From Alphaproteobacteria bacterium (lineage in GTDB: Bacteria; Pseudomonadota; Alphaproteobacteria; UBA828): a stretch of 64,000 bases of DNA. How positions within the stretch are numbered: the stretch's first letter is position 1; each line of letters starts with the position of its first letter. Made by a program: the position numbers and the translations under genes. Below the pieces are notes generated by a model that saw only the letters and a program-made list of their open reading frames with translations, was not told the DNA's origin and made no database searches. Of the stretch, positions 1-64,000 are shown piece by piece. The stretch is taken from positions 60,158 through 124,157 of the forward strand of contig CBDEFM010000001.1 of the NCBI GenBank assembly GCA_965237415.1, given 5' to 3'.

Positions 1-885
1 GTCGAAGTCGATCCCCGCCTCGTTCGCGATCGCGGGCAGGTGCAGCCCGGCGTTGGTCGAGCCGCCGGTCGCCGCCACCACGGTCGCCGCGTTCTCCATC
101 GCCTTTCGGGTGACGATGTCGCGCGGGCGGAGGTTCTTCTCGATCAGGTCCATGACGCAGGTGCCCGAGGCCACGGCGAACTCATCGCGGGATTCGTAGA
201 CCGCCGGCGCGCCGGCGGAGTGCGGCAACGCAAGGCCGATCGCCTCCGAGACGCAGGCCATGGTGTTGGCGGTGAACTGCCCGCCGCAGGAGCCGCCGGA
301 AGGACACGCCACCGCCTCGATCTCGGCCAGGTCCTCCTCCGTGACGTCGCCCTCGTTGAGCTTGCCGTAATATTCGTAGACATCCATCACCGTGACGTCC
401 CTGCCCCGAAAGCGCCCCGGCAGGATGGAGCCGCCATAGAGGAAGACGCCCGGCACGTTGAGCCGCACCAGCGCCATCATCATGCCCGGCAGCGACTTGT
501 CGCAGCCGGCGATGCCCACCAGCGCGTCATAGGAGTGCCCGCGCATGGTGAGCTCCACCGAGTCCGCAATCACGTCGCGGGAGACGAGCGACGACTTCAT
601 GCCCTGATGGCCCATGGCGATGCCGTCGGTCACCGTGATCGTGGTAAACTCGCGCGGGGTGCCGCCCGCCTCGTCCACGCCCGCCTTCGCCGCCTGCGCC
701 TGTCGGCGGAGCGTGATGTTGCAGGGCGCAGTCTCGTTCCAGGTGGTCGCGACGCCCACGATGGGCCGGCTCATCGCCTGGCGGGAGACGCCCATGGCGT
801 AGAAGAACGCCCTGTGCCCGGCGCTCTTGGCCCCCTCGGTGATGTGCCTGCTCGGCAGCTTCGACTTGTCGAATTTCGTGCTCAT
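1..885 (-). CDS. ilvD: dihydroxy-acid dehydratase, N-terminal 295 codons (3' end runs off the window)
   Basis: Not in ORF track because there is no stop in the window. My reverse translation from ATG (complement of 883-885) gives [32 protein letters not shown]..., and later GIAGCDKS (Fe-S Cys motif of the IlvD/Edd family). The frame is open to position 1. Confidence 0.88.
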
Positions 886-1042
886 GGCGCCCTTCCCCCC
901 AACGCACCGCCCCAGTTGCGGGGCGGCGCTGCATCTGCCGCGCGGACCCGCCCGTCAGGCCGGGCCCGCCGGCGCACGGCTTACTCGCCCCCGTGGGCTG
1001 CGGTCAAGCCACGAACATCGCCCCGGCGATGTCAACACGCCG

Positions 1043-3694
1043 TTACGGCGCCGCGATACGCTCCAGCGCCGCCTTGAGCCGGGCCTCCGCCGTGCGCGCC
1101 TCGTCCAGCCGGCCGCGCTGCTCCTCGACCACGTGCGCCGGCGCCCGGGCGAGGAACTGCTCGTTATCGAGCTTGCGCTGGAGCGCGGCCATCTCCTTGC
1201 CCACCTTGCCGAGCTCCCGGTCGAGCCTCGCACGCTCCTTGTCGAACTCGATGACGCCAGCGAGCGGGAGCACGATCGTCGCCTCGTCCAGCATCATCTG
1301 CACCGAGCCGGACGGCACCTCGCCATCCAGCGGCGCGGCTCCGCTCAGCCGCGCGAGGCGCTCGATCACCTCCCGGTGGCGGGTGAGGCGCGCCGCCGTC
1401 TCCGGCCCGGCCCCGCGCAGCCCGAGCGCGATGCGCGCGCCTGCGGGAACGTTCATCTCGGCACGCACGGCGCGCACCGCGGTGACGAGCCGCACCACCC
1501 AGTCCATCTCCCGCGAGGCGGCGGGATCGCCGATGCCGTCGGCGGGCGCGGGCCAGGGCGCCGTGATGAGCGTGCCCGCCCGCCCCTCGTCGATCCGGCC
1601 CCAAAGCTCCTCCGAGACGAAGGGCATGAAGGGATGGAGGAGGCCGAGGATCGTGTCCAACACCCAGGCGGCCGTGGAGCGGGTTTCGTCCTTCGCCGGC
1701 CCGTCGGGACCGGAAAGCGTCGGCTTGGAGAACTCCAGGTACCAGTCGCAGAAGACATCCCAGGTGAAGTGGTAGACCGCGCCCGCCGCCGCGTCGAAGC
1801 GGTAGGCATCGAGCGCTCCGGTCACCTCGCGGGCGGCGCGGGCGGCCTCGCCCACGATCCAGCGGTTGATCTGGCCCTCGGCTTGGGCGGGGTCGAAACC
1901 GGGCACGGGCGAGCACCCGTTCGCCTCGCAAAAGCGCGCAGCGTTCCAGAGCTTGGTGGCGAAATTGCGGTAGCCGGCGACGCGGCTCTCGGCGAGCTTG
2001 ATGTCCCGGCCCTGCGCCTCCATCGCCGCCAGCGTGAAGCGGAGCGCGTCGGCGCCATACTCGTCGATCAACGCGAGCGGGTCGATCACGTTCCCCTTGC
2101 TCTTGGACATCTTCTGCCCCGTCGCGTCGCGCACCAGCGCATGGATGTAGACGGTGCGGAAGGGGACATCGCCCATGAAGTGAAGCCCAAGCATCGCCAT
2201 CCGGGCGACCCAGAAAAAAATGATGTCGAAGCCGGTGATCAGGTCGCTGTTCGGATAGTAGGTCTCGAGCGGCTCGGTGCGCTCGGGCCAGCCGAGGGTT
2301 GAGAACGGCCAGAGGCCCGAGCTGAACCAGGTGTCCAGCACGTCCTCGTCGCGCGTGAGCGGCTTGGGCCTGCCGTAGTGCTGCGCCGCCTGCTCTTCCG
2401 CTTCGGCCTCGGTGGCGGCGACGAAGACGTGGCCGTCGGGGCCGTACCACGCCGGGATGCGATGGCCCCACCAGAGCTGGCGCGAGATGCACCAGGGCTG
2501 GATGTTGCGCATCCACTCGAAATACGTGTTCTCCCAACGCGCGGGCACAAAGCGGATGCGGCCGTCCTCTACCGCCTCGATCGCGGGCTCGGCGAGGGTC
2601 TTGGCATCGACGTACCACTGATCGGTCAGCCACGGCTCGATGACCGCGCCCGAGCGGTCGCCGTGGGGCACGGTGTGGACGTGCGGCTCCACCTTTTCGA
2701 TCAGACCTTCGGCCTCCAGATCGGCGAGCACGCGCTCGCGCGCCTCCATGCGGTCGAGGCGGCGATAGGCCTCGGGCGCGTTCTCGTTGATCCGGGCCTC
2801 GGCGTCGAACACGTTGACGATGTCGAGGTCGTGGCGGCGGCCCACCTCGAAATCGTTGAAGTCGTGGGCCGGGGTAATCTTCACCGCACCGGAGCCCTGG
2901 GCGGGATCGGCGTAGTCGTCGGCGACGACGGGCAAGCGGCGGCCGACGAGCGGCAGCAGGGCGTCGCTGCCGACGAGGCCCCGGTAACGCTCATCCTCCG
3001 GGTGCACGGCGACGGCGGTATCGCCCAGCATGGTCTCGGGCCGGGTGGTGGCGACGACGATGTGCTCCCCGGGCCGGCCTGCGATGGGATAGCGGACGTG
3101 CCAGAGCTTGCCGTCCCGCATCTCGCGCTGTTCGACCTCCAGGTCGGAGATCGCGGTGCCCAGCACCGGGTCCCAGTTGACCAGGCGCTTGTCGCGATAG
3201 ATGAGGCCCTGGCGGTAGAGGGTGACGAACACCTTGATCACCGCCAGGCTCAGGCCCTCGTCCATGGTGAAGCGCTCCCTGGCCCAGTCGGGGGAGGCGC
3301 CGAGGCGGCGGAGCTGGCGCCCGATCGCGCCGCCCGATTCCGCCTTCCAGGACCACACCCGCTCGATGAACGCCTCGCGGCCGAGGGCACGGCGTTCCGT
3401 CCCCTCCTCCGCCAGCTGGCGCTCGACCACCATCTGCGTCGCGATCCCCGCATGGTCCATGCCCGGCTGCCAGAGCGCGTTGCGCCCGGTCTTGCGGCGA
3501 TAGCGGGTGAGCACATCCTGCAACGTGTTGTTGAGCGCATGCCCCATGTGCAGGCTGCCGGTGACGTTGGGCGGCGGCATCATCACGCACCACGGCACGC
3601 TCTCGCCGGGCCGGCCGGCGAAGCCGCCGCTCTTCTCCCAGAGATCGTATAGACGGCCCTCGAAATCGGCAGGCCGATAGGTCTTCTCAAGCAT
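1043..3694 (-). CDS. valS: valine--tRNA ligase
   Basis: ORF 1043..3817 trimmed to Met42 (ATG at 3694, MLEKTYRP...). Class-I aaRS motifs PNVTGSLHMGH (HIGH) and KMSKSKGN (KMSKS); long C-terminal coiled-coil tail typical of ValRS; 883 aa. Confidence 0.95.
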   Translation of the reverse strand: MLEKTYRPADFEGRLYDLWEKSGGFAGRPGESVPWCVMMPPPNVTGSLHMGHALNNTLQDVLTRYRRKTGRNALWQPGMDHAGIATQMVVERQLAEEGTERRALGREAFIERVWSWKAESGGAIGRQLRRLGASPDWARERFTMDEGLSLAVIKVFVTLYRQGLIYRDKRLVNWDPVLGTAISDLEVEQREMRDGKLWHVRYPIAGRPGEHIVVATTRPETMLGDTAVAVHPEDERYRGLVGSDALLPLVGRRLPVVADDYADPAQGSGAVKITPAHDFNDFEVGRRHDLDIVNVFDAEARINENAPEAYRRLDRMEARERVLADLEAEGLIEKVEPHVHTVPHGDRSGAVIEPWLTDQWYVDAKTLAEPAIEAVEDGRIRFVPARWENTYFEWMRNIQPWCISRQLWWGHRIPAWYGPDGHVFVAATEAEAEEQAAQHYGRPKPLTRDEDVLDTWFSSGLWPFSTLGWPERTEPLETYYPNSDLITGFDIIFFWVARMAMLGLHFMGDVPFRTVYIHALVRDATGQKMSKSKGNVIDPLALIDEYGADALRFTLAAMEAQGRDIKLAESRVAGYRNFATKLWNAARFCEANGCSPVPGFDPAQAEGQINRWIVGEAARAAREVTGALDAYRFDAAAGAVYHFTWDVFCDWYLEFSKPTLSGPDGPAKDETRSTAAWVLDTILGLLHPFMPFVSEELWGRIDEGRAGTLITAPWPAPADGIGDPAASREMDWVVRLVTAVRAVRAEMNVPAGARIALGLRGAGPETAARLTRHREVIERLARLSGAAPLDGEVPSGSVQMMLDEATIVLPLAGVIEFDKERARLDRELGKVGKEMAALQRKLDNEQFLARAPAHVVEEQRGRLDEARTAEARLKAALERIAAP

Positions 3695-3767
3695 CGTCGT
3701 CTCGTAACCGTTTCGGGAGGATGGGGCTAGTACGGAGGTAGGCGTGAAAGCACCCTTGGGGAACGTC

Positions 3768-4205
3768 TCACTCGGGCTCGGAGCGGCGCGTAGCTCGTTC
3801 GAGCTCGCGCTGTACAAGGCGCTCGACGATCGGCGGCATGTGCGTGTCGAGCCACGTCTGGAGCATCGGCCTGAGCGCCTCCAACATTTGCTCGTCAGTG
3901 GCCTTGCTGCCTTCGCCGGCCGGCCGGGGCGGTCGCTCGCCGGAGGGCGGAAACGAGAACGCTGGCGCGCCCTCGGCGGCCTGTCCTCGCTGGATCACAT
4001 TGCCCTGCTCGTCGACCACGTCGATCAGATCGAGCACGTCATCGCCTCCGGAAGGCTTGGTCGCGGGCGGGGGCGAAGGTGGGGCCAAGGTCGCTGCATC
4101 TGCGTCCGCGCTCCGCCCGCGGCTCTCGCCCTCCGAGACGATCTGGCCGATCGACTCCAGGATCTGCTCCTTCGATAGGTCGTCGCTGGGCTTTCGGTTG
4201 GTCAT
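3768..4205 (-). CDS. popZ: PopZ-like pole-organizing protein (DUF2497 family)
   Basis: 145 aa. N-terminal KEQILESIGQIVSE, Pro/acidic-rich linker and C-terminal LEALRPMLQTWLDTHMPPIVERLVQRELER match the three-part layout and conserved ends I recall for Caulobacter PopZ. Lies directly upstream of valS. Confidence 0.75.
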   Translation of the reverse strand: MTNRKPSDDLSKEQILESIGQIVSEGESRGRSADADAATLAPPSPPPATKPSGGDDVLDLIDVVDEQGNVIQRGQAAEGAPAFSFPPSGERPPRPAGEGSKATDEQMLEALRPMLQTWLDTHMPPIVERLVQRELERATRRSEPE

Positions 4206-4307
4206 GGCCCCGTGCCGGCGGGCGCGTGACGCGGCTCGGCTCCGAGCCTAGGTTATTCCGGTCACGATTGCCACCTCGCGCACCGATTCCGGGCAGCGGC
4301 GGTCGCC

Positions 4308-4790
4308 TTGGGCCGCCCCTTGGCTTATAATGTTCGGAGAGAGTCGCTTGAGAAGGAGCGGGACCACTTGCCGATATCCACGCTGGAACAGCGCTGCGGC
4401 GAAATCGGCCTGAAGATGACCGAACAGAGGCGCGTGATCGCGCGCGTCCTCTCGGATGCGTCGGATCATCCCGACGTCGAGGGACTCTACCGGCGCGCTA
4501 CCGAGATCGACCCCCGCATCAGCCTGGCGACGGTCTATCGCACGGTCCGCCTCTTCGAGGAGTGCGGCCTGCTGGAACGCCATGACTTCCGCGACGGGCG
4601 GTCGCGCTACGAAGAGCACCCCGACGAGCACCACGACCATCTGATCGACCTGACGTCGGGCAAGGTGGTGGAATTCCAGAACGAGGAGATCGAGGCGCTT
4701 CAGGCCGCCGTCGCCAAGGCGCTCGGCTACAAGCTCGTGGATCACCGGTTGGAGCTCTACGCTGTCCCGCTGGAAACGCCCGAGGATTGA
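4308..4790 (+). CDS. Fur-family metalloregulator (Fur/Mur/Irr-like)
   Basis: ORF starts at TTG 4308. An in-frame TTG at 4368, preceded by AAGGAG, is an alternative start. Winged-helix segment LATVYRTVRLFEECGLL and metal-site HPDEHHDHLID are Fur hallmarks. No CxxC pairs, as in alphaproteobacterial members. Confidence 0.85.
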   Translation: MGRPLAYNVRRESLEKERDHLPISTLEQRCGEIGLKMTEQRRVIARVLSDASDHPDVEGLYRRATEIDPRISLATVYRTVRLFEECGLLERHDFRDGRSRYEEHPDEHHDHLIDLTSGKVVEFQNEEIEALQAAVAKALGYKLVDHRLELYAVPLETPED

Positions 4791-4805
4791 CGTACGAAGA
4801 AGCCC

Positions 4806-5588
4806 ATGACCGACGATGATTTCATCATGGCCGGGATCGTCGCCGGGAGCCTTGAGGTGCGCCTGGCGCGCTCACCGGCTGAGGTAGACGCCGTCCAGGC
4901 GCTGCGCTATCGCGTGTTCTACGAGGAGATGGCGGCCGACCCGAGCAGCGAGATGGCGGCGCGCGAGCGCGACTTCGACCGCTTCGATGCTTATTCCGAC
5001 CATCTGCTTGTGATCGACCACGACCGCAGCGCCGGCGACAAGGTGGTCGGCACCTATCGCCTGCTCAGACGTTCGGTGGCGGACGCGCACGGCGGCTTCT
5101 ATTCGTCCTGGGAGTACGACATCGACACGATCGTGGCCCATCCCGGCGAGATTCTGGAGCTCGGCCGCTCCTGCGTCGATCCCGCGTACCGCAACGGCAC
5201 CACGATGACCCTGCTCTGGCGGGGCAACGCGACCTACGTGATGCACTACGACGTTCCGATCATGTTCGGCTGCGCCAGCTTCCCGGGTACGGACCCGGCG
5301 GCGCATGCGGCACCGCTCTCCTACCTTCATCACTTCCACCGCGCGCCGCCGGCGCTTTGCCCGCGCGCGAGGGACGAGCACTACGTCAATATGAACCTGA
5401 TGCCGAAGGATGCGGTGGACAGGCGCGCCGCGCTCAAGGCGGTGCCGCCCTTGATCAAGGGCTATCTCCGGCTTAGTGGCTTCGTGGGCGACGGTGCGGT
5501 CATCGACCGGCAATGGGGCAGCGTCGATGTCAGCATCGTCGTCAAGACCGACCTCGTGACACAGCGCTACCTGGACAAGCTCACATGA
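4806..5588 (+). CDS. olsB: ornithine N-acyltransferase (GNAT/hemolysin-like, OlsB type)
   Basis: 260 aa; GTYRLL and ILELGRSCV motifs of the OlsB/COG3176 family. ATGA stop-start overlap with the following PlsC-type acyltransferase. Confidence 0.8.
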   Translation: MTDDDFIMAGIVAGSLEVRLARSPAEVDAVQALRYRVFYEEMAADPSSEMAARERDFDRFDAYSDHLLVIDHDRSAGDKVVGTYRLLRRSVADAHGGFYSSWEYDIDTIVAHPGEILELGRSCVDPAYRNGTTMTLLWRGNATYVMHYDVPIMFGCASFPGTDPAAHAAPLSYLHHFHRAPPALCPRARDEHYVNMNLMPKDAVDRRAALKAVPPLIKGYLRLSGFVGDGAVIDRQWGSVDVSIVVKTDLVTQRYLDKLT

Positions 5589-6394
5589 TCGCCTTCGCGG
5601 TGCTGCTCCGCTTCTTCGGCTGGACCGTCTGCCTGGTCCCGTTTCAGCTGGTTCTCATGGCGATCCGGGCGCCGCTTGCCAAACGTCTGCCCGTGGTCTG
5701 GCACCGGGGCGTGTGCCGCATCTTCGGATTCAGGATCGAGCGGTACGGTACGGTGTCGCGGACCGTGCCCACCCTCTTCGTCTGCAACCACACGTCCTAC
5801 CTCGACATCAGCGCGCTTGGCGCCGTAGTGCCGGGAAGCTTCGTCGCCAAGGCCGAAGTGCGCAGCTGGCCGATGTTCGGCTTCCTCGCCAGGATGCAGC
5901 GGACCGTGTTCGTGGAGCGCCGCGCGTCGCGCACCGCTCACCATCTCGACGACATGACCGCGCGGCTCGAGGCGGGCGACAACCTGATCCTGTTCCCGGA
6001 GGGCACCAGCAACGACGGCAACAGGGTGCTGCCGTTCAAGAGCGCCTTCTTCGGCATCGCCGAGAAGCCGGTCAGGAGCAAGCCGCTCGTGGTTCAGCCG
6101 GTCTCGATCGCCTACACGCGGCTGAACGGGATCCCCATGGGGCGGCCCTACAGGCCCTTCTACGCCTGGTACGGCGACATGGAGCTCGCGAGTCATCTGT
6201 GGACCGTGGCCGGCCTCGGCAACGCCACGATCGCCATTCAGTTTCACCCCCCGGTGACCATCGAGCAGTTCCGCTCCCGCAAGGAAATGGCCGAGGCCTG
6301 CCAGATCGCGATCGCCGACGGGGTCTCTCGCGCGATCAGCGGCAAGCTCTCGCCGCCGATCAGAAAACGCTTCTGGGCACCGAGACCCGCCTGA
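5585..6394 (+). CDS. olsA: lyso-ornithine lipid O-acyltransferase (PlsC family)
   Basis: Start set at ATG 5585, which overlaps the olsB stop. Acyltransferase motifs NHTSYLD (HX4D) and FPEGTS; N-terminal membrane helix. Pairing with olsB supports the call. Confidence 0.8.
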   Translation: MIAFAVLLRFFGWTVCLVPFQLVLMAIRAPLAKRLPVVWHRGVCRIFGFRIERYGTVSRTVPTLFVCNHTSYLDISALGAVVPGSFVAKAEVRSWPMFGFLARMQRTVFVERRASRTAHHLDDMTARLEAGDNLILFPEGTSNDGNRVLPFKSAFFGIAEKPVRSKPLVVQPVSIAYTRLNGIPMGRPYRPFYAWYGDMELASHLWTVAGLGNATIAIQFHPPVTIEQFRSRKEMAEACQIAIADGVSRAISGKLSPPIRKRFWAPRPA

Positions 6395-6424
6395 ATCGCC
6401 CTCGCCGGCGAGGGCAGCCGGCAC

Positions 6425-6901
6425 GATCGCCCGGCGCAAGGTGAGCGCGTCCACGGCCTCGGTCTGCGGTCTGAAGTAATAGCTGGGGCGGCGTCCGACG
6501 GGAGCGAATCCCAAGGCACGGTACAGGCGCAGTGCGGCGGTATTGTCTTCCGCGACTTCGAGATAGAGAGCGCGGAGGTCGCGCCGGCTCACCCAATCGA
6601 TCGCCGCATGCATCAGGGCGCGGGCGATGCCGCGCTCGCGCGCGGAAGGCGCCACGCCGAGCGACAGCACCTCGGCGCGTGCGTGGTTCGTACGGCCGAG
6701 AACGAAGCCCAGCGGCTCGTCCTCGCAGCGCCAGAGCAGGCCGAAGCCACCCGGAGCCTGTGCGATGCGGCCGATCAGCTCGGGCCGCCACGGTTCGTCG
6801 AAACAGCAGGCGTGGAGCGCCGCAACGGCGGAGAGGTCGCCCCCGCGGATCTCCGCGATCGACGCTGCCGCGATCGCCGGCGGATCACCCACGAGGGGCA
6901 T
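6425..6901 (-). CDS. rimI: ribosomal-protein-alanine N-acetyltransferase (GNAT); end coordinate is the end of the recognisable domain, not a stop codon
   Basis: ATG at 6901 (MPLVGDPPAI...). GNAT core LSLGVAPSARERGIARALM and ALRLYRALGF. Overlaps the tsaB stop by 17 nt, the usual tsaB-rimI pairing. The frame has no stop until 5567 (see findings). Confidence 0.75.
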
Positions 6902-7601
6902 TTCCTCCGGTGGGCCGGGCCTTGGGCCGCGCACCGGCCTCGCGCAGGTAAAGAGGTCGCACGGGCGCCGCAACGCCCCCCTCGGCCTCGGCCTCCGCCT
7001 CGGCACGGGCGGCGGCGCAGCGGACGAGCACGCGCGCATCGGGCGTTGGGGAGCCGCTTGCCGGGCGTGCCTCGATCGCAGGTGCTAACGCCGCAAGCGC
7101 GACCTCTTGCCCGGTTCCCACCACGACAAGTGGACTGCCGTTCCCCGCCGCCACGAACCCAGGCAACGCCTCGGCCGCCAGCGCCTGCGGCGGGCAGAGC
7201 GCGCGCAGCGAACGGTCGAAGAGCTGGGCATAGAGGCGTCCCCGCCCCGCATCGAGAGCAGCGAGAACCGGCCCGTCGCGCTCACCGGCAGGAACGCCGG
7301 CAGCGAGAACCTCGAGCGTGGAAAGCCCGATCAAGGGCCGCTTCAGAGCGAGGGCGAGACCGCGCGCGGTTGCCAGGCCGATCCGAATTCCGGTGAAGGA
7401 GCCGGGGCCGACCGTGACCGCGAACCGGTCGATCGCAGCGAGCGTCGTGCCCCCCTCGGCCGCGACCTCGCGCAGCATGGGCACGAGCGCCTCCGCATGC
7501 CTGCCGCCGGCCTCGATGCGCCTGTGGGCGGTCACCTCGCCCTCGGCCCAGAGCGCGGCCGAGCAGGCCGTCGTCGCCGTGTCGAACCCGAGTAGCCTCA
7601 T
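6885..7601 (-). CDS. tsaB: tRNA t6A37 threonylcarbamoyl transfer protein TsaB (YeaZ)
   Basis: ORF 6885..7745 trimmed to ATG 7601: MRLLGFDTATTACSAALW..., then GPGSFTGIRIG, typical of TsaB. 238 aa. Confidence 0.88.
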   Translation of the reverse strand: MRLLGFDTATTACSAALWAEGEVTAHRRIEAGGRHAEALVPMLREVAAEGGTTLAAIDRFAVTVGPGSFTGIRIGLATARGLALALKRPLIGLSTLEVLAAGVPAGERDGPVLAALDAGRGRLYAQLFDRSLRALCPPQALAAEALPGFVAAGNGSPLVVVGTGQEVALAALAPAIEARPASGSPTPDARVLVRCAAARAEAEAEAEGGVAAPVRPLYLREAGARPKARPTGGNAPRG

Positions 7602-7743
7602 CCGTGCGGAGCCATTCGCCAATTGCTGCCTTGCGTCCGCTCGTGGCGCTCTAGCACCCGCGCGGCTGCGGCCGCAACCATGCATCGCCGGACAAACCGG
7701 TGCTATTGTGGCGAATGCTCCCGGTCGCAACGCGACGACACCC

Positions 7744-8307
7744 ATGACCGGCCTGATCGAGATCGCTCCGCCTCGCTTCGACGTGTCGCTGGCGCTTGCC
7801 TACGCCAGCGACGACAACATCACGGGCCGCCGCATCTACCGCAGGGCAGCCTGCTACCTCCACGCCGACGCCGCGGCGCTGCTCGACCGCGCCATCGATC
7901 TCGCCGGCGCGCAGGGCCTGAAACTCGTTATCTTCGACGGCTATCGCCCGGTCGAAGCGCAATGGGCGCTCTGGCAGCAGTGCCCGGACCCGACCTTCCT
8001 TGCGGACCCAAGACGCGGCTCGCCGCACTCGCGGGGCGTCGCGGTCGATCTCAGCCTTGCGGATCGGGAGACCGGCGCGACGCTCGACATGGGCACCGGC
8101 TTCGACGATCTGACGCCGCGCGCATTCCACGGCAGCGCCGCACCGACGCCGGCTGCACAGCGCAACCGGATGCTGCTGCTCGGCCTGATGGCGTCGGCCG
8201 GCTGGGATCACTATCTCAACGAATGGTGGCACTACCAGATGTTCACGCCCCGCCGTTATCCCCTGCTCTGGGATACCGCTGCGGGCACCGGGTTGATGGC
8301 ACCGTGA
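7744..8307 (+). CDS. ddpX: D-alanyl-D-alanine dipeptidase (peptidase M15D, VanX/DdpX-like)
   Basis: In-frame ATG 7744 inside ORF 7318..8307. SPHSRGVAVDL and EWWHY motifs (Zn-ligand and catalytic residues of VanX-type dipeptidases). 187 aa, no signal peptide. Confidence 0.8.
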   Translation: MTGLIEIAPPRFDVSLALAYASDDNITGRRIYRRAACYLHADAAALLDRAIDLAGAQGLKLVIFDGYRPVEAQWALWQQCPDPTFLADPRRGSPHSRGVAVDLSLADRETGATLDMGTGFDDLTPRAFHGSAAPTPAAQRNRMLLLGLMASAGWDHYLNEWWHYQMFTPRRYPLLWDTAAGTGLMAP

Positions 8308-9341
8308 CGATCCGCTCGCTCTTCCTCTCCGGTCGCTCCATGTGCATCGCACTGGCCACCGCAATCATCGTTGCAACCGGCAGCACCGCGGCGCTTGCCG
8401 CCGATTCCGCCGTCCTCCTGATCTACCACCGGTTCGGCGAGGACTCGTACCCGTCGACGAGCGTCACGATCGCCCAGCTCGAGGCGCACATCGAGCACCT
8501 CGCGAGCGGTGGCTACAGCGTGCTGCCGGTTCCGGAGATTCTCGCGGCGATCGATGCCGGCCAGCCACTGCCGGAGCGTACCGTCGGCATCACCGTCGAC
8601 GACGCGACGCGCTCGACCTTCGAGGAAGCGTGGCCGCGATTCGAGGAGGCGGGTTTCCCGTTCACCGTCTTCGTCTCCACCGACGCGGTGGATCAGGGCC
8701 ACGCCGGCATCATGAGCTGGGACGAACTGCGCCAACTGGTCGCGGCGGGCGTGACCATCGGCAATCACAGCGCCGCGCACGGCTACATGTGGCGCGGGGA
8801 CGACGCGGAGAACCGAGCCGACCTGCTGCGCGCGCAGCGGCGGATCAAGGAGAAGCTCGGCGTGGATGCCGCGCTCTTCGCCTATCCCTACGGCGAATGG
8901 AACGGCGCAGTTCGTGAGCTTGTCGCGGAGCTCGGATTCACCGCGGCCTTCGGCCAGCACTCAGGCGTCGTCGCGGCGCATTCGGACAGGCTCAACCTCC
9001 CGCGCTTCGCCTTGAATGAGAGCTTCGGAGACATCGACCGCTTCAGGTTGATCGCAGATACCCTGCCGCTCGGCGCCCGCGCCGTGACACCGACGGATCA
9101 GATCATCGTGGAGAATCCGCCGACGGTCGGTTTCACGATCGAGCCGCCCCTGCCTAACCCCGCCTCCCTCGCCTGCTATGCCTCGGGTGGCGTTGATGCC
9201 ACGCTCGACCACAAGGACGGCGGCCGCGTCGAGGTGCAGTTCGACCGGCCCTTCCCGACCGGACGGGCCCGGCTCAACTGTACCGCCCCCGCCAAGGGCG
9301 GGCGCTGGCACTGGTTTGGGCTTCAGTTCGTGGCGCCGTAG
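8304..9341 (+). CDS. secreted polysaccharide deacetylase (NodB-homology domain) with C-terminal extension
   Basis: GTG 8304 overlaps the ddpX stop (GTGA); ATG 8340 is an alternative start. Signal-like N-terminus ...CIALATAIIVATGSTAALAA. NodB motifs ITVDDA and NHSAAH. Confidence 0.8.
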   Translation: MTIRSLFLSGRSMCIALATAIIVATGSTAALAADSAVLLIYHRFGEDSYPSTSVTIAQLEAHIEHLASGGYSVLPVPEILAAIDAGQPLPERTVGITVDDATRSTFEEAWPRFEEAGFPFTVFVSTDAVDQGHAGIMSWDELRQLVAAGVTIGNHSAAHGYMWRGDDAENRADLLRAQRRIKEKLGVDAALFAYPYGEWNGAVRELVAELGFTAAFGQHSGVVAAHSDRLNLPRFALNESFGDIDRFRLIADTLPLGARAVTPTDQIIVENPPTVGFTIEPPLPNPASLACYASGGVDATLDHKDGGRVEVQFDRPFPTGRARLNCTAPAKGGRWHWFGLQFVAP

Positions 9342-9374
9342 AGCGAGTCCGATGGCGGCGAGTGCCGCCCCTGG

Positions 9375-9507
9375 CTAGTCACCTGAATCTGAAGTTCGCC
9401 ACATAAAGACAACTATATTGCACGACCACATTCTTCGACAATAGAGCGACTTAGTGTGACGACACTGCCAATTGAAAATGATCTCAACTTCAGTGTCAGG
9501 TGACTAG
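9375..9507. repeat. 133-bp AT-rich element bounded by 22-bp imperfect inverted repeats
   Basis: Left arm 9375-9396 is CTAGTCACCTGAATCTGAAGTT. Right arm 9486-9507 is AACTTCAGTGTCAGGTGACTAG, matching 20 of 22 positions as reverse complement. The 89-nt interior is about 43% G+C by my count. The right arm overlaps the stop codon of the downstream convergent gene. Confidence 0.7.
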
Positions 9508-10778
9508 ATAGGCTGCTCGCTCGGCAGGCCGGTCAACGCCGTCCACTGACGGTCGTTCAACCAAGCCCCGTCGAAGTCGTCCAACCGGTTCTGACGGATG
9601 ATCTGGCGGATGGCTTGGACGTAAGCCGCCCGCCGCTCCGAATACTGGACCAATTCCCCGGCCAGGTCGTAACCGTCGATCGGCCTGCCGGCGCGACGCA
9701 GCTGAGCCCGCCGGTCGCGGAAGTCCTCGTAGGCCCAATGGCTGTTGAGATTGTGGACGTAGGCTCGCACCGCAGCGAGCAGGTTGTCGTGGCTGCGTAC
9801 GCGATGCCGGCGATCGGCGTCGCGCCGCTCCGGCACCATACCCGTGACGGACTTGTACGTGTACTGACCGAAGAGCGCGTTGCCTTCCCGCACGAAGCGG
9901 GACGTACCCCATCCCGTCTCCTCCACCGCCTGCGCCAGAGCCAGCGATGGCGGCACGATATCGATCCGGCTCAGCAGGCCAGGCACGTCGAAAGGCGCGG
10001 CGCCGTAAAGCTCGGCGGTACCGATCAGCCACTCCCGGTCGGCAGCCGTCAACGCGCCGTCCCACAGGAGCCTCTCTCCCAGCCGCTCGACCCGCCAGCG
10101 CGTCGTGGTGATCTCCTCGTTCACCCGAAGGATGATCGGGAGAACCGTCTGGACGAAGAGCCGCTTTTTCGTCTCCACGGACGAGACGTTGGCAAGGTCG
10201 TGCGGCAGCGCCTCCAGATAGAGACGCGGAACCGGCCTCGCCGCCGCCCGCACCTGGTCGAGCTCGTAGTCGAACGAAGCGAAACTCGCGATGACGGCGG
10301 TGACGGATGCCCTTGACGTCTTGGGCTTCGGGACGACCGACGGCACAGCGCTGTCCGGCACGGCACGCGCCATCACCGGCGGCTTCATCACCGGCGCCGG
10401 TGCCGGCGTGGGCTGCAGGTCTGCCGGAGAGAGGCGCATAACGGCGGCAGACGACGCGCTGATTGGCCGAGCGCGCACCACGACCGCCTCTTGCCATGCG
10501 GCCTCTTGCGGTTCGCCGGGCGGTACGTCCGAGAGAGAGAAGACCAACCTGACACGGCCCGGCACGGCCGGCATGAGGGCTGCGGGCGCCAACTCTGCCG
10601 TCGCAGTGTCGGCCGCCTGCATCCACTGTGCGGCAAACAGAGTCAAATGCATCGGCGTGTGGGCCGCAGCCGGTTGAACGAGGTCGGTGCCGGCCGCGGA
10701 AACACCGAGAAGCGCCAGCGTCGCCACTCCCAGCGCACCCAGCGCTGACAGGGGAGCGGTTCTCCGGCTGCTCGCCAT
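9504..10778 (-). CDS. Bax-like glucosaminidase-domain protein (peptidoglycan hydrolase family)
   Basis: ORF 9504..10874 trimmed to ATG 10778 (MASSRRTAPLSALGALGVATLALLG, signal/anchor). C-terminal half SLALAQAVEETGWGTSRFVREGNALFG resembles the glucosaminidase/Bax (COG2992) domain. Pro/Ala-rich middle. Confidence 0.7.
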   Translation of the reverse strand: MASSRRTAPLSALGALGVATLALLGVSAAGTDLVQPAAAHTPMHLTLFAAQWMQAADTATAELAPAALMPAVPGRVRLVFSLSDVPPGEPQEAAWQEAVVVRARPISASSAAVMRLSPADLQPTPAPAPVMKPPVMARAVPDSAVPSVVPKPKTSRASVTAVIASFASFDYELDQVRAAARPVPRLYLEALPHDLANVSSVETKKRLFVQTVLPIILRVNEEITTTRWRVERLGERLLWDGALTAADREWLIGTAELYGAAPFDVPGLLSRIDIVPPSLALAQAVEETGWGTSRFVREGNALFGQYTYKSVTGMVPERRDADRRHRVRSHDNLLAAVRAYVHNLNSHWAYEDFRDRRAQLRRAGRPIDGYDLAGELVQYSERRAAYVQAIRQIIRQNRLDDFDGAWLNDRQWTALTGLPSEQPI

Positions 10779-10921
10779 CTCCTTCGCCGGTGGAAGCGAA
10801 GACCGACTCCACCCGCAGTCGAGGGCACTCCCTCTGCGCGCGCGCGCAGGGGCCCGCCCTTCGGCATTCATCAAAACGCCCTATCTCCCTCCCCGGCTTC
10901 GCCGGGAGCGCACGAGCCGTG

Positions 10922-11479
10922 CTAGACGGCGCGTACCTCCACGACTTCCGGGATGTAGTGTTTCAGCATGTTCTCGATGCCCATTTTCAGGGTCATGGTC
11001 GAGCTGGGGCAGCCCTGACACGACCCCTGCAGCTGAAGCATCACGATGCCGTTTTGAAAACCCTGGTAAGTGATGTCACCGCCGTCCTGCGCCACGGCCG
11101 GCCGTACTCGGGTATCGAGGAGCTCCTTGATCTGAGCGATGATCTCCGCATCGGCGCCGTCGTCCGCCTCCCCCTCTGCCGTCTCTGCGGCATCGTCGAG
11201 GAGAAGCGGATGACCCGCAACGAAGTGCTCCATGATTACGCCGAGGATCACGGGTTTCAGCATTTGCCAATCGGCGTCGTCGGACTTGGAGACCGAGACG
11301 AAGTCGCCGCCGAAGAAGACCCCGGTGACGCCCTCGATCTGAAACAGTCGCCGCGCCAACGGAGAACGTTCCGCCGATTCGACATCGCGGAAGTCCGCAG
11401 TCCCAGACGACATCACCGCCTCTCCGGGCAGAAATTTCAATGTCGCCGGGTTCGGGGTCCGCTCGGTCTGGATGAACAT
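10922..11479 (-). CDS. NFU1/NifU-like Fe-S cluster carrier (Nfu_N + NifU C-terminal domain)
   Basis: Trimmed to ATG 11479: MFIQTERTPNPATLKFLPG (Nfu_N). C-terminal LQGSCQGCPSS CxxC cluster-binding motif. Confidence 0.88.
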   Translation of the reverse strand: MFIQTERTPNPATLKFLPGEAVMSSGTADFRDVESAERSPLARRLFQIEGVTGVFFGGDFVSVSKSDDADWQMLKPVILGVIMEHFVAGHPLLLDDAAETAEGEADDGADAEIIAQIKELLDTRVRPAVAQDGGDITYQGFQNGIVMLQLQGSCQGCPSSTMTLKMGIENMLKHYIPEVVEVRAV

Positions 11480-11648
11480 GCTTTTCCCAACCCTGCCCAC
11501 TATGGGCGCCTAACCGTTATCCAGAGTGCCTTCCACGTCAAGCCCAACGGCTATGCAGCTGTTTTATAGCGGGTTTTTGAGTACTGCACAGCTTATCCAC
11601 AGCGCCGGAACGTGTCGCGGACCCCTTGCGGCCCAGATGCGGAGCCGG

Positions 11649-12155
11649 CTACGTCAGGTCCTGGAGCTGTCGATCGTTCAGGTTGCCGGGGACAACCACG
11701 AGAGGGATGTTGAGCTGACCGGCGAGCTGACCGGCCAACCATGAAATCAACGACCCGTGTCCCTGATCGGGCGGGGCGGCGCCGACGACCAGAAGATTGA
11801 TCGCCTCGTTCTCGCCGATATGGCCCAGGATCTCGTCGCCGATACGGCCCTCGCGCACCGCCATGCTCGGTGCCTCTCCCGTAACCTCCGTCACCTTCGC
11901 GGCCATGGATTGCAGAAGAAGCTCGGCTTCCTCCCGCGTCTCCTGCCGCATCAGCTCGCCGACCGCCGCCCAATGCTGGAACTCCGGCGGCTGCACGACG
12001 TGCAGGAGCGCGACATGCCCGCCGGAATTCCGGGCGCGTAGTGCGGCGAACCGCGCCGCGACCTCGGAGTGGCCGTCGTCCGCGACGCAGACCAGAAATG
12101 TGACCTGCCCGGCGACATGGGTCGCCCCCGGTTCGGGCGGCGCCTGCTCAGTCAT
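11649..12155 (-). CDS. universal stress protein (UspA family)
   Basis: 168 aa; typical layout FLVCVADD...ALLHVV...LLVVGA...GSLISWLAGQ...PLVVVP. Starts 21 nt downstream of the preceding gene. Confidence 0.8.
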   Translation of the reverse strand: MTEQAPPEPGATHVAGQVTFLVCVADDGHSEVAARFAALRARNSGGHVALLHVVQPPEFQHWAAVGELMRQETREEAELLLQSMAAKVTEVTGEAPSMAVREGRIGDEILGHIGENEAINLLVVGAAPPDQGHGSLISWLAGQLAGQLNIPLVVVPGNLNDRQLQDLT

Positions 12156-12176
12156 GGCATCGATCCCGCCGCGTCC

Positions 12177-12947
12177 TCAGCCCTTGCGGAAGGCGAAGCT
12201 GCCCACCCATCCTGCCACCAGCGCCAACGCGATAGCAATGACGCCGTAGAGGGCTTCGTCCGTCCGCGCAAAGGTGGAAATGTCCGCCGAGAAGCCGGCC
12301 TTCTCGATATTCAGCGCCGCCGATCGCGTGCTGAGCACCTCGCCGTCGACCATGAGCAGCGCCTCCACCACGTAATCGCCGGTCGGCACGTGGGCGGGAA
12401 GGTCGATCGTCGTGCGGAACAAGCGCTCGTCGATGAACTCGACCACGCCCAGCTCCGACCTGTACAGGGATTCGCGCTCCCTGTAGCGGTGGAGGGCGGC
12501 GCGGAACTCGTCGGCATCGCCCGACGTGTCGAACCAGATCGCCTCCAGCAACAGTCGCCCAGAGCCGAGCTGCTTGCGGTCGAGAAATTCGGCGTGCGCA
12601 ATCTCTTCGAGTGGCCGCGACGCGGCGACGAAGTAGTAGCCGGGCACGTTGCGGAAGGCGATCGACTCCTGGTTGATCCAGACGCCGACGGTCTGACGCT
12701 TGCGGCGTACCACCACGGGCTCCTCGGGGCCGCGCACGGAGACCACGACATCGCCCACCTCGTCGGTCGCGCCGAAGAGCAGGATCGACGTGCCGGCGAA
12801 GTTCGAATCGATCTCGATGCGCTGCGTCGAGAGCGCAATCAACAGGGGCTCGTCAGGCCCCCCTTCCTCCGCCGCCGCGTACGTCACCGCCTGCGCTGCG
12901 ACCGCCGCGGCGATCGCTGCCATCCCGATCTGGCGAAGAACACGCAT
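12177..12947 (-). CDS. conserved alphaproteobacterial membrane-anchored protein (TIGR02186-like), function unknown
   Basis: In-frame ATG 12947 within ORF 12177..14213; 1-nt TGATG overlap with the tauE-like stop. N-terminal signal (MRVLRQIGMAAIAAAVAAQAVTYAAA) and a single C-terminal TM helix (ALYGVIAIALALVAGWVGSFAF). Family assignment is from memory. Confidence 0.6.
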   Translation of the reverse strand: MRVLRQIGMAAIAAAVAAQAVTYAAAEEGGPDEPLLIALSTQRIEIDSNFAGTSILLFGATDEVGDVVVSVRGPEEPVVVRRKRQTVGVWINQESIAFRNVPGYYFVAASRPLEEIAHAEFLDRKQLGSGRLLLEAIWFDTSGDADEFRAALHRYRERESLYRSELGVVEFIDERLFRTTIDLPAHVPTGDYVVEALLMVDGEVLSTRSAALNIEKAGFSADISTFARTDEALYGVIAIALALVAGWVGSFAFRKG

Positions 12948-13864
12948 CACGGACTGGCCCACAGCGGCGCGACGGCGAAGGGATCGTCCGGCATCACGAC
13001 CAGCGAGTATGCGAGCCGCCCGCCGACAGCGAGCACCATGAGCGCCAGCAGACCTCTGAGATGTTCTGCCCGGATGCGCCCGCCGATGCGCGTACCGTAT
13101 TGGGCGCCGATGACGGCACCGACCGCCAGCAGGAGGCCGAGGATGATATCGACGTTGTTGTTGTTGACGGCGTGAGCGAAGCAGGAAACCGAGCTGATCA
13201 CGATGATGCCGAACAGCGACGTGCCGACCACCACTGAAGTCGGCATGCCGATGAGGTAGATCATCGCAGGCACCATGAAGAACCCGCCGCCGACGCCCAT
13301 GATGGAGGCGACGATGCCCATGAGGAAGCCGAGCACGAAGGGCGGGATCGCACTGACGTAGAGGCAGGAGCGCCGAAAGCGGAGCCTGAGCGGCAGGCCG
13401 TGTATCCAGGTGTGGACGTGGGCCTTGCGGCGGGACGCGCGTTGCCGGCGCGCCATCGCGCCCACGCTCTCGACCACCATCAGGCAGCCGACCACCCCGA
13501 GAAACAGCACGTAGGCGAGCGACACCACCAAGTCGATCTGGCCGGCATCGCTGAGCAGCTTGAAAATGAAGGCGCCGAGCCACGCACCGCCGATGCCGCC
13601 GCCGGAGACCAGAGCACCGATCAGAAAATCGACGTTGCCGCGGCGCCAATGCGCCATGGTGCCGGAGACCGACGAGGCGATGATCAGGTTGGTTCCGGTA
13701 CCGACGGCGACCGACGGCGTGACGCCCAAGAAAATCAGCAACGGCGTCATCAGGAACCCGCCGCCGACGCCGAACATACCCGACAGCAGACCCACGCCGC
13801 CGCCGAGCACGAGCAGAATCAGCGCGTTGGCTGAAAGCTCGGCGATCGGGAGATAGATCTCCAT
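12947..13864 (-). CDS. TauE/SafE-family (DUF81) anion exporter
   Basis: 305 aa polytopic membrane protein with repeated GxGGG motifs (LLSGMFGVGGGFLMTPLL, IMGVGGGFFMVPAMI) typical of TauE/SafE. Confidence 0.85.
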   Translation of the reverse strand: MEIYLPIAELSANALILLVLGGGVGLLSGMFGVGGGFLMTPLLIFLGVTPSVAVGTGTNLIIASSVSGTMAHWRRGNVDFLIGALVSGGGIGGAWLGAFIFKLLSDAGQIDLVVSLAYVLFLGVVGCLMVVESVGAMARRQRASRRKAHVHTWIHGLPLRLRFRRSCLYVSAIPPFVLGFLMGIVASIMGVGGGFFMVPAMIYLIGMPTSVVVGTSLFGIIVISSVSCFAHAVNNNNVDIILGLLLAVGAVIGAQYGTRIGGRIRAEHLRGLLALMVLAVGGRLAYSLVVMPDDPFAVAPLWASP

Positions 13865-13995
13865 CGGCTGGTTCGGGTGGTGCGAGCAAGAATGCGCCCG
13901 CTACATGCGCCTCCCGCTCAAGGTGCGCAAGCGAAAAGTCTGGAATCGCACTGTTATTGCGGGAAACTGGCCTGCAATTTGCGGGCCGGCACCGC

Positions 13996-14988
13996 TCAGG
14001 CGTCGAGCAGCCCCATGATGCGCCGCACCTCGGCAAGGTTGGTGTCGGCGATGTTCCGTGCACGCTCTGCGCCGTCGGCCAGCACCCCGTCGATATAGGC
14101 GGGGTCCGCCTGCAGCTCGCGCATACGCTGGGCGATTGGGCCGAGCGTCTCGATCGCGAGATCCGCAAGCTTGCCCTTGAAGGCCGCGAAGCCCGTCCCG
14201 GTGTGCTCGGCAATAACCCGCTCCACGGGCTCGCCGGCGAGCGCAGCGTAGATGCTCAGCAGGTTCGCCGCCTCGGGCCGCCGTTCGGGGTCGAAGGCGA
14301 GGCCCGGCTCGGAATCGGTTTTGGCGCGCTTGATCTTGAGCGCGAGCGTGTCGGCGTCGTCGGTCAGATTGATGCGTGCGTAATCGGAGCCATCCGACTT
14401 GCTCATCTTGCTGCGCCCGTCCCGCAGGCTCATCACCCGCGTCGCGGCGCCGAAGATCATCGGCTCCGGCAGCGGGAAGAATTCCACATCGTAGGCGCGG
14501 TTGAAGGCGCCGGCGATATCGCGAGAGAGCTCGAGGTGCTGCTTCTGGTCCTCGCCCACCGGCACCGCGGTCGCGTGGTAGAGCAGGATGTCGGCGGCCA
14601 TCAGCACCGGGTAGGCGTAGAGGCCGAGGAGTGCGCTGTCCCGCTTCTTCCCCGCCTTCTCCTTGAACTGGGTCATGCGGTTGAGCCAACCGAGCGGGGT
14701 GAAGCAGTTGAGGATCCAGGCGAGCTCCGCGTGTGCCGCCACGCTGCTCTGGTTGAAGATGATGCATTTTTTAGGGTCGAGCCCGGCGGCGAGCAGCCCG
14801 GCCGTGACCTCGCGCGTGTTGCCGGTGAGCTCCGTAGGGTCCTGCGGCACCGTGATCGCGTGCAGATCGACGATGCAGTAGAGGCAGTCGTACTCCCGCT
14901 GCATCGCGACCCAGTTCTTGATCGCGCCGAGGTAGTTGCCGAGGTGCAGGTTGCCGGTCGGCTGTACGCCGGAAAAGACCCGCTTCAT
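13996..14988 (-). CDS. trpS: tryptophan--tRNA ligase
   Basis: 330 aa; [14 protein letters not shown] (HIGH-type) and KMSKSD (KMSKS) motifs. Confidence 0.95.
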
Positions 14989-15039
14989 GTCATGAACGCT
15001 CCGCCGGGGCGCGCCTTATCGCGTCCCGGCGCGGTGCCG

Positions 15040-16605
15040 TCAACCTTGGCCTTCCCCCTGGCCTTGCCGGCGGCTGAGAAGCGCGCGCATCTCGGTCACC
15101 GATACGGCCCCCAGGGCGGCGGCGAGAGCGCCGTAGCCCACGAGGCCGGCGGCGACGAGAGCGGCAAGCCCCGCAATGCGCACGCCTGTGGTTTCGAGCG
15201 GGGTCTCCAGGCCGAGTGCGATCCCCCACAAGAGCAGCGCCATGCCGGCCGCCGCCGCGATCATGCGCGGGAGCCGGCGTTTCAGCCGACCGTCCGGCTT
15301 GAGGAAGCCTCGCCGCGCGAGACCCGCGGCCAGAAGGCCCACGTTGAGCCAGCCGGCGAGCGTGGTTGCCAGCGCGATCCCGACATGGGCGAGCGGCCCC
15401 ATGAGCGCGAGGTTGAGCACGACATTCACCGTCAGGCAGAGGATCGCGATCCGCACCGGTGTCCGCGTGTCCTGCCGCGCGAAGTAGCCGGGCGCCAGCA
15501 CCTTGATCAGCACGAAGGCAGGGAGCCCGGCGGCATAGGCGATGAGGGCGCCGGCCGTGGCGCTGCTCTCGTCGACCCCGAAGGCGCCGCGCTCGAACAG
15601 GACCGCGATCACGGGGCCCGCAATGACGATGAGCGCGACTGCCGCCGGCACCGCCAGCAGGAGCGCCATCTCGATTGCCCGGTTCAGGCTCCCGACCGCC
15701 TCCTCGACCTCGCCCGCCCGCAGCTGGCGGCTGAGCAGGGGCAAGAGCGCGGTCCCGACCGCGACGCCGACGACGCCGAGCGGAAGCTGGTTCACGCGGT
15801 CGGCGTAGTAGAGAAACGATACCGAGCCCGGCGGCAGCAGCGATGCGATGATGATATCGACGACCAGGTTGATCTGGGCGACTCCGGCGCCGAGCGCCGC
15901 CGGCGCAGCGAGGATGAGCAGGCGCTTGACCCCCGGCGTGAGCCGCGGCCAGCGCAGGCGGAGCGACATTCCCGCCCGGGAGGCGGCAACGATCAACCAG
16001 ACGAATTGAACGATCCCGCCGACCGTGACCCCGATCGCGAGCGCATGCCCCGGCGTCTCGGTCCAGCGCGCAAGGCCGAGCAAGGCCCCGATCAGGCAGA
16101 GGTTGAGCAGGATCGGCGTGGCCGCGACCGCAGCGAAGCGATAGAGCGAGTTCAGCACGCCGCCAAGCAGCGACACGAGCGAGATCAGGAGGATGTAGGG
16201 GAAGGTGAGGCGCGTGAGCTGCACGGTCAGATCGAGCTTCCCCGGCTCGTCGGCGAAGCCCGGTGCCAGGACGTGCATGAGCCACGGCATCACGATCTGA
16301 GCTGCGATGACGAGCACCAGCAGCGTCCACAGCAGGACAGTCAGAACGTCCTCCGCGAACGACTTGGCCGCCGCGCGCCCGTCGCGCTCCAGCACGCCCG
16401 CGAAGAGCGGCACGAAGGCTGCGTTGAACGCGCCCTCCGCGAACAGCCGCCGCAGGAAGTTCGGCAGCTTGAAGGCGACGAAGAAGGCGTCCGCCACCGG
16501 CCCTGCCCCCAGGACCGAGGCGATCAGGATGTCGCGCAGGAAACCGAGCACGCGCGAGCCCATGGTGTAGCCGCCGACGGTTGCGGCCCAGCGGGCGAGT
16601 GCCAT
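15040..16605 (-). CDS. murJ: lipid II flippase MurJ (MviN)
   Basis: 521 aa; N-terminus SRVLGFLRDILIASVLGAGPVADAFFVAFKLPNFLRRLFAEGAFNAAFVP is the conserved MurJ signature. Polytopic membrane protein. Confidence 0.93.
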   Translation of the reverse strand: MALARWAATVGGYTMGSRVLGFLRDILIASVLGAGPVADAFFVAFKLPNFLRRLFAEGAFNAAFVPLFAGVLERDGRAAAKSFAEDVLTVLLWTLLVLVIAAQIVMPWLMHVLAPGFADEPGKLDLTVQLTRLTFPYILLISLVSLLGGVLNSLYRFAAVAATPILLNLCLIGALLGLARWTETPGHALAIGVTVGGIVQFVWLIVAASRAGMSLRLRWPRLTPGVKRLLILAAPAALGAGVAQINLVVDIIIASLLPPGSVSFLYYADRVNQLPLGVVGVAVGTALLPLLSRQLRAGEVEEAVGSLNRAIEMALLLAVPAAVALIVIAGPVIAVLFERGAFGVDESSATAGALIAYAAGLPAFVLIKVLAPGYFARQDTRTPVRIAILCLTVNVVLNLALMGPLAHVGIALATTLAGWLNVGLLAAGLARRGFLKPDGRLKRRLPRMIAAAAGMALLLWGIALGLETPLETTGVRIAGLAALVAAGLVGYGALAAALGAVSVTEMRALLSRRQGQGEGQG

Positions 16606-16627
16606 GGCTTGCGCGGGGGCCGGCGGC

Positions 16628-19402
16628 TCAGCCGGCCGCGCGGCGGCGCGGCACGGGATCGTCCGCGCGCCTGCCGGGCGCGACGCCGGCCTCGCGCCCG
16701 AGCATCTCGGTCAGGCGGCCCTGCACCTGCGCAACCTGGGCATCGCGGGAGAGCTTCAGGCCGAAGCGGTCCCTGACGTAGAAGACATCGACGGCGCGGG
16801 AGCCGACCGTCGAGATGTGCGCCGAGCCGATCGAGACGCCGCAGGCGCTGAGCGTCCGCGTGATGTCGTAGAGGAGCCCCGGCCTGTCGCGCGCGCTCAC
16901 CTCGATCACCGTGTAGCCGCGGCTCGCGCCGTTATCGACGAGGACATGGGGCTCGAGGGCGATCGGGGCGGAGCGCGCCGGCCGCGGCGCGGCCACGAAG
17001 GCCGCGTCATCCGCACGTCCGGCGCCTGCGTCATCCTCGGAGAGCGCGCGGACCACGCTTTGCTCGAGCCGCTCCAGGCGCCCTTCGTCGCGGAACGCGC
17101 CGCCACCTGCGGCCTGGATCCAGATCGTGTCGATGGCCATCCCGTCGCCGGTGGTGAAGACGCGGGCATCGACGATGTTCGCCCCCGTAGTCGCCACCGC
17201 GCCGGCAATGGCGGCGAACAGGCCGATGTAATCGGGCGTGTAGAGCGTCATCTCCGTCGCGTCCCTGGCCCGGTCGATGCGGGTCTCGATCAGGGGCCCC
17301 CTGCCCCCGCCCCGCACGAAGCGGGCGTGGCGCTCCTGCATCGCGCTGTCGGTAGACAGCCAATAGGTAGCGGGGAGCCTGGTCTCGAAGTGCGCGATGT
17401 CGGCCTCGGTCCAGTCCGCGAGGCGGGCACGCAGTGCCTGCCGGGCCTTCGCCACGCGCGCGTCGCGGTCCTCGGCCTCGCGGCCGCCCGCGAGAACCGC
17501 CTCGGCGCGGTGGTAGAGCATGCGCAGGAGCGATCCTTTCCACGCGGTCATGCGCCCCGGCCCAACGGCGGTGATGTCGGCCGCGGTTAGCACCAGCAGG
17601 AGCCTGAGACGCTCAAGCGAACGGACCCGGCCGACGAAATCGTCGACGGTGCGCGGATCGTTCGGGTCGCGCTTGAACGCGGTCATGCTGAACAGGAGAT
17701 GCCAGCGGACCAGCCAGGCGGCGGTCTCGACCTCGTCGCGCGTGAATTCCAGCCGGGTGGCGACCTCGCGCGCGATCTCGGCGCCGATCTCCGAGTGGTC
17801 GCCACCCCGCCCCTTCGCAACATCATGCAGAAGCAGCGCGAGATAGAGCACATCGCGCATCCGCAGTTGGGGAATGAGGGTGCTGGCGAGCGCCAGCTCG
17901 TCGGCTAGGGCGCCTCTCTCGATCGCGGCGAGCACGCCGATGGCACGGATGCTGTGCTCGTCGACCGTGTAGACGTGATAGAGATCGAGCTGGGTCTGCG
18001 CCACGACGCGGCCGAAATCCGGAAGAAAGCGACCCATCACGCCGGCCTCGTTCATCATCCGCAGGATCTTTTCGGGATTGTGCCTGTCGGTGAGGATCGC
18101 GCGGAAGGCGCGGTTGGCCTCCGGGTCGTCGCGCACCGATGCGGTGATCAGCCCGTGGCCCTGGTGGATCAGGCGGAGCGTTGCCGGATGAATGTCGCGG
18201 CCTTCGGTTTGCGCCCGGCGAAAGATCGTCACGAGGCGCACCGGGCGCTCGCTGAAGGTGCTTTCGCTGACCGCCGCGATGCGCCCGCCCGAGACGAAGA
18301 GCCCGTCGCGGGCGGGCCCGATCTCCGTCCCCGATCGGTGGACCGGCGCGGTGTGGAGACGCTCCGCCTCCAGCACCGCGCAGAATACCCGCGTGAGCTC
18401 GCCGACAGACTTCGCGACGAGGAAATAGTGCTTCATGAACCGCTCGACAGCCAGATTGCCGCGGCGCGGCCCATAGCCCATGCGCGCCGCGATCTCGGGC
18501 TGGCGGTCGAAGGTGAGGCGATCCTCCGCGCGGTCGCAGACGACGTGGAGGTGCGCCCGCACCCGCCAGAGGAAGTCCTCCGCCCGCGCGAAGCGATCAT
18601 ACTCGTGCCGGCTGAGCACACCGCGCTCGACGAGCTCGCCGAAACGCTCGACGCGGAAGAGGTACTTGGCGATCCAGAACAGCACGTGGAGATCGCGCAA
18701 TCCGCCCTTGCCGTCCTTTACGTTGGGCTCGAGGAGATAGCGCGAATCGCCCGCGCGTAGGTGGCGGGCGTCGCGTTCGTGAAGCTTGGCGGCGACGAAC
18801 TCGGCCTCGGTGCCGGGCACCAACTCTGTGAGAAAACGCCGGCGGAACGCATCGTAGAGCGCCTGATCGCCCCACACATGGCGCGATTCGAGCACGGAGG
18901 TCCGGATCGTCATGTCCTCCTGCGCCCTTCGCAGACAATCGGAGACCGAGCGGGTCGCGTGGCCCACGGCGAGGCCGAGGTCCCACATCATGTAGAGCAG
19001 ATGCTCGATGATCTGCTCGCTTCGGCCGGTCAGCTTGTAGGGGTGCAGGAAGAGAATATCGACATCGGAGTGAGGCGCCAGATCGCCCCGGCCATAGCCG
19101 CCGACCGCCACCAGGGAGAGGCGGCTCGCCGTGGTCGGATTGGGCTCGGGATAGACGACGTGCGACGCCCACTCCAGCAGCACGCGCAGCAGCTGGTCGA
19201 TCAGGGAGGTCTGGGCCGCAACGATCTCGGCACCGGATGCCCCGGCTTCGAGGTGCCGGCAGAGCTCCCGACGGCCCTCGTCGCGGGTGCCTCTCGCAAG
19301 CTCCAGGACGGTCTTCCGGTCATCTCGACCGAGCCGGGCGACCGCTTGCGCGAAAGCCCGCCGGTCGAAAAGCGCCGCCGGCCGCGCGTCGGGCGCACTC
19401 AT
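16628..19402 (-). CDS. glnD: bifunctional [protein-PII] uridylyltransferase/uridylyl-removing enzyme
   Basis: ORF trimmed to ATG 19402 (MSAPDARP...). Nucleotidyltransferase GGYGRGDLAPHSDVDILFL, HD domain LLHDVAKGRGGDHSE, two C-terminal ACT-like repeats. 924 aa. Confidence 0.93.
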   Translation of the reverse strand: MSAPDARPAALFDRRAFAQAVARLGRDDRKTVLELARGTRDEGRRELCRHLEAGASGAEIVAAQTSLIDQLLRVLLEWASHVVYPEPNPTTASRLSLVAVGGYGRGDLAPHSDVDILFLHPYKLTGRSEQIIEHLLYMMWDLGLAVGHATRSVSDCLRRAQEDMTIRTSVLESRHVWGDQALYDAFRRRFLTELVPGTEAEFVAAKLHERDARHLRAGDSRYLLEPNVKDGKGGLRDLHVLFWIAKYLFRVERFGELVERGVLSRHEYDRFARAEDFLWRVRAHLHVVCDRAEDRLTFDRQPEIAARMGYGPRRGNLAVERFMKHYFLVAKSVGELTRVFCAVLEAERLHTAPVHRSGTEIGPARDGLFVSGGRIAAVSESTFSERPVRLVTIFRRAQTEGRDIHPATLRLIHQGHGLITASVRDDPEANRAFRAILTDRHNPEKILRMMNEAGVMGRFLPDFGRVVAQTQLDLYHVYTVDEHSIRAIGVLAAIERGALADELALASTLIPQLRMRDVLYLALLLHDVAKGRGGDHSEIGAEIAREVATRLEFTRDEVETAAWLVRWHLLFSMTAFKRDPNDPRTVDDFVGRVRSLERLRLLLVLTAADITAVGPGRMTAWKGSLLRMLYHRAEAVLAGGREAEDRDARVAKARQALRARLADWTEADIAHFETRLPATYWLSTDSAMQERHARFVRGGGRGPLIETRIDRARDATEMTLYTPDYIGLFAAIAGAVATTGANIVDARVFTTGDGMAIDTIWIQAAGGGAFRDEGRLERLEQSVVRALSEDDAGAGRADDAAFVAAPRPARSAPIALEPHVLVDNGASRGYTVIEVSARDRPGLLYDITRTLSACGVSIGSAHISTVGSRAVDVFYVRDRFGLKLSRDAQVAQVQGRLTEMLGREAGVAPGRRADDPVPRRRAAG

Positions 19403-19614
19403 CGCTGCACACGGGGGCTGCAACCCATCGTGGGCCCTACCCCGCCGGAACGCGAAGCCCACGCCGAGCCGGATCCCATGGCCCCGGACCTTGCCCCGAA
19501 TACCGACCACCCGCAAGCGCACAACGGCCTGAGAGGTGCACGCGCACGTGTCGATCGGGCTCGTGCCCGTTGTGAGCGCATCCGATCAGCACGCATCTCA
19601 AGCTGCTCTTCACA

Positions 19615-19647
19615 TTGAATTGCGGTTGAATTGCGGTTGAATTGCAC
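19615..19647. repeat. three tandem 11-bp units TTGAATTGCGG / TTGAATTGCGG / TTGAATTGCAC in the glnD-rseP divergent intergenic region
   Basis: Read directly: ...cacaTTGAATTGCGGTTGAATTGCGGTTGAATTGCACggc. Period is 11 bp (about one helical turn). An AT-rich stretch, gtgatatatactcg, follows. Confidence 0.8.
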
Positions 19648-19766
19648 GGCGCAGGCGCCACAGTGATATATACTCGACGATGCTACCCTGATCGCCTCAC
19701 CGAACCGATCGCTCGGCCCGGCTCGACCCGGCGCCCGCGCCCCATCATAACCGCACAGTGGCACCC

Positions 19767-21110
19767 ATGGATCTACTCGTCGACAAGCTGAACTATATCT
19801 GGCCGTTTCTCGCGATAATCACGCCCGTGGTTTTCTTCCACGAACTTGGCCATTACCTGGTGGCCAGGATCAACGGCGTGCGCGTGGAAGTGTTCGCGGT
19901 CGGTTTCGGACCGGAGCTGTTCGGCATCGACGACCGTCACGGAACGCGCTGGAAGCTCTGCGCGCTTCCGTTAGGCGGCTATGTGAAGTTCGCCGGCGAC
20001 GCCGACGTCGCCAGCATGTCGGCCGAAGGCGACGGGCCGCTCCCGCCCGATTCATTCTACGCCAAATCGGTGGGGAAACGTTCGGCCATCGCGTTCGCGG
20101 GTCCGTTTGCGAACCTGCTGCTCGCGGCAGCGATCTTCGCCGTCTTCTTCATCGTGGTCGGCCAGCGATACACGCCGGTGGAGATCGGCGCCGTGCGCGA
20201 GGGCAGCCCTGCCGCCGTCGCTGGCCTCCAGCCGGGCGACAGGCTGGTCGAGCTCAACGGCAGCCGTGTCGAGCGGTTCGAGGAACTCCAGTTCACCCTC
20301 CTCCAGAGTCTGGGCGAGCCCATCACGCTTGCGGTCGAGCGCGGCGGCGCAGAGCTCGAGTTCACCGTGAAGCCGGAGATCGTCGAGGTGCTGGACGCCT
20401 TCGACCGGCCGCAGCAGCTGGGCGACATCGGCGTCCGGCCGTTCACGCCGGCCTCCGTCGCGCAGGTGGTCGCGGGCAGCCCGGCAGAGAGGGGCGGCCT
20501 GCAAGCGGGCGATAACATCGTCCGCATCGGAGACTCTGCGATCGAGAGCTTCGACCACCTTCGCACCATCGTGGAGCGGAACGCGGGAGTACCCCTCACC
20601 TTCGTCGTCGAACGCGGTGGTCGCGAGGTCCCGTTGACCGTGACCCCGAACGACGTGAACGGGACGGGGCGGATCGGCGTCTACCCCGAAGAGCAGACTG
20701 CGTTCCGCGATTTGGGGGTCGGCGAGTCGATCTGGGCCGGCATCGAACACACCTATACGCTCGCCGCCGCCAACCTCCGCGCGATCGGCCAGATGATCGT
20801 AGGAGCCCGCTCCACCGAGCAGCTGAGCGGACCCGTCGGTATCGCCGTCATGTCGCGAAGCGTGCTCGAGCGTGGCGTTTCCGGCTTCGTCGAGTTTGCA
20901 GCGCTGATCTCCATCGCCCTCGGCCTGATCAATCTGTTCCCGATTCCGCCGCTCGACGGCGGACACCTGCTATACAACGGTCTGGAAGCCGCGTTCCGGC
21001 GCCCGCTCACCGCCCGGATTCAACAGATCGGCGCGACGGTCGGCCTGACGCTCGTTATCGCTTTGATGGTATGGGTGACCACGAAGGACATCATTGGCCT
21101 GACCTCATGA
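19767..21110 (+). CDS. rseP: RIP zinc metalloprotease RseP (site-2 protease, M50)
   Basis: HELGHYLVA (HExxH) in the first TM helix, PDZ region, C-terminal NLFPIPPLDGGHL. ATG 19767 preferred; GTG 19758 is also possible. Confidence 0.92.
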   Translation: MDLLVDKLNYIWPFLAIITPVVFFHELGHYLVARINGVRVEVFAVGFGPELFGIDDRHGTRWKLCALPLGGYVKFAGDADVASMSAEGDGPLPPDSFYAKSVGKRSAIAFAGPFANLLLAAAIFAVFFIVVGQRYTPVEIGAVREGSPAAVAGLQPGDRLVELNGSRVERFEELQFTLLQSLGEPITLAVERGGAELEFTVKPEIVEVLDAFDRPQQLGDIGVRPFTPASVAQVVAGSPAERGGLQAGDNIVRIGDSAIESFDHLRTIVERNAGVPLTFVVERGGREVPLTVTPNDVNGTGRIGVYPEEQTAFRDLGVGESIWAGIEHTYTLAAANLRAIGQMIVGARSTEQLSGPVGIAVMSRSVLERGVSGFVEFAALISIALGLINLFPIPPLDGGHLLYNGLEAAFRRPLTARIQQIGATVGLTLVIALMVWVTTKDIIGLTS

Positions 21111-23422
21111 CCCAGCGAGCAAAGCCAATGCCAGGAGCGACAACGGCACGCCCAAGGGGCCGGATGCGACACATCGTCTGGCTGACGGCGCTCATCCTCG
21201 GCCTGTGGATCGGTGCTGCAACGGCACAGGAGAGCACGATCGGGTCCGTCCTCGTCGAGGGCAATGTGCGCATCGAGGTGGACACCATACGGTCCTATAT
21301 GGCGATCGGCCCGGGCGACGAATTCGATTCCGATGCGGTCAACGAGTCCCTCAAGAGCCTGTTCGCGACCGGCCTGTTCGCCGATGTGGCCATTCGGCGG
21401 GAAGGAAGCGCGCTGGTCGTCAGAGTGATCGAGAACCCGATCATCAATCGCGTGGCTTTCGAGGGAAACGACGCCATCGAGGACAGCGAGCTCGAAGCCG
21501 AGATTCAGCTCCAGCCGCGCGCGGTCTACACCCGGCCGCGGGTGCAGTCGGATCTGCAGCGGTTGACCGAGATCTACCGGCGCAGCGGTCGTTTCGCCGC
21601 CACCATCGAGCCCAAGGTCATCCAGCTTCCGCAAAACCGGGTCGATCTCGTTTTCGAGGTGAACGAGGGGCCGATTACGGAAGTGCAGCGGATCAACTTC
21701 CTCGGCAACACTCACTTCAGCGACAGTGCGCTCCGGGACGTCATCCAGACCGTAGAGAGTGCGTGGTATCGCTTCGCCACGAGTGCCGACACCTACGATC
21801 CCGACCGGCTGACGTTCGATCGCGAGCTGCTTCGCCGCTTCTACCTCGCCAACGGCTACGTCGATTTCCGCGTGATCTCAGCGGTCGCCGAACTGACGCC
21901 GGATCGCCGCGACTTCATCATCACCTTCTCGCTCGAGGAGGGCGAGCGCTATCGGGTCGCCGCCATCGATATTCAAAGCAGGCTGCGGGACCTCGCGCCG
22001 GAGGACCTCTTCCCCATCGTCGAAATCGAAGAGGGAGACTGGTACGACGCGGATCAGGTCGAGGACACGCTGCTCGCGCTGACGGAAGTCGTCGGCAGCC
22101 GCGGGTACGCCTTTGCCGACGTCAGCCCCCAAGTCGAACCGAATCGCGAGGCGAATACCGTCGACGTGACCTTCGAAGTCGACGAGGGCCCGCGGGTCTA
22201 TGTCGAGCGCATCGACATCGTCGGCAATGTCCGCACCCTTGACGAGGTAATTCGTCGCGAGTTTCGGCTGGCGGAGGGAGATGCCTTCAACACGGCCCTC
22301 ATTCGCCGCTCGCGACAGCGCATCATGAACCTCGGCTTCTTCAGCCAGGTCGATATCGACACCAGCGAAGGCACGGCACCGGACCGCACCGTCCTTACGG
22401 TGGAGGTCAGCGAAGTGGCCACGGGCGAGCTCAGCTTCGGCGCCGGCGTCTCGTCCGCCGAGGGTGTGCTCGGTGACATCGCCATTCGGGAGCGCAACCT
22501 GCTCGGCCGAGGACAAGAGCTCCGGCTCGCGCTTACGGTTTCCGAAAGTCACCAGGAGATCGATCTGAGCTTCACCGAGCCCTACTTCATGGACCGCGAC
22601 GTCGCCGCCGGCGTCGACGTGTTCCGGAGAACGGTCGATCTGCAGGACGAAAGTTCATTCGATCGAGAGACCATCGGCTTCGTGACGCGAGCAGGTTATC
22701 CGTTGGCCGAGCGGCTGCGGCATACCGTCTCCTACACACTCAAGAACGATGAAGTCAGCGATGTTTCTCCCTCCACATCGCGATTCATTGCCGCGCAGGA
22801 GGGCGAGACGACCACCTCGGCGGTTGCCCATAGGCTGGAGTACGACCTGCGCGACAGCCGCATCGACCCGACCGATGGCTACGTCGTCCGCTTCGGGCAG
22901 GAGCTCGCCGGGCTCGGCGGCGATGCGCAGTTCCTCAAGCACACACTCACCTACGGCCACTTTTATTCGATCGCGGACGGGTGGGTGTTGAGCGCGATCG
23001 CGCGTGCCGGGCATATTTTCGGCATCGACGACGATGTGCGTATCGTCGATCACTTCTTCCTCGGCGGCCGCAGGCTCCGGGGCTTCGAGCCAAGTGGCGT
23101 CGGCCCTCGCGATGCCGAAACCGGCGATGCGCTCGGCGGCAATCTGTTCTATTCGCTGTCGGGCGAGCTGGGCTTTCCACTCGGCCTTCCCGATGAGATC
23201 AACCTGCGGGGCGCGATCTTCGTGGACGTGGGCACCCTTACCACGATCGACGAATCAGGGCCGGAGCTTCTGGACGAAAGCTCGCCTCGGCTCTCCGCCG
23301 GCGTCGGGATCAATTTCCGCTCGCCGCTGGGTCCGATCCGGCTCGACTTCGCGCGGGCTCTCATAAAGGAAGACTTCGATCGAACCGAGAATTTCCGCTT
23401 CAGCTTCGGAACGAGGTTCTAG
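21107..23422 (+). CDS. bamA: outer membrane protein assembly factor BamA
   Basis: ATG 21107 overlaps the rseP stop (ATGA). Signal peptide ...LILGLWIGAATAQ, POTRA repeats (IGSVLVEGNVRIE..., RVAFEGN..., INFLGNTHF...), C-terminal beta-barrel ending FRFSFGTRF. Confidence 0.93.
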   Translation: MTQRAKPMPGATTARPRGRMRHIVWLTALILGLWIGAATAQESTIGSVLVEGNVRIEVDTIRSYMAIGPGDEFDSDAVNESLKSLFATGLFADVAIRREGSALVVRVIENPIINRVAFEGNDAIEDSELEAEIQLQPRAVYTRPRVQSDLQRLTEIYRRSGRFAATIEPKVIQLPQNRVDLVFEVNEGPITEVQRINFLGNTHFSDSALRDVIQTVESAWYRFATSADTYDPDRLTFDRELLRRFYLANGYVDFRVISAVAELTPDRRDFIITFSLEEGERYRVAAIDIQSRLRDLAPEDLFPIVEIEEGDWYDADQVEDTLLALTEVVGSRGYAFADVSPQVEPNREANTVDVTFEVDEGPRVYVERIDIVGNVRTLDEVIRREFRLAEGDAFNTALIRRSRQRIMNLGFFSQVDIDTSEGTAPDRTVLTVEVSEVATGELSFGAGVSSAEGVLGDIAIRERNLLGRGQELRLALTVSESHQEIDLSFTEPYFMDRDVAAGVDVFRRTVDLQDESSFDRETIGFVTRAGYPLAERLRHTVSYTLKNDEVSDVSPSTSRFIAAQEGETTTSAVAHRLEYDLRDSRIDPTDGYVVRFGQELAGLGGDAQFLKHTLTYGHFYSIADGWVLSAIARAGHIFGIDDDVRIVDHFFLGGRRLRGFEPSGVGPRDAETGDALGGNLFYSLSGELGFPLGLPDEINLRGAIFVDVGTLTTIDESGPELLDESSPRLSAGVGINFRSPLGPIRLDFARALIKEDFDRTENFRFSFGTRF

Positions 23423-23424
23423 CC

Positions 23425-23985
23425 ATGCGGGGATGGAGACGGCTCTGGCTGGTGCTCGCGCTCGCGGTCCCTTGTGCCCTGGGCAGCACCGCCGGTGCCT
23501 GGGCAGAAGAGCACGGGACGCGGATCGCCATCATCGAGATGGGGCGGATTCTCCAGGAGGCGACAGCCATCCACTCGATCCGGAGCCAAGGCGAGGCGCA
23601 GCGCAGGGCCTATGCCGAAGAGGCACAGCGCGAGGCGGAGCGGCTACGGGGAGTTCGGGACGAACTCATTCAGCAGCAGACGTTGCTCGCGCCCGCCGCC
23701 TTCGAGGAACGCCAGCGCGTTTTCAACGCCGAAGTCGCGACCGCCGACCAGAGGGCCAAGGCGCAGAACCAAATGCTGCAGCGCGCCGTCGCGGAGGGTG
23801 AGGTCCGCTTCCGCGAGGCCCTCGGCACCGTTGTCGCGGAGCTGGCGGAGGCGCGGGGTATCGAGATCGTATTGCCGGTCCACGCCTCGCTGTTCTCCGT
23901 CGCGGAGTTCAATCTGACCGACCTGGTCATCGAACGGTTGAACGAAGCGTTCCCCGAGATTGCGCTGACGTTCGACGAGAGCTGA
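23425..23985 (+). CDS. skp: periplasmic chaperone OmpH/Skp family
   Basis: 186 aa; signal peptide, then a coiled-coil Gln/Glu/Arg-rich body. Conserved position between bamA and lpxD. Confidence 0.85.
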
Positions 23986-25013
23986 TGCCCGATCCACGCT
24001 TCTTCGCCGTGGCGGGTCCGTTCGCGCTGGCCGAGATCGCCGAGGCCGTCGGCGCGCTTCTCGCGGCCGGTGCAGACCCGGCGAAGACGCTCAGCGATGT
24101 GGCTCCGCTCGGGCAAGCGGGGCCCGAGCACCTGAGCTTCCTCGACAATCGCAAGTACGTCGAAGCGTTCGCCATCTGCCGCGCCGGCGCCTGCATCGCA
24201 CCGGCTGCGTTGGCCGACCGCGCGCCGCCAGACGTGGCGATATTGACGAGCGAGGCTCCGTACAAGTCTTACGCGCTGGCCGCAGCCTTGTTCTATCCCG
24301 TGTCAGCGCCCACACCGGAGGTGCATCCTGCGGCGGTCATCGACCCGGCGGCGACGGTCGGCGAAGGGTGCCGGATCGAGGCCGGCGCCGTCATCGAGGC
24401 CAGCGCGCGCCTAGGCGCTCGCTGCCTGATCGGGGCCAACGTCACGATCGGGACTGCGGTCGAGATCGGCGAAGATACGCGAATCGGTGCCGGCGCCTCG
24501 CTCAGCCATTGCATCGTGGGCGCACGGGTGTCGATCTTTCCCGGAGTGCGGATCGGCCAGGAGGGCTTCGGCTTCGCGGTCGACAAGAGCGGCCACGTGA
24601 GGGTTCCCCAGCTCGGCCGCGTCCTGATCGAGGATGATGTCGAGATCGGCGCCAACACCACCATCGACCGCGGAGCCGGCCCCGATACCGTGATCGGCCA
24701 AGGCTGCCGCATCGACAATCTGGTGCAAATCGCCCACAACGTCCGCATCGGGCGCGGCACCATGATCGCGGCGCAAGCCGGCATCGCGGGCAGCGCCAGG
24801 ATCGGCGACTTCGTGCTGATCGGCGGGCAGGTGGGGGTGGTGGGCCACCTCACGGTTGGCGACGGTGTGCGGCTCGTCGGCCAGAGCGGCATAATCCGCG
24901 ACATCGAGCCGGGCGAGACCTACGCCGGCACGCCCGCCGTGCCGATCCGGCAATGGCACCGTCAAACCGCACAGTTGGCGCGACTGGCAAGAGGCAGAGC
25001 GTCCCCGGAATGA
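23985..25013 (+). CDS. lpxD: UDP-3-O-acylglucosamine N-acyltransferase
   Basis: 342 aa; left-handed beta-helix hexapeptide repeats (IGxxxxIG...). N-terminus MPDPRFF. TGATG overlap with skp. Confidence 0.93.
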
Positions 25014-25480
25014 ACGAGACGACACCGAAGCAGACCGTGGAGCGCATGGACATCGAGGATATCCTCGAGGCGATCCCCCACCGTTATCCGTTCCTCATGA
25101 TAGACCGGGTCATCGACGTGATCCCGGACGAGAGCGCCATCGGCATCAAGAACGTATCGATCAACGAATCGTATTTTCACGGCCACTTCCCGCGCCGGCC
25201 GGTGATGCCGGGCGTGCTGATCATCGAATCGATGGCACAGAGTGCCGCCGTGCTCGTGGTGGCGACCCTTGGCTCGGCGATGGCGGGCAAGCTCGTGTAC
25301 TTCATGTCGATCGACGACTGCCGCTTCCGACGGCCCGTGGTGCCGGGTGATCAGCTTTTCGTCCATGTGACCAAGAAGCACCGCCGCCGGAACGTGTGGA
25401 AGTTCGAGGCCAGAGCTGCAGTGGACGACCAGACGGTCGCGGAAGCGACATACTCGGCGATGATCCTGGAAGACAGCTGA
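25010..25480 (+). CDS. fabZ: 3-hydroxyacyl-ACP dehydratase
   Basis: ATG 25010 (ATGA overlap with lpxD). [13 protein letters not shown] and [20 protein letters not shown] hot-dog motifs. Confidence 0.95.
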
Positions 25481-25481
25481 C

Positions 25482-26282
25482 GTGGCGGATATTCACCCGA
25501 CCGCGATCGTCGAGCCCGGCGCCGAGCTCGGCGAGGGCGTCAGCATCGGCCCTTACTGCATCGTGGGTGGCGACGTCGTGCTCGGCGACGAGGTTCGGCT
25601 GGTCTCGCACGCCGTCGTTGCCGGCCGCACGACCATCGGGCCGCGCACGAGCATCTATCCCTTCGCCTCGATCGGCCATCCGCCCCAGGACACCAAGTAC
25701 CGGGGCGAGCCGTCGCGTCTGGAGATCGGCGTCGACAACGTCATCCGCGAGCACGTGACCATGAGTCCGGGGACGCCTCACGGCCGCATGCTGACGCGCG
25801 TCGGCAACAACTGCCTGTTCATGATCGCAACCCACGTCGCCCATGACTGCATCGTGGGCGACCATGTCGTCATGGCCAACAATGCGACCTTGGGCGGCCA
25901 CGTGAGGGTGGACGACTGGGCCATTCTCGGCGGCCTCGCCGGCGTGCATCAGTTCGTTCGCATCGGGCGCCACGCGATCGTCGGCGGCATGTCCGGCGTC
26001 GAGCACGACATCATCCCTTACGGCTCTGCTATGGGCGACCGCGCCCGGCTGACGGGGCTCAACTTGATCGGGCTCAAGCGCCGGGGCTTCAGCCGCGACA
26101 TCGTCCACGATCTCCGGCGTGCCTTCCGCCTGCTTTTTGCGCAAGAGGGGACTATGTCGGAGCGTCTCGCGGACGTTGCCGAGCTGTTCCGGGACAACGA
26201 GCCGGTCATGGACATCGTCGACTTCATACGGCTCGATCGCGACCGCTCGATATGCCAGCCCCGGGACGATGGAAACGAGTAG
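25482..26282 (+). CDS. lpxA: acyl-ACP--UDP-N-acetylglucosamine O-acyltransferase
   Basis: GTG start. IHPTAIVEPGAELGEGVSIGPYCIV hexapeptide repeats; C-terminal helical domain LIGLKRRGFS. Confidence 0.95.
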   Translation: MADIHPTAIVEPGAELGEGVSIGPYCIVGGDVVLGDEVRLVSHAVVAGRTTIGPRTSIYPFASIGHPPQDTKYRGEPSRLEIGVDNVIREHVTMSPGTPHGRMLTRVGNNCLFMIATHVAHDCIVGDHVVMANNATLGGHVRVDDWAILGGLAGVHQFVRIGRHAIVGGMSGVEHDIIPYGSAMGDRARLTGLNLIGLKRRGFSRDIVHDLRRAFRLLFAQEGTMSERLADVAELFRDNEPVMDIVDFIRLDRDRSICQPRDDGNE

Positions 26283-27087
26283 TCTCGGGATCCTTGCCGG
26301 CGGCGGACCGCTGCCGGGCCTCATCGCGCGAGCCTCGGTCGGTGAAGGCCGCGATGTCCTGGTCATCGCCTTCGAAGGCGAAACGGACCCGGCGACGTGC
26401 GAAGGCGTTCCACACCGTTGGCTCGGGCTCGGCGCGGTCGGCGCCCTCCTCAAGGCGCTGCGGCGGGCAAACTGCCGCGAGGTGGTGCTTGCCGGTTCGA
26501 TCCGCCGGCCGTCTCTCTCCACCATCAGACCGGACCTGCGCGGCATGCGCCTCATGGGACGCATCGCAAGCGCGCGGGGCAAGGGCGACGACGCACTCCT
26601 CTCGCTGGTGATCGCGGAGCTCGAGGAGGAGGGCTATGCCGTGGTCGGCGTCGACGACCTGATTGCGTCCTTGTGCGCGCCTGCGGGCGTGATCGGCGAG
26701 CGCGCACCCGACGACGTTGCCGAACGCGACATCGCCATCGGCGTCGAAGCCGCGCGCGCGCTCGGCGCCCACGATATCGGCCAAGCCGTCGTCGTGCAGG
26801 CCGGGCGCGTTCTCGGTGTCGAGGGCGTCGAAGGAACGGACGGGCTTATCGAACGCTGTGCCGCGCTTCAGGAGGCGGGGCCGGGCGCGGTGCTCGTCAA
26901 GATGAGGAAGCCGGGCCAGGAGCGTCGGGCCGACCTTCCGACGATCGGGCTCACCACGATCGAGAAGCTCGCGGAGGCCGGCTTCAGCGGCGTGGCGTTC
27001 GAGGCGGGCGAGACGCTGATCCTGGAGCGCGCTCAGGCGGTCGCGCGCGCCGACGCGCACGGCGTGTTCATGATCGGCGTGAGCTGA
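26269..27087 (+). CDS. lpxI: UDP-2,3-diacylglucosamine pyrophosphatase LpxI (DUF1009)
   Basis: In-frame ATG 26269 of ORF 26119..27087, overlapping the lpxA end. LGILAGGGPLP N-terminus and DIGQAVVVQAGRVLGVEGVEGTD core. Sits at the lpxA-lpxB position, as in other alphaproteobacteria lacking lpxH. Confidence 0.85.
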   Translation: METSSLGILAGGGPLPGLIARASVGEGRDVLVIAFEGETDPATCEGVPHRWLGLGAVGALLKALRRANCREVVLAGSIRRPSLSTIRPDLRGMRLMGRIASARGKGDDALLSLVIAELEEEGYAVVGVDDLIASLCAPAGVIGERAPDDVAERDIAIGVEAARALGAHDIGQAVVVQAGRVLGVEGVEGTDGLIERCAALQEAGPGAVLVKMRKPGQERRADLPTIGLTTIEKLAEAGFSGVAFEAGETLILERAQAVARADAHGVFMIGVS

Positions 27088-27095
27088 CGGACGAA

Positions 27096-28286
27096 ATGAT
27101 TCGGGACGCGCCGCTGATCTTCCTGATTGCCGGCGAGCCGTCCGGCGATCTCATCGCTTCCCGCCTGATGGCGGCGCTCAAGCGGCGCTCAGGCAACGGC
27201 GTGCGGTTCGCCGGTATCGGCGGTCCGCTCATGGCCGAACAGGGGCTGGAGAGCCTGTTCCCCTACTCCGAGCTCTCGATGCTGGGGGTTTTGGAAGTCG
27301 TGCCCCACGTGCCGCGCTTGCTTGCGCGTATTCGGGCCACCGCGCGCACCGCGCGCCGGCTGCGGCCGGCGGCCTTCGTCTCGGTCGACGTGCCGGGTTT
27401 CGCGCTCCGTGTCGCGCGCAGGCTGAAGGGTGCCGACTTTCCCCTGATCCACTATGTGGCGCCCACCGTCTGGGCCTACCGGCCGGGGCGCGCGGCGGAG
27501 ATCGCGCGCTATCTCGACCGCGTGCTTTGCCTCTTCCCGTTCGAACCACCCTATTTCGAGGCGGAGGGCCTGAACGCGAGCTTCGTCGGCCACCCCCTGG
27601 TGGAAGAGCCCATCGACGATGCCAACGGGCCGGCCTTCCGCAGACGCCACGGCATCGCGCCGGCACAACCCGTGATCGCCGTCTTGCCAGGCAGCCGGGC
27701 CAGCGAGCTGCGCCGGCATGAGCCGGTGTTCGGAGAGGTCGTGCGAATGCTCGCCCGGCGCATCGAGGGTCTCCGCATCCTGGTGCCAACGCTGCCGCAG
27801 AACCGCGCGACTGTTGCCGCCCAGACCGCGTCATGGGGGGCGTCGGTTACCGTGGTCGAGGGCAAGGCGGAAAAGTATGCCGCGTTCGCGGCGAGCGACG
27901 TGGCGCTCACGGCCTCCGGCATGGCGACGCTGGAACTCGCGCTCGCAGGTGTTCCCATGATCGTCTGCTATCGGGCTAACCCGCTGACGGCGGCGATCGC
28001 GCGGCGAGTCGTCACGGTGCCGTATGTCGCGATGCCCAACATCATCGCCGATCGCCCAGCCGCACCGGAATTCTTGCAGCGCGATTGCACCCCCCGACGC
28101 CTCGTGCCCGCGGTCGAGCAACTGCTTCAGGACCCCGACCGCCAGCGCGAGCAGATCGACAGCTTCAGTGAGATCGCCGCCCGGCTCGGACGCGGCGGCC
28201 CACCGCCGAGCGAACGCGCGGCCGAGGCTGTGCTGCACATGATCGATGGGACGGCGCAGCGTGGCCACCGACCCACCGCGCGCTGA
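27096..28286 (+). CDS. lpxB: lipid-A-disaccharide synthase
   Basis: In-frame ATG 27096 of ORF 26397..28286. IFLIAGEPSGDLIASRLM N-terminal motif. 396 aa. Confidence 0.93.
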   Translation: MIRDAPLIFLIAGEPSGDLIASRLMAALKRRSGNGVRFAGIGGPLMAEQGLESLFPYSELSMLGVLEVVPHVPRLLARIRATARTARRLRPAAFVSVDVPGFALRVARRLKGADFPLIHYVAPTVWAYRPGRAAEIARYLDRVLCLFPFEPPYFEAEGLNASFVGHPLVEEPIDDANGPAFRRRHGIAPAQPVIAVLPGSRASELRRHEPVFGEVVRMLARRIEGLRILVPTLPQNRATVAAQTASWGASVTVVEGKAEKYAAFAASDVALTASGMATLELALAGVPMIVCYRANPLTAAIARRVVTVPYVAMPNIIADRPAAPEFLQRDCTPRRLVPAVEQLLQDPDRQREQIDSFSEIAARLGRGGPPPSERAAEAVLHMIDGTAQRGHRPTAR

Positions 28287-28294
28287 CGGTTGCA

Positions 28295-29197
28295 ATGGCG
28301 CTGTCGCTCATCCTCATCCTCATCGCCGGCATCAACTTCAGCCTGCTGATCCCGGTCAACAAGATCGCCGGCGACGCCGGATTCCCCAATTTCGCCTATG
28401 TGTTCTGGTACGCCCTTGGCGCCGGGTTGATTCTGCTGGTCCCGGCGATCATCCGTCGCGAGCTGCCGCAACTCACGGTGCCGCACCTCAGGCTCTATTT
28501 CATCAGCGCCACATTGGGCTTCGCTTTTCCGTTCGCGCTGCTCGCTTTCGTCGCCACCAAACTGCCCTCTGGCGTCACCGTTCTCCTGATCACGCTCACG
28601 CCGCTCTTCACCTATTCCCTCGCGGTCATCGCGCGGCTGGAGCGCTTTCAACCCATCTGCGCGGCGGGGCTCTTGGCGGGCATCGCCGGGGTCCTCCTCA
28701 TCGTCATTCCGGGCGACAGCCTGCCGGCACCGAGCATGGCCGTCTGGTTTCTTATCGCGCTGCTGATTCCCTTCGGGTTCGGGGCGCTCAACGTGATCGT
28801 CGAGCGCTTTCGCCCGCCCGAGGCGTCTTCGCTCGGGCTTGCGATCGGCAACCTCTTCGCCGGTGCGCTGCTGCTCCTCCCGTTCTTGCCGGCAACCGGC
28901 CAGCTCTACCTCTTCCCCGGGCCGGATCTGGACGGCGATCTCGCGCTCGTCGCGGCGGTCGTCATCAACGCGATCATGTGGCCGATGTTCTACATAATCG
29001 TGCGCCGCGCCGGCGCCTCGCTCTTCTCCATCATGACGATCATCGGTGTGGTCGGCGGTATCGGTTGGGGCATCCTCTTCTTCGACGAGACCCACTCTGC
29101 CTATGTGTGGGGCGCCGCAGGGCTCATGCTTGCCGCCTTCGTCATGATGGTGATTGGCTCGATCCGCTCCCGCGGGCCTGCCGCGCACGCCGACTGA
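28295..29197 (+). CDS. DMT-superfamily (EamA-like) transporter
   Basis: 300 aa, about 10 predicted TM helices in two similar halves. Substrate unknown. Confidence 0.75.
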   Translation: MALSLILILIAGINFSLLIPVNKIAGDAGFPNFAYVFWYALGAGLILLVPAIIRRELPQLTVPHLRLYFISATLGFAFPFALLAFVATKLPSGVTVLLITLTPLFTYSLAVIARLERFQPICAAGLLAGIAGVLLIVIPGDSLPAPSMAVWFLIALLIPFGFGALNVIVERFRPPEASSLGLAIGNLFAGALLLLPFLPATGQLYLFPGPDLDGDLALVAAVVINAIMWPMFYIIVRRAGASLFSIMTIIGVVGGIGWGILFFDETHSAYVWGAAGLMLAAFVMMVIGSIRSRGPAAHAD

Positions 29198-29370
29198 GCG
29201 CCTGACGCAGGAGCGCGTTCGACATCTCGCGCACGATGGCGTCGACGCGTCGCGCGAGGATGGGCGTGGCGACCGGGTCCCTTATCATCCCGGCCGACCC
29301 GTGGGGCGGCGCCCCTCGTATCGTTCTCCGCCGCCGCCGGCAAAAAAGTGCTCGCCGATGGCGAGCGGCC

Positions 29371-29925
29371 TCAGATCAGCTCGACATTGGTCGCCTGCGG
29401 CCCGCGCGGGCCTTGCGTGATCGTCAGCCGCACGCGCTGCTGAGGCTCCAGATCGTCGATGCCGGAACGGGCCAGCACCTTGGCATGGATGAACACGTCC
29501 TGCCCGCCGCTGTCCGGCGTGACGAAGCCGTAGCTCTTGCCCACGTTATAGAACTTGACCGTGCCCTCGACTTCCTCGGTCGGGCCCGTCGGCTCGTCAT
29601 AGCGCCGGCTCTGGAAGCCGCCGGGGCCGGGGCCGGGGCGGCGCGGCCGGTCTCCCCGCGGCGGCATGACGGTCGCCGTCGAGGTATCGACGTCAAGGAT
29701 TTGCGAGACCTGCGGGCCTTTCTGCCCCTGCACGATCTCGCATTTGACGGTGGCCCCTTGGGGCAGCGAGTCGAAGCCAGCCCGCTCGACCGCGGACACA
29801 TGGCAAAAGACATCGGGGGAGCCGTCGTCGGGCACAAGAAAGCCGAATCCCTTGGTCGGGTTGAACCACTTGACCTGGGCCGTGATTGAGTCGCCTTCGG
29901 TAGGCGGCGAACTGATGTCTGACAT
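29371..29925 (-). CDS. cold-shock protein with two tandem cold-shock domains
   Basis: In-frame ATG 29925 of ORF 29371..31038. Two CSDs, each with an RNP1-like motif: KWFNPTKGFGFLVPD and KFYNVGKSYGFVTPD. They are joined by a Pro/Arg/Gly linker. 184 aa. Confidence 0.9.
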   Translation of the reverse strand: MSDISSPPTEGDSITAQVKWFNPTKGFGFLVPDDGSPDVFCHVSAVERAGFDSLPQGATVKCEIVQGQKGPQVSQILDVDTSTATVMPPRGDRPRRPGPGPGGFQSRRYDEPTGPTEEVEGTVKFYNVGKSYGFVTPDSGGQDVFIHAKVLARSGIDDLEPQQRVRLTITQGPRGPQATNVELI

Positions 29926-30162
29926 GATGGACCAACTTGTTTGCTGTGAGATGGGCGCCTCGGCGGGTTCTCCCGCTTCGTTGGGAGCAACATCATAGCG
30001 GCTTCCGCGTCGGCTCCACATTTTATTCTGCGCGTTCCGCATCCCGTGCACGAAATTGTTGAGCGGCAGGCGCAAGCCCGGAACGCGAGACATTGACGGC
30101 AGGGGCAGCACCGCCTTACCGTCCGGGCCAGATCGCGCAACGCCACCGGGGAGGCTGCAGCC

Positions 30163-31095
30163 ATGTCGGAATCGAAGGGAATCGCTTACTGCCAGGGACG
30201 CTACATGCCGATCGAGGAGGCGTCGATACCGATCCTCGACCCGGCCTTCCACAAGAGCGATGTGGTGTTCGACGCTGTCACGGTCTGCGATGGCGTCTTC
30301 TTCCGCCTCGACGACCATATGCAGCGCTTCTACGATTCGTGCGTGCATGTGCGGCTCACACCGCCGCTGCCTGACGCAGAAATCAGGCAGATCATGGCGC
30401 AGTGCGCCCACCGTGCAGGCTTCACGAATTCGATCGTCTATGTGCTTTGCACGCGCGGGCGCTACGCCGGCGGTGCCGCATTCGGCGATCCGCGTAACTC
30501 CGAAAACGAGCTGATCGCCTACGCGGTGCCCTATTACACCATCGTGCCTGAGCCGAAGGTGAAGTCGGGCGCGCATCTCTGGATCGCAAACACCCGCCGC
30601 GCACCGGACGCCGCCATCAACCAGCGGTGCAAGAACTTCAACCGGATGGACCTGACCGCCGCCCACTTCGAGGCGCTCGACAACGGCGCGGACCAGCCCG
30701 TTCTTCTCTCCACCGACGGCTACCTCACGGAAGGCCCCGGCTTCAACGTCTGGATCATCCGCGACGGCAAGGCGCTGACCCCCGGCGACAACCTGCTGGA
30801 GGGCATCACCCGCAAGACCGTGTTCGATCTCTGCCAGGACATTGGCATGGAGGCCGAGGCGGCCGATCTGAGGGCGGAAGACCTCGAAGAAGCCGGCGAG
30901 GCGTTCATCTCGTCCTCCGGCGGGGGCGTCATGCCGGTGGTCCGGGTCAACGACAAGTCCATCGGCAACGGCGCGCCCGGCATCACCACCGGCCGGCTTT
31001 CCGACCTCTACTGGTCGAAGCGCGCAGACGGCTGGCACGCGACGCCGGTCGCCGACCTGTTGGAAGACGAAGAAGAGCAGGCGGCTAGCGCTTAA
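30163..31095 (+). CDS. PLP fold-type IV aminotransferase, R-selective amine-transaminase-like
   Basis: 310 aa. FFRLDDHMQRF, CTRG and LTEGPGFNVWII...LLEGITRKTV are class IV motifs. HKSDVVFDAV and the lack of a DAAT-type RxH after TRG resemble fungal R-amine transaminases as I recall them. Confidence 0.8.
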   Translation: MSESKGIAYCQGRYMPIEEASIPILDPAFHKSDVVFDAVTVCDGVFFRLDDHMQRFYDSCVHVRLTPPLPDAEIRQIMAQCAHRAGFTNSIVYVLCTRGRYAGGAAFGDPRNSENELIAYAVPYYTIVPEPKVKSGAHLWIANTRRAPDAAINQRCKNFNRMDLTAAHFEALDNGADQPVLLSTDGYLTEGPGFNVWIIRDGKALTPGDNLLEGITRKTVFDLCQDIGMEAEAADLRAEDLEEAGEAFISSSGGGVMPVVRVNDKSIGNGAPGITTGRLSDLYWSKRADGWHATPVADLLEDEEEQAASA

Positions 31096-31115
31096 GAGTT
31101 GTTTCGCTCACGGTA

Positions 31116-31224
31116 GCCGGCCTTCGGCCGGCGCCTCCGCGAGGGCGCCGCAGGAGCGGCGGGCCGCGGTCGCGGCCTACCGCGAGTCCGTCCCAGACGG
31201 ACTCGCTCTGGAGGGTGCACCCTC
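31116..31224. terminator. cluster of GC-rich hairpins in the convergent intergenic region (bidirectional terminator candidates)
   Basis: GCCGGCC-ttc-GGCCGGC (31116-31132); GAGTCCGTC-cca-GACGGACTC (31184-31204); 14-bp perfect palindrome GAGGGTGCACCCTC (31211-31224). No U-tracts. Confidence 0.4.
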
Positions 31225-31981
31225 ACGCCGGGGCGCCGAGACGCTTCAGCGAGGCGGGCGCGACGGAGAAGATCTCGCCCCAGCCGGCGATGCGGCTCGG
31301 ATCGACGCCGGCGAGCGCGAGCGTGCCCCAGAGCGCCGCCGCCACGCTGTCGTAGACCGGGCGGCCGGCTTCCGCCTCCATCTGCGCGGCGTGGGGCGCG
31401 CCCTTCAGGTTCGTGCAGACGGCGGCGATCGCCTCCGGCTCGGCACCCACCACGGCGCGGATCATGTCTTCGGTCTCCGCCGCGGGGATCGTGGCGTACC
31501 CGAAGGTGTCGTCGCTGTCCAGATGGCGCTCGGCCACGCATTCGAAGCCCTCGCGTCGATAGGTCTCGATGATCGCCTCCTGCAACGCGTCCTCGAACGG
31601 CGTGACCAGGGCGAAGCGTTTGATTCCCCGGCTGCGGAAGAGCTCGGTCAGCGCCAGCGTCGCACTCGTCGCCGGAATGCCGGTCTCGCGCGCGATCGCT
31701 TCGCAGAGCCGGCGGTCGAAGTCAGGGCCGAGCCAGCTGCCGGCGGTGCCGTTCCAGCAGATGGCATGGACTCGGGCGTCCGCCAGCAAGCGCGCGGCGG
31801 CGAGCATGGGCTCATCGGCGAACTGAGACGTTGCGTCATCGCCGAGCGAAATATGGGTCACCCGCACCCGGCTGAAATGCGCGGTCACATCGGGCAGGTC
31901 GCTAAGCAGGGCATAGGTCACGGGCTCCAGCACCGTGTTGAGCGACGGCGTGATCATGCCGATACGCGTCTGGCTCTGCAT
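31223..31981 (-). CDS. Asp/Glu/hydantoin-racemase superfamily protein (maleate isomerase / arylmalonate decarboxylase-like)
   Basis: 252 aa. N-terminal IGMITPSLNTVLEP and two candidate catalytic Cys contexts (HAICWNGT, AAVCTNLK), as in maleate cis-trans isomerase-type enzymes. Confidence 0.75.
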   Translation of the reverse strand: MQSQTRIGMITPSLNTVLEPVTYALLSDLPDVTAHFSRVRVTHISLGDDATSQFADEPMLAAARLLADARVHAICWNGTAGSWLGPDFDRRLCEAIARETGIPATSATLALTELFRSRGIKRFALVTPFEDALQEAIIETYRREGFECVAERHLDSDDTFGYATIPAAETEDMIRAVVGAEPEAIAAVCTNLKGAPHAAQMEAEAGRPVYDSVAAALWGTLALAGVDPSRIAGWGEIFSVAPASLKRLGAPA

Positions 31982-32012
31982 GGGTTGCTCCAGTCCGACG
32001 TTGCGTCTTCGG

Positions 32013-33578
32013 TCAGGGCGCGCTCACGCACGCATTGGGAGACATCACGTGAGCAACGCCTGTCGCGGTGCCGCTCTGCGGATCCCAAACGGCCGCGTTC
32101 GGGCAGGCATACGCCGACGGATGAACCCCGTGCGGCCGCACCGCGATCGCAAACCGCGCCTCCAACAGGGCAAGCGTCTCCGCCGGCAGCCTGGCATCGG
32201 CCTCGACGAGATCGGGGCCATCGACATTGATGCGCGGGCAGTGCGCGGCGTCGTCCGGGCTCATTCCGAAATCCGCGAGGAAGGAGAGCAGCTGCGCGAC
32301 GGCGGGGAGGATACGGCGCCCGCCGGAGGCGCCGAGCGCCGCGCGCCGCCCGTCCGCAAGCTCGACGAGGGTGGGGCACATGTTGGAGAGCGGCCGCTTG
32401 CCGGGCGCGATCGAGTTGGGTCCGCCAGGCCGAGGGTCGAACCACATGATCCCGTTGTTCATCAGGACCCCGGTCTGCGGCAGCATCACCTTGGCGCCGA
32501 AGGGAGAAAGCAGGGTCTGGGTCAGCGCGACCACGGTGCCGTCCCGGTCCGCGACGCCGAGATGGCTCGTGCAGGACGCAGGGTCCCCGCCGGTGCCCTC
32601 GCCCATGGCCCGGAGACGCTCGGCGTAGGCGGCGCGCAATGCCTCGGCGTAAGCCGCGTAGGCCTCGCCGCCGGGGGGCGCCGCGCCGGGGACGAGCGAG
32701 GCGGCGAGGCGGTTCAAGACATCGATCAGCGTCGGCCCTGCGGTCAGTCCCGGCGCGGTGCTGACCAGAGCATCGCCGTAGCGGGTCGCCGGGGCCTCCT
32801 CGACTTGGGCTTCGTAGTCCGCCAGATCGGTGTCCGTTAACCGGCCGCCGAGCGCCGCCATGTCGGCGCAAATGGCCCGCGCAATCTCGCCAGTATAGAA
32901 GTCGGCGGGCCCGGCCTCGGCGAGCCTCCGAAGCGTCTCCGCCAGCGATCCCAAGCGGATGCGGGGCGCGTCGCCGGTCCAGGGCGTGGCCTTTGGATAG
33001 CCATCCGCGAGATAGGTGGCGGCGCAGCCGGGGTTCTGCGTGAGCTCCGGCGCGGATGCCGCAATCGCGACGGTGGCATGCCAGTCCACCTCCATGCCCC
33101 GCTCGGCCAAAGCGCACGCGGGCGCCACGAGGTCGGCCCAGCCCCAACTGCCGAAGCGCTCGTGCGCCAACGCGAGGCCCGCGACCTGCCCCGGCACCGC
33201 GACCGCAAACGGACCGCGCGTGTTGCGGTCGCCCTTGACAGCCGGCCAGCCGAACAAGTCCGCGCCGGCCTCGCCGGTGAGCGGGTAGTCCGCCGGGTCC
33301 AATGCGCCGGGCGCCACCATCCCGAAGGAGACGGCATACGTCTGGGCCTCGACTGCGGGGCGAACGAGCATGTACCCGCCACCGCCGAGCCCGCTCATCC
33401 AGGGCTCGACCGTAGCCAGCGCAAGGCTCGCGGCGATGGCGGCGTCGACGGCATTGCCGCCGTCCGCCAGCACCCGCGCGCCGGCCTCGGACGCGGCCTG
33501 GTGCTGGGTCGCGACCACCCCTCCGCGGCTCGTCACCGCGGGCTTGCGGACGACCCAGCGTTCCGGATTCTCCGTCAC
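32013..33578 (-). CDS. gamma-glutamyltransferase-family Ntn hydrolase, no signal peptide
   Basis: 521 aa. GGNAVDAAIA, SGLGGGGYMLV, autoprocessing-site context CTSHLGVADRDGTVVALTQTL, and PGKRPLSNMCPTLV. The N-terminus (MTENPERWVVRKP) lacks a signal sequence. Confidence 0.85.
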   Translation of the reverse strand: MTENPERWVVRKPAVTSRGGVVATQHQAASEAGARVLADGGNAVDAAIAASLALATVEPWMSGLGGGGYMLVRPAVEAQTYAVSFGMVAPGALDPADYPLTGEAGADLFGWPAVKGDRNTRGPFAVAVPGQVAGLALAHERFGSWGWADLVAPACALAERGMEVDWHATVAIAASAPELTQNPGCAATYLADGYPKATPWTGDAPRIRLGSLAETLRRLAEAGPADFYTGEIARAICADMAALGGRLTDTDLADYEAQVEEAPATRYGDALVSTAPGLTAGPTLIDVLNRLAASLVPGAAPPGGEAYAAYAEALRAAYAERLRAMGEGTGGDPASCTSHLGVADRDGTVVALTQTLLSPFGAKVMLPQTGVLMNNGIMWFDPRPGGPNSIAPGKRPLSNMCPTLVELADGRRAALGASGGRRILPAVAQLLSFLADFGMSPDDAAHCPRINVDGPDLVEADARLPAETLALLEARFAIAVRPHGVHPSAYACPNAAVWDPQSGTATGVAHVMSPNACVSAP

Positions 33579-33624
33579 CGCCGAAACTCAGGCCTGCCGC
33601 AGGGAGGGCCGGGCAGCACGAGTG

Positions 33625-35190
33625 CTACACGCTCTGCCAATCCGCGCTCTTCTCCAGCGCGTCGGCGACCTTGAGCACCGTGAGATCGTCGAAGTGGCGG
33701 CCCACGATCTGGCAGCCGATCGGCAGGTCGTCGCTCACCCCGCAGGGCACGCTGATCGCCGGATGGCCGGTCAGATTGAACTGCGGCGTGTTGTTGATCA
33801 TGCTGAGCGCCCGCGACATGTACTCCCCGAAATCGGCATCCAGGCTCGGGATCGGCGCCGGCAGATGCGGAATGGTCGGCAGCACCAGCACGTCCACCTC
33901 GGCGAGCGCCTTGTCGTAGGCTTCGGTCAGCCGCCTGCGCTGGTTCTGCGCCTTCGCATAATAGGTGCCGTGGTAGTAGCGCTTGAGATACCCGCCGAGC
34001 AGGAGGACGTTCTTCACGGTCAACGGATAGTCGTTCTGGCGGGTGAGTGCGGCGCGGGACGCATGCTCCAGAAACTGGGTGTTGTAGTAGCCGAACCAGC
34101 CGGTGCCGACGCCGCCCGACTTGAGCATGAACTCGGTCGCGCCCTCGGCCGCGATGGCGAACCAGACCCTGAGCCCATGGTAATGCTGGGGCACCGAGAC
34201 CTCGGTGACCGTGGCCCCACGCTCCTCCAGCCGCCGCACCGCGGCGCGCACCGCCTCGTCCACCGCCGGCTCGCTCCCCGGCAGGCCGAACTCGGGCCAG
34301 CTCTCGGTCGTCTGGCCGAAGCCTTCGCTGAGCACGCCGATGCGGATCCCTTCGCAGCCCGCGCCGATGGCCGGCATGTAGTCCTGCACATAATCCGCAG
34401 GGATCACGCCCCGCTGGCGCGGATCGAGGGGGTCGGGGCCAGCCAGCACCGAGAGCATGCGGGCCGTGTTCTCAACCGTGTTCGTCATAGGCCCGATGTG
34501 GTCGAGGGTCATGTCGATCGCGAGGCACCCGGTATAGGGAATGAGGCCGAAGGTCGCCTTGTGCCCGACCACGCCGCACCAGGAGGCGGGGATGCGGATC
34601 GAGCCGCCCTGATCGCCGCCGATGGCCATGGCCACGTCGCCGGCGGCGACCGCGGCGGCGCTCCCCTTCGACGAGCCGCCGGGCGCATGGGTGGGCTTGC
34701 GCGGATTGCGCACCGGGCCGTAGCCGCTGGTGTGGCCGCCGCCGGAGAAGGAGAAGTCCGCGCAGGCCGTCTTGCCGACGATGGTGGCGCCCGCGTCGAG
34801 CAGGCGGGTCACGATGGTGGCGTCGATGATGGGCACGTAGCCTTCGAGGGCGCGCGCGCCGTTCATCATCGGCAGGCCGGCCACGGAGACCACGTCCTTG
34901 ATGCCGATCTCCTCGCCCGCGAGGGAACCCGAATCGGCGCCCTTGATCTCGGCTCGCCAGTACCAGGCGTTGTAGGGGTTCTCGTCGGGGTGCGGCCGGT
35001 AACCCGAGGTCCGCGGATAGGCGACGGCCGGGCGTTCCTCCGGCATGTCGTCGATGTGGCGCAGGCTCGCGATCGCGCCCCGCATGGCGTCCCGTTGGTT
35101 GGTGAGGTCGTCGAGCGTCATGTCGAGCCCAAAATCCTGGGCGATTGCTGCGAGCTGATTGACGGAGGGAAGTTCCGGACCGCGCGACAT
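33625..35190 (-). CDS. amidase-signature (AS) family amidase
   Basis: 521 aa. AS motif GGSSKGSAAAVAAGDVAMAIGGDQGGSIRIPASWCG. SD-like GAGG upstream of ATG 35190. Confidence 0.88.
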   Translation of the reverse strand: MSRGPELPSVNQLAAIAQDFGLDMTLDDLTNQRDAMRGAIASLRHIDDMPEERPAVAYPRTSGYRPHPDENPYNAWYWRAEIKGADSGSLAGEEIGIKDVVSVAGLPMMNGARALEGYVPIIDATIVTRLLDAGATIVGKTACADFSFSGGGHTSGYGPVRNPRKPTHAPGGSSKGSAAAVAAGDVAMAIGGDQGGSIRIPASWCGVVGHKATFGLIPYTGCLAIDMTLDHIGPMTNTVENTARMLSVLAGPDPLDPRQRGVIPADYVQDYMPAIGAGCEGIRIGVLSEGFGQTTESWPEFGLPGSEPAVDEAVRAAVRRLEERGATVTEVSVPQHYHGLRVWFAIAAEGATEFMLKSGGVGTGWFGYYNTQFLEHASRAALTRQNDYPLTVKNVLLLGGYLKRYYHGTYYAKAQNQRRRLTEAYDKALAEVDVLVLPTIPHLPAPIPSLDADFGEYMSRALSMINNTPQFNLTGHPAISVPCGVSDDLPIGCQIVGRHFDDLTVLKVADALEKSADWQSV

Positions 35191-35330
35191 GGGGACCTCG
35201 TTCGTTTGGTGGGGGGCGGCCTCCGATCCTAGCCCGGATTTCTCACCACGGTCACGGCCCGCGTCGCGTCCCGCGCGTCTTCCGTCACCGAGCGCGGATG
35301 CACGATGCGAGCAGTACGTTAATTCTCATG

Positions 35331-35389
35331 CGGGATTCGGCGGGATTAAGTGGGATTAAGTGGGATGAATGGGACAAATGGGATTCCGC
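35331..35389. repeat. six tandem ~10-bp units with a GGGAT core
   Basis: cGGGATTcgg cGGGATTaag tGGGATTaag tGGGATGaat GGGACAaat GGGATTccg, read directly. Lies 140-200 bp upstream of the amidase start. Confidence 0.75.
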
Positions 35390-35459
35390 GGGGCAGGCAG
35401 CGGCCGTCCTCGATAACGGTGGCGGCGACGGCGTCGCGCGGGCCTGAAAGGGACCGCAC

Positions 35460-35561
35460 GCGGAACAATGTTCCGCACGCCCGCAGGGTCGTGCGTGCGG
35501 AAATATTGAGTCTCGCACGCTCGCAGGGTCGTGCGCGCGAAGTAGGGGCGCGCACGTGCGC
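35460..35561. promoter_or_regulatory. palindrome/hairpin array in a non-coding region
   Basis: GCGGAAC-aat-GTTCCGC (35460-35476). 10-bp stem TTCCGCACGC/GCGTGCGGAA (35471-35480 / 35493-35502). A 27-nt direct repeat CGCACGCnCGCAGGGTCGTGCGnGCG at 35474 and 35514 (24 of 27 match, offset 40 bp). 12-bp palindrome GCGCACGTGCGC (35550-35561). Confidence 0.6.
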
Positions 35562-35783
35562 TGCATGTTCTTGCACTGCATGGCTAAATGTTGGCGCGGA
35601 CGGCACGCGCCGTGCACCGCACTATGATCCGGGGAGTTGGGAGGGAAGAGACCCTTCCCGTCCGCCCCCGCCCGACAGCGCTGGGCACGCCTGGCACCGA
35701 TCCCGATGGCCGCGACCCTGGGCCGCGGCTACCATCGCAGGCGCACCATGCGGATGGACCGTGCGAACCGGGGCTGAAAGACC

Positions 35784-36350
35784 GTGACACCCGCGCCAAG
35801 GGCCGAGCGCCTGCGCGATCACTTCATCGGCTGGCAGTGCCGGATACGTGCCGACGCCATGCGCCGCCGGGCCGGGCGGCCGTCGCGGGGGATGTGCCCA
35901 GAGGTGCTGAGCGCGGCAGGCGACACGCTGGCACCGGCGGTGACGACGCTCCTCGTGCGGCGCGAGGCCGACTCCTTCGCGGCCGAGTTTCGCCATCTGA
36001 TACGGCGCACCCACGATCCGCGGGATCGGCGCGAGGCGGCGCTCGCGCTGCTGGCCGAGCGCTACTACCAGTATGCGCGCGGCTTCAGCGACCTGCTGAC
36101 GGCGACCTTCGCGGCCGACTCAGCCCTTGCCGCCGATCTAGTGCGGGAGGGCCGCTGCGTCCTGGCCTTCGATCAGGACAGTCAGCGCTACGCGCTACCG
36201 TGCTCGGTGGCCTTGCTCGAGACCGCCGATCCGCGCCGCGAGGAGACCTGGTGGCACAACGCGCTGTTCAATCCGCAGCTCCCGCCGGAACGTGCCCGTC
36301 CTGGCCTTCGCCCCCCGCTGGCTGGAGGCTGTCGCCGACCCCGCGCCTGA
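35784..36350 (+). CDS. hypothetical protein (conserved-looking, LRDHFIGWQCRIR N-terminal motif); 3' end uncertain
   Basis: GTG start; 188 aa. High GC3 through about codon 165, then GC3 is better in another frame (see findings). No family recognised. Confidence 0.5.
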   Translation: MTPAPRAERLRDHFIGWQCRIRADAMRRRAGRPSRGMCPEVLSAAGDTLAPAVTTLLVRREADSFAAEFRHLIRRTHDPRDRREAALALLAERYYQYARGFSDLLTATFAADSALAADLVREGRCVLAFDQDSQRYALPCSVALLETADPRREETWWHNALFNPQLPPERARPGLRPPLAGGCRRPRA

Positions 36351-36403
36351 CCGGGGGCGGTCATAGCCGGAGTGGATTGCGGGCCGCGATCGAGCTATAA
36401 GGA

Positions 36404-36418
36404 CTTTTGACTCAAAAG
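36404..36418. promoter_or_regulatory. 15-bp perfect palindrome CTTTTGA-C-TCAAAAG upstream of the antitoxin gene (candidate autoregulatory operator)
   Basis: Read directly. Lies 30 bp upstream of ATG 36448, contains TTGACT, and is preceded by TATAAG (36396-36401). Confidence 0.4.
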
Positions 36419-36447
36419 TTGGTCACTTGCATCCGGGAGGAAGCCCG

Positions 36448-37140
36448 ATGGCCAGACTTCGAATGCGGGCGAACGATCCCCGAGAGCTTCCCGCCTACAC
36501 AATCTCGGAGGCTGCCCACTATCTCGCCGTACCCGCAGCGACCATTCGCTACTGGTCGGTGGGCCGTGACGACTACGCGCCTCTGATCGAGGTGCCCGCG
36601 CACGTGCCGACGCTGCTCTCCTTCCTCAATCTGACGGAGCTTCACGTTCTCGCCGCCATTCGGCGCAAGCACGAAGTGAAGATGCCGAGCATTCGAAGGG
36701 CGATCCAGTACCTGGCGGCGCATGCTCGGCATGCGATGGACAAGCGCCATCCGCTGATCAGCCGCGAGCTGGAAACGGACGGGCTGGACCTGTTCACCGA
36801 GCAATACGGGCAATTGATCAATATCAGCCAGGCGGGCCAGACGGCCATGCGGGAGATCATCAGCGCGGCGCTCCGCCGGATCGATCGCGACTCCGCCGGC
36901 GTCCCGATCAAGCTCTATCCATTTACCCGGACCGCCATGGACGAAACGCCCACGATGGTCGTCATCGACCCGAGGCTTTCCGCCGGACGCCCTGTCATCG
37001 CCGGCACCGGACTCGCCACCCAGCTCATCGCCGAACGCTACAAGGCGGGTGAATCCATCAGCGACCTGGCGCACGACTATGAGCGCGGGAATGAGGAAAT
37101 CGAAGAAGCGATCCGGTGCGAGCTCCAAGCCGCAGCCTGA
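36448..37140 (+). CDS. MerR-like HTH + DUF433 antitoxin-type protein (VapB45-like)
   Basis: ATG 36448 with GGGAGG 8 nt upstream (the ORF track starts at TTG 36427). N-terminal YTISEAAHYLAVPAATIRYW HTH. C-terminal IDPRLSAGRPVIAGTGLATQLIAERYKAGESISDLAHDY matches the DUF433 pattern. Confidence 0.75.
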   Translation: MARLRMRANDPRELPAYTISEAAHYLAVPAATIRYWSVGRDDYAPLIEVPAHVPTLLSFLNLTELHVLAAIRRKHEVKMPSIRRAIQYLAAHARHAMDKRHPLISRELETDGLDLFTEQYGQLINISQAGQTAMREIISAALRRIDRDSAGVPIKLYPFTRTAMDETPTMVVIDPRLSAGRPVIAGTGLATQLIAERYKAGESISDLAHDYERGNEEIEEAIRCELQAAA

Positions 37141-37525
37141 ACCGACGCTCTTCCTCGATCGCAACCTCGGAAGGCACATAATCGCGGACCGGCTTCGCGC
37201 CGACGGGGTGACGGTCGAGGTGCATGACGACCATCTCCCGCTTGACGCGCCGGACGAGGATTGGATCGCGCTCGTCGGACGCATGAGCTGGGTGGCGATC
37301 ACGAAGGACAGGAACGTCCGTTATCGGGCCGCCGAGATCGAGGCAATCCGAAGGCATTCGGCGCGGGTCATCGTAATTCGGATGAAGAACGCGACCGGGC
37401 TGGACATCGCCGAGCTGCTGGTGAAGGGAAGGCGCCGGATCGCTCGCTTCGCGGCGAAGACACCCCCTCCGTTCGTCGCCGGCATCCATGGGAGCGGCAC
37501 GGTCAAGGCTTACGAGATCGTCTGA
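37091..37525 (+). CDS. DUF5615/PIN-like (Mut7-C-like) putative toxin
   Basis: ATG 37091 within ORF 37049..37525; overlaps the antitoxin 3' end by 50 nt. LFLDRNLG...DEDWIALVGRMSWVAITKDRN is the layout of small PIN-like partners of DUF433 proteins. Confidence 0.65.
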   Translation: MRKSKKRSGASSKPQPEPTLFLDRNLGRHIIADRLRADGVTVEVHDDHLPLDAPDEDWIALVGRMSWVAITKDRNVRYRAAEIEAIRRHSARVIVIRMKNATGLDIAELLVKGRRRIARFAAKTPPPFVAGIHGSGTVKAYEIV

Positions 37526-37540
37526 CGCTCGCCTCCGTCA

Positions 37541-37585
37541 CCCCCTACGTCCCCTCTCCGCCCCTGGGGGCGGAGAGGGCCGGCG
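37541..37585. repeat. partial copy of the nested-palindrome REP/MITE-like element (second-hairpin half)
   Basis: Contains CTCTCCGCCCCTGGGGGCGGAGAG (37554-37577), identical to the cores at 37743-37766 and 55233-55256. Confidence 0.8.
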
Positions 37586-37675
37586 GTAGAAACTGAAACT
37601 CGATCCACGCTGGCCGGATCGTATGCCGATGTCACGAACCCCCTCGTCGACACGCGCGGCTCAGCCCGCAGAAAT

Positions 37676-37785
37676 CCCACCTCCCCCTGTCCCCCTCCCC
37701 CGGAGGCGGAGGGGGAACGCAGGTGGCGCCGCCCGTTACTCCCTCTCCGCCCCTGGGGGCGGAGAGGGCCGGGGTGAGGTGGGGG
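37676..37785 (+). repeat. full 110-bp nested-palindrome REP/MITE-like element, copy A
   Basis: Outer arms CCCACCTC...GAGGTGGG. Inner hairpins CCCCCTCC/GGAGGGGG and CTCTCCGCCCC/GGGGCGGAGAG. The last 65 nt are identical to copy B by my alignment. Confidence 0.85.
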
Positions 37786-37882
37786 ATTTTATGTTGTAAA
37801 ATAAGGGGCTACGCGAAATTGGGTTCGTTTTGTAATTTTTCCGTTTGCGCCGCCGACCCGCTGCTCCGGCGAGCCATCCGAG

Positions 37883-38275
37883 CTAAAACTTCCGATACAC
37901 CCCGTTGAGGTCGGCCATGGGGTGGCGGGGCGACATCTGGAACTTCACCAGCAGCTCGCGGGCGAGCATGTCGCGGTCCTGCTGATTGTCGGGCAGCTCC
38001 AGGTTCTCCGGCACCGAGACCCAGCCGTTGATATTGCGGTCGAACACCGCCGGCCGGCCTTCCTCGTAGCCCATGTGGACGTCTTCCAGCCAGTTCAGGT
38101 CGGTCCAGCCCATGGTCTCGATATAGCGCTTGAGGAAGGGCGTGAGCCGCTGGTAATCCGGTACCAGGTTCACATCGTAGCGATAGCCGATGTGCTGGCC
38201 GATCTCCTTCTCGCGCTCGCTGTCGAGGCCGCTCTGGCTCAGGTAGTAGTCGACGTCGCCGGTCTTATCGCTCAT
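37883..38275 (-). CDS. hypothetical 130-aa soluble protein, last gene of the leftward operon
   Basis: ORF 37883..38449 trimmed to ATG 38275 (MSDKTGDVDYYLSQ...), 17 nt after the upstream stop, with GGAGA as SD. No TM segment or signal peptide. No family recognised. Confidence 0.6.
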   Translation of the reverse strand: MSDKTGDVDYYLSQSGLDSEREKEIGQHIGYRYDVNLVPDYQRLTPFLKRYIETMGWTDLNWLEDVHMGYEEGRPAVFDRNINGWVSVPENLELPDNQQDRDMLARELLVKFQMSPRHPMADLNGVYRKF

Positions 38276-38292
38276 GGCGCATCTCCGGGCTG

Positions 38293-39660
38293 CTAGTAGC
38301 GGTTCATGTCGGGGCGGCCGACGGTGTGCTGGGAGCCCGCGAGCGGCACCTGGGCCATGGCGGAGGCCTCCATGGTGAGCGCGGCGAGGTCCTCCGGCTC
38401 CAGGCTGTGGACATCGGTCTTGCCGCAGGCGCGCGCCATCATCTGGCACTCCAGCGTCAGCGTGTGGAGGAAGTTGTAGACACGCTCCGCCGCCTCGTCG
38501 GGGTCGAGCCTCTTGCGCAGCTCCGGGTCCTGAGTGGCGACGCCCACAGGGCAGCGCCCGGTGTGGCAGTGATAGCAGTAGCCGGCCTCGACCCCGATCT
38601 CGGACTCGTAGTCGGCCTCCGGAATGTCCTTGTTGCAGTTGAGCGCCATCATCACCGAATGCCCGATGGCGACCGCGTCGGCACCCAGCGCGAGCGCCTT
38701 GGCGATGTCGCCGCCGTTGCGGACCCCGCCGGCGTAGACGAGGCTGATGCTTCCGGTGGCGCCGAGGTCGTCCAGCGCCTTGCGCGCCTGGCGGATCGCC
38801 GCGATGCCGGGCACGCCGGTCTCTTCGGTCGCGAGATGCGGGCCGGCGCCGGTCGAGCCCTCCATCCCGTCGATGTAGATGCTGTCCGGGCCGGTCTTGA
38901 TCGCCATGCGCACGTCGTCATAGACGCGCGCCGCGCCGAGCTTGAGCTGGATCGGAATCTCGCTGTTGGTTGCTTCGCGGATCTCGTTGATCTTGAGCGA
39001 GAGGTCGTCCGGCCCCAGCCAGTCGGGATGGCGCGCCGGCGAGCGCTGGTCGATGCCGGCCGGCAGCGAGCGCATCTCGGCCACCTGGTCGGTCACCTTC
39101 TGCCCCATCAGATGGCCGCCGAGCCCGACCTTGCAGCCCTGGCCGATGAAGAACTCGCACGCATCGGCGAGCCTCAGATGGTGAGGGTTGAAGCCGTAGC
39201 GGGACTGGATGCACTGGTAGAGCCACTTCTCGGAGTAGCGGCGCTCGTCGGGGATCATGCCGCCTTCGCCGGAGCACGTGGCGGTGCCGGCCATGGTGGC
39301 GCCGCGCGCGAGCGCGGTCTTGGCCTCATACGAGAGCGCGCCGAAGCTCATGCCGGTGACATAGACCGGGATGTCGAGCACCAGCGGGCGCTTGGCATTG
39401 GGCCCGATCACCGTCGTCGTTGTGCACTTCTCGCGGTAGCCCTCGATGACGAAGCGCGTGAGCGTGCCCGGCAGGAAGGTCAGATCGTCGAAGGTCGGGA
39501 TGTTCTTGAAGAGCGAGAAGCCGCGCATCCGGTAGCGGCCGAGCTCCGCCTTGATGTGGATGTCGTCGATCACCTCGGGCGAAAAGATGCTGCTTCGCCC
39601 CAGAATATGCCGGTTGCGGCTGGGCCGGTTGGCGACGGCTTCGCGTCTGTCGCTGGCCAT
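38293..39660 (-). CDS. FMN-binding glutamate-synthase-family protein (GltB FMN domain; MgsC-like)
   Basis: 455 aa. GEGGMIPDE, GGHLMGQKV, GSTGAGP, CYHCHTGRCPVGVATQDPELR, typical of the stand-alone GltS FMN domain. Confidence 0.85.
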   Translation of the reverse strand: MASDRREAVANRPSRNRHILGRSSIFSPEVIDDIHIKAELGRYRMRGFSLFKNIPTFDDLTFLPGTLTRFVIEGYREKCTTTTVIGPNAKRPLVLDIPVYVTGMSFGALSYEAKTALARGATMAGTATCSGEGGMIPDERRYSEKWLYQCIQSRYGFNPHHLRLADACEFFIGQGCKVGLGGHLMGQKVTDQVAEMRSLPAGIDQRSPARHPDWLGPDDLSLKINEIREATNSEIPIQLKLGAARVYDDVRMAIKTGPDSIYIDGMEGSTGAGPHLATEETGVPGIAAIRQARKALDDLGATGSISLVYAGGVRNGGDIAKALALGADAVAIGHSVMMALNCNKDIPEADYESEIGVEAGYCYHCHTGRCPVGVATQDPELRKRLDPDEAAERVYNFLHTLTLECQMMARACGKTDVHSLEPEDLAALTMEASAMAQVPLAGSQHTVGRPDMNRY

Positions 39661-39698
39661 GGCGGACTCCTTGCAGGGTAGCGAGAGGCCGCGCTCGC

Positions 39699-40550
39699 TC
39701 AGAGCGCGATCTTCTTCTCGGCCGGCTCGAGGTTGTCGTAGTTCCAGAGCTGCTTGCCGGCGACGATCTTGGTCAGGTTGCCGACGCCGTTCGGCGCCTC
39801 CATCCCGTAGGCCGCGAGCTTTCGCTCGAGCCAGCCCGCCTCGACATCGGTGATCTCGCCGGGCACGGCATCGACGCCGAGGGAGGCGATGGTGCCGCCG
39901 ACGAAGATCGTGCCGTCATAGAGCGAATCGCCGAGGTTGGGGCCGGCGTTGCCGAGGATGACGATGCGTCCGCGCTGCATCATGAAGCCGGTGAATGCGC
40001 CAGCACGGCCGCCGATGAGGATGGTGCCGCCCTTCATGTCGATGCCGGTGCGGGAGCCCACATCGCCCTTGCAGACGAGGTCGCCGCCGCGCAGTGCTGC
40101 GCCGAAGGTGGAGCCCGCGTTCTTCTCGATGACCACGACGCCCGCCATCATGTTCTCGGCGCAGGACCAGCCGACGCGGCCCTCGATGTGGACGTTGGGG
40201 CCGTCGATCAGCCCGCAGCCGAAGTAGCCGAGGCTGCCCTCGAAATCGAGCTTCAGCCGATTGAGGATGCCGACGCCGAGGGAATGCTTGGCCAGCGGGT
40301 TCTGGACCACGATGTGGCCGTAGCCCTCGCCCATCAGCTCTCGGATACGGAGGTTGACGGCGGGCCCCTCCATCTCCGCCGCGTCGATCGTCGCCTTCTT
40401 GGTGAAATCGACGTCGAAGCCTTCGGGATAGGTGTAGTTGTCGCCCTCTTCGGGGGAGAAGAAGACCTGCTGGGTGCGGCCGGCGAGCTGCTCCGCGTGC
40501 AGCCCCATGTCATGGGATTTGTGCCGGTCGGCGGGGCTCAGTTCTGCCAT
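39699..40550 (-). CDS. GXGXG-motif protein (GltB C-terminal domain / FwdC-like; MgsB-like)
   Basis: 283 aa. Repeated beta-helix glycine motifs: GSLGYFGCGLIDGPNVHIEGRVGWS, GGDLVCKGDVGSRTG, GGTILIGGRAG, GRIVILGNAG. About 70-aa N-terminal extension. Confidence 0.8.
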   Translation of the reverse strand: MAELSPADRHKSHDMGLHAEQLAGRTQQVFFSPEEGDNYTYPEGFDVDFTKKATIDAAEMEGPAVNLRIRELMGEGYGHIVVQNPLAKHSLGVGILNRLKLDFEGSLGYFGCGLIDGPNVHIEGRVGWSCAENMMAGVVVIEKNAGSTFGAALRGGDLVCKGDVGSRTGIDMKGGTILIGGRAGAFTGFMMQRGRIVILGNAGPNLGDSLYDGTIFVGGTIASLGVDAVPGEITDVEAGWLERKLAAYGMEAPNGVGNLTKIVAGKQLWNYDNLEPAEKKIAL

Positions 40551-41494
40551 ACCTTGACCTCCCCCTCGTAGGGGTCCCAGGTGTCGATCTCGTCGGGCAT
40601 GATGCCGCGAATGGCCACCTCCTCGGAGGCGAGGCCCACAAAATCGTCGCTCTCGTAGAGCACCATGGGCTTGGCCGCCATCATGTCCTTGGCCATGCCC
40701 AGGCTATCCGCCGTCGCCACCAGATAGGTGAAGACGCCGTCGAGCTCGCTCACCGAGCGAACCATCGCCTCCTTGAGCATGTCGCCGTGTTCGATGCGGT
40801 CGGCGAGGTAGACGGCGATCAGCTCTGAATCGCAGTTCGACATGAAGCGATGGCCCCGGTGCTCCAGCGCCCGGCGGAACTTCCAGTAATTCGTAAGCTG
40901 GCCGTTGTGGACCAAGGCGATATCGTTGAAGGGATAGGCCCAGTAGGGATGGGCCGAGCGGATATCGACGTCGGATTCCGTCGCCATCCGGGTGTGGCCG
41001 ATGGCGTGGGTGCCCTGGAACCCGGCGAGGCTGTACTGCTCGCTCACGATGCTGGCGTCGCCGAGGTCCTTGATCAGCTCCAGCGCGTGGCCGAGGGAGA
41101 GGATCTCCGCCCCCTCGACATCCTCGATGTAGTCGGCGAAGCGCTTGAGCCGCTGCTGGCCGCCATCGTCGTCACCGGGGAAGCGCAGGCGGTAGCGGAA
41201 CGCATATTCGGTGGCCGCGTCCTCGTCGAGGATCTCCACCTCCATGCTGCGGATGCGCGCATCCACCTCCGCCTTGCGATCCTTGATCTGCTGGTGGATT
41301 TCGAAGCCTTTGCCGATGTCCTCCTGCTCCGCCACCTTGAAGCGCATCACATGGTTGTTCTCGACCGGAACGCCGTAGAAGGCGAAGCCGGTGGAATCCG
41401 GCCCCCGATGCTTCAGGGCCTGGAGCATCGTGGTCATCTCCGCCCCGATGTCGCCGCTCGATCCGCGGTGGATCAGTCCTGCTATCCCGCACAT
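40538..41494 (-). CDS. class-II (Ntn) glutamine amidotransferase-like protein (MgsA-like)
   Basis: Trimmed to ATG 41494 so that the protein starts MCGIAGL (catalytic Cys2). RHRGPDSTG and HTRMATES motifs. 318 aa. Confidence 0.82.
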   Translation of the reverse strand: MCGIAGLIHRGSSGDIGAEMTTMLQALKHRGPDSTGFAFYGVPVENNHVMRFKVAEQEDIGKGFEIHQQIKDRKAEVDARIRSMEVEILDEDAATEYAFRYRLRFPGDDDGGQQRLKRFADYIEDVEGAEILSLGHALELIKDLGDASIVSEQYSLAGFQGTHAIGHTRMATESDVDIRSAHPYWAYPFNDIALVHNGQLTNYWKFRRALEHRGHRFMSNCDSELIAVYLADRIEHGDMLKEAMVRSVSELDGVFTYLVATADSLGMAKDMMAAKPMVLYESDDFVGLASEEVAIRGIMPDEIDTWDPYEGEVKVWQN

Positions 41495-41517
41495 GGGCGC
41501 CTCGTCTTTCGATTTGG

Positions 41518-42987
41518 TTAGGGCAGGCAGTCGAGATAGGTCTCGACGTCCCACTCGGTGACGGTGGACATGAAGCGTTCCCACTCGTCGCGCTTGTAGT
41601 GCAAGAAGACGCGGAGCATCTCGTCCGGCAGCGCGGAGTTGATCACCTCGTCTCTCTCCAGCGCGTCGAGCGCCTCGCCAAGCGACATCGGCAGCTTCTT
41701 CACCTGCTTGCCGGCCTCCATGGCCTGGTAGATATTGCGCTCCTCTGGCTCGCCTGGGTCCAGATTGCGCGTGATCCCGTCGTCGAAGGCCTTGAGAATC
41801 GTGCCGGCCATCAGGTACGGATTAACCATCGAATCGACCGAGCGGTACTCGAAGCGCCCCGGCGCCGAGACGCGCAAGGCGCAGGTCCGGTTCTGGTAGC
41901 CCCAGTCGGCGAAGACCGGCGCCCAGAAGCCGGTATCCCACAGCCGGCGGTAGGAGTTCACGGTCGACGAGCCGAGGGCGGTGAGAGCCGCAAGATGCTC
42001 CATCACCCCGCCGATGCAGTTGAGGCCGACCGGCCCGGGCTTGTGGGAGTCGAGGGACGGGTCCGGCATGAACAGGTTCTCGCCGCCCTTCCAATAGCTG
42101 AAGGTGTCGTCCATGCCGGCGACCGGGTCCTGATGGAGCGTGTTGACCCGCTGCTCGCCACCCTTCCAGAGCGAGACGTTGTGATGGCAGCCGCTCGCCG
42201 AGACCCCCATGAAGGGCTTCGACATGAAGCAGGCGATGACGCCGTGCTCGCGGGCCACCTGGGCGCAGATCTGGCGATAGGTGGTGAGCCGGTCGGCGGT
42301 CCTGAGCGCGTCGTCGAAGGTGAAGTTGAGCTCGAGCTGTCCGGGCGCGTCCTCGTGGTCGCCCTGAATCATGTCGAAGCCCATGGCCTGGGAATACTCG
42401 ATCACCCGCATGAAGATCGGCCTGAGCTCCTCGAACTGGTCGATGTGGTAGCAGTTGGGCTTGGTGACGCCGCCGTCGGTCTTGCCGTCCGCGCCGCGCT
42501 TGAGCCACATCATCTCGGGCTCGGTGCCGTGGCGCATCTGCATCCCGTGCTTGGCCTGGAACTCCTCGTGAAGGATCCGCAGATTGCCGCGGCAATCGGA
42601 AGTCAGGTGCCCGCCCGGGTTCTCCCGCTCCTCCCGGTTGCGGAAGCAGGTGCAGAAGACGCGCGCGACGCGCTTGTCCCAGGGCAGCTGCACGAAGGTC
42701 TCGGGGTCGGGGATGCCGACCAGCTCGGATGCTTCCGGCCCGTAGCCGATGTAGTTGGAGTGGCGGTCGGTGAAGAGGTTGGCTGTCGAGCCGTAGACGA
42801 GCTGGAAGCCGCGCTCGGCGATCTGTTCCCAGTGATCGGCGGGGATGCCCTTGCCGACGATCCGCCCGGTGACGGAAACGAACTGATAGTAGATGTAGGT
42901 AACGCCGAGATCGTCGATCTTGGCGCGCACCTGCCGCACCAGCTCGTCGCGTCCCTCCCTGTTCACATGGGCTTCAAGATCGGTCAT
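41518..42987 (-). CDS. glutamine-synthetase-family ligase (gamma-glutamyl-alkylamide synthetase candidate, GmaS/GlnT-like)
   Basis: 489 aa. GS beta-grasp N-domain (YIYYQFVSVTGRIVGKGIP) and catalytic-domain motifs GTEPEMMWL, DHEDAPGQLELNF, SKPFMGVSASGCHHNVSLW, NSYRRL. Confidence 0.82.
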   Translation of the reverse strand: MTDLEAHVNREGRDELVRQVRAKIDDLGVTYIYYQFVSVTGRIVGKGIPADHWEQIAERGFQLVYGSTANLFTDRHSNYIGYGPEASELVGIPDPETFVQLPWDKRVARVFCTCFRNREERENPGGHLTSDCRGNLRILHEEFQAKHGMQMRHGTEPEMMWLKRGADGKTDGGVTKPNCYHIDQFEELRPIFMRVIEYSQAMGFDMIQGDHEDAPGQLELNFTFDDALRTADRLTTYRQICAQVAREHGVIACFMSKPFMGVSASGCHHNVSLWKGGEQRVNTLHQDPVAGMDDTFSYWKGGENLFMPDPSLDSHKPGPVGLNCIGGVMEHLAALTALGSSTVNSYRRLWDTGFWAPVFADWGYQNRTCALRVSAPGRFEYRSVDSMVNPYLMAGTILKAFDDGITRNLDPGEPEERNIYQAMEAGKQVKKLPMSLGEALDALERDEVINSALPDEMLRVFLHYKRDEWERFMSTVTEWDVETYLDCLP

Positions 42988-43020
42988 CTCCGCATCCTCC
43001 CCGGCGATCGGCGGGTCTCG

Positions 43021-44364
43021 TCAGCTCCACGGGAAGGGGCTGTTGGAGACCGGGTGAAGGCGACCCTCCGCAAAGCGTGAGAAGCGGAAGGGCTCGAGCA
43101 GGGCGCTCTCGCGGCCCATCAGCTCGTCCGCAACCAGCTTGCCGACGGCGAGCATCTTGTAGCCGTGGTTCGAATCGGCGATCACGTAGCAGTTCTCGCG
43201 GAAGCGGTCGAACACGGGGAAGCTGTCGGCGGTGAACGCACCGATTCCGCCGGAGGGCTCATCGAGCCAGCGCCCGATCTGACCCTTATAGCGGCTCTGG
43301 CAGAGGGCGAGCGCCGAGCACCACATCTCCCTGAACTCGTCGTCGACGACGAATTCCGGCGATTCCGGCCCGTAGGGGTCGATCGCCACGTCGGGCACCG
43401 GGGTCTCCACCTTGTAGGGGGCGGCACCGCCCTGGATGCCGCCGAAGTTGAAGTCCGGCTTGTAGTAGATGCCCCACATCTTGTCGGTGATCAGCCTGCC
43501 GTCCACGTCGGAGTAAAGCGGCTCGTCGGAATCGACGTGGATGACCGGCGGCATCGACCCGTCGTCGGCCATGCCGAAGGAGGGCTCGACGGCGAGCGTG
43601 CCTTCCTGAAGGCACCAGAAACGCCACATATCGACATCGGGGTGGAGCGTGCCTTCCAGGTCCTTGACGTCGATCCGATCCGGCAGATCGAGCATGTCCC
43701 AGATGCGCGGCACCCAGGGGCCGGCCGCGACGACGACCTGATCGACGCCGATGCTTCCCTGGTCGGTCTCTACCGAGGTCACCGCCTTGGAGTTGGCGCC
43801 GAAGCCGAAGCCCTTGACCTCGACCCCGGTGAGGATGCGGACGCCGGCGCCCCTCGCCTTGTCCGCAAGGCCTAGCATCGAGGCCCGGTTGTTGGCGTAT
43901 CCGCCCTTCTTCTCGTGCAGGATGGAGGTGATGCCCGGCGCCTGCCAGTCGCCGAACAGGCGCCGCATGTACGCCGTACAGTCGGCCTCGCCCTCGATGA
44001 ATTCGGACTCGTAGCCGATCGCCCGCTGCTGCTGCGCGATCTCGGCGACATCGGCATGCATGCTCTCGGGGCTGATCTGCATGTAGCCCACGGAATGGTA
44101 GTGATAGGCCTTGGGATCGCTCTCCCAAGCCTCCACGCAGGCCGCCATCAGCTCGCGCATCGCCGGCTGGAAGTAGTTGTTGCGGACGACGCCGCAGGCG
44201 ATGCCGGAGGCGCCGGCCGCGATGTCGCTCTTGTCCACAATCGCGATGTCGGCACCGCTGCCGTTGCCCTGCGCCTTCAGCCCAAGCGCGAGGTGGTAGG
44301 CGGTGCTGAGGCCGTGGATTCCGGCCCCGATGATCAGATATTTGACGTGCCCCGGAAGCGTCAT
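43021..44364 (-). CDS. FAD-dependent oxidoreductase (DAO family, sarcosine-oxidase-beta-like)
   Basis: ORF trimmed to ATG 44364. KYLIIGAGIHGLSTAYHLA (GxGxxG). 447 aa, single subunit. No SoxA/D/G-like partners nearby. Confidence 0.82.
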   Translation of the reverse strand: MTLPGHVKYLIIGAGIHGLSTAYHLALGLKAQGNGSGADIAIVDKSDIAAGASGIACGVVRNNYFQPAMRELMAACVEAWESDPKAYHYHSVGYMQISPESMHADVAEIAQQQRAIGYESEFIEGEADCTAYMRRLFGDWQAPGITSILHEKKGGYANNRASMLGLADKARGAGVRILTGVEVKGFGFGANSKAVTSVETDQGSIGVDQVVVAAGPWVPRIWDMLDLPDRIDVKDLEGTLHPDVDMWRFWCLQEGTLAVEPSFGMADDGSMPPVIHVDSDEPLYSDVDGRLITDKMWGIYYKPDFNFGGIQGGAAPYKVETPVPDVAIDPYGPESPEFVVDDEFREMWCSALALCQSRYKGQIGRWLDEPSGGIGAFTADSFPVFDRFRENCYVIADSNHGYKMLAVGKLVADELMGRESALLEPFRFSRFAEGRLHPVSNSPFPWS

Positions 44365-44432
44365 CTGTGCGCTCTCTACCGCCGTAGATCGGCCGATTGT
44401 CGGGGGCGCACTCAAGCGGGCACCCTCACATT

Positions 44433-44472
44433 TGTCAAGCCAATTATGGTCCGACCGGATCGACCAATTATG
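44433..44472. promoter_or_regulatory. divergent control region: FadR/GntR-type operator core plus direct repeats and a -35 box
   Basis: TGGTCCGACC at 44447-44456 matches the core of the E. coli FadR operator as I recall it. CCAATTATG occurs at 44440 and 44464. A perfect TTGACA on the minus strand (complement of 44433-44438) faces the leftward operon. Confidence 0.45.
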
Positions 44473-44612
44473 AACCAATATGAATGAATGGTTGAACGTT
44501 GCGTCGAAATTGATTAAAGCAATAAGGTCCACCGACCGGCTTCGTGACGTATGCCGTCGTTGCGAGGGCGATTGGGCCAGGGGTTGTCAGGCGGAGCGGA
44601 GTGGAGCGAAGC

Positions 44613-45353
44613 ATGCGACAGGCTGGCGCGATGGAGGCAGGAAGCATACGGCCCGGCGGCGAAAATATCGGTACGCCGCGGACAGCCGATTCGGCAGCAG
44701 ACGCGATCACGGCCCAGCTCGCGCAACGAATCCTCGACGGCTCTTTCGCGATGGGCGACCGCCTGCCGCCGGAGCGGAGCCTCGCCGAATCCTTCTCGGC
44801 TTCACGCGGCACGGTGCGCGAGGCCCTGCGTTCGCTGTCGGCACGCGGGCTGGTGGCGCGCCGGGTGGGTAGCGGCACCTTCGTCATCTACGAGCCGGAC
44901 GTCGGTGAGACCGATGTCTCCGAAATCACCTCGCCGCTCGAGCTGGTCGAGGTCCGGGCCGCTATCGAACCGCAGATGGCCAGGCTTGCCGTGCTCAACG
45001 CCACGGCGCGCGACATGGCTGCACTGGAGCGCGCGGTCGCCGAGATGGAAGGCGTGGCGGACGCCGAGAGATTCTCGCTCGCCGACGAGATGTTCCACTT
45101 GCGGCTGGCGGAGGCCACCCACAATCCCCTGATCGTCGAAATCTATCACCGCATCAACCACGTCCGCGCCCACCAGCAGTGGGACTCGATCAAGGACAAG
45201 ATCCTCACGCCCGCGCAGATCTCCGCCTACAACGCCGAGCATCGCGCCCTTCTCGCGGCGCTCTCCCGCCGCGATGCCGACCGTGCGGTGGAAGTCGTCT
45301 CCGCCCACATGGAGCGCGCCCGCGCCGATCTGCTGGCCAGCACCGGCGGCTGA
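44613..45353 (+). CDS. GntR-family regulator, FadR subfamily (FCD C-terminal domain)
   Basis: ATG 44613 with GGAG upstream (44631 is an alternative). HTH RLPPERSLAESFSASRGTVREALRSLSARGLV. C-terminal helical FCD-like domain. Confidence 0.88.
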   Translation: MRQAGAMEAGSIRPGGENIGTPRTADSAADAITAQLAQRILDGSFAMGDRLPPERSLAESFSASRGTVREALRSLSARGLVARRVGSGTFVIYEPDVGETDVSEITSPLELVEVRAAIEPQMARLAVLNATARDMAALERAVAEMEGVADAERFSLADEMFHLRLAEATHNPLIVEIYHRINHVRAHQQWDSIKDKILTPAQISAYNAEHRALLAALSRRDADRAVEVVSAHMERARADLLASTGG

Positions 45354-45557
45354 ACCGCCCCGCCAACAACGGGCGCGGATACTGCGGGGCATCCCCGGGC
45401 AATTTCGGGATGAGCCTTCGCGGCGATTGTGTTTAGATTGGCAGGATGATCGCCTCCGTAACGATTCGGAGAGCGCTTGGCGCGTCATGACCGTTAGTTG
45501 CCGCCTGCACGGGGCTGGACGCGGGCCCCACCGCGCGGCGCCACAGGGGAGACGACC

Positions 45558-46751
45558 ATGAACGAGGACAAACTTCTCAAGCAGATGCTAAAGCGCGACC
45601 CGGTGCGCGGCGCGGCCGCCACCAGGCGTCAGGTGCTCCAGGGGATCGGCGCCGGCGCGCTCGCGCTGGGCGCGGGCAGCGCCCTCACGGGACGGGCGCA
45701 GGCTGCCGACAACCTCGCGATGCTGACCTGGGACGGCTACGTGGATCCGCGCGTGCTCGACGGCTTCACCGACCAGTACGGAACCGGCATCGACTACGAG
45801 CTGCACACCTCGGACCCGGATTCGGTCAACAAGCTCCGTGCCGGCGAGACCAAGATCTGGGACATCATCAACCTGAATAACCCGTGGGCGCGTGAGATTA
45901 TGTGGCCGGAAGGGCTCATCATCGAGCTCGACCGCGCCCGCTTCGATCCCTACTTCGAGGCGATGCTGCCGATGTTCCAGCCGCCCTACAAATGGGCGAT
46001 GAGCCTCGACAACGAGCATCTGCTGGGGGTCTGCCAGCGGGTCGACACCTTCGACTTCGTGGTCAACACCGATATCGTCTCGGCCGATATGGCGAAGGAC
46101 GAGGGCTGGGATCTCTTCAACAATCCCGACATGGCCGGCCGCTACGGCATCCTCGCCTACGACAACTGGAACATCATGCACATCTGCATGGCCGCCGGCC
46201 TGCATCCGTTCAAGGAGAAGACCGACGACCAGGTCGCCACCTTCGAGGAGGCGGCGCGGCGTCTCATCAACGGCGCGAAGATGATCTCGGACGATTTCGT
46301 CGCCGTGAACCTCGCCGTGGTCAACGGCGAGATCGACATGTACTTCGGCGGCGGCACCTATTCGATCTCGTCAGCCCGGCTCGACGGGCTCACCAACCTC
46401 TACCACGTGGTGCCGAAGAGCGGCCCGGCCGACGGCAAGGGCGGGATCAACTGGATCGAGCTCAACTCGGTGGTTAACAATCCCGACCTTCATCCCCAGG
46501 CCATGGACTGGATGGAATACATCCTCCAGCCCGACACCTCCTACGCGGTCGCGACCGCCGGCGGCTTCCTGCTCCCGGTGGGGCAGATGGCACAGCCGGA
46601 GCTGCTCGACAAGTTCTCGGCGGAGGAGCTCGACTCCTTCCAGTGGGACGAGTTCGACTACCGCATCTCGCACTCCGTCGAGTACGACGTGGTGCCGGAC
46701 TACAACCGGCTCTACGACATCTACACGGCGGCGCGGCGCGAGAAGTCGTAA
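45558..46751 (+). CDS. ABC importer periplasmic binding protein (PotD/PotF-like), Tat signal
   Basis: ATG 45558 after GGGGAG. Twin-arginine leader ATRRQVLQGIGAGALALGAGSALTGRAQA. Family-1 SBP body. Confidence 0.82.
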   Translation: MNEDKLLKQMLKRDPVRGAAATRRQVLQGIGAGALALGAGSALTGRAQAADNLAMLTWDGYVDPRVLDGFTDQYGTGIDYELHTSDPDSVNKLRAGETKIWDIINLNNPWAREIMWPEGLIIELDRARFDPYFEAMLPMFQPPYKWAMSLDNEHLLGVCQRVDTFDFVVNTDIVSADMAKDEGWDLFNNPDMAGRYGILAYDNWNIMHICMAAGLHPFKEKTDDQVATFEEAARRLINGAKMISDDFVAVNLAVVNGEIDMYFGGGTYSISSARLDGLTNLYHVVPKSGPADGKGGINWIELNSVVNNPDLHPQAMDWMEYILQPDTSYAVATAGGFLLPVGQMAQPELLDKFSAEELDSFQWDEFDYRISHSVEYDVVPDYNRLYDIYTAARREKS

Positions 46752-46766
46752 GCCCTGCCGGCTGCG

Positions 46767-46838
46767 GCGGGGGCGCGCGGCGGCTGACGCAGCGCGCCCC
46801 CGCTACGACCGCACGCCCGGCCGGCCCCGGCCGGGCGT
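46767..46838 (+). other. two strong GC-rich intercistronic stem-loops after the binding-protein gene
   Basis: GCGGGGGCGCGC (46767-46778) pairs with GCGCGCCCCCGC (46792-46803). ACGCCCGGCCGG (46813-46824) pairs with CCGGCCGGGCGT (46827-46838). Confidence 0.6.
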
Positions 46839-46874
46839 CAGCGCCCTTGAAAAGAGAGGATCGAAACGAGCGCC

Positions 46875-47942
46875 ATGGTGGATGCCGCGCCCATCCTGCG
46901 CATGGTCAACCTGACCAAGCAATTCGGCCGACTGGTCGCGGTGAACGACGTTTCCCTCGACATCCAAGAGGGCGAGTTCTTCACCATCGTCGGCCCGTCG
47001 GGGAGCGGCAAGACCACGCTGCTCCGCATGCTGGGGGGCCTGGAGAAGCCGACGGCGGGCGACATTTACTTGCGCGAGCAGCGGGTCAACGCGGTGCCCG
47101 CCAACCGGCGCCCGACCTGCATGGTCTTCCAGTCCCTCGCCCTCTTCAATCACAAGACGGTCGGCCAGAACATCGAGTTCTCGCTGAAGATGCGGGGCGA
47201 GAACCGCCGTGCCCGCCGCGAGCGCGGCCTCTCGCTCATGAATGTGGTCCAGCTGCCGGAGGACTTTTACGACAAGTCCGTCACCAAGTGCTCGGGCGGT
47301 GAGCGCCAGCGCGTGGCGCTCGCCCGCGCGCTTGCCTCCGACCCCGAAATCCTGTTCTTCGACGAGCCGCTTTCCGCCATCGACTATCGCCTCCGCAAAC
47401 TGCTGGAGGTCGAGCTCAAAGACCTCCACCGCACCACGGGCAAGACCTTCGTCTACATCACCCACTCGCTCGAAGAGGCGATGGTGATGAGCGACCGCAT
47501 CGGGATCATGCAGGAGGGGCGCCTGATCCAGATCGGCTCGCCCAACGAGATCTACCTGCAACCGCGCAACAAGTTCGTCTCGGAGTTCATGGGCGAGGTG
47601 AACACGTTTGCCGTGCGCGTGGGCGCGGATGGCGGCATCGACTGCCCCCACTTCGAGCGCCGCTTCACCAGCCCGGCCCACCCGGATGGGTTTAGCGACG
47701 GCTATCTCGTGATCCGGCCCGAATCGATGCGTTTCCTGAACGACGCCTCGGAGGCCGAGAACCATCTCGAGGGATCGCTCTTCAACGAATACGCGCTCGG
47801 CTCCCGGGTGCAATATCACGTGAGCGCCCGCGGCATGATGTTCGTCGTCGAGAAACTCCGCGAGCAGGCCTATCGGGGCGGGCTCAACGAGGACGTTCTG
47901 ATCGGCTGGGACGCCAAGGACAGCGTGCTCGTGGCCGACTGA
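46875..47942 (+). CDS. ABC importer ATPase (PotA/MalK-like with C-terminal TOBE-type domain)
   Basis: Walker A GPSGSGKTT, signature CSGGERQR, Walker B ILFFDEP. 355 aa. Confidence 0.9.
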   Translation: MVDAAPILRMVNLTKQFGRLVAVNDVSLDIQEGEFFTIVGPSGSGKTTLLRMLGGLEKPTAGDIYLREQRVNAVPANRRPTCMVFQSLALFNHKTVGQNIEFSLKMRGENRRARRERGLSLMNVVQLPEDFYDKSVTKCSGGERQRVALARALASDPEILFFDEPLSAIDYRLRKLLEVELKDLHRTTGKTFVYITHSLEEAMVMSDRIGIMQEGRLIQIGSPNEIYLQPRNKFVSEFMGEVNTFAVRVGADGGIDCPHFERRFTSPAHPDGFSDGYLVIRPESMRFLNDASEAENHLEGSLFNEYALGSRVQYHVSARGMMFVVEKLREQAYRGGLNEDVLIGWDAKDSVLVAD

Positions 47943-48853
47943 TGGCTGACCGCGCGGAGACGCCTGCGGCAATCATCCGGCAGCCGGGGGCCGGGTCGCT
48001 TCTGCTGGGCTGGCTGTGCTCGGCGGGCGTGCTCAGCGCGACCCCGGTGCTCGTCTTCTTCCTGATCGGCTTCGTCGGCCCGCTGGTGATCGTGCTGGCC
48101 TTCAGCTTCACCCCGGAGCGCACCTTCGACCTCGGCGCTGGCTTCACAACCGAGAACTACGAGCGCATCTTCACGGAGAGCTACTACATCTCCTTCATCT
48201 GGTCGTTTGCGCTGGCCGGCGTCACCGTCGCCTGCAACCTGCTGATCGGCTACCCGATCGCCTACGGCCTCACCAAGCTCTTCGGCCGCTGGGCGGCGCC
48301 GGTCATGCTGGTGCTCGTCATTCCCCTCTTCGTCTCCGAGAACGTGCGGCTCTTCGGCTGGTATCTCTTCCTGATCAAGGGCGGCGGCATCCTGGCGGGT
48401 GGGCTCAAGACCTTCGGCATCGACACCGGCACGATGCTCTATATGCCCGGCACCATCCTGATGGGCATGATCTACGTCTATCTGCCCTTCACCCTCTTCC
48501 CCATCGTGCTCGGGCTCTCCATGGTGCCGGGCGATCAGGTCGAGGCCTCGCGCGACCTCGGCGCGAACCGCTTTCAGATCTTCCGCGAGGTGGAACTCCC
48601 GATCGCCATGCCCGGCATCCTCATCGGCGCGCTGCTGACCTTCGTGCTGGCGGTGGGCGCGATCTCCGAAGCCAAGCTCCTCGGCGGCCAGAACACGCCG
48701 GTCATCGCCCAGGACATCCAGCACGAGTTCACCTACGCCCAGAACTGGCCGCTGGGGTCCGCGATCTCGGTGCTGGCCATCGTCGTCACCGGCATCCTCG
48801 TGGTGGTGGTGATGCGCCGGCTCGACCTCGACCGGCTGCTCGGCCGACGATGA
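47942..48853 (+). CDS. ABC importer permease (PotB-like)
   Basis: 303 aa; 6 TM helices. EAA-type loop EASRDLGANRFQIFREVELP. TGATG overlap with the ATPase gene. Confidence 0.88.
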   Translation: MADRAETPAAIIRQPGAGSLLLGWLCSAGVLSATPVLVFFLIGFVGPLVIVLAFSFTPERTFDLGAGFTTENYERIFTESYYISFIWSFALAGVTVACNLLIGYPIAYGLTKLFGRWAAPVMLVLVIPLFVSENVRLFGWYLFLIKGGGILAGGLKTFGIDTGTMLYMPGTILMGMIYVYLPFTLFPIVLGLSMVPGDQVEASRDLGANRFQIFREVELPIAMPGILIGALLTFVLAVGAISEAKLLGGQNTPVIAQDIQHEFTYAQNWPLGSAISVLAIVVTGILVVVVMRRLDLDRLLGRR

Positions 48854-48874
48854 CACGCATGGGCGGGCGCTGAG

Positions 48875-49681
48875 ATGGAGAACAAGCGCTGGGTCATAAG
48901 CCTGATCGCGGTCTGGACCGGCGCGGTCGCGCTCTTCCTCTACATCCCGATCTTCTCGGTCATCGTCACCTCCTTCGGCAAGTCCCGCTACTTCCGCTTT
49001 CCCGTGAAGGCCTGGAGCGACAAGTGGTACGACCAGACGCTCGGCGCCAACCTGACCACGGACCTCCACCTCACCTCGTTCTATGTCGCGGGCTGCGTCG
49101 CGCTCATTGCGGTCGTGCTGGGCTTCTTCGGCGCTTTGGCCTTCGCCCGCTACAACTGGCGCGGCCGCCAGTTCTATCAGCGCCTCATCATGCTGCCGAT
49201 CTTCTTCCCGCAGGCCGTGCTCGGCCTCGCGCTCCTGCTCTGGTTCACTTTCGTAGGCGTGCTGCCGAGCTGGGAGGCGGCGGTCTTCGCCCATCTGGTC
49301 TGGATCGTGCCGATCGTGACCCTCGTGATCTCGATCCAGGTCTACGGCTTCGACGTAGCCCAGGAGGAGGCGGCCTACGATCTCGGCGCCAACCGCTGGC
49401 AGGCCTTCCGCGAGATCACGCTGCCGGCGCTCGCACCCGGCCTCTTTTCCGGCGCGCTCTTCGCCTTCCTGCTCTCCTGGGGCAACTTCCCGCTCTCGAC
49501 CTTCACCACAGGCGCCGACAGCACGGTGACCGAATGGCTCTATACCAAGATGGGCGGCGGCTACACGCCGATGATCCCGACCATGGGCGCGCTCTCGGTG
49601 TTCGGCGCCATCGCCATCCTCTTCGGCGGCTACATGTTCCTGATCGTCCACCGGCGCCGCCGGCTGGAGCGCGGCGATTAG
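48875..49681 (+). CDS. ABC importer permease (PotC-like)
   Basis: 268 aa. EAA-type loop EEAAYDLGANRWQAFREITLP. Confidence 0.88.
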   Translation: MENKRWVISLIAVWTGAVALFLYIPIFSVIVTSFGKSRYFRFPVKAWSDKWYDQTLGANLTTDLHLTSFYVAGCVALIAVVLGFFGALAFARYNWRGRQFYQRLIMLPIFFPQAVLGLALLLWFTFVGVLPSWEAAVFAHLVWIVPIVTLVISIQVYGFDVAQEEAAYDLGANRWQAFREITLPALAPGLFSGALFAFLLSWGNFPLSTFTTGADSTVTEWLYTKMGGGYTPMIPTMGALSVFGAIAILFGGYMFLIVHRRRRLERGD

Positions 49682-49768
49682 CCGGAGCCATGACGAACCA
49701 ACGGGGGAGTTGTCTCGCCCCGCGCATCGCGCTCTAATCCCCCCGACTTAGCGCCACAGGAGCAACCG

Positions 49769-50071
49769 ATGGCCTACCAAGTCACGGAAAAGGACCTTTA
49801 CGTCGTCGACGAGTTCATGGCCAAGCCGATTGGCCACCACAGCCCCAACTTGCAGCGGGTGCTCAATACGTTGAGGGGAGCGGACGTAAAGGGCAAGCAC
49901 TGCCTCGTCTGCACCAAGCCCGGCCGCGAGTGGCGCCTGGCCCAGCTCTCCGGCGTGCGCGGCAAGCCGGTCAAGCTGCTCGACAAGACCTTCGACAATA
50001 TCGAGGACGCCGAGCGCTACGTCTTCCGCCTGCGCTGGAAGCAGCACACCGGCAAGGCGTTGCCGAAATAA
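49769..50071 (+). CDS. 100-aa protein, candidate small subunit of the DMFase-like amidohydrolase
   Basis: CAGGAG SD 6 nt upstream. Lies immediately upstream of the large subunit, as in dmfA1-dmfA2. HHSPNLQRV...REW...YVFRLR resembles motifs I recall (unverified) from DmfA1. Confidence 0.55.
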   Translation: MAYQVTEKDLYVVDEFMAKPIGHHSPNLQRVLNTLRGADVKGKHCLVCTKPGREWRLAQLSGVRGKPVKLLDKTFDNIEDAERYVFRLRWKQHTGKALPK

Positions 50072-50133
50072 CCGCCGCGCGAGCGGCCCTCTTTACCACC
50101 GACAATCTACCGCCAGGCCCTGGGGAGCTACAC

Positions 50134-52386
50134 ATGACCAGAATCGCGGGCTATGCCGACCGCGTCAGCGTGACGCCGGGAGAGACCATCAACTTCATGG
50201 TGAGTTGCGAAGCTCCCTCCTACAAATGCGACATCGTCCGCCTCGTCTGCGGCGACGAGAACCCCGACGGCCCCGGCGTCAAGGAGAAGGTGGTCAGGAC
50301 CGGCGCGAGCGGCACCTACAAGGGGCGCCGCCAGGTCTGCTACGACGGCTCCTTCATGGAAGTTCCGGCTCATCCCGCGATCCAGGGGCTGGAGAGCTTC
50401 ACCATTCAGGCGTTCATCTGGCCGACGACGCCCGATCGCGGCACCCAGGCGCTGATCTCCAACTGGCGCGATCGCGACAAGGCAGGTGCCGCGCTCATCA
50501 TCACCAAGAAGGACGGCTCGCTCGCGCTCTGCCTCGGTGACGGTAAGGGCGAGATCGAGGTGATCGCCACCAACCGACCGCTGATCGCGCACCAGTGGTA
50601 CTTCGTCGCCGCATCCTACGACGCCGAGTCGAAGCAGGTGACGCTGGTGCAGCAGCCGCTCAACGAATACCCCAATGTGGACCACGGCCGGACCTTGAGG
50701 AAAAAGTCTGCGCTGAGCGGGCCGGGCAAGCACGACGCACCACTCACCATGGGCGGCCACTTCAAGCGCGTGGATAAGGGGTGCACCGTCTGCGGCGGCT
50801 TCTACAACGGGCGCATCGACAGCCCCCGCATCGCGAACCGCGTGCTGAGCCCGGCGGAGATGGAGCTTGCCAAGACCCCTCCCACGCACGGATCGCTCGC
50901 GACAGCCGTGATCGGCGCCTGGGACTTCTCCCAAGGCATCACGACGACGACCGCGACCGATCTCACCGCCAACGCTTTGCACGGCAGCCTCGTCAACATG
51001 CCGACGCGCGCCGTCACCGGCTGGTGTTGGGACGGCAGCGAGATGAACTGGCAGAGCGCGCCGGAGCAGTACGGCGCGATCCATTTCCACGAGGACGACG
51101 TCTACGACGCGCGCTGGGAGGTCGATTTCTCGCTCACCTGCCCCAAGCGGCTGAAGAGCGGCGTCTACGCCGCGAGGCTCCGGGGCGAAGGCGGCGGCGA
51201 GGAATACATCCCCTTCGCCGTCCGCGCCCCGCGCGGCGCGGCGACCGCGAAGATCTGCTTCCTGCTCCCCACCGCGAGCTACATGGCCTACGCCAACACC
51301 AACATGTCCACCAACATGGGCGCGGCGCAGATTCTCGCCGGCCGGCTCACGGTGCTGAATGAGAAGAACCTGCAACGCAGCGAGCACCGGGAATACGGCA
51401 CCTCGCTCTACGACAGCCACATCGACGGCAGCGGCATCTGCTACTCCTCGCGGCTCAGGCCGATCCTGAACTTCCGCCCGAAGGCGCTGGAGTGGATCGG
51501 CGGCACCGAATCCACGCTCTGGCAGTTCAACGCCGACACGCATCTGACCGAGTGGCTGGAAGCGCGGGGCTTCGAGTACGACGTCGTCACCGACGAGGAC
51601 CTGCACTACGAAGGTCTGTCGGCGATCCAGGACTACACGGTCGTTCTCAGCGGCTCGCACCCCGAGTACCACTCGAAGGCGATGTGGGACGCGATGCAAG
51701 CCTATCAGCAGCGCGGCGGGCGGCTCATGTACATGGGCGCCAACGGTTGGTACTGGCGCATCGCCTACCACAACGAGGTGCCGGGATGCATCGAGGTACG
51801 CCGCGCCGAGGACGGCATCCGTACCTGGATCGCCCGCCCCGGCGAGTACTATCACAGCTTCACCGGCGAATACGGCGGCCTCTGGCGGCGCAACGGGCGG
51901 CCGCCGCAGGTAATCGTCGGCACCGGCTTCAGCGCTCAGGGCTTCGACATCTCGTCCTACTACGTGCGCCAGCCGGACAGCTTCAAGCCGGAGGTCGCCT
52001 GGATCTTCGAAGGCATCGGCGAGGACGAGAAGATCGGCGATTTCGGGCTGATCGGCGGCGGCGCAGCAGGGCTGGAGCTCGACCGGGCCGACCCGCTGCT
52101 CGGCACGCCGCCCAACACCTACGTGCTCGCGAGCTCTGAAGGCCACACCGACCTCTACCTCGTGGTCTGCGAGGAGCTCGACGTGAACCGGCCCAATGCC
52201 GACGGCACGCAGGACCCGCTGGTGCGCGCCGACATCGTGTTTTACGAGACCGCGAACGGCGGCGCGGTGTTCTCCACCAGCTCGATCGCCTGGTGCGGAA
52301 GCCTTGCCCACAACGACCACGACAACAACGTCTCGCGCATGACCGAGAACGTCCTGCGCCGCTTCGCCGATCCGACCTCGTTCTGA
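50134..52386 (+). CDS. N,N-dimethylformamidase large-subunit-like amidohydrolase (LamG-like N-domain + DMFase beta C-domain)
   Basis: In-frame ATG 50134 (GGGGAG SD) of ORF 49930..52386; 750 aa. LamG/ConA-like segment FTIQAFIWP...WYFVAASYD...FYNGRIDSPRIANRVLS. C-domain LLPTASYMAYAN, SLYDSHIDG, VLSGSHPEYHS, LMYMGANGWYWR, consistent with the DMFase beta family. Confidence 0.75.
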   Translation: MTRIAGYADRVSVTPGETINFMVSCEAPSYKCDIVRLVCGDENPDGPGVKEKVVRTGASGTYKGRRQVCYDGSFMEVPAHPAIQGLESFTIQAFIWPTTPDRGTQALISNWRDRDKAGAALIITKKDGSLALCLGDGKGEIEVIATNRPLIAHQWYFVAASYDAESKQVTLVQQPLNEYPNVDHGRTLRKKSALSGPGKHDAPLTMGGHFKRVDKGCTVCGGFYNGRIDSPRIANRVLSPAEMELAKTPPTHGSLATAVIGAWDFSQGITTTTATDLTANALHGSLVNMPTRAVTGWCWDGSEMNWQSAPEQYGAIHFHEDDVYDARWEVDFSLTCPKRLKSGVYAARLRGEGGGEEYIPFAVRAPRGAATAKICFLLPTASYMAYANTNMSTNMGAAQILAGRLTVLNEKNLQRSEHREYGTSLYDSHIDGSGICYSSRLRPILNFRPKALEWIGGTESTLWQFNADTHLTEWLEARGFEYDVVTDEDLHYEGLSAIQDYTVVLSGSHPEYHSKAMWDAMQAYQQRGGRLMYMGANGWYWRIAYHNEVPGCIEVRRAEDGIRTWIARPGEYYHSFTGEYGGLWRRNGRPPQVIVGTGFSAQGFDISSYYVRQPDSFKPEVAWIFEGIGEDEKIGDFGLIGGGAAGLELDRADPLLGTPPNTYVLASSEGHTDLYLVVCEELDVNRPNADGTQDPLVRADIVFYETANGGAVFSTSSIAWCGSLAHNDHDNNVSRMTENVLRRFADPTSF

Positions 52387-52420
52387 GCGAGGCACGGCGC
52401 TTCCGCCACCGGGGGCCGCG

Positions 52421-53173
52421 ATGAGCGGCCCCGTACTTGAGGTCGAGGCCCTCACCAAGCGTTTCGGTCCGGTGACCGCCGTCGATGCGTTGAGCTTCAC
52501 GGTCGCCCGGGGGACGACCGCCGCCCTGCTCGGCGCCAACGGCGCGGGCAAGACCACCACCATGGCGATGATCCTGGGCCTGCTGCTGCCGAGCGCCGGC
52601 ACGGTGCGCATCTTCGGCCGCGACCTGGCTGCCCACCGCTATGCGCTGCTGCCCCGCATGAACTTCTCCTCGCCCTATACAGACCTGCCGCATCGGCTCA
52701 CGGTGCGCGAGAACCTGACCGTCTACGCCAAGCTCTACGGCCTCGACGGCGTCAGGCGGCGGATCGAGCGGATGGTCGAGACCCTCGACCTCGGCGCGTT
52801 TCTGAAACGGCCGACGGGCAAGCTCTCGGCCGGGCAGCGCACGCGGGTCGCGCTCGCCAAGGCGCTGCTCAACGATCCGGAGCTGCTGCTGCTGGACGAG
52901 CCCTCGGCCTCGCTCGATCCCGACACGGCCGATTGGGTGCGGGGCGTCATCGAGCGCTACCGCACCGAGACCGGCGCCACCATCCTGCTCGCCTCCCACA
53001 ACATGGCCGAGGTCGAGCGGCTCTGCGACGACGTGTTCGTGATGAGCGGCGGGCGCATCGTTGAGAGCGGCACACCAGAGGCCATGATCGAGCGCCGCGG
53101 CCTGAGCACGCTGGAGGAGGTCTTCCTCGAAATCGTGCGGGGCACGGCCGGCCTCGGCGAGGCAGCGCAGTGA
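52421..53173 (+). CDS. ABC-2-type exporter ATPase
   Basis: Walker A GANGAGKTT, signature LSAGQRTR, Walker B LLLLDEP. Starts 34 nt after the DMFase-like stop. Confidence 0.88.
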   Translation: MSGPVLEVEALTKRFGPVTAVDALSFTVARGTTAALLGANGAGKTTTMAMILGLLLPSAGTVRIFGRDLAAHRYALLPRMNFSSPYTDLPHRLTVRENLTVYAKLYGLDGVRRRIERMVETLDLGAFLKRPTGKLSAGQRTRVALAKALLNDPELLLLDEPSASLDPDTADWVRGVIERYRTETGATILLASHNMAEVERLCDDVFVMSGGRIVESGTPEAMIERRGLSTLEEVFLEIVRGTAGLGEAAQ

Positions 53174-54000
53174 CGGAGACCGGCGCCCTTTGGACCCCGC
53201 CGTGGCGAGGGTCGGCAGGGCGGATCGGCGCGCTGGTGCTGCGCCACACCTATCTGTTGCGGCGCTCCTGGCCGCGCCTGCTGGAGCTCATGTACTGGCC
53301 CACGGTGCAGATGATCATCTGGGGCCTCGTCACCATGTTCCTCGTCACCAACAGCTCGTGGGTGGCGCAGGCAGCCGGGGTCCTGCTCGCCGGCGTCATC
53401 CTGTGGGACGTGATGTTCCGCGGCCAGATCGGGCTCTCCCTGGTGTTCATCGAAGAGATGTGGTCGCGCAATCTCGGCCATCTTTTCGTGAGCCCCTTGC
53501 GCCCGTGGGAGCTGATTTTCGCGCTCATGCTCATCAGCCTGATCCGCACGCTGATCGGCATGGCGGGCGCGGTGGGCTTTGCATACCTGCTCTACGCGTT
53601 CTCGATCTTCGATCTCGGCTTCGCGCTGATCGGCTTCTTCGTGAACCTGATCGTGATGGGCTGGGCCGTGGGCTTCTTCGTGGCCGGCCTGGTGTTGCGC
53701 TACGGCTTAGGTGCGGAGAGCCTTGCCTGGTTCCTGATCTTCGCGCTGGCGCCCTTCAGCTGCGTCTACTACCCGCTCTCGATCCTGCCGGATTGGCTGG
53801 AGCCGGTGGCCGGCGCCCTGCCCTCTGCCCACGTCTTCGAGGGCATGCGGGAGCTCCTGGTCGACGGCACCTTCAGCGGCGATCACATGATGCGCGCGAG
53901 CCTGCTCAACATCGGCTGGATCGCGGCAGGCATCGCCACATTTCTCGCCTTTCTGCGCAGCGCCCGCATCCGCGGCCTGCTGCATCAGATCGGGGAGTAA
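53170..54000 (+). CDS. ABC-2-type exporter permease
   Basis: 276 aa, 6 TM helices. 4-nt overlap with the ATPase gene. Confidence 0.85.
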   Translation: MTETGALWTPPWRGSAGRIGALVLRHTYLLRRSWPRLLELMYWPTVQMIIWGLVTMFLVTNSSWVAQAAGVLLAGVILWDVMFRGQIGLSLVFIEEMWSRNLGHLFVSPLRPWELIFALMLISLIRTLIGMAGAVGFAYLLYAFSIFDLGFALIGFFVNLIVMGWAVGFFVAGLVLRYGLGAESLAWFLIFALAPFSCVYYPLSILPDWLEPVAGALPSAHVFEGMRELLVDGTFSGDHMMRASLLNIGWIAAGIATFLAFLRSARIRGLLHQIGE

Positions 54001-54011
54001 GGTTGAAGCGG

Positions 54012-54028
54012 GTCCGACTTTGTCGGAC
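54012..54028 (+). terminator. hairpin GTCCGAC-ttt-GTCGGAC just after the exporter operon
   Basis: 7-bp perfect stem 12 nt after the stop. No U-tract, so a weak intrinsic-terminator call. Confidence 0.3.
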
Positions 54029-54118
54029 GCGCGACAGGCCGCGACTGCGGCCCGCCGCTAATGCGGCGCCCTCGCGGAGGCGTCGGCCGGAGGCCGGCTG
54101 CCGTGAGCGATAAATGAC

Positions 54119-55147
54119 TCAGTCTGCGGGGCCGCTGACCCCGGCTGAGTCGAAGGTTGCCATGCCGTTGTGAGCGGCAATCGCCATGCGCACGAGGGCG
54201 GCAGCAAGGGCCGCGCCCGAGGCCTCGCCGAGGCGCAAGCCGAGGTCGAGCAGCGGTTCGAGTGCCAGCGCCTCCAGCAGCCGCCGATGCCCCGGTTCCG
54301 CCGAGCGGTGAGCGACCTGGGTGTGGTCGAGGCCGCCAGCGCGCAGCCGCGCCACGACGGCCGCGGCGGCGGTGCAGGCAAAGCCGTCGAGCAGCACGGG
54401 CACACGGCTCTCCCGCGCTTGGACGACGGCGCCCGCGATCGCCGCCAGCTCCCGGCCGCCGACGCAACTGAGCGCGGCAAGCGGATCGTGCCGGGCGCGG
54501 ACATGGCGCGCGAGTGCCGCATCGACCACGGCCGCCTTGCGCGCGAGGCCTTCGGCATCGACGCCCGTCCCCGGCCCCACCCACGTTGCGCCGGCGCCGC
54601 CACAGAGAGCCGCCGCCAGCGCGGCTGCGGCGGTGGTGTTGCCGATTCCCATCTCGCCGAGGCAGAGCAGGTCGGCGCCCGCGTCCACCGCGGCCATTCC
54701 AGCCTCCAGCGCCGCGACGCAGTCCGCTTCGGCAAGCGCCGGCGCCTCGGTCATGTCCTCGGTGGGCGTCTCCAGATCGAGGGGCACCACCATCAACTCT
54801 GCGCCCAGCACGTCGCAGAGCTGGTTGATGGCGGCCCCGCCGGCCTCGAAATTGGCCACCATCTGTGCGGTCACCGTCGCGGGGTAGGCGGAGACACCGC
54901 GCGCCGTCACCCCGTGATTGCCGGCGAAGACCAGCACTTGGATACGCTCCGCGCGCGGCGGATGACGCCCCTGCCACGCGGCGGCCCATTGGGCGAGCGA
55001 TTCGAGCCGCCCGAGCGCGCCTGCCGGCTTGGTGAGGTGCGCATCGTGTGCCCTGGCCCGCTCGGCCGCCGCCTCGTCCGGCCCCGGCATGGCCGCAACG
55101 CGGTCGCAAAATGCGGTCAACGAACCGAGCCCGGACTCATCGGCCAT
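54119..55147 (-). CDS. cobT: nicotinate-nucleotide--dimethylbenzimidazole phosphoribosyltransferase
   Basis: 342 aa. LTKPAGALGRLE, VFAGNHGV, GEMGIGNTT motifs of CobT. Confidence 0.92.
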   Translation of the reverse strand: MADESGLGSLTAFCDRVAAMPGPDEAAAERARAHDAHLTKPAGALGRLESLAQWAAAWQGRHPPRAERIQVLVFAGNHGVTARGVSAYPATVTAQMVANFEAGGAAINQLCDVLGAELMVVPLDLETPTEDMTEAPALAEADCVAALEAGMAAVDAGADLLCLGEMGIGNTTAAAALAAALCGGAGATWVGPGTGVDAEGLARKAAVVDAALARHVRARHDPLAALSCVGGRELAAIAGAVVQARESRVPVLLDGFACTAAAAVVARLRAGGLDHTQVAHRSAEPGHRRLLEALALEPLLDLGLRLGEASGAALAAALVRMAIAAHNGMATFDSAGVSGPAD

Positions 55148-55163
55148 GTCGCGGCCCGTTCAG

Positions 55164-55275
55164 CCCACCTCCCCCTGTCCCCCTCCCCCCGGCGGGCGGA
55201 GGGGGAACGTAGGTGGCGCCGCCCGTTACTCCCTCTCCGCCCCTGGGGGCGGAGAGGGCCGGGGTGAGGTGGGGG
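55164..55275 (+). repeat. full 112-bp nested-palindrome REP/MITE-like element, copy B
   Basis: Same orientation as copy A. Differs only in the loop of hairpin 1 and at one C/T position. Lies in the cobT-cobS divergent intergenic region. Confidence 0.85.
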
Positions 55276-55446
55276 TGTTGACTCCGACCGTCAAGAAGAC
55301 ACGCGCGCGCCGAGCCTTCGCAAGAGGTCTGGAGCGAAATTTCGAACTGAGTCACTACCCTCTGCCGGGCTTTCTTGGCCACGACCGCGCCCTGGCCTAT
55401 AAGGCTGAGGGAGGATGCCGGGCCGCGGCGGCTCGGACAAGGGCAC

Positions 55447-56253
55447 ATGCGTTACGACGACGGCGACGAGGCTCCCCTCCAACAGGCGGCGTACCGCACG
55501 GTGCGGGTCTGGCGGAGCGACCTCCGCACCACCCTTCTCTTCCTGACGCGCGTGCCGTTGAAGGCGGCACGGCCGGAGGGGGACACGCCGCCGCTCGGCC
55601 GCGCGGTTCGTGCCTTTCCCATCGTGGGCGCGCTCATCGGGCTCGTCGCCGGGATCGTCTACGGGATCGCCGCAGGGATCGGCCTGCCGGACATCGTGGC
55701 GGCGGTGCTCGCCGTCGGCGCCGGCGCGCTGGTCACCGGCGCGTTGCACGAGGACGGCCTTGCGGACATGGCCGACGGCTTCGGCGGCGGGCAAACGCGC
55801 GAGCGCAAGCTCGCGATCATGCGCGACAGCCGCATCGGCGCCTACGGCGTGATCGCACTGGTGGTTGTGCTGGCGGCGAAGGCAGGCGCGATCGCGGACC
55901 TCGGCAGCACCGGCCTCGCGATCGCCGGCATGGTGGCCGCCGCGGCCGTCTCGCGCGCGGCGATGCCGGCGGTCATGCTGTGGACGGAGCCGGCACGGAG
56001 CGACGGCCTCGCGGCCGATGCGGGGAGGCCTCCGTCCGCCCATGTGTGGACCGGCCTCGCGCTCGCGGCCGTGCTCGCCGTGGGTCTCCTGACCTGGAGC
56101 GGGCTCGTCGCCTTCCTCGTCGCGGGCGTCGGCGCTGCCGCAGTCGCCTGGCTTGCCGAGCGGCAAGTGGGCGGCCACACTGGGGATGTTCTGGGCGGCG
56201 TTCAACAGTTCTCAGAGGTCCTGTTCCTCCTCACCCTCGCGGCGGTTAGATGA
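55447..56253 (+). CDS. cobS: adenosylcobinamide-GDP ribazoletransferase (cobalamin synthase)
   Basis: Trimmed to ATG 55447. LLFLTRVP, GALHEDGLADMADGFGGG, RIGAYGV motifs. Polytopic membrane protein. Confidence 0.9.
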   Translation: MRYDDGDEAPLQQAAYRTVRVWRSDLRTTLLFLTRVPLKAARPEGDTPPLGRAVRAFPIVGALIGLVAGIVYGIAAGIGLPDIVAAVLAVGAGALVTGALHEDGLADMADGFGGGQTRERKLAIMRDSRIGAYGVIALVVVLAAKAGAIADLGSTGLAIAGMVAAAAVSRAAMPAVMLWTEPARSDGLAADAGRPPSAHVWTGLALAAVLAVGLLTWSGLVAFLVAGVGAAAVAWLAERQVGGHTGDVLGGVQQFSEVLFLLTLAAVR

Positions 56254-56879
56254 ATTCTCGCACCATCGTGACCCGGTGGTGGTGGGTGCGCCACGCGCCC
56301 GTCACCGACCATGGCGGCCGGCTCTACGGCCGCACCAACGTGCTCGCCAACACCAGCGAGCGGCCGCCCTTCGAGGCGCTGGCCTGCGCGCTGCCCGAAG
56401 ATGCCGTGTGGCTCACGAGCGACCTGCTGCGCACCCATCAGACCGCCGACGCAATCGCCGAGGCCGGCCACGCGGTGCCGGCGAGGGCTATTGAGGCGGA
56501 CCTGGACGAGCAGGATTTCGGTGCGTGGCAGGGGCTCACCTGGAACGAGGTCGCGACCGAGCGGGGCGGCCTCGCCCACAAGTACTGGGTTGCGCCGGCC
56601 CATGTGACCCCGCCGGAGGGCGAGAGCTTCGTCGACGTGATCGAGCGGGTCACCGCCGCCGTCACCCGCCGGACGACGCAGCACGCAGGCAGCGACATCG
56701 TTGCCGTGGCCCACGGGGGCTCGATCCGCGCCGCCCTCGCCCTCGCGCTCGGCCTCGATCCGGAACGCGCGCTGGCATTCAGCATCGACAACCTCTCGAT
56801 CACCCGCATCGACCACGTGGAGGGACCCGCCAGGGGCGGCGCCTGGCGCGTCGCCGCGGTCAACCTGCCGGCGGTCTGA
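56250..56879 (+). CDS. histidine-phosphatase-family protein (alpha-ribazole phosphatase CobC-like)
   Basis: ATGA overlap with cobS. WWVRHAPV (an RHA variant of the RHG motif) and VAVAHGGSIRA. 209 aa. Confidence 0.7.
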   Translation: MNSRTIVTRWWWVRHAPVTDHGGRLYGRTNVLANTSERPPFEALACALPEDAVWLTSDLLRTHQTADAIAEAGHAVPARAIEADLDEQDFGAWQGLTWNEVATERGGLAHKYWVAPAHVTPPEGESFVDVIERVTAAVTRRTTQHAGSDIVAVAHGGSIRAALALALGLDPERALAFSIDNLSITRIDHVEGPARGGAWRVAAVNLPAV

Positions 56880-56956
56880 CGACGGGCCCAGGCACGCCAA
56901 GGGCCCGGACGCGCGGGCCGGCTGCGCAATACGGGCGGAGCGCGTAGACTCGCGCC

Positions 56957-58288
56957 ATGAAGCCCCAGGATGCGCCGAGCCTGTTCGAGGACGCAGCGCC
57001 GAGGCCGCTCGCCGACCGGTTGCGCCCGCGTGCGCTCGACGAGGTGGTGGGGCAGGATCACCTGCTGCGACCCGACGGCCCGCTCGGGCGGATGGTGGCG
57101 AGCGGCGCGCTGGCATCCACGATCCTCTGGGGGCCGCCCGGTTGCGGCAAGACCACGATTGCCCGCCTGCTCGCCGACCACACAGACATGTTGTTCGCGC
57201 CGCTCAGCGCGGTCTTCTCCGGCGTCGCCGAGCTGCGCAAGGTGTTCGCCGAAGCGCGCGACCGCCGTGTCGGCGGCATCGGCACGTTGCTTTTTGTCGA
57301 CGAAATCCACCGCTTCAACCGGGCGCAGCAGGACGCCTTCCTGCCCGTGGTCGAGGACGGCACCGTCATCCTCGTCGGCGCCACCACCGAGAACCCCTCG
57401 TTCGAGCTTAACGGCGCCCTGCTCTCGCGCTGCGCGGTGCTGGTTCTCAACCGGCTCGGCGACAGCGCGCTGGAAACCCTGCTCGCGCGCGCCGAGGAGG
57501 CGGAGGGCCGCGCACTGCCGCTCAGCGCCGATGCCCGCCTCATGCTGCGGGCCATGGCCGACGGCGACGGCCGCGCGCTCATCAACTTGGCCGAAGCGCT
57601 GTTCGCGGCCGGCGCCAGCACGCCGCTCGACGTGCCTCAGCTGATGGAGACAGTGCAGCGCCGCGCGCCGCTCTACGACAAGTCGCAGGAGGGCCACTAC
57701 AACCTGATCTCGGCCTTGCACAAGTCGCTGCGCGGCTCGGACACCGACGCCGCGCTCTACTGGCTCGCCCGCATGCTCGCCGGCGGTGAGGACCCCCGCT
57801 ATATCGCCCGCCGCCTCGTGCGTTTCGCGGTCGAGGATGTGGGGCTCGCCGACCCGGACGCGCTGCCGCAGGCGCTCGCCGGCTGGGAGGCTTATGAGCG
57901 GCTGGGATCGCCCGAAGGCGAGCTCGCCATCGCCCAGACCGTGATCTATCTCGGCACGGCGGCGAAATCGAACGCGAGCTACCGTGCCCTCTCGCACGCC
58001 ATGGCATCGGCCCGCGAGACCGGCTCGCTGATGCCGCCCAAGCACATCCTCAACGCGCCGACGCGGCTGATGAAGGACCTCGGCTACGGCAAGGGCTATG
58101 TCTACGACCACGACACGGAGGAAGGATTCTCGGCCCAGAACTATTTTCCCGAGGGGATGGCGCGGCGCAGCTTCTACGAGCCGTTGGCGCGCGGCTTCGA
58201 GCGCGAGGTGCTGAAGCGCCTCGCCTACTGGCAGAAGCTGCGCGAGGCCGCCGGCGACGACGGGGCGGACGCGGAGGACGACGGGTGA
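56957..58288 (+). CDS. rarA: replication-associated recombination protein A (AAA+ ATPase)
   Basis: 443 aa. Walker A GPPGCGKTT, Walker B LFVDEIHRFN, MgsA C-terminal domain YDKSQEGHYNLISALHKSLRGSD. Confidence 0.92.
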   Translation: MKPQDAPSLFEDAAPRPLADRLRPRALDEVVGQDHLLRPDGPLGRMVASGALASTILWGPPGCGKTTIARLLADHTDMLFAPLSAVFSGVAELRKVFAEARDRRVGGIGTLLFVDEIHRFNRAQQDAFLPVVEDGTVILVGATTENPSFELNGALLSRCAVLVLNRLGDSALETLLARAEEAEGRALPLSADARLMLRAMADGDGRALINLAEALFAAGASTPLDVPQLMETVQRRAPLYDKSQEGHYNLISALHKSLRGSDTDAALYWLARMLAGGEDPRYIARRLVRFAVEDVGLADPDALPQALAGWEAYERLGSPEGELAIAQTVIYLGTAAKSNASYRALSHAMASARETGSLMPPKHILNAPTRLMKDLGYGKGYVYDHDTEEGFSAQNYFPEGMARRSFYEPLARGFEREVLKRLAYWQKLREAAGDDGADAEDDG

Positions 58289-58674
58289 AGATCGCGCTCG
58301 CCATCGCGCTGGGCGGCGCACTGGGTTCCGTCGGGCGATACTACGTCATGGGCGCTGCCGAGCGCTGGCTCGCATCGCTCATCGGGGCGGGTTTCCCTTA
58401 CGGCACCCTGACCGTCAACGTCGTGGGCTCCTTCATCCTCGGCGCGCTGGTGCAGGGGCTCGCGGTCTCCTTCGACGCGGGAGAGGTGGTGCAGCGTTTC
58501 CTCTTCGTGGGGCTTCTCGGTGGCTTCACCACCTTCTCCGCCTTCTCGGCGGACAGCATCGCCATGCTGGAGCGGGGCGATGTCGGCCGGGCGCTGCTCT
58601 ATATCGCGCTCTCGGTCGTTCTCTCGGTCGGCGGCTTCTATTGCGGGCTCAAGCTGGTACGCGGGGTGCTCTGA
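58285..58674 (+). CDS. crcB: fluoride channel CrcB/FluC
   Basis: 129 aa, 4 TM helices. GGALGSVGRY, FPYGTLTVNVVGSF, GFTTFSAFS. 4-nt overlap with rarA. Confidence 0.92.
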   Translation: MKIALAIALGGALGSVGRYYVMGAAERWLASLIGAGFPYGTLTVNVVGSFILGALVQGLAVSFDAGEVVQRFLFVGLLGGFTTFSAFSADSIAMLERGDVGRALLYIALSVVLSVGGFYCGLKLVRGVL

Positions 58675-58675
58675 C

Positions 58676-59668
58676 GTGAGCGGCGTCGCCACCCTGGAGA
58701 TCGCACCCGAGGACGGCGCTCAGCGGCTCGACCGCTGGTTCAAGCGGCACTACCCCGCCATCGGGCACGGGCGCCTGGAGAAGCTGCTGCGCACCGGCCA
58801 GATCCGCGTGAACGGCAAGCGCGCCCGCGCCGGCACCCGACTGGCGTCAGGCGACCGGGTCCGCGTGCCGCCGCTTCCCGAAGGCGGCGAGGACCGCGCG
58901 CCGCGCCGCGCCCTGCCGCCGATGGACGAGGCGGATGTCGACATGGTGCAGGCGGCGGTCATCTACCGCGACGGCGATATGATCGCGCTCAACAAGCCGC
59001 CCGGCCTGCCGGTGCAGGGCGGCAGCCGCGTCGCCCGCCACCTCGACGCGATGCTCGACGCGCTCCGCTTCGACGCAGCGGATGCGCCACGTCTCGTCCA
59101 CCGGCTCGACCGCGACACCAGCGGCGTTCTCCTGCTCGCCCGCCACGCGGCAGCGGCGCGAGAGCTCACCGCCCTCTTTCGCAGTCGGCAGTTGCAAAAA
59201 CTCTATTGGGCACTGGTCGTTGGCGTGCCGAAGCCGACGCAGGGACGGATCGACGCGCCGCTCGCGAAGCGTCAGGTGGGCGCGGGCGAGCGGGTGATCG
59301 CGACCGCGAAGGGCGGCCAGCGCGCGATAACGGACTACGCACTGATCGATACGGCCGGACGGCGCCTCTCCTGGCTCGCGCTCATGCCGCGCACGGGCCG
59401 CACCCATCAGCTCCGCGCCCACACCGCGTCGGTCTTCGACCACCCCGTCGTCGGCGACGGCAAGTACGGCGGCGAAGCGGCGTTCCCGGCCGGCTTCGAG
59501 CCCCGCTTGCACCTCCACGCCCGTGCGCTGGCGCTTCCCCGGCCCGGCGGCAAGGCGTTGGTTCTCACCGCGCCGCTGCCGGCGCACATGGCCGCCGCGT
59601 GGCGCTTTCTGGGCTTCGATCCGGAGCCTGCCGAAGACCATTTTGCGCTCTTCGAGGCCGCGCCGTGA
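58676..59668 (+). CDS. RluA/RluC-family 23S rRNA pseudouridine synthase
   Basis: GTG 58676, one nt after the crcB stop. S4 domain (RLDRWFKRHY...) and catalytic HRLDRDTSGVLLLA. Confidence 0.88.
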   Translation: MSGVATLEIAPEDGAQRLDRWFKRHYPAIGHGRLEKLLRTGQIRVNGKRARAGTRLASGDRVRVPPLPEGGEDRAPRRALPPMDEADVDMVQAAVIYRDGDMIALNKPPGLPVQGGSRVARHLDAMLDALRFDAADAPRLVHRLDRDTSGVLLLARHAAAARELTALFRSRQLQKLYWALVVGVPKPTQGRIDAPLAKRQVGAGERVIATAKGGQRAITDYALIDTAGRRLSWLALMPRTGRTHQLRAHTASVFDHPVVGDGKYGGEAAFPAGFEPRLHLHARALALPRPGGKALVLTAPLPAHMAAAWRFLGFDPEPAEDHFALFEAAP

Positions 59669-60375
59669 GCGGAACCAAGCCGAAGCGCTTCTACGACACG
59701 GCAACGGCAGTGGAAGCCGCCGGCGGGCACGGGATCGCGCTCGACGGCAAGCCGGTACGCACGCCTGCCGGCCGGCCGCTGGCAATGCCGGGCGCGGCGC
59801 TTGCGGGTGCGCTCGCTGAGGAATGGGACGCGCAGGGGGAGACCATCGACCGCGAGACCATGCCGCTCACCCGCCTCGTCTGCACCGGGCTGGACTTGGT
59901 GCCTGAGAAGCGGACGGACATCGTGGCCGAGGTCGCGGCCTATGCCGAGACAGACCTCGTCTGCTATCGCACCGACGAGCCGCCGACCCTCGCCCGGCGC
60001 CAGGCAGCCGCGTGGCAGCCGCTGGTGGCCTGGGCGGCGGAGCGGTACGGCGCCGACCTTGCGGTCACGACCTCGATTACCCCCATCTCGCAGACGCCGG
60101 ACGCGTTAGCCGCGCTTCGTGACGCCGTCGAGGCGGAAAACGACTTTGCGCTTGCTGCGCTAAGCCTTGCCGCCCGGAGCTTCGGCTCGGTGGTGATCGC
60201 GTTCGCCATGCGCGAGGCGCGGCTCGATGCAGAGGCCGCCGCCGACGCCTCGCTGATCGACGAGCGCTATCAGCTTGAGCGCTGGGGCGAGGACGCGGAG
60301 CTTGCCGCCCGCTGCGCCCGCGTCGCCCGCGACGCGGCGGACGCCGAGCGCCTGTTTCGCCTCCTCGCCGCCTGA
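59665..60375 (+). CDS. ATP12-family F1-ATPase assembly chaperone
   Basis: GTG 59665 (GTGA overlap). KRFYDTATAVEAAGGHGIALDGKPVRTPAG... matches the ATP12 N-terminal pattern. Confidence 0.8.
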   Translation: MSGTKPKRFYDTATAVEAAGGHGIALDGKPVRTPAGRPLAMPGAALAGALAEEWDAQGETIDRETMPLTRLVCTGLDLVPEKRTDIVAEVAAYAETDLVCYRTDEPPTLARRQAAAWQPLVAWAAERYGADLAVTTSITPISQTPDALAALRDAVEAENDFALAALSLAARSFGSVVIAFAMREARLDAEAAADASLIDERYQLERWGEDAELAARCARVARDAADAERLFRLLAA

Positions 60376-60482
60376 CCGGACGCGTCGGATGGCGCGGTGG
60401 CGCTTGCATCGGACAGGGCCTGCGGATAGGGTGGCGCCACGGTGGGCGGGCGGCAGCCGGCTCACCATTAGGAGAATGACCC

Positions 60483-60869
60483 ATGGCGCGCGTGACGGTC
60501 GAAGATTGCGTTGGCATGGTGCCGAACCGGTTCGAGCTCGTGCTGCTCGCGGCGCGGCGCGCCCGCGACATCCGCTCGGGCGCCGAGCTTACGGTCGAGC
60601 GGGATAACGACAAGAACGCCGTCGTCGCGCTCCGCGAAATCGCGGAGGAGGCGATCGATCTCGAAACGCTCCGTTACGATCTCGAGCATGGGCGGGAAGT
60701 CGATACCGAGATCGACGAGCCGGACGAAGACACCATGGCGGTGTTGGCGGCCGAGGCTGCCTGGGCCGGCGTGACCGCCCAGACGACGACCGGCGAGGAG
60801 GCAGGCGCGCACGTCGACGAGGCCGACCCATCCGGACCGCCGGAGACCGCGGCGAAAGCCGAGGAGTAG
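60483..60869 (+). CDS. rpoZ: DNA-directed RNA polymerase subunit omega
   Basis: [30 protein letters not shown] is the canonical omega N-terminus. Acidic C-terminal tail. Confidence 0.95.
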
Positions 60870-60960
60870 CGCCGGCCGGCGGCGCACTGGGCGCGGCGCG
60901 GCCGCTGCCCGCACCCCTGCGGAGGGCTTCCGCCGGCGCCGGCGGGGCATATCAGCGGCT

Positions 60961-63111
60961 GTGATCCGGCAATACGAACTCGTCGAGCGCGTCAAGAGCT
61001 ACGAGCCCGCAGCGGACGAAGCTCTGCTCAACCGTGCCTACGTCTTCTCGATGAAGGCGCACGGCGCGCAGACCCGCGCCAGCGGCGACCCCTATTTCGC
61101 CCATCCGATCGAGGTCGCCGGCATCCTGACCGAGCTCAAGCTAGACAGCACGTCGATCGCGACCGCGCTGCTCCACGACACCGTGGAGGACACGGGCACC
61201 ACAGTCGAGCAGATCGGCACGCTGTTCGGCGAGGAGACCGCGCGGCTCGTTGACGGCGTGACCAAGTTGAGCCGGCTGGAGCTGCAATCCGATCAGGCGC
61301 ATCAGGCCGAGAACCTGCGTAAGTTCCTGCTCGCGCTGTCGGAAGACATCCGCGTTCTCCTTGTTAAGCTCGCCGACCGGCTGCACAACATGCGCACGCT
61401 CCATTACGTGCCGGACGAGCGAAAGCGGCAGCGGATCGCCAAGGAGACGATGGAGATATACGCGCCGCTCGCGGAGCGCATCGGCCTGCAGGCCTTCAAG
61501 GCGGAGCTCGAAGATCTCGCCTTCAAGGAGCTCAACCCCGACGGCTTCCACACCATGGAGACGCGGCTCAAGGCGCTCCGCGATCAGGCCGGCGGCATGG
61601 TCGAGCGGGTCACCGAGTCCCTTACCGCGACGCTCAGGAAGCAGCGGCTCCGGGCAACGGTCGCGGGCCGGGAAAAGCGGCCCTACTCCATTTGGGAAAA
61701 GATGCAGCGCAAGAAGCTCGCCTTCGAGCAGCTTACCGATATTGTGGGCTTCCGCGTCGTCACCGACAGCGAAGAGGATTGCTACCGGGCGCTCGGTATC
61801 GTGCACCGTGCCTATCCGATGGTGCCGGGCCGCTTCAAGGACTACATCTCGACGCCCAAGCCCAACGGGTACCGCTCGCTCCACACCGCGGTGATCGGGC
61901 CCGAGCAGCGCCGCATCGAAATCCAGATTCGCACCCGCGACATGCACGAAGAGGCCGAGTACGGCGTCGCGGCCCATTGGCTGTTCAAGCAGGCGGGCGA
62001 CGTCCGCGACGTCCGTCAGCAGCGCTGGCTTCGCCCGTTGCTCGAAATCCTCGACAAGGCCTCGGGGCCCGAGGAGCTGCTCGAGCACACCAAGCTCGAG
62101 ATGTTTCAGGACGAGGTGTTCTGCTTCTCGCCGCGCGGGGCGCTGATCTCGCTGCCGCGCGGCGCAACGCCGGTCGATTTCGCCTATGCGGTGCACACCG
62201 ATGTGGGCGACACGACGGTCGGCGCCAAGGTCAACGGGCGCATGGTGCCGCTCTGGACCCAGCTGGAGAACGGCGATCAGGTGGAGATCCTGCGCTCGCG
62301 GGTCCCCCAGCCGCAGCCGGCCTGGGAACGATTTGTGGTGACCGGCAAGGCGCGAACCTGCATCCGCCGCTTCACCCGGCTCCAGGAGCGGGAACAGTTC
62401 ATCGCCCTCGGCCGGGCCGTCGCCGAAAAACTCTGCCGCGAGGCCGGCGCGGATTACTCCGAGGCGCTGCTGGAGGGTGCGCTCTCCCGCCTCAAGCAGC
62501 GCTCCGTGAGCGACCTGCTGGCCGCCCTCGGGCGCGGCGATCTCACCAGCGGCGAAGTCGCCGACGCCCTCTTCCCCGCCCGCAGTCTCCAGGGCATCGC
62601 GCGCCGCGCGCTCTCGGTCGCGCGCGGCCGGCGCGGCACCAAGGCCGGCGACCGCGGCATCCCCGTGCGCGGCCTGATTCCGGGCATGGCCGTGCATCTC
62701 GCCGAGTGCTGCAACCCGTTGCCCGGCGAGCGCATCGTCGGCATCGTCACCACCGGCAAGGGTGTGACGATCCACACCATCGACTGCGACACGCTAGAGA
62801 GTTTTGGGGACACGCCCGAGCGTTGGCTCGATCTCGCCTGGGAAGGGGACGCGGAAGAAAAGGGAGTCCATGTCGGCCGTCTCAACCTGGTGGTCGCCAA
62901 CGAAACCGGGAGCCTCAGCCAGTTGACCACCGCGATCGCCAAGAACAATGGCAACATCAGCAACCTCAAGATCACCAAACGCTCGCTGGATTTCTTCGAG
63001 ATGCTGGTCGATATCGAGGTCAAGGACGCCAGACACCTGGGCAACATCATGGCAGCCTTGCGGGCGGTAACGACAGTGAGCAGTGTGGAGCGCGAGCGGG
63101 CGCGCCATTAG
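60961..63111 (+). CDS. spoT: bifunctional (p)ppGpp synthetase/hydrolase (RSH, SpoT-type)
   Basis: GTG start; 716 aa. HD hydrolase domain (HPIEVAGIL...LHDTVEDT), synthetase domain (YRSLHTAV), TGS and ACT C-terminal domains. Follows rpoZ, as usual. Confidence 0.93.
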
Positions 63112-63176
63112 CCACTGAACCGAACCGAAGCCGCAAGGATTCGGCGCTGTGCCTGCGGGCGCCGCACCGAGCCAAA

Positions 63177-63205
63177 TTGTGTAATTGCGGCTCTGGCCGT
63201 ATATT
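63177..63205 (+). promoter_or_regulatory. sigma70-like promoter candidate for gltA
   Basis: TTGTGT (63177-63182), a 17-nt spacer, then TATATT (63200-63205). Lies about 55 nt upstream of the start. Confidence 0.35.
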
Positions 63206-63257
63206 CCACGCGCCCCAGCCGGAGACCGGCGCGGGGTCGAATATGGAGGGAGACGGG

Positions 63258-64000
63258 GTGTCTCAGCCACGCCAGACTAGTCTCGCCGGGGCGAACGACG
63301 CGGCGCCCAGCGCCGTGCTGACCGACCAGGAGAGCGGGGGGACGGTCGAGCTGCCCGTCCTCGAGGGGACGATCGGCCCCTCGGTGATCGATATCCGCTC
63401 GCTCTACGCCGGCACGGGCAAATTCTCCTACGATCCCGGCTACACGGCGACCGGCTCCTGCAAGTCGAAGATCACCTACATCGACGGCGAGCAAGGCGTG
63501 CTGCTGCACCGCGGCTACCCCATCGACGAGCTGGCGGAACAGAGCGACTTTCTCGAGGTCTCCTACCTGCTGCTCCACGGCGAGTTGCCCAATGCGGCAG
63601 AGAGAGATCGCTTCGTCAACACCATCACCAAGCACACGATGGTGCACGAGCAGATCAACTATCTCTATCGGGGGTTCCGGCGCGATTCTCACCCGATGGC
63701 GGTGATGATCGGCGTGGTCGGTGCACTGGCCGCCTTCTATCACGACACCACCGATATCGACGACGCGAAGCAGCGCATGATCGCCTCGCACCGGCTGATC
63801 GCGAAGATGCCGACCTTCGCGGCGATGGCCTACAAGTACAGCATCGGACAGCCGTTCGTTTATCCGCGCAACGACCTCACCTACGCCGAGAACTTCCTGC
63901 ACATGATGTTCGCGGTGCCGTGCGAGGACTATCAGATCAACCCGATCCACGCGCGCGCCATGGACCGCCTCCTCATCCTCCACGCGGACCACGAACAGAA
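63258..64000 (+). CDS. gltA: citrate synthase, N-terminal part (runs off the window)
   Basis: Not in ORF track. My translation: [11 protein letters not shown]...[20 protein letters not shown]...[22 protein letters not shown]...[14 protein letters not shown] 63258 has GGAGGGAG upstream; in-frame ATG 63243 is an alternative. Confidence 0.9.

Follow-up and report, generated by a model that had tools for sequence, protein, structure and literature searches.

We found that a locus in a 64,000-nt stretch of DNA (hereafter the window) from an uncultured Rhodospirillales-type alphaproteobacterium is best read as a conserved six-gene core module to which a lineage-specific importer and amidase have been added (Table 1). 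The module itself would be a paralogue of the N-methylglutamate pathway working within methylated-amine catabolism, and the locus as a whole may import and hydrolyse an N-methylated amide and assimilate the resulting dimethylamine (DMA) and/or monomethylamine (MMA) via glutamate conjugates. We hold this joint reading at even confidence. It draws on the gene content, family membership and catalytic residues of the locus, the conservation and genomic company of the module, and an operator motif.

The first-pass annotation had placed all 13 genes, with their domains, and the shared control region of 248 bp correctly, and the domain matches at the locus (E-values 1e-13 to 1e-188) are beyond chance. 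Four independent assemblies (L001-L003 and L088) show synteny across the entire locus, with protein identities of about 85-97%. Intergenic gaps in the leftward operon range from -13 to 38 nt and are thus compatible with a single transcription unit.

Table 1. Features of the locus, in window coordinates
Feature	Position	Strand	Family match or remark
MgsC-like FMN subunit, glutamate-synthase FMN domain	38293-39660	-	PF01645, E=3e-88
130-aa protein, last module gene	37883-38275	-	no family match
MgsB-like GXGXG subunit	39699-40550	-	PF01493; 13-nt overlap with upstream gene
MgsA-like class-II (Ntn) amidotransferase subunit	40538-41494	-	GATase_6/7
GS490, glutamine-synthetase-like putative gamma-glutamyl-amine ligase, 489 aa	41518-42987	-	Gln-synt_C, E=3e-84
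DAO447, divergent SoxB/MSOX-like FAD amine oxidoreductase, 447 aa, first module gene	43021-44364	-	PF01266
Shared divergent control region with operator-like sites	44365-44612		between divergent start codons
GntR/FadR-type (FCD) regulator	44613-45353	+	PF00392 + PF07729
Periplasmic binding protein SBP_bac_8, distant PotD-like, Tat-type signal	45558-46751	+	PF13416
ABC ATPase with TOBE domain	46875-47942	+	ABC_tran + TOBE_2
ABC permease 1	47942-48853	+	BPD_transp_1
ABC permease 2	48875-49681	+	BPD_transp_1
DMFase-family small (alpha) subunit, 100 aa	49769-50071	+	PDB 6lvb_B, E=0.005
DMFase-family large (beta) subunit, 750 aa, LamG + DMFA2_C	50134-52386	+	PF20254, E=5e-104; Laminin_G_3

We compared the leftward operon, originally taken for gmaS-mgsABC, with the canonical pathway. 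The mgsA-B-C order is kept, but identities to P. aminophilus GmaS, MgsA, MgsB and MgsC are only 32, 32, 42 and 54%, with the amine-contacting parts (ligase and amidotransferase) the most diverged; the MgsC-like subunit is 77% identical to a Pelagibacteraceae MAG copy. The best NCBIfam family for GS490 is gln_synth_III at 325 bits, below the GmaS cut-off of 469.6. Given these scores and the extra DAO447 and 130-aa genes, we rejected a canonical gmaS-mgsABC identity in favor of a separate paralogous module with its own flavoprotein and 130-aa partner. The MgsA-like protein begins MCGI, placing the catalytic Cys directly after the initiator Met. DAO447 matches PF01266 in its N-terminal half only and PDB SoxB distantly (E=7e-9); its family is conserved at 64-98%, and Pelagibacteraceae members are annotated as 'monomeric sarcosine oxidase'. 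Homologues of DAO447 (65-70%) also adjoin aminotransferase, GMC-oxidoreductase and SBF genes with no obvious methylamine link, which counts against the preferred reading. Searches of Pfam, NCBIfam and PDB with the 130-aa protein returned no match, and a single-sequence AlphaFold model reached a pLDDT of 39, too low to be of use. The protein is 72-95% identical across module loci, directly after the MgsC-like gene, and is missing from loci carrying DAO447 alone, indicating that it accompanies the GS/Mgs part.

The flap Glu of true glutamine synthetases (GYEAP) is replaced in GS490 by Trp (GFWAP), as at W300 of GmaS. Judged by this residue, GS490 is not a glutamine synthetase, which supports the proposal of a ligase with another function. 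By gene pattern, the module matches the SAR11_1304-1309 cluster, itself uncharacterised. An alternative GS-GOGAT route of ammonium assimilation, with DAO447 as an electron-transfer flavoprotein, would fit a domain content like that of GS together with a split glutamate synthase of archaeal type, the Amt genes near the module, and the rise of SAR11_1304 under nitrogen limitation (PMC3870248). We consider its probability close to negligible: the residue replaced in GS490 is essential in all glutamine synthetases, SAR11_1305 and SAR11_1308 go down under nitrogen limitation, the regulator is a GntR/FCD or IclR protein and not Ntr, and the Tdm, TMAO permease and Mgd company of the module would be left unexplained.

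That company supports placing the module in methylated-amine metabolism, as had been suggested. Across 59 sampled loci, Pelagibacteraceae among them, the module is conserved at 60-98% identity, with neighbors that include Tdm, TMA dehydrogenase (TMADH), TMAO permease, Amt, MgdA-like and canonical GmaS genes. Tdm (1103.6 bits, cut-off 1100) is divergent from DAO447 in L144, L149 and L152; a TMAO permease (NF053774, 884 bits, cut-off 690) directly follows the module in L096, L128 and L132; an Amt gene lies within the operon in L097 and behind the GntR gene in L095, L112 and L141. MgdA-like genes are found near the module in 13 loci, and a TMADH homologue with ETF genes in a Pelagibacteraceae locus. 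Canonical GmaS (53-60% to P. aminophilus) adjoins the module in L103, L133, L155 and L172, so the two ligases are probably not redundant. None of 86 loci yielded a homologue of DmmA, DmmB or DmmC. The first-pass annotation had argued from absent Dmm and Mgd genes to a mono-N-alkyl amide; its scheme of import, deacylation and amine assimilation is broadly right, but this argument fails, since the module adjoins the DMA producers Tdm and TMADH where no Dmm gene is seen. The module itself may thus be what handles DMA.

The amidase substrate would nevertheless be a mono-N-methyl amide, for instance N-methylformamide (NMF), in line with the first-pass annotation, if the module were a second complete N-methylglutamate-pathway isoform for monomethylamine. 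GS490 would then form gamma-glutamylmethylamide, the Mgs-like complex N-methylglutamate, and DAO447, perhaps with the 130-aa protein, would be a single-subunit N-methylglutamate oxidase replacing MgdABCD. Amt-family channels transport ammonium and methylammonium, and in 12 loci they lie within the module or next to it. Since Mgd genes are absent from the window, a self-contained pathway would have to include an oxidase; the flap Trp of GmaS is present in GS490 too, and NMF is also hydrolysed rapidly by Paracoccus DMFase (PMC7686228). We regard this version as possible yet unlikely. The canonical GmaS genes adjoining the module, together with the two full GS + Mgs sets annotated in the streamlined genome of HTCC1062, argue for different substrates; MgdA-like/SoxBDAG genes directly adjoin DAO447 in many loci, where DAO447 as an N-methylglutamate oxidase would be redundant; and the module adjoins producers of DMA, not of MMA.

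We then turned to the amidase. The 100-aa ORF, initially left anonymous, is a DMFase small-subunit homologue, 76% identical to a 100-aa protein carrying PF26354 DMF_alpha, and in about 65 of 80 amidase loci the gene immediately before the large subunit encodes such a homologue. The large subunit matches PDB entries 6lvb_A (E=1e-188) and 8huy_A (E=2e-162) and is 45% identical to Paracoccus DMFase, whose Y399, Y440, E521, H519, N547 and E657 all have conserved equivalents. All of these are invariant across 13 relatives. With the 2-Tyr-1-Glu iron site and catalytic Glu/Asn intact and the small subunit present, the protein falls within the DMFase family, as claimed earlier, and is predicted to be a mononuclear-iron amidohydrolase. 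Its clade has hundreds of uncharacterised homologues (58-71% identity) that are closer than true DMFase, the family also includes an N-acetyl-(R)-beta-phenylalanine acylase, and the gate residue F693 of Paracoccus DMFase is Val in the window's enzyme; these features make any assignment of its acyl and amine specificity tentative and count against the preferred reading. In P. aminophilus, a DMA-removing step is required for DMF use (PMC4543880).

The binding protein of the importer carries a twin-arginine motif (TRRQVLQG) and matches PDB PotD/PotF at E=1e-7 to 1e-3, but it scores 38.7 bits against the PotD NCBIfam cut-off of 582, leaving the label 'polyamine-type' weakly founded. A PotD-like fold would be unexpected in an importer of a small neutral amide, and we count this against the preferred reading, along with the 204-bp gap between the GntR and binding-protein genes, which could accommodate an independent promoter.

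The linkage of amidase and module is lineage-specific, yet recurs independently. No linkage was seen in about 75 of 80 DMFase-family loci and about 56 of 59 module loci, which speaks against the preferred reading. The two operons co-occur in the four syntenic assemblies but not in most loci of either kind, and the proposal of a single 12-gene regulon, drawn from position only, is not supported. At least four independent juxtapositions of DMFase-family and GS/Mgs genes were found: in the window's own lineage; in L083, with a 48%-identical amidase directly downstream of the module; in L145; and in L007, where a third kind of GS + Mgs set is found near an orthologous ABC and amidase cassette (binding protein 79% identical; ATPase and permeases, upstream of the amidase, 68-80%). 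L019 also combines a DMFase-family amidase with a GS/Mgs-type module. By our own estimate, which assumes one such gene per genome and random placement, about 0.3 juxtapositions would be expected among 59 loci. These recurrences weigh against the cassette and module being functionally unrelated neighbors, with the cassette behind GntR by chance and its products, from a substrate such as an N-acyl amino acid or an N-acetylpolyamine, not entering the module. So does the slot behind GntR, which repeatedly holds substrate-supply genes of methylamine pathways: elsewhere an Amt channel, a TMAO-permease-like protein or a TMAO demethylase, and in the window the importer and amidase. Such an accidental arrangement is improbable in our view, even though it would account for the missing linkage, the close amidase homologues standing alone in unrelated contexts (L004, 86%; L081, 71%; also evidence against the preferred reading), the acylase in the family, the PotD-like binding protein and the 204-bp gap.

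In L007, two class-III aminotransferases share an operon with the cassette, which suggests that the products include a primary amine or amino acid open to transamination, again contrary to the preferred reading. An SDR is coupled to the cassette as well. This setting would suit a module handling a non-methyl primary amine (ethylamine, ethanolamine, propylamine or a diamine) supplied by the amidase from its N-acyl form and converted to an aldehyde via gamma-glutamyl and N-alkylglutamate intermediates, a Puu/Ipu-like logic with Mgs-type transfer. The PotD-like binding protein would fit as well, and so would the genomic setting of the closest GS490 relatives from cultured bacteria (53% identical), namely clusters with P450, GATase1 and ferredoxin genes of Paracoccus sp. 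TOH and Ruegeria plasmids. These clusters resemble isopropylamine or piperidine gamma-glutamylation pathways. The chance of this is slim: the module's neighbors are specific to TMAO, TMA, DMA and MMA metabolism, no aldehyde dehydrogenase or gamma-glutamyl hydrolase was found in or beside the module, and GS490 scores 243 bits with the PuuA model against a cut-off of 650.

We next examined the control region, whose G+C content is 56%, compared with 67.6% for the window. The sequence TGGTCCGACCG at 44447-44457 is one mismatch from TGGT-N3-ACCA, of only four ACCAAT hexamers in the window two fall here, at 44463 and 44474, and a TTGACA hexamer lies on the minus strand at 44433-44438. In 48 homologous upstream regions, we counted 89 ATTGGT/ACCAAT half-sites against 4.2 expected, indicating that GntR/FadR-type operator half-sites, present in the shared region here, are kept before the module in other genomes. 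Almost every module locus carries a divergently oriented GntR/FCD homologue, and the window's regulator shares 37% identity with the FCD regulator encoded next to gmaS on pAMI6 of P. aminophilus. In R. pomeroyi, DMA is sensed by the GntR-family regulator TmoR (PMC13390433).

For the preferred reading, we infer the substrates, including the identity of the amide, the order of steps and the co-regulation as follows. The importer would take up an N-methylated amide, which the amidase would split into an acid and dimethylamine or methylamine. GS490 would join the amine to glutamate at its gamma-carboxyl at the expense of ATP, the MgsA-like amidotransferase would release it into the FMN subunit, and the latter would place it on the alpha-nitrogen of a glutamate skeleton. 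DAO447 would oxidatively remove the methyl as formaldehyde, from N-methylated glutamate or initially from free DMA. Binding of the GntR protein to ATTGGT/TGGT-N3-ACCA sites between the operons would control both directions. Abundant ocean bacteria also carry the module in their methylamine gene islands, where it may be the source of their missing dimethylamine step.

Every gene that the first-pass annotation had listed for the locus was found where it had been placed, in two divergent operons that share one control region (table). The leftward operon is a six-gene module, opened by a divergent SoxB/MSOX-like FAD flavoprotein (DAO447) and a glutamine-synthetase-like ligase (GS490) and completed by three Mgs-like subunits and a 130-aa protein. 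The rightward operon encodes a GntR/FCD regulator, an ABC importer and a two-subunit amidase of the DMFase family. The control region itself, 44365-44612, is the gap between the divergent start codons and has 56% G+C against 67.6% for the window. The remaining window genes are housekeeping genes (ValRS, GlnD, RseP, BamA, LpxB, CobT). We found the same arrangement with its flanks in four independent assemblies of related uncultured Alphaproteobacteria/Rhodospirillales, at ~85-97% protein identity.

Coordinates of the genes of the two divergent operons in the window
Feature	Position	Strand	Pfam or signal
DAO flavoprotein (DAO447)	43021-44364	-	
GS-like ligase (GS490), 489 aa	41518-42987	-	
Class-II amidotransferase (MgsA-like)	40538-41494	-	
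GXGXG protein (MgsB-like)	39699-40550	-	
FMN glutamate-synthase-domain protein (MgsC-like)	38293-39660	-	
130-aa ORF, no family	37883-38275	-	
GntR+FCD regulator	44613-45353	+	PF00392 + PF07729
SBP_bac_8 binding protein	45558-46751	+	twin-arginine signal
ABC ATPase and two permeases	46875-49681	+	
100-aa ORF (amidase small subunit)	49769-50071	+	
750-aa protein (amidase large subunit)	50134-52386	+	LamG + DMFA2_C

Beyond the amidase, an ABC-2-type exporter on the plus strand (52421-54000; ATPase 52421-53173, membrane protein 53170-54000) begins 34 nt past the amidase stop codon. Its synteny extends to the sampled loci of the window's own lineage (L001-L003 and L088), and it may share a transcript with the amidase. 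On the other side, 2.7 kb beyond the module, lies a minus-strand amidase-signature gene (33625-35190; PF01425, E=7e-97), a second amidase unrelated to the DMFase-type one and kept at the equivalent position in L088 (90%). Between it and the module stand a plus-strand PIN_10-domain ORF (37049-37525) and unassigned ORFs (35588-37302).

The large protein of the rightward operon had been assigned a DMFase-large-subunit-like C-domain, and this assignment held. It matched the Paracoccus DMFase large subunit (PDB 6lvb_A) over residues 5-746 (E=1e-188), with 45% identity over 730 aligned residues, and Pfam returned PF20254 (DMFA2_C, E=5e-104), indicating full-length homology to the family. In DMFase, Y399, Y440 and E521 bind the iron, H519 lies nearby, N547 is the oxyanion residue, E657 is the probable base, and F693 from the neighbouring subunit forms a constriction excluding larger amides (PMC7686228). 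The equivalents of the first six residues are all identical in the window protein, leaving the Tyr/Tyr/Glu iron site intact, and are invariant in 13 relatives; F693 is replaced by Val, in a column that varies among relatives. N-acetyl-(R)-beta-phenylalanine acylase (PDB 8HUY) showed full-length homology as well, at a weaker match than DMFase (E=2e-162) and with no small subunit seen among the PDB entry matches. Because this acylase belongs to the same family, the fold hydrolyses amides beyond formamides.

The 100-aa ORF encodes the small (alpha) subunit of the amidase. Its match to the DMFase small subunit (PDB 6lvb_B) is weak (E=0.005) and a Pfam search of the ORF gave no match, so that the DMF_alpha link comes from PDB and from a relative's precomputed hits: the ORF is 76% identical to a 100-aa protein with PF26354 (DMF_alpha), itself adjoining a 71%-identical large subunit. 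In ~65 of the 80 amidase loci, the large-subunit gene is immediately preceded by a small-subunit homologue. The pair thus has the two-gene small and large subunit layout of DmfA1A2 from Paracoccus sp. DMF (PDB 6LVB; PMC7686228), with the same LamG-like N-domain and the same catalytic residues, but its small subunit has 100 aa, not 132 aa, and is barely alignable. The window pair also differs from DmfA1A2 in the binding-protein importer ahead of it and in its membership of a large, environmental clade, comprising hundreds of proteins from Gammaproteobacteria, Binatia and others, which at 58-71% identity is nearer the window enzyme than true DMFase. Iron-dependent amide hydrolysis as the predicted chemistry is well supported by these comparisons; their backing does not extend to specificity.

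The importer had been called polyamine-type, a label that we withdrew. On the PotD model its binding protein scored 38.7 bits against a cut-off of 582, and PotD/PotF-type matches in PDB were at E=1e-7 or weaker, so it is not a PotD/PotF equivalog; the match to PotABCD/PotFGHI importers is confined to operon architecture (SBP, ATPase with TOBE, two permeases). These scores also bear on a Puu-type polyamine reading of the whole locus, since the Puu pathway (PuuA/PuuB with PotFGHI/PotABCD) likewise has a GS-like ligase adjoining a DAO-family oxidase and a PotD-like binding protein. This reading was rejected: the PuuA model gave 243 bits against 650, PuuC and PuuD are absent, the locus has neither an aldehyde dehydrogenase nor a class-I amidotransferase, and the Mgs-like genes have no role in the Puu pathway.

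The leftward genes had been read as gmaS-mgsABC, and here the evidence pointed to a distinct module. Identity to the P. aminophilus pAMI6 proteins was low (MgsA 32%, MgsB 42%, MgsC 54%, GmaS 32%), GS490 reached 325 bits on the NCBIfam GmaS/GlnT model (TIGR03105) against a cut-off of 469.6, and in PDB it was equally distant from solved GmaS and from true glutamine synthetases. The three Mgs-type subunits (class-II GATase, GXGXG, FMN domain) are nonetheless present in that order, and the MgsA-like subunit is an Ntn amidotransferase with its Cys. The parts most diverged from the canonical set are the ligase and the MgsA-like subunit, those expected to contact the amine moiety. Ammonium assimilation by GS-GOGAT was considered as an alternative for these genes. 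The flap Glu of true glutamine synthetase (GYEAP) is a Trp in GS490 (GFWAP), at the position where both solved GmaS structures also have Trp; because of this replacement GS490 is no glutamine synthetase, and GS-GOGAT was set aside. Structure prediction gave a pLDDT of 47 for DAO447 (11-sequence alignment) and of 39 for the 130-aa protein (single sequence), the latter too poor for use.

Among cultured bacteria, the nearest GS490 relatives (53%) are found on plasmids from Paracoccus sp. TOH and Ruegeria, in clusters with a P450, a second GS, a class-I amidotransferase and a ferredoxin. Such clusters are similar to the gamma-glutamylation pathways that act on isopropylamine or on cyclic secondary amines. 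A GS490-like sequence (41% over residues 24-429) also occurs on plasmid NC_018580.1 of Gordonia sp. KTR9 (159730-160860) in a feature annotated 'FAD-dependent oxidoreductase', which suggests a GS-like/flavoprotein fusion. DAO447 is not encoded on pAMI6, whose 447-aa oxidoreductase is Tmm2, the equal length being coincidental. A search of the whole plasmid collection gave no match to DAO447, and hence no plasmid-borne cultured example was found.

We then surveyed 86 loci centred on DAO447 homologues, identifying neighbours by Pfam and NCBIfam and by comparison with reference proteins from P. aminophilus. DAO447 homologues were highly conserved (70-98% identity), and the full six-gene operon was present in the same order in 59 of the 86 loci (60-98% identity), nearly all with a divergent GntR/FCD gene. 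The 130-aa gene was absent wherever the GS/Mgs genes were absent. Bearers of the module include the cultured Zavarzinia sp. CC-PAN008 (CP173678.1) and a Pelagibacteraceae MAG. Its neighbours include the TMAO demethylase Tdm (NF053776, 1103.6 bits against 1100), often divergent from DAO447; a TMAO permease (NF053774, 884 bits against 690) found in three loci directly 3' of the module; Amt-family channels, present in 12 loci, with one inside the operon (L097) and three directly behind GntR; MgdA-like SoxB in 13 loci and SoxA genes in 10; and DMGDH-like proteins and PurU. In four loci (L103, L133, L155, L172) the module adjoins a canonical GmaS, 53-60% identical to that of P. aminophilus.

In L116 (4679-19384), L146 and L107, DAO447 homologues (67-68%) occur without GS/Mgs genes, with a class-I/II aminotransferase ahead and with GMC oxidoreductases, an SBF-family transporter, a JmjC protein and a ceramidase-like protein around them. 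Given relatives beside aminotransferase, GMC-oxidoreductase and SBF genes, DAO447 may be a more general N-demethylase.

The module shares with the canonical N-methylglutamate genes of P. aminophilus pAMI6 and Methylocella silvestris (PMC4543880) a ligase, the Mgs A-B-C order and an adjacent FCD regulator, and with their islands the accessory Amt, APC/TMAO permease, Tdm and Sox/Mgd genes. In the module, however, the ligase comes first rather than last and is 489 aa long with a ~40-aa insertion, there are two extra genes, for a DAO flavoprotein and a 130-aa protein, and some genomes hold the module and canonical GmaS together. The homarine (hom) pathway also ends in N-methylglutamate but has a different gene set, and was rejected. 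The first-pass annotation had reported neither MgdABCD nor the DMA monooxygenase Dmm in the window, and our searches likewise found no mgdABCD (SoxBDAG-like) genes in the 64 kb. Tblastn with P. aminophilus DmmA, DmmB and DmmC gave none in the window or in the 86 module/DAO447 loci. In the canonical pAMI6 island dmmDABC adjoins tdm; in the islands studied this place is filled by the module or by DAO447 alone. DmmDABC (PMC5520151) is accordingly a possible functional analogue of the module, with no sequence relationship to it.

The Pelagibacteraceae MAG locus (L172, 38% G+C) links the module to SAR11. Its order is ETF genes, a TMA dehydrogenase (TMADH) homologue (E=9e-294 to PDB 1djn), Tdm, IclR, the six-gene module, canonical GmaS and Amt, and its module proteins are 61-77% identical to those of the window. 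The TMADH homologue lies beside tdm and the module at 4071-6263 (-), and an ETF-alpha and an ETF/Fe-S fusion gene adjoin it (1-3902, -). Compared with the window, L172 has an IclR-type rather than a GntR regulator, and its module is accompanied by Tdm, TMADH/ETF, canonical GmaS and Amt where the window has the amidase. A DAO447 relative annotated 'FAD-binding oxidoreductase [Pelagibacteraceae bacterium]' (P0334) is on 187 contigs, and another member of the DAO447 cluster is named 'monomeric sarcosine oxidase [Pelagibacteraceae bacterium]'.

In 'Ca. Pelagibacter ubique' HTCC1062, a gcvT-like aminomethyltransferase beside an OpuA-like transporter (SAR11_1303) is followed by a 'monomeric sarcosine oxidase' (SAR11_1304), glnT (SAR11_1305), gltB2 (SAR11_1308), amt (SAR11_1310) and glxBCD-glnT (SAR11_1313-1316); the function of SAR11_1304 was called uncertain, and the genome is without a DMA monooxygenase (PMC3870248, PMC3160333). 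From the annotation pattern, rather than from sequence alignment, we infer that SAR11_1304-1309 is equivalent to the module, with six genes in the order seen in L172 and the window. Under nitrogen limitation only one protein was more strongly induced than SAR11_1304 in the work of Smith et al. 2013, for whom the SAR11 route for DMA was unknown (PMC3870248). Lidbury et al. 2017 reported that SAR11 and many marine bacteria have tmm, tdm and gmaS but no dmmDABC, and inferred a metabolic bottleneck letting DMA escape to the atmosphere (PMC5520151). The more important outcome is that the leftward operon belongs to a widespread, uncharacterised module, located in abundant marine bacteria at the point where a DMA step is lacking; our literature search found no paper assigning it a function.

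The first-pass annotation had proposed that an amide is imported and hydrolysed and its amine assimilated through gamma-glutamyl and N-alkylglutamate intermediates. This scheme is reasonable and partly supported, once stripped of the gmaS-mgsABC identity, the polyamine importer and the deduction of a mono-N-alkyl substrate. The apparatus is present: an iron-amidase site, a ligase other than GS, an Ntn amidotransferase that keeps its Cys, an FMN subunit, and a divergent flavoprotein of amine-oxidase type. An N-methylated amide would be imported and hydrolysed, the released DMA or MMA would be gamma-glutamylated by GS490, and the Mgs-like complex would then transfer it to the glutamate alpha-nitrogen. 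DAO447 would demethylate either last, on the N-methylated glutamate, or first, converting DMA to MMA.

The first-pass argument for a mono-N-alkyl amide did not survive, as the module adjoins DMA-producing enzymes where Dmm is absent. Across the 86 loci the module occurs with DMA-producing enzymes and never with Dmm, and it adjoins DMFase-family amidases in three or more lineages. DMA is favoured as at least one substrate because canonical GmaS co-exists with the module, because three kinds of DMA producer (Tdm, TMADH and DMFase-family amidases) adjoin it, and because Dmm is absent; the linkage of Amt to the module favours MMA. We advance only tentatively, as more doubtful than probable, the reading that the module is a glutamate-mediated DMA pathway replacing the DMA monooxygenase in bacteria without dmmDABC, including SAR11. 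GS490 would then join DMA and glutamate into gamma-glutamyl-dimethylamide, the Mgs-like complex would form N,N-dimethylglutamate, and DAO447 would yield N-methylglutamate and formaldehyde, with Mgd completing the conversion to glutamate. Alternatively, DAO447 might oxidise DMA to MMA directly.

We also asked how often the amidase and the module occur together. In ~75 of the 80 amidase loci there were no GS/Mgs genes within 10 kb; neighbourhoods were otherwise highly variable, and clustering of the 80 loci gave no conserved amidase-pair neighbourhood beyond generic ABC ATPases. Counting against coupling, the amidase stands by itself in L004 (86%) and L081 (71%). Among module loci, a DMFase-family gene was near the module only in L083, L145 and L088, the last from the window's lineage. 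In L083, the 130-aa gene is directly followed by a 48%-identical amidase with two DMF_alpha genes; in the marine contig L145, GntR, the module and mgdA-like genes come after a DMFA2_C gene, ABC genes and hydantoinase A/B. In L007, 3 kb separate the orthologous importer and amidase cassette (67-80% identity) from a GS and MgsABC set of a third type, and in L019 the amidase pair is near GS-like, SoxB-like and GcvT-like genes. By a rough estimate, chance would give ~0.3 such juxtapositions among the 59 loci. Amidase-module linkage is the exception, yet it recurs independently. Elsewhere the slot behind GntR holds Amt, TMAO-permease-like, Tdm or DMGDH-like genes, a positional argument that the importer and amidase occupy a recurrent 'substrate supply' slot.

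Some of these loci had further features. The DMF_alpha-type genes of L083 (141 and 120 aa) flank the large subunit (16576-20488), whose Asn547 equivalent is Asp (GADG for GANG). In L145, a TARA contig, the hydantoinase A/B genes (N-methylhydantoinase/oxoprolinase family; 4462-8233) stand between the ABC/amidase genes and the block of GntR, module and mgdA-like genes. In L007 (844-5154 and 13230-19573), an SDR and two class-III aminotransferases precede the cassette, and a GntR gene, an S15 peptidase and the third, non-canonical MgsABC and GS (448 aa) set come after it; the aminotransferases and SDR in operon with the cassette imply a transaminable product, which also speaks against coupling to the module.

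In the upstream regions of 48 module operons we counted 89 ATTGGT/ACCAAT hexamers where 4.2 were expected, a ~20-fold excess (200 shuffles gave at most 9), and perfect TGGT-N3-ACCA palindromes were present in 7 loci against 0.19 expected. Judged by their motif, these are putative operators in the style of the FadR subfamily. Over its whole 64 kb the window has just four hexamers of this kind, two of them within the control region, where they adjoin a near-consensus TGGTCCGACCG as well as a TTGACA hexamer directed towards DAO447. It is plausible that this shared region controls both directions. The intergenic gaps of the rightward operon held no further operator-type site, and promoter and terminator scans gave nothing above shuffled expectation. 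The sole perfect operator-type palindrome in the 64-kb window, TGGTACGACCA, lies at 49025-49035, inside the second permease gene. TmoR, the GntR-family repressor of the R. pomeroyi island, senses DMA (PMC13390433).

If the DMA reading is true, the window locus would be a complete route from a DMF-type amide through DMA to N-methylglutamate, and the 'DMA bottleneck' of marine methylamine metabolism would be at least partly an annotation gap. To our knowledge, the DMFase family is the only one known to free DMA from an amide. The vague labels in use ('sarcosine oxidase, glutamine synthetase, glutamate synthase') give way to a specific, testable hypothesis. Should the DMA reading fail, the module would remain a second glutamate-mediated amine pathway, widespread and uncharacterised, and the amidase cassette would still offer a handle on the natural substrates of a large environmental DMFase-like clade.
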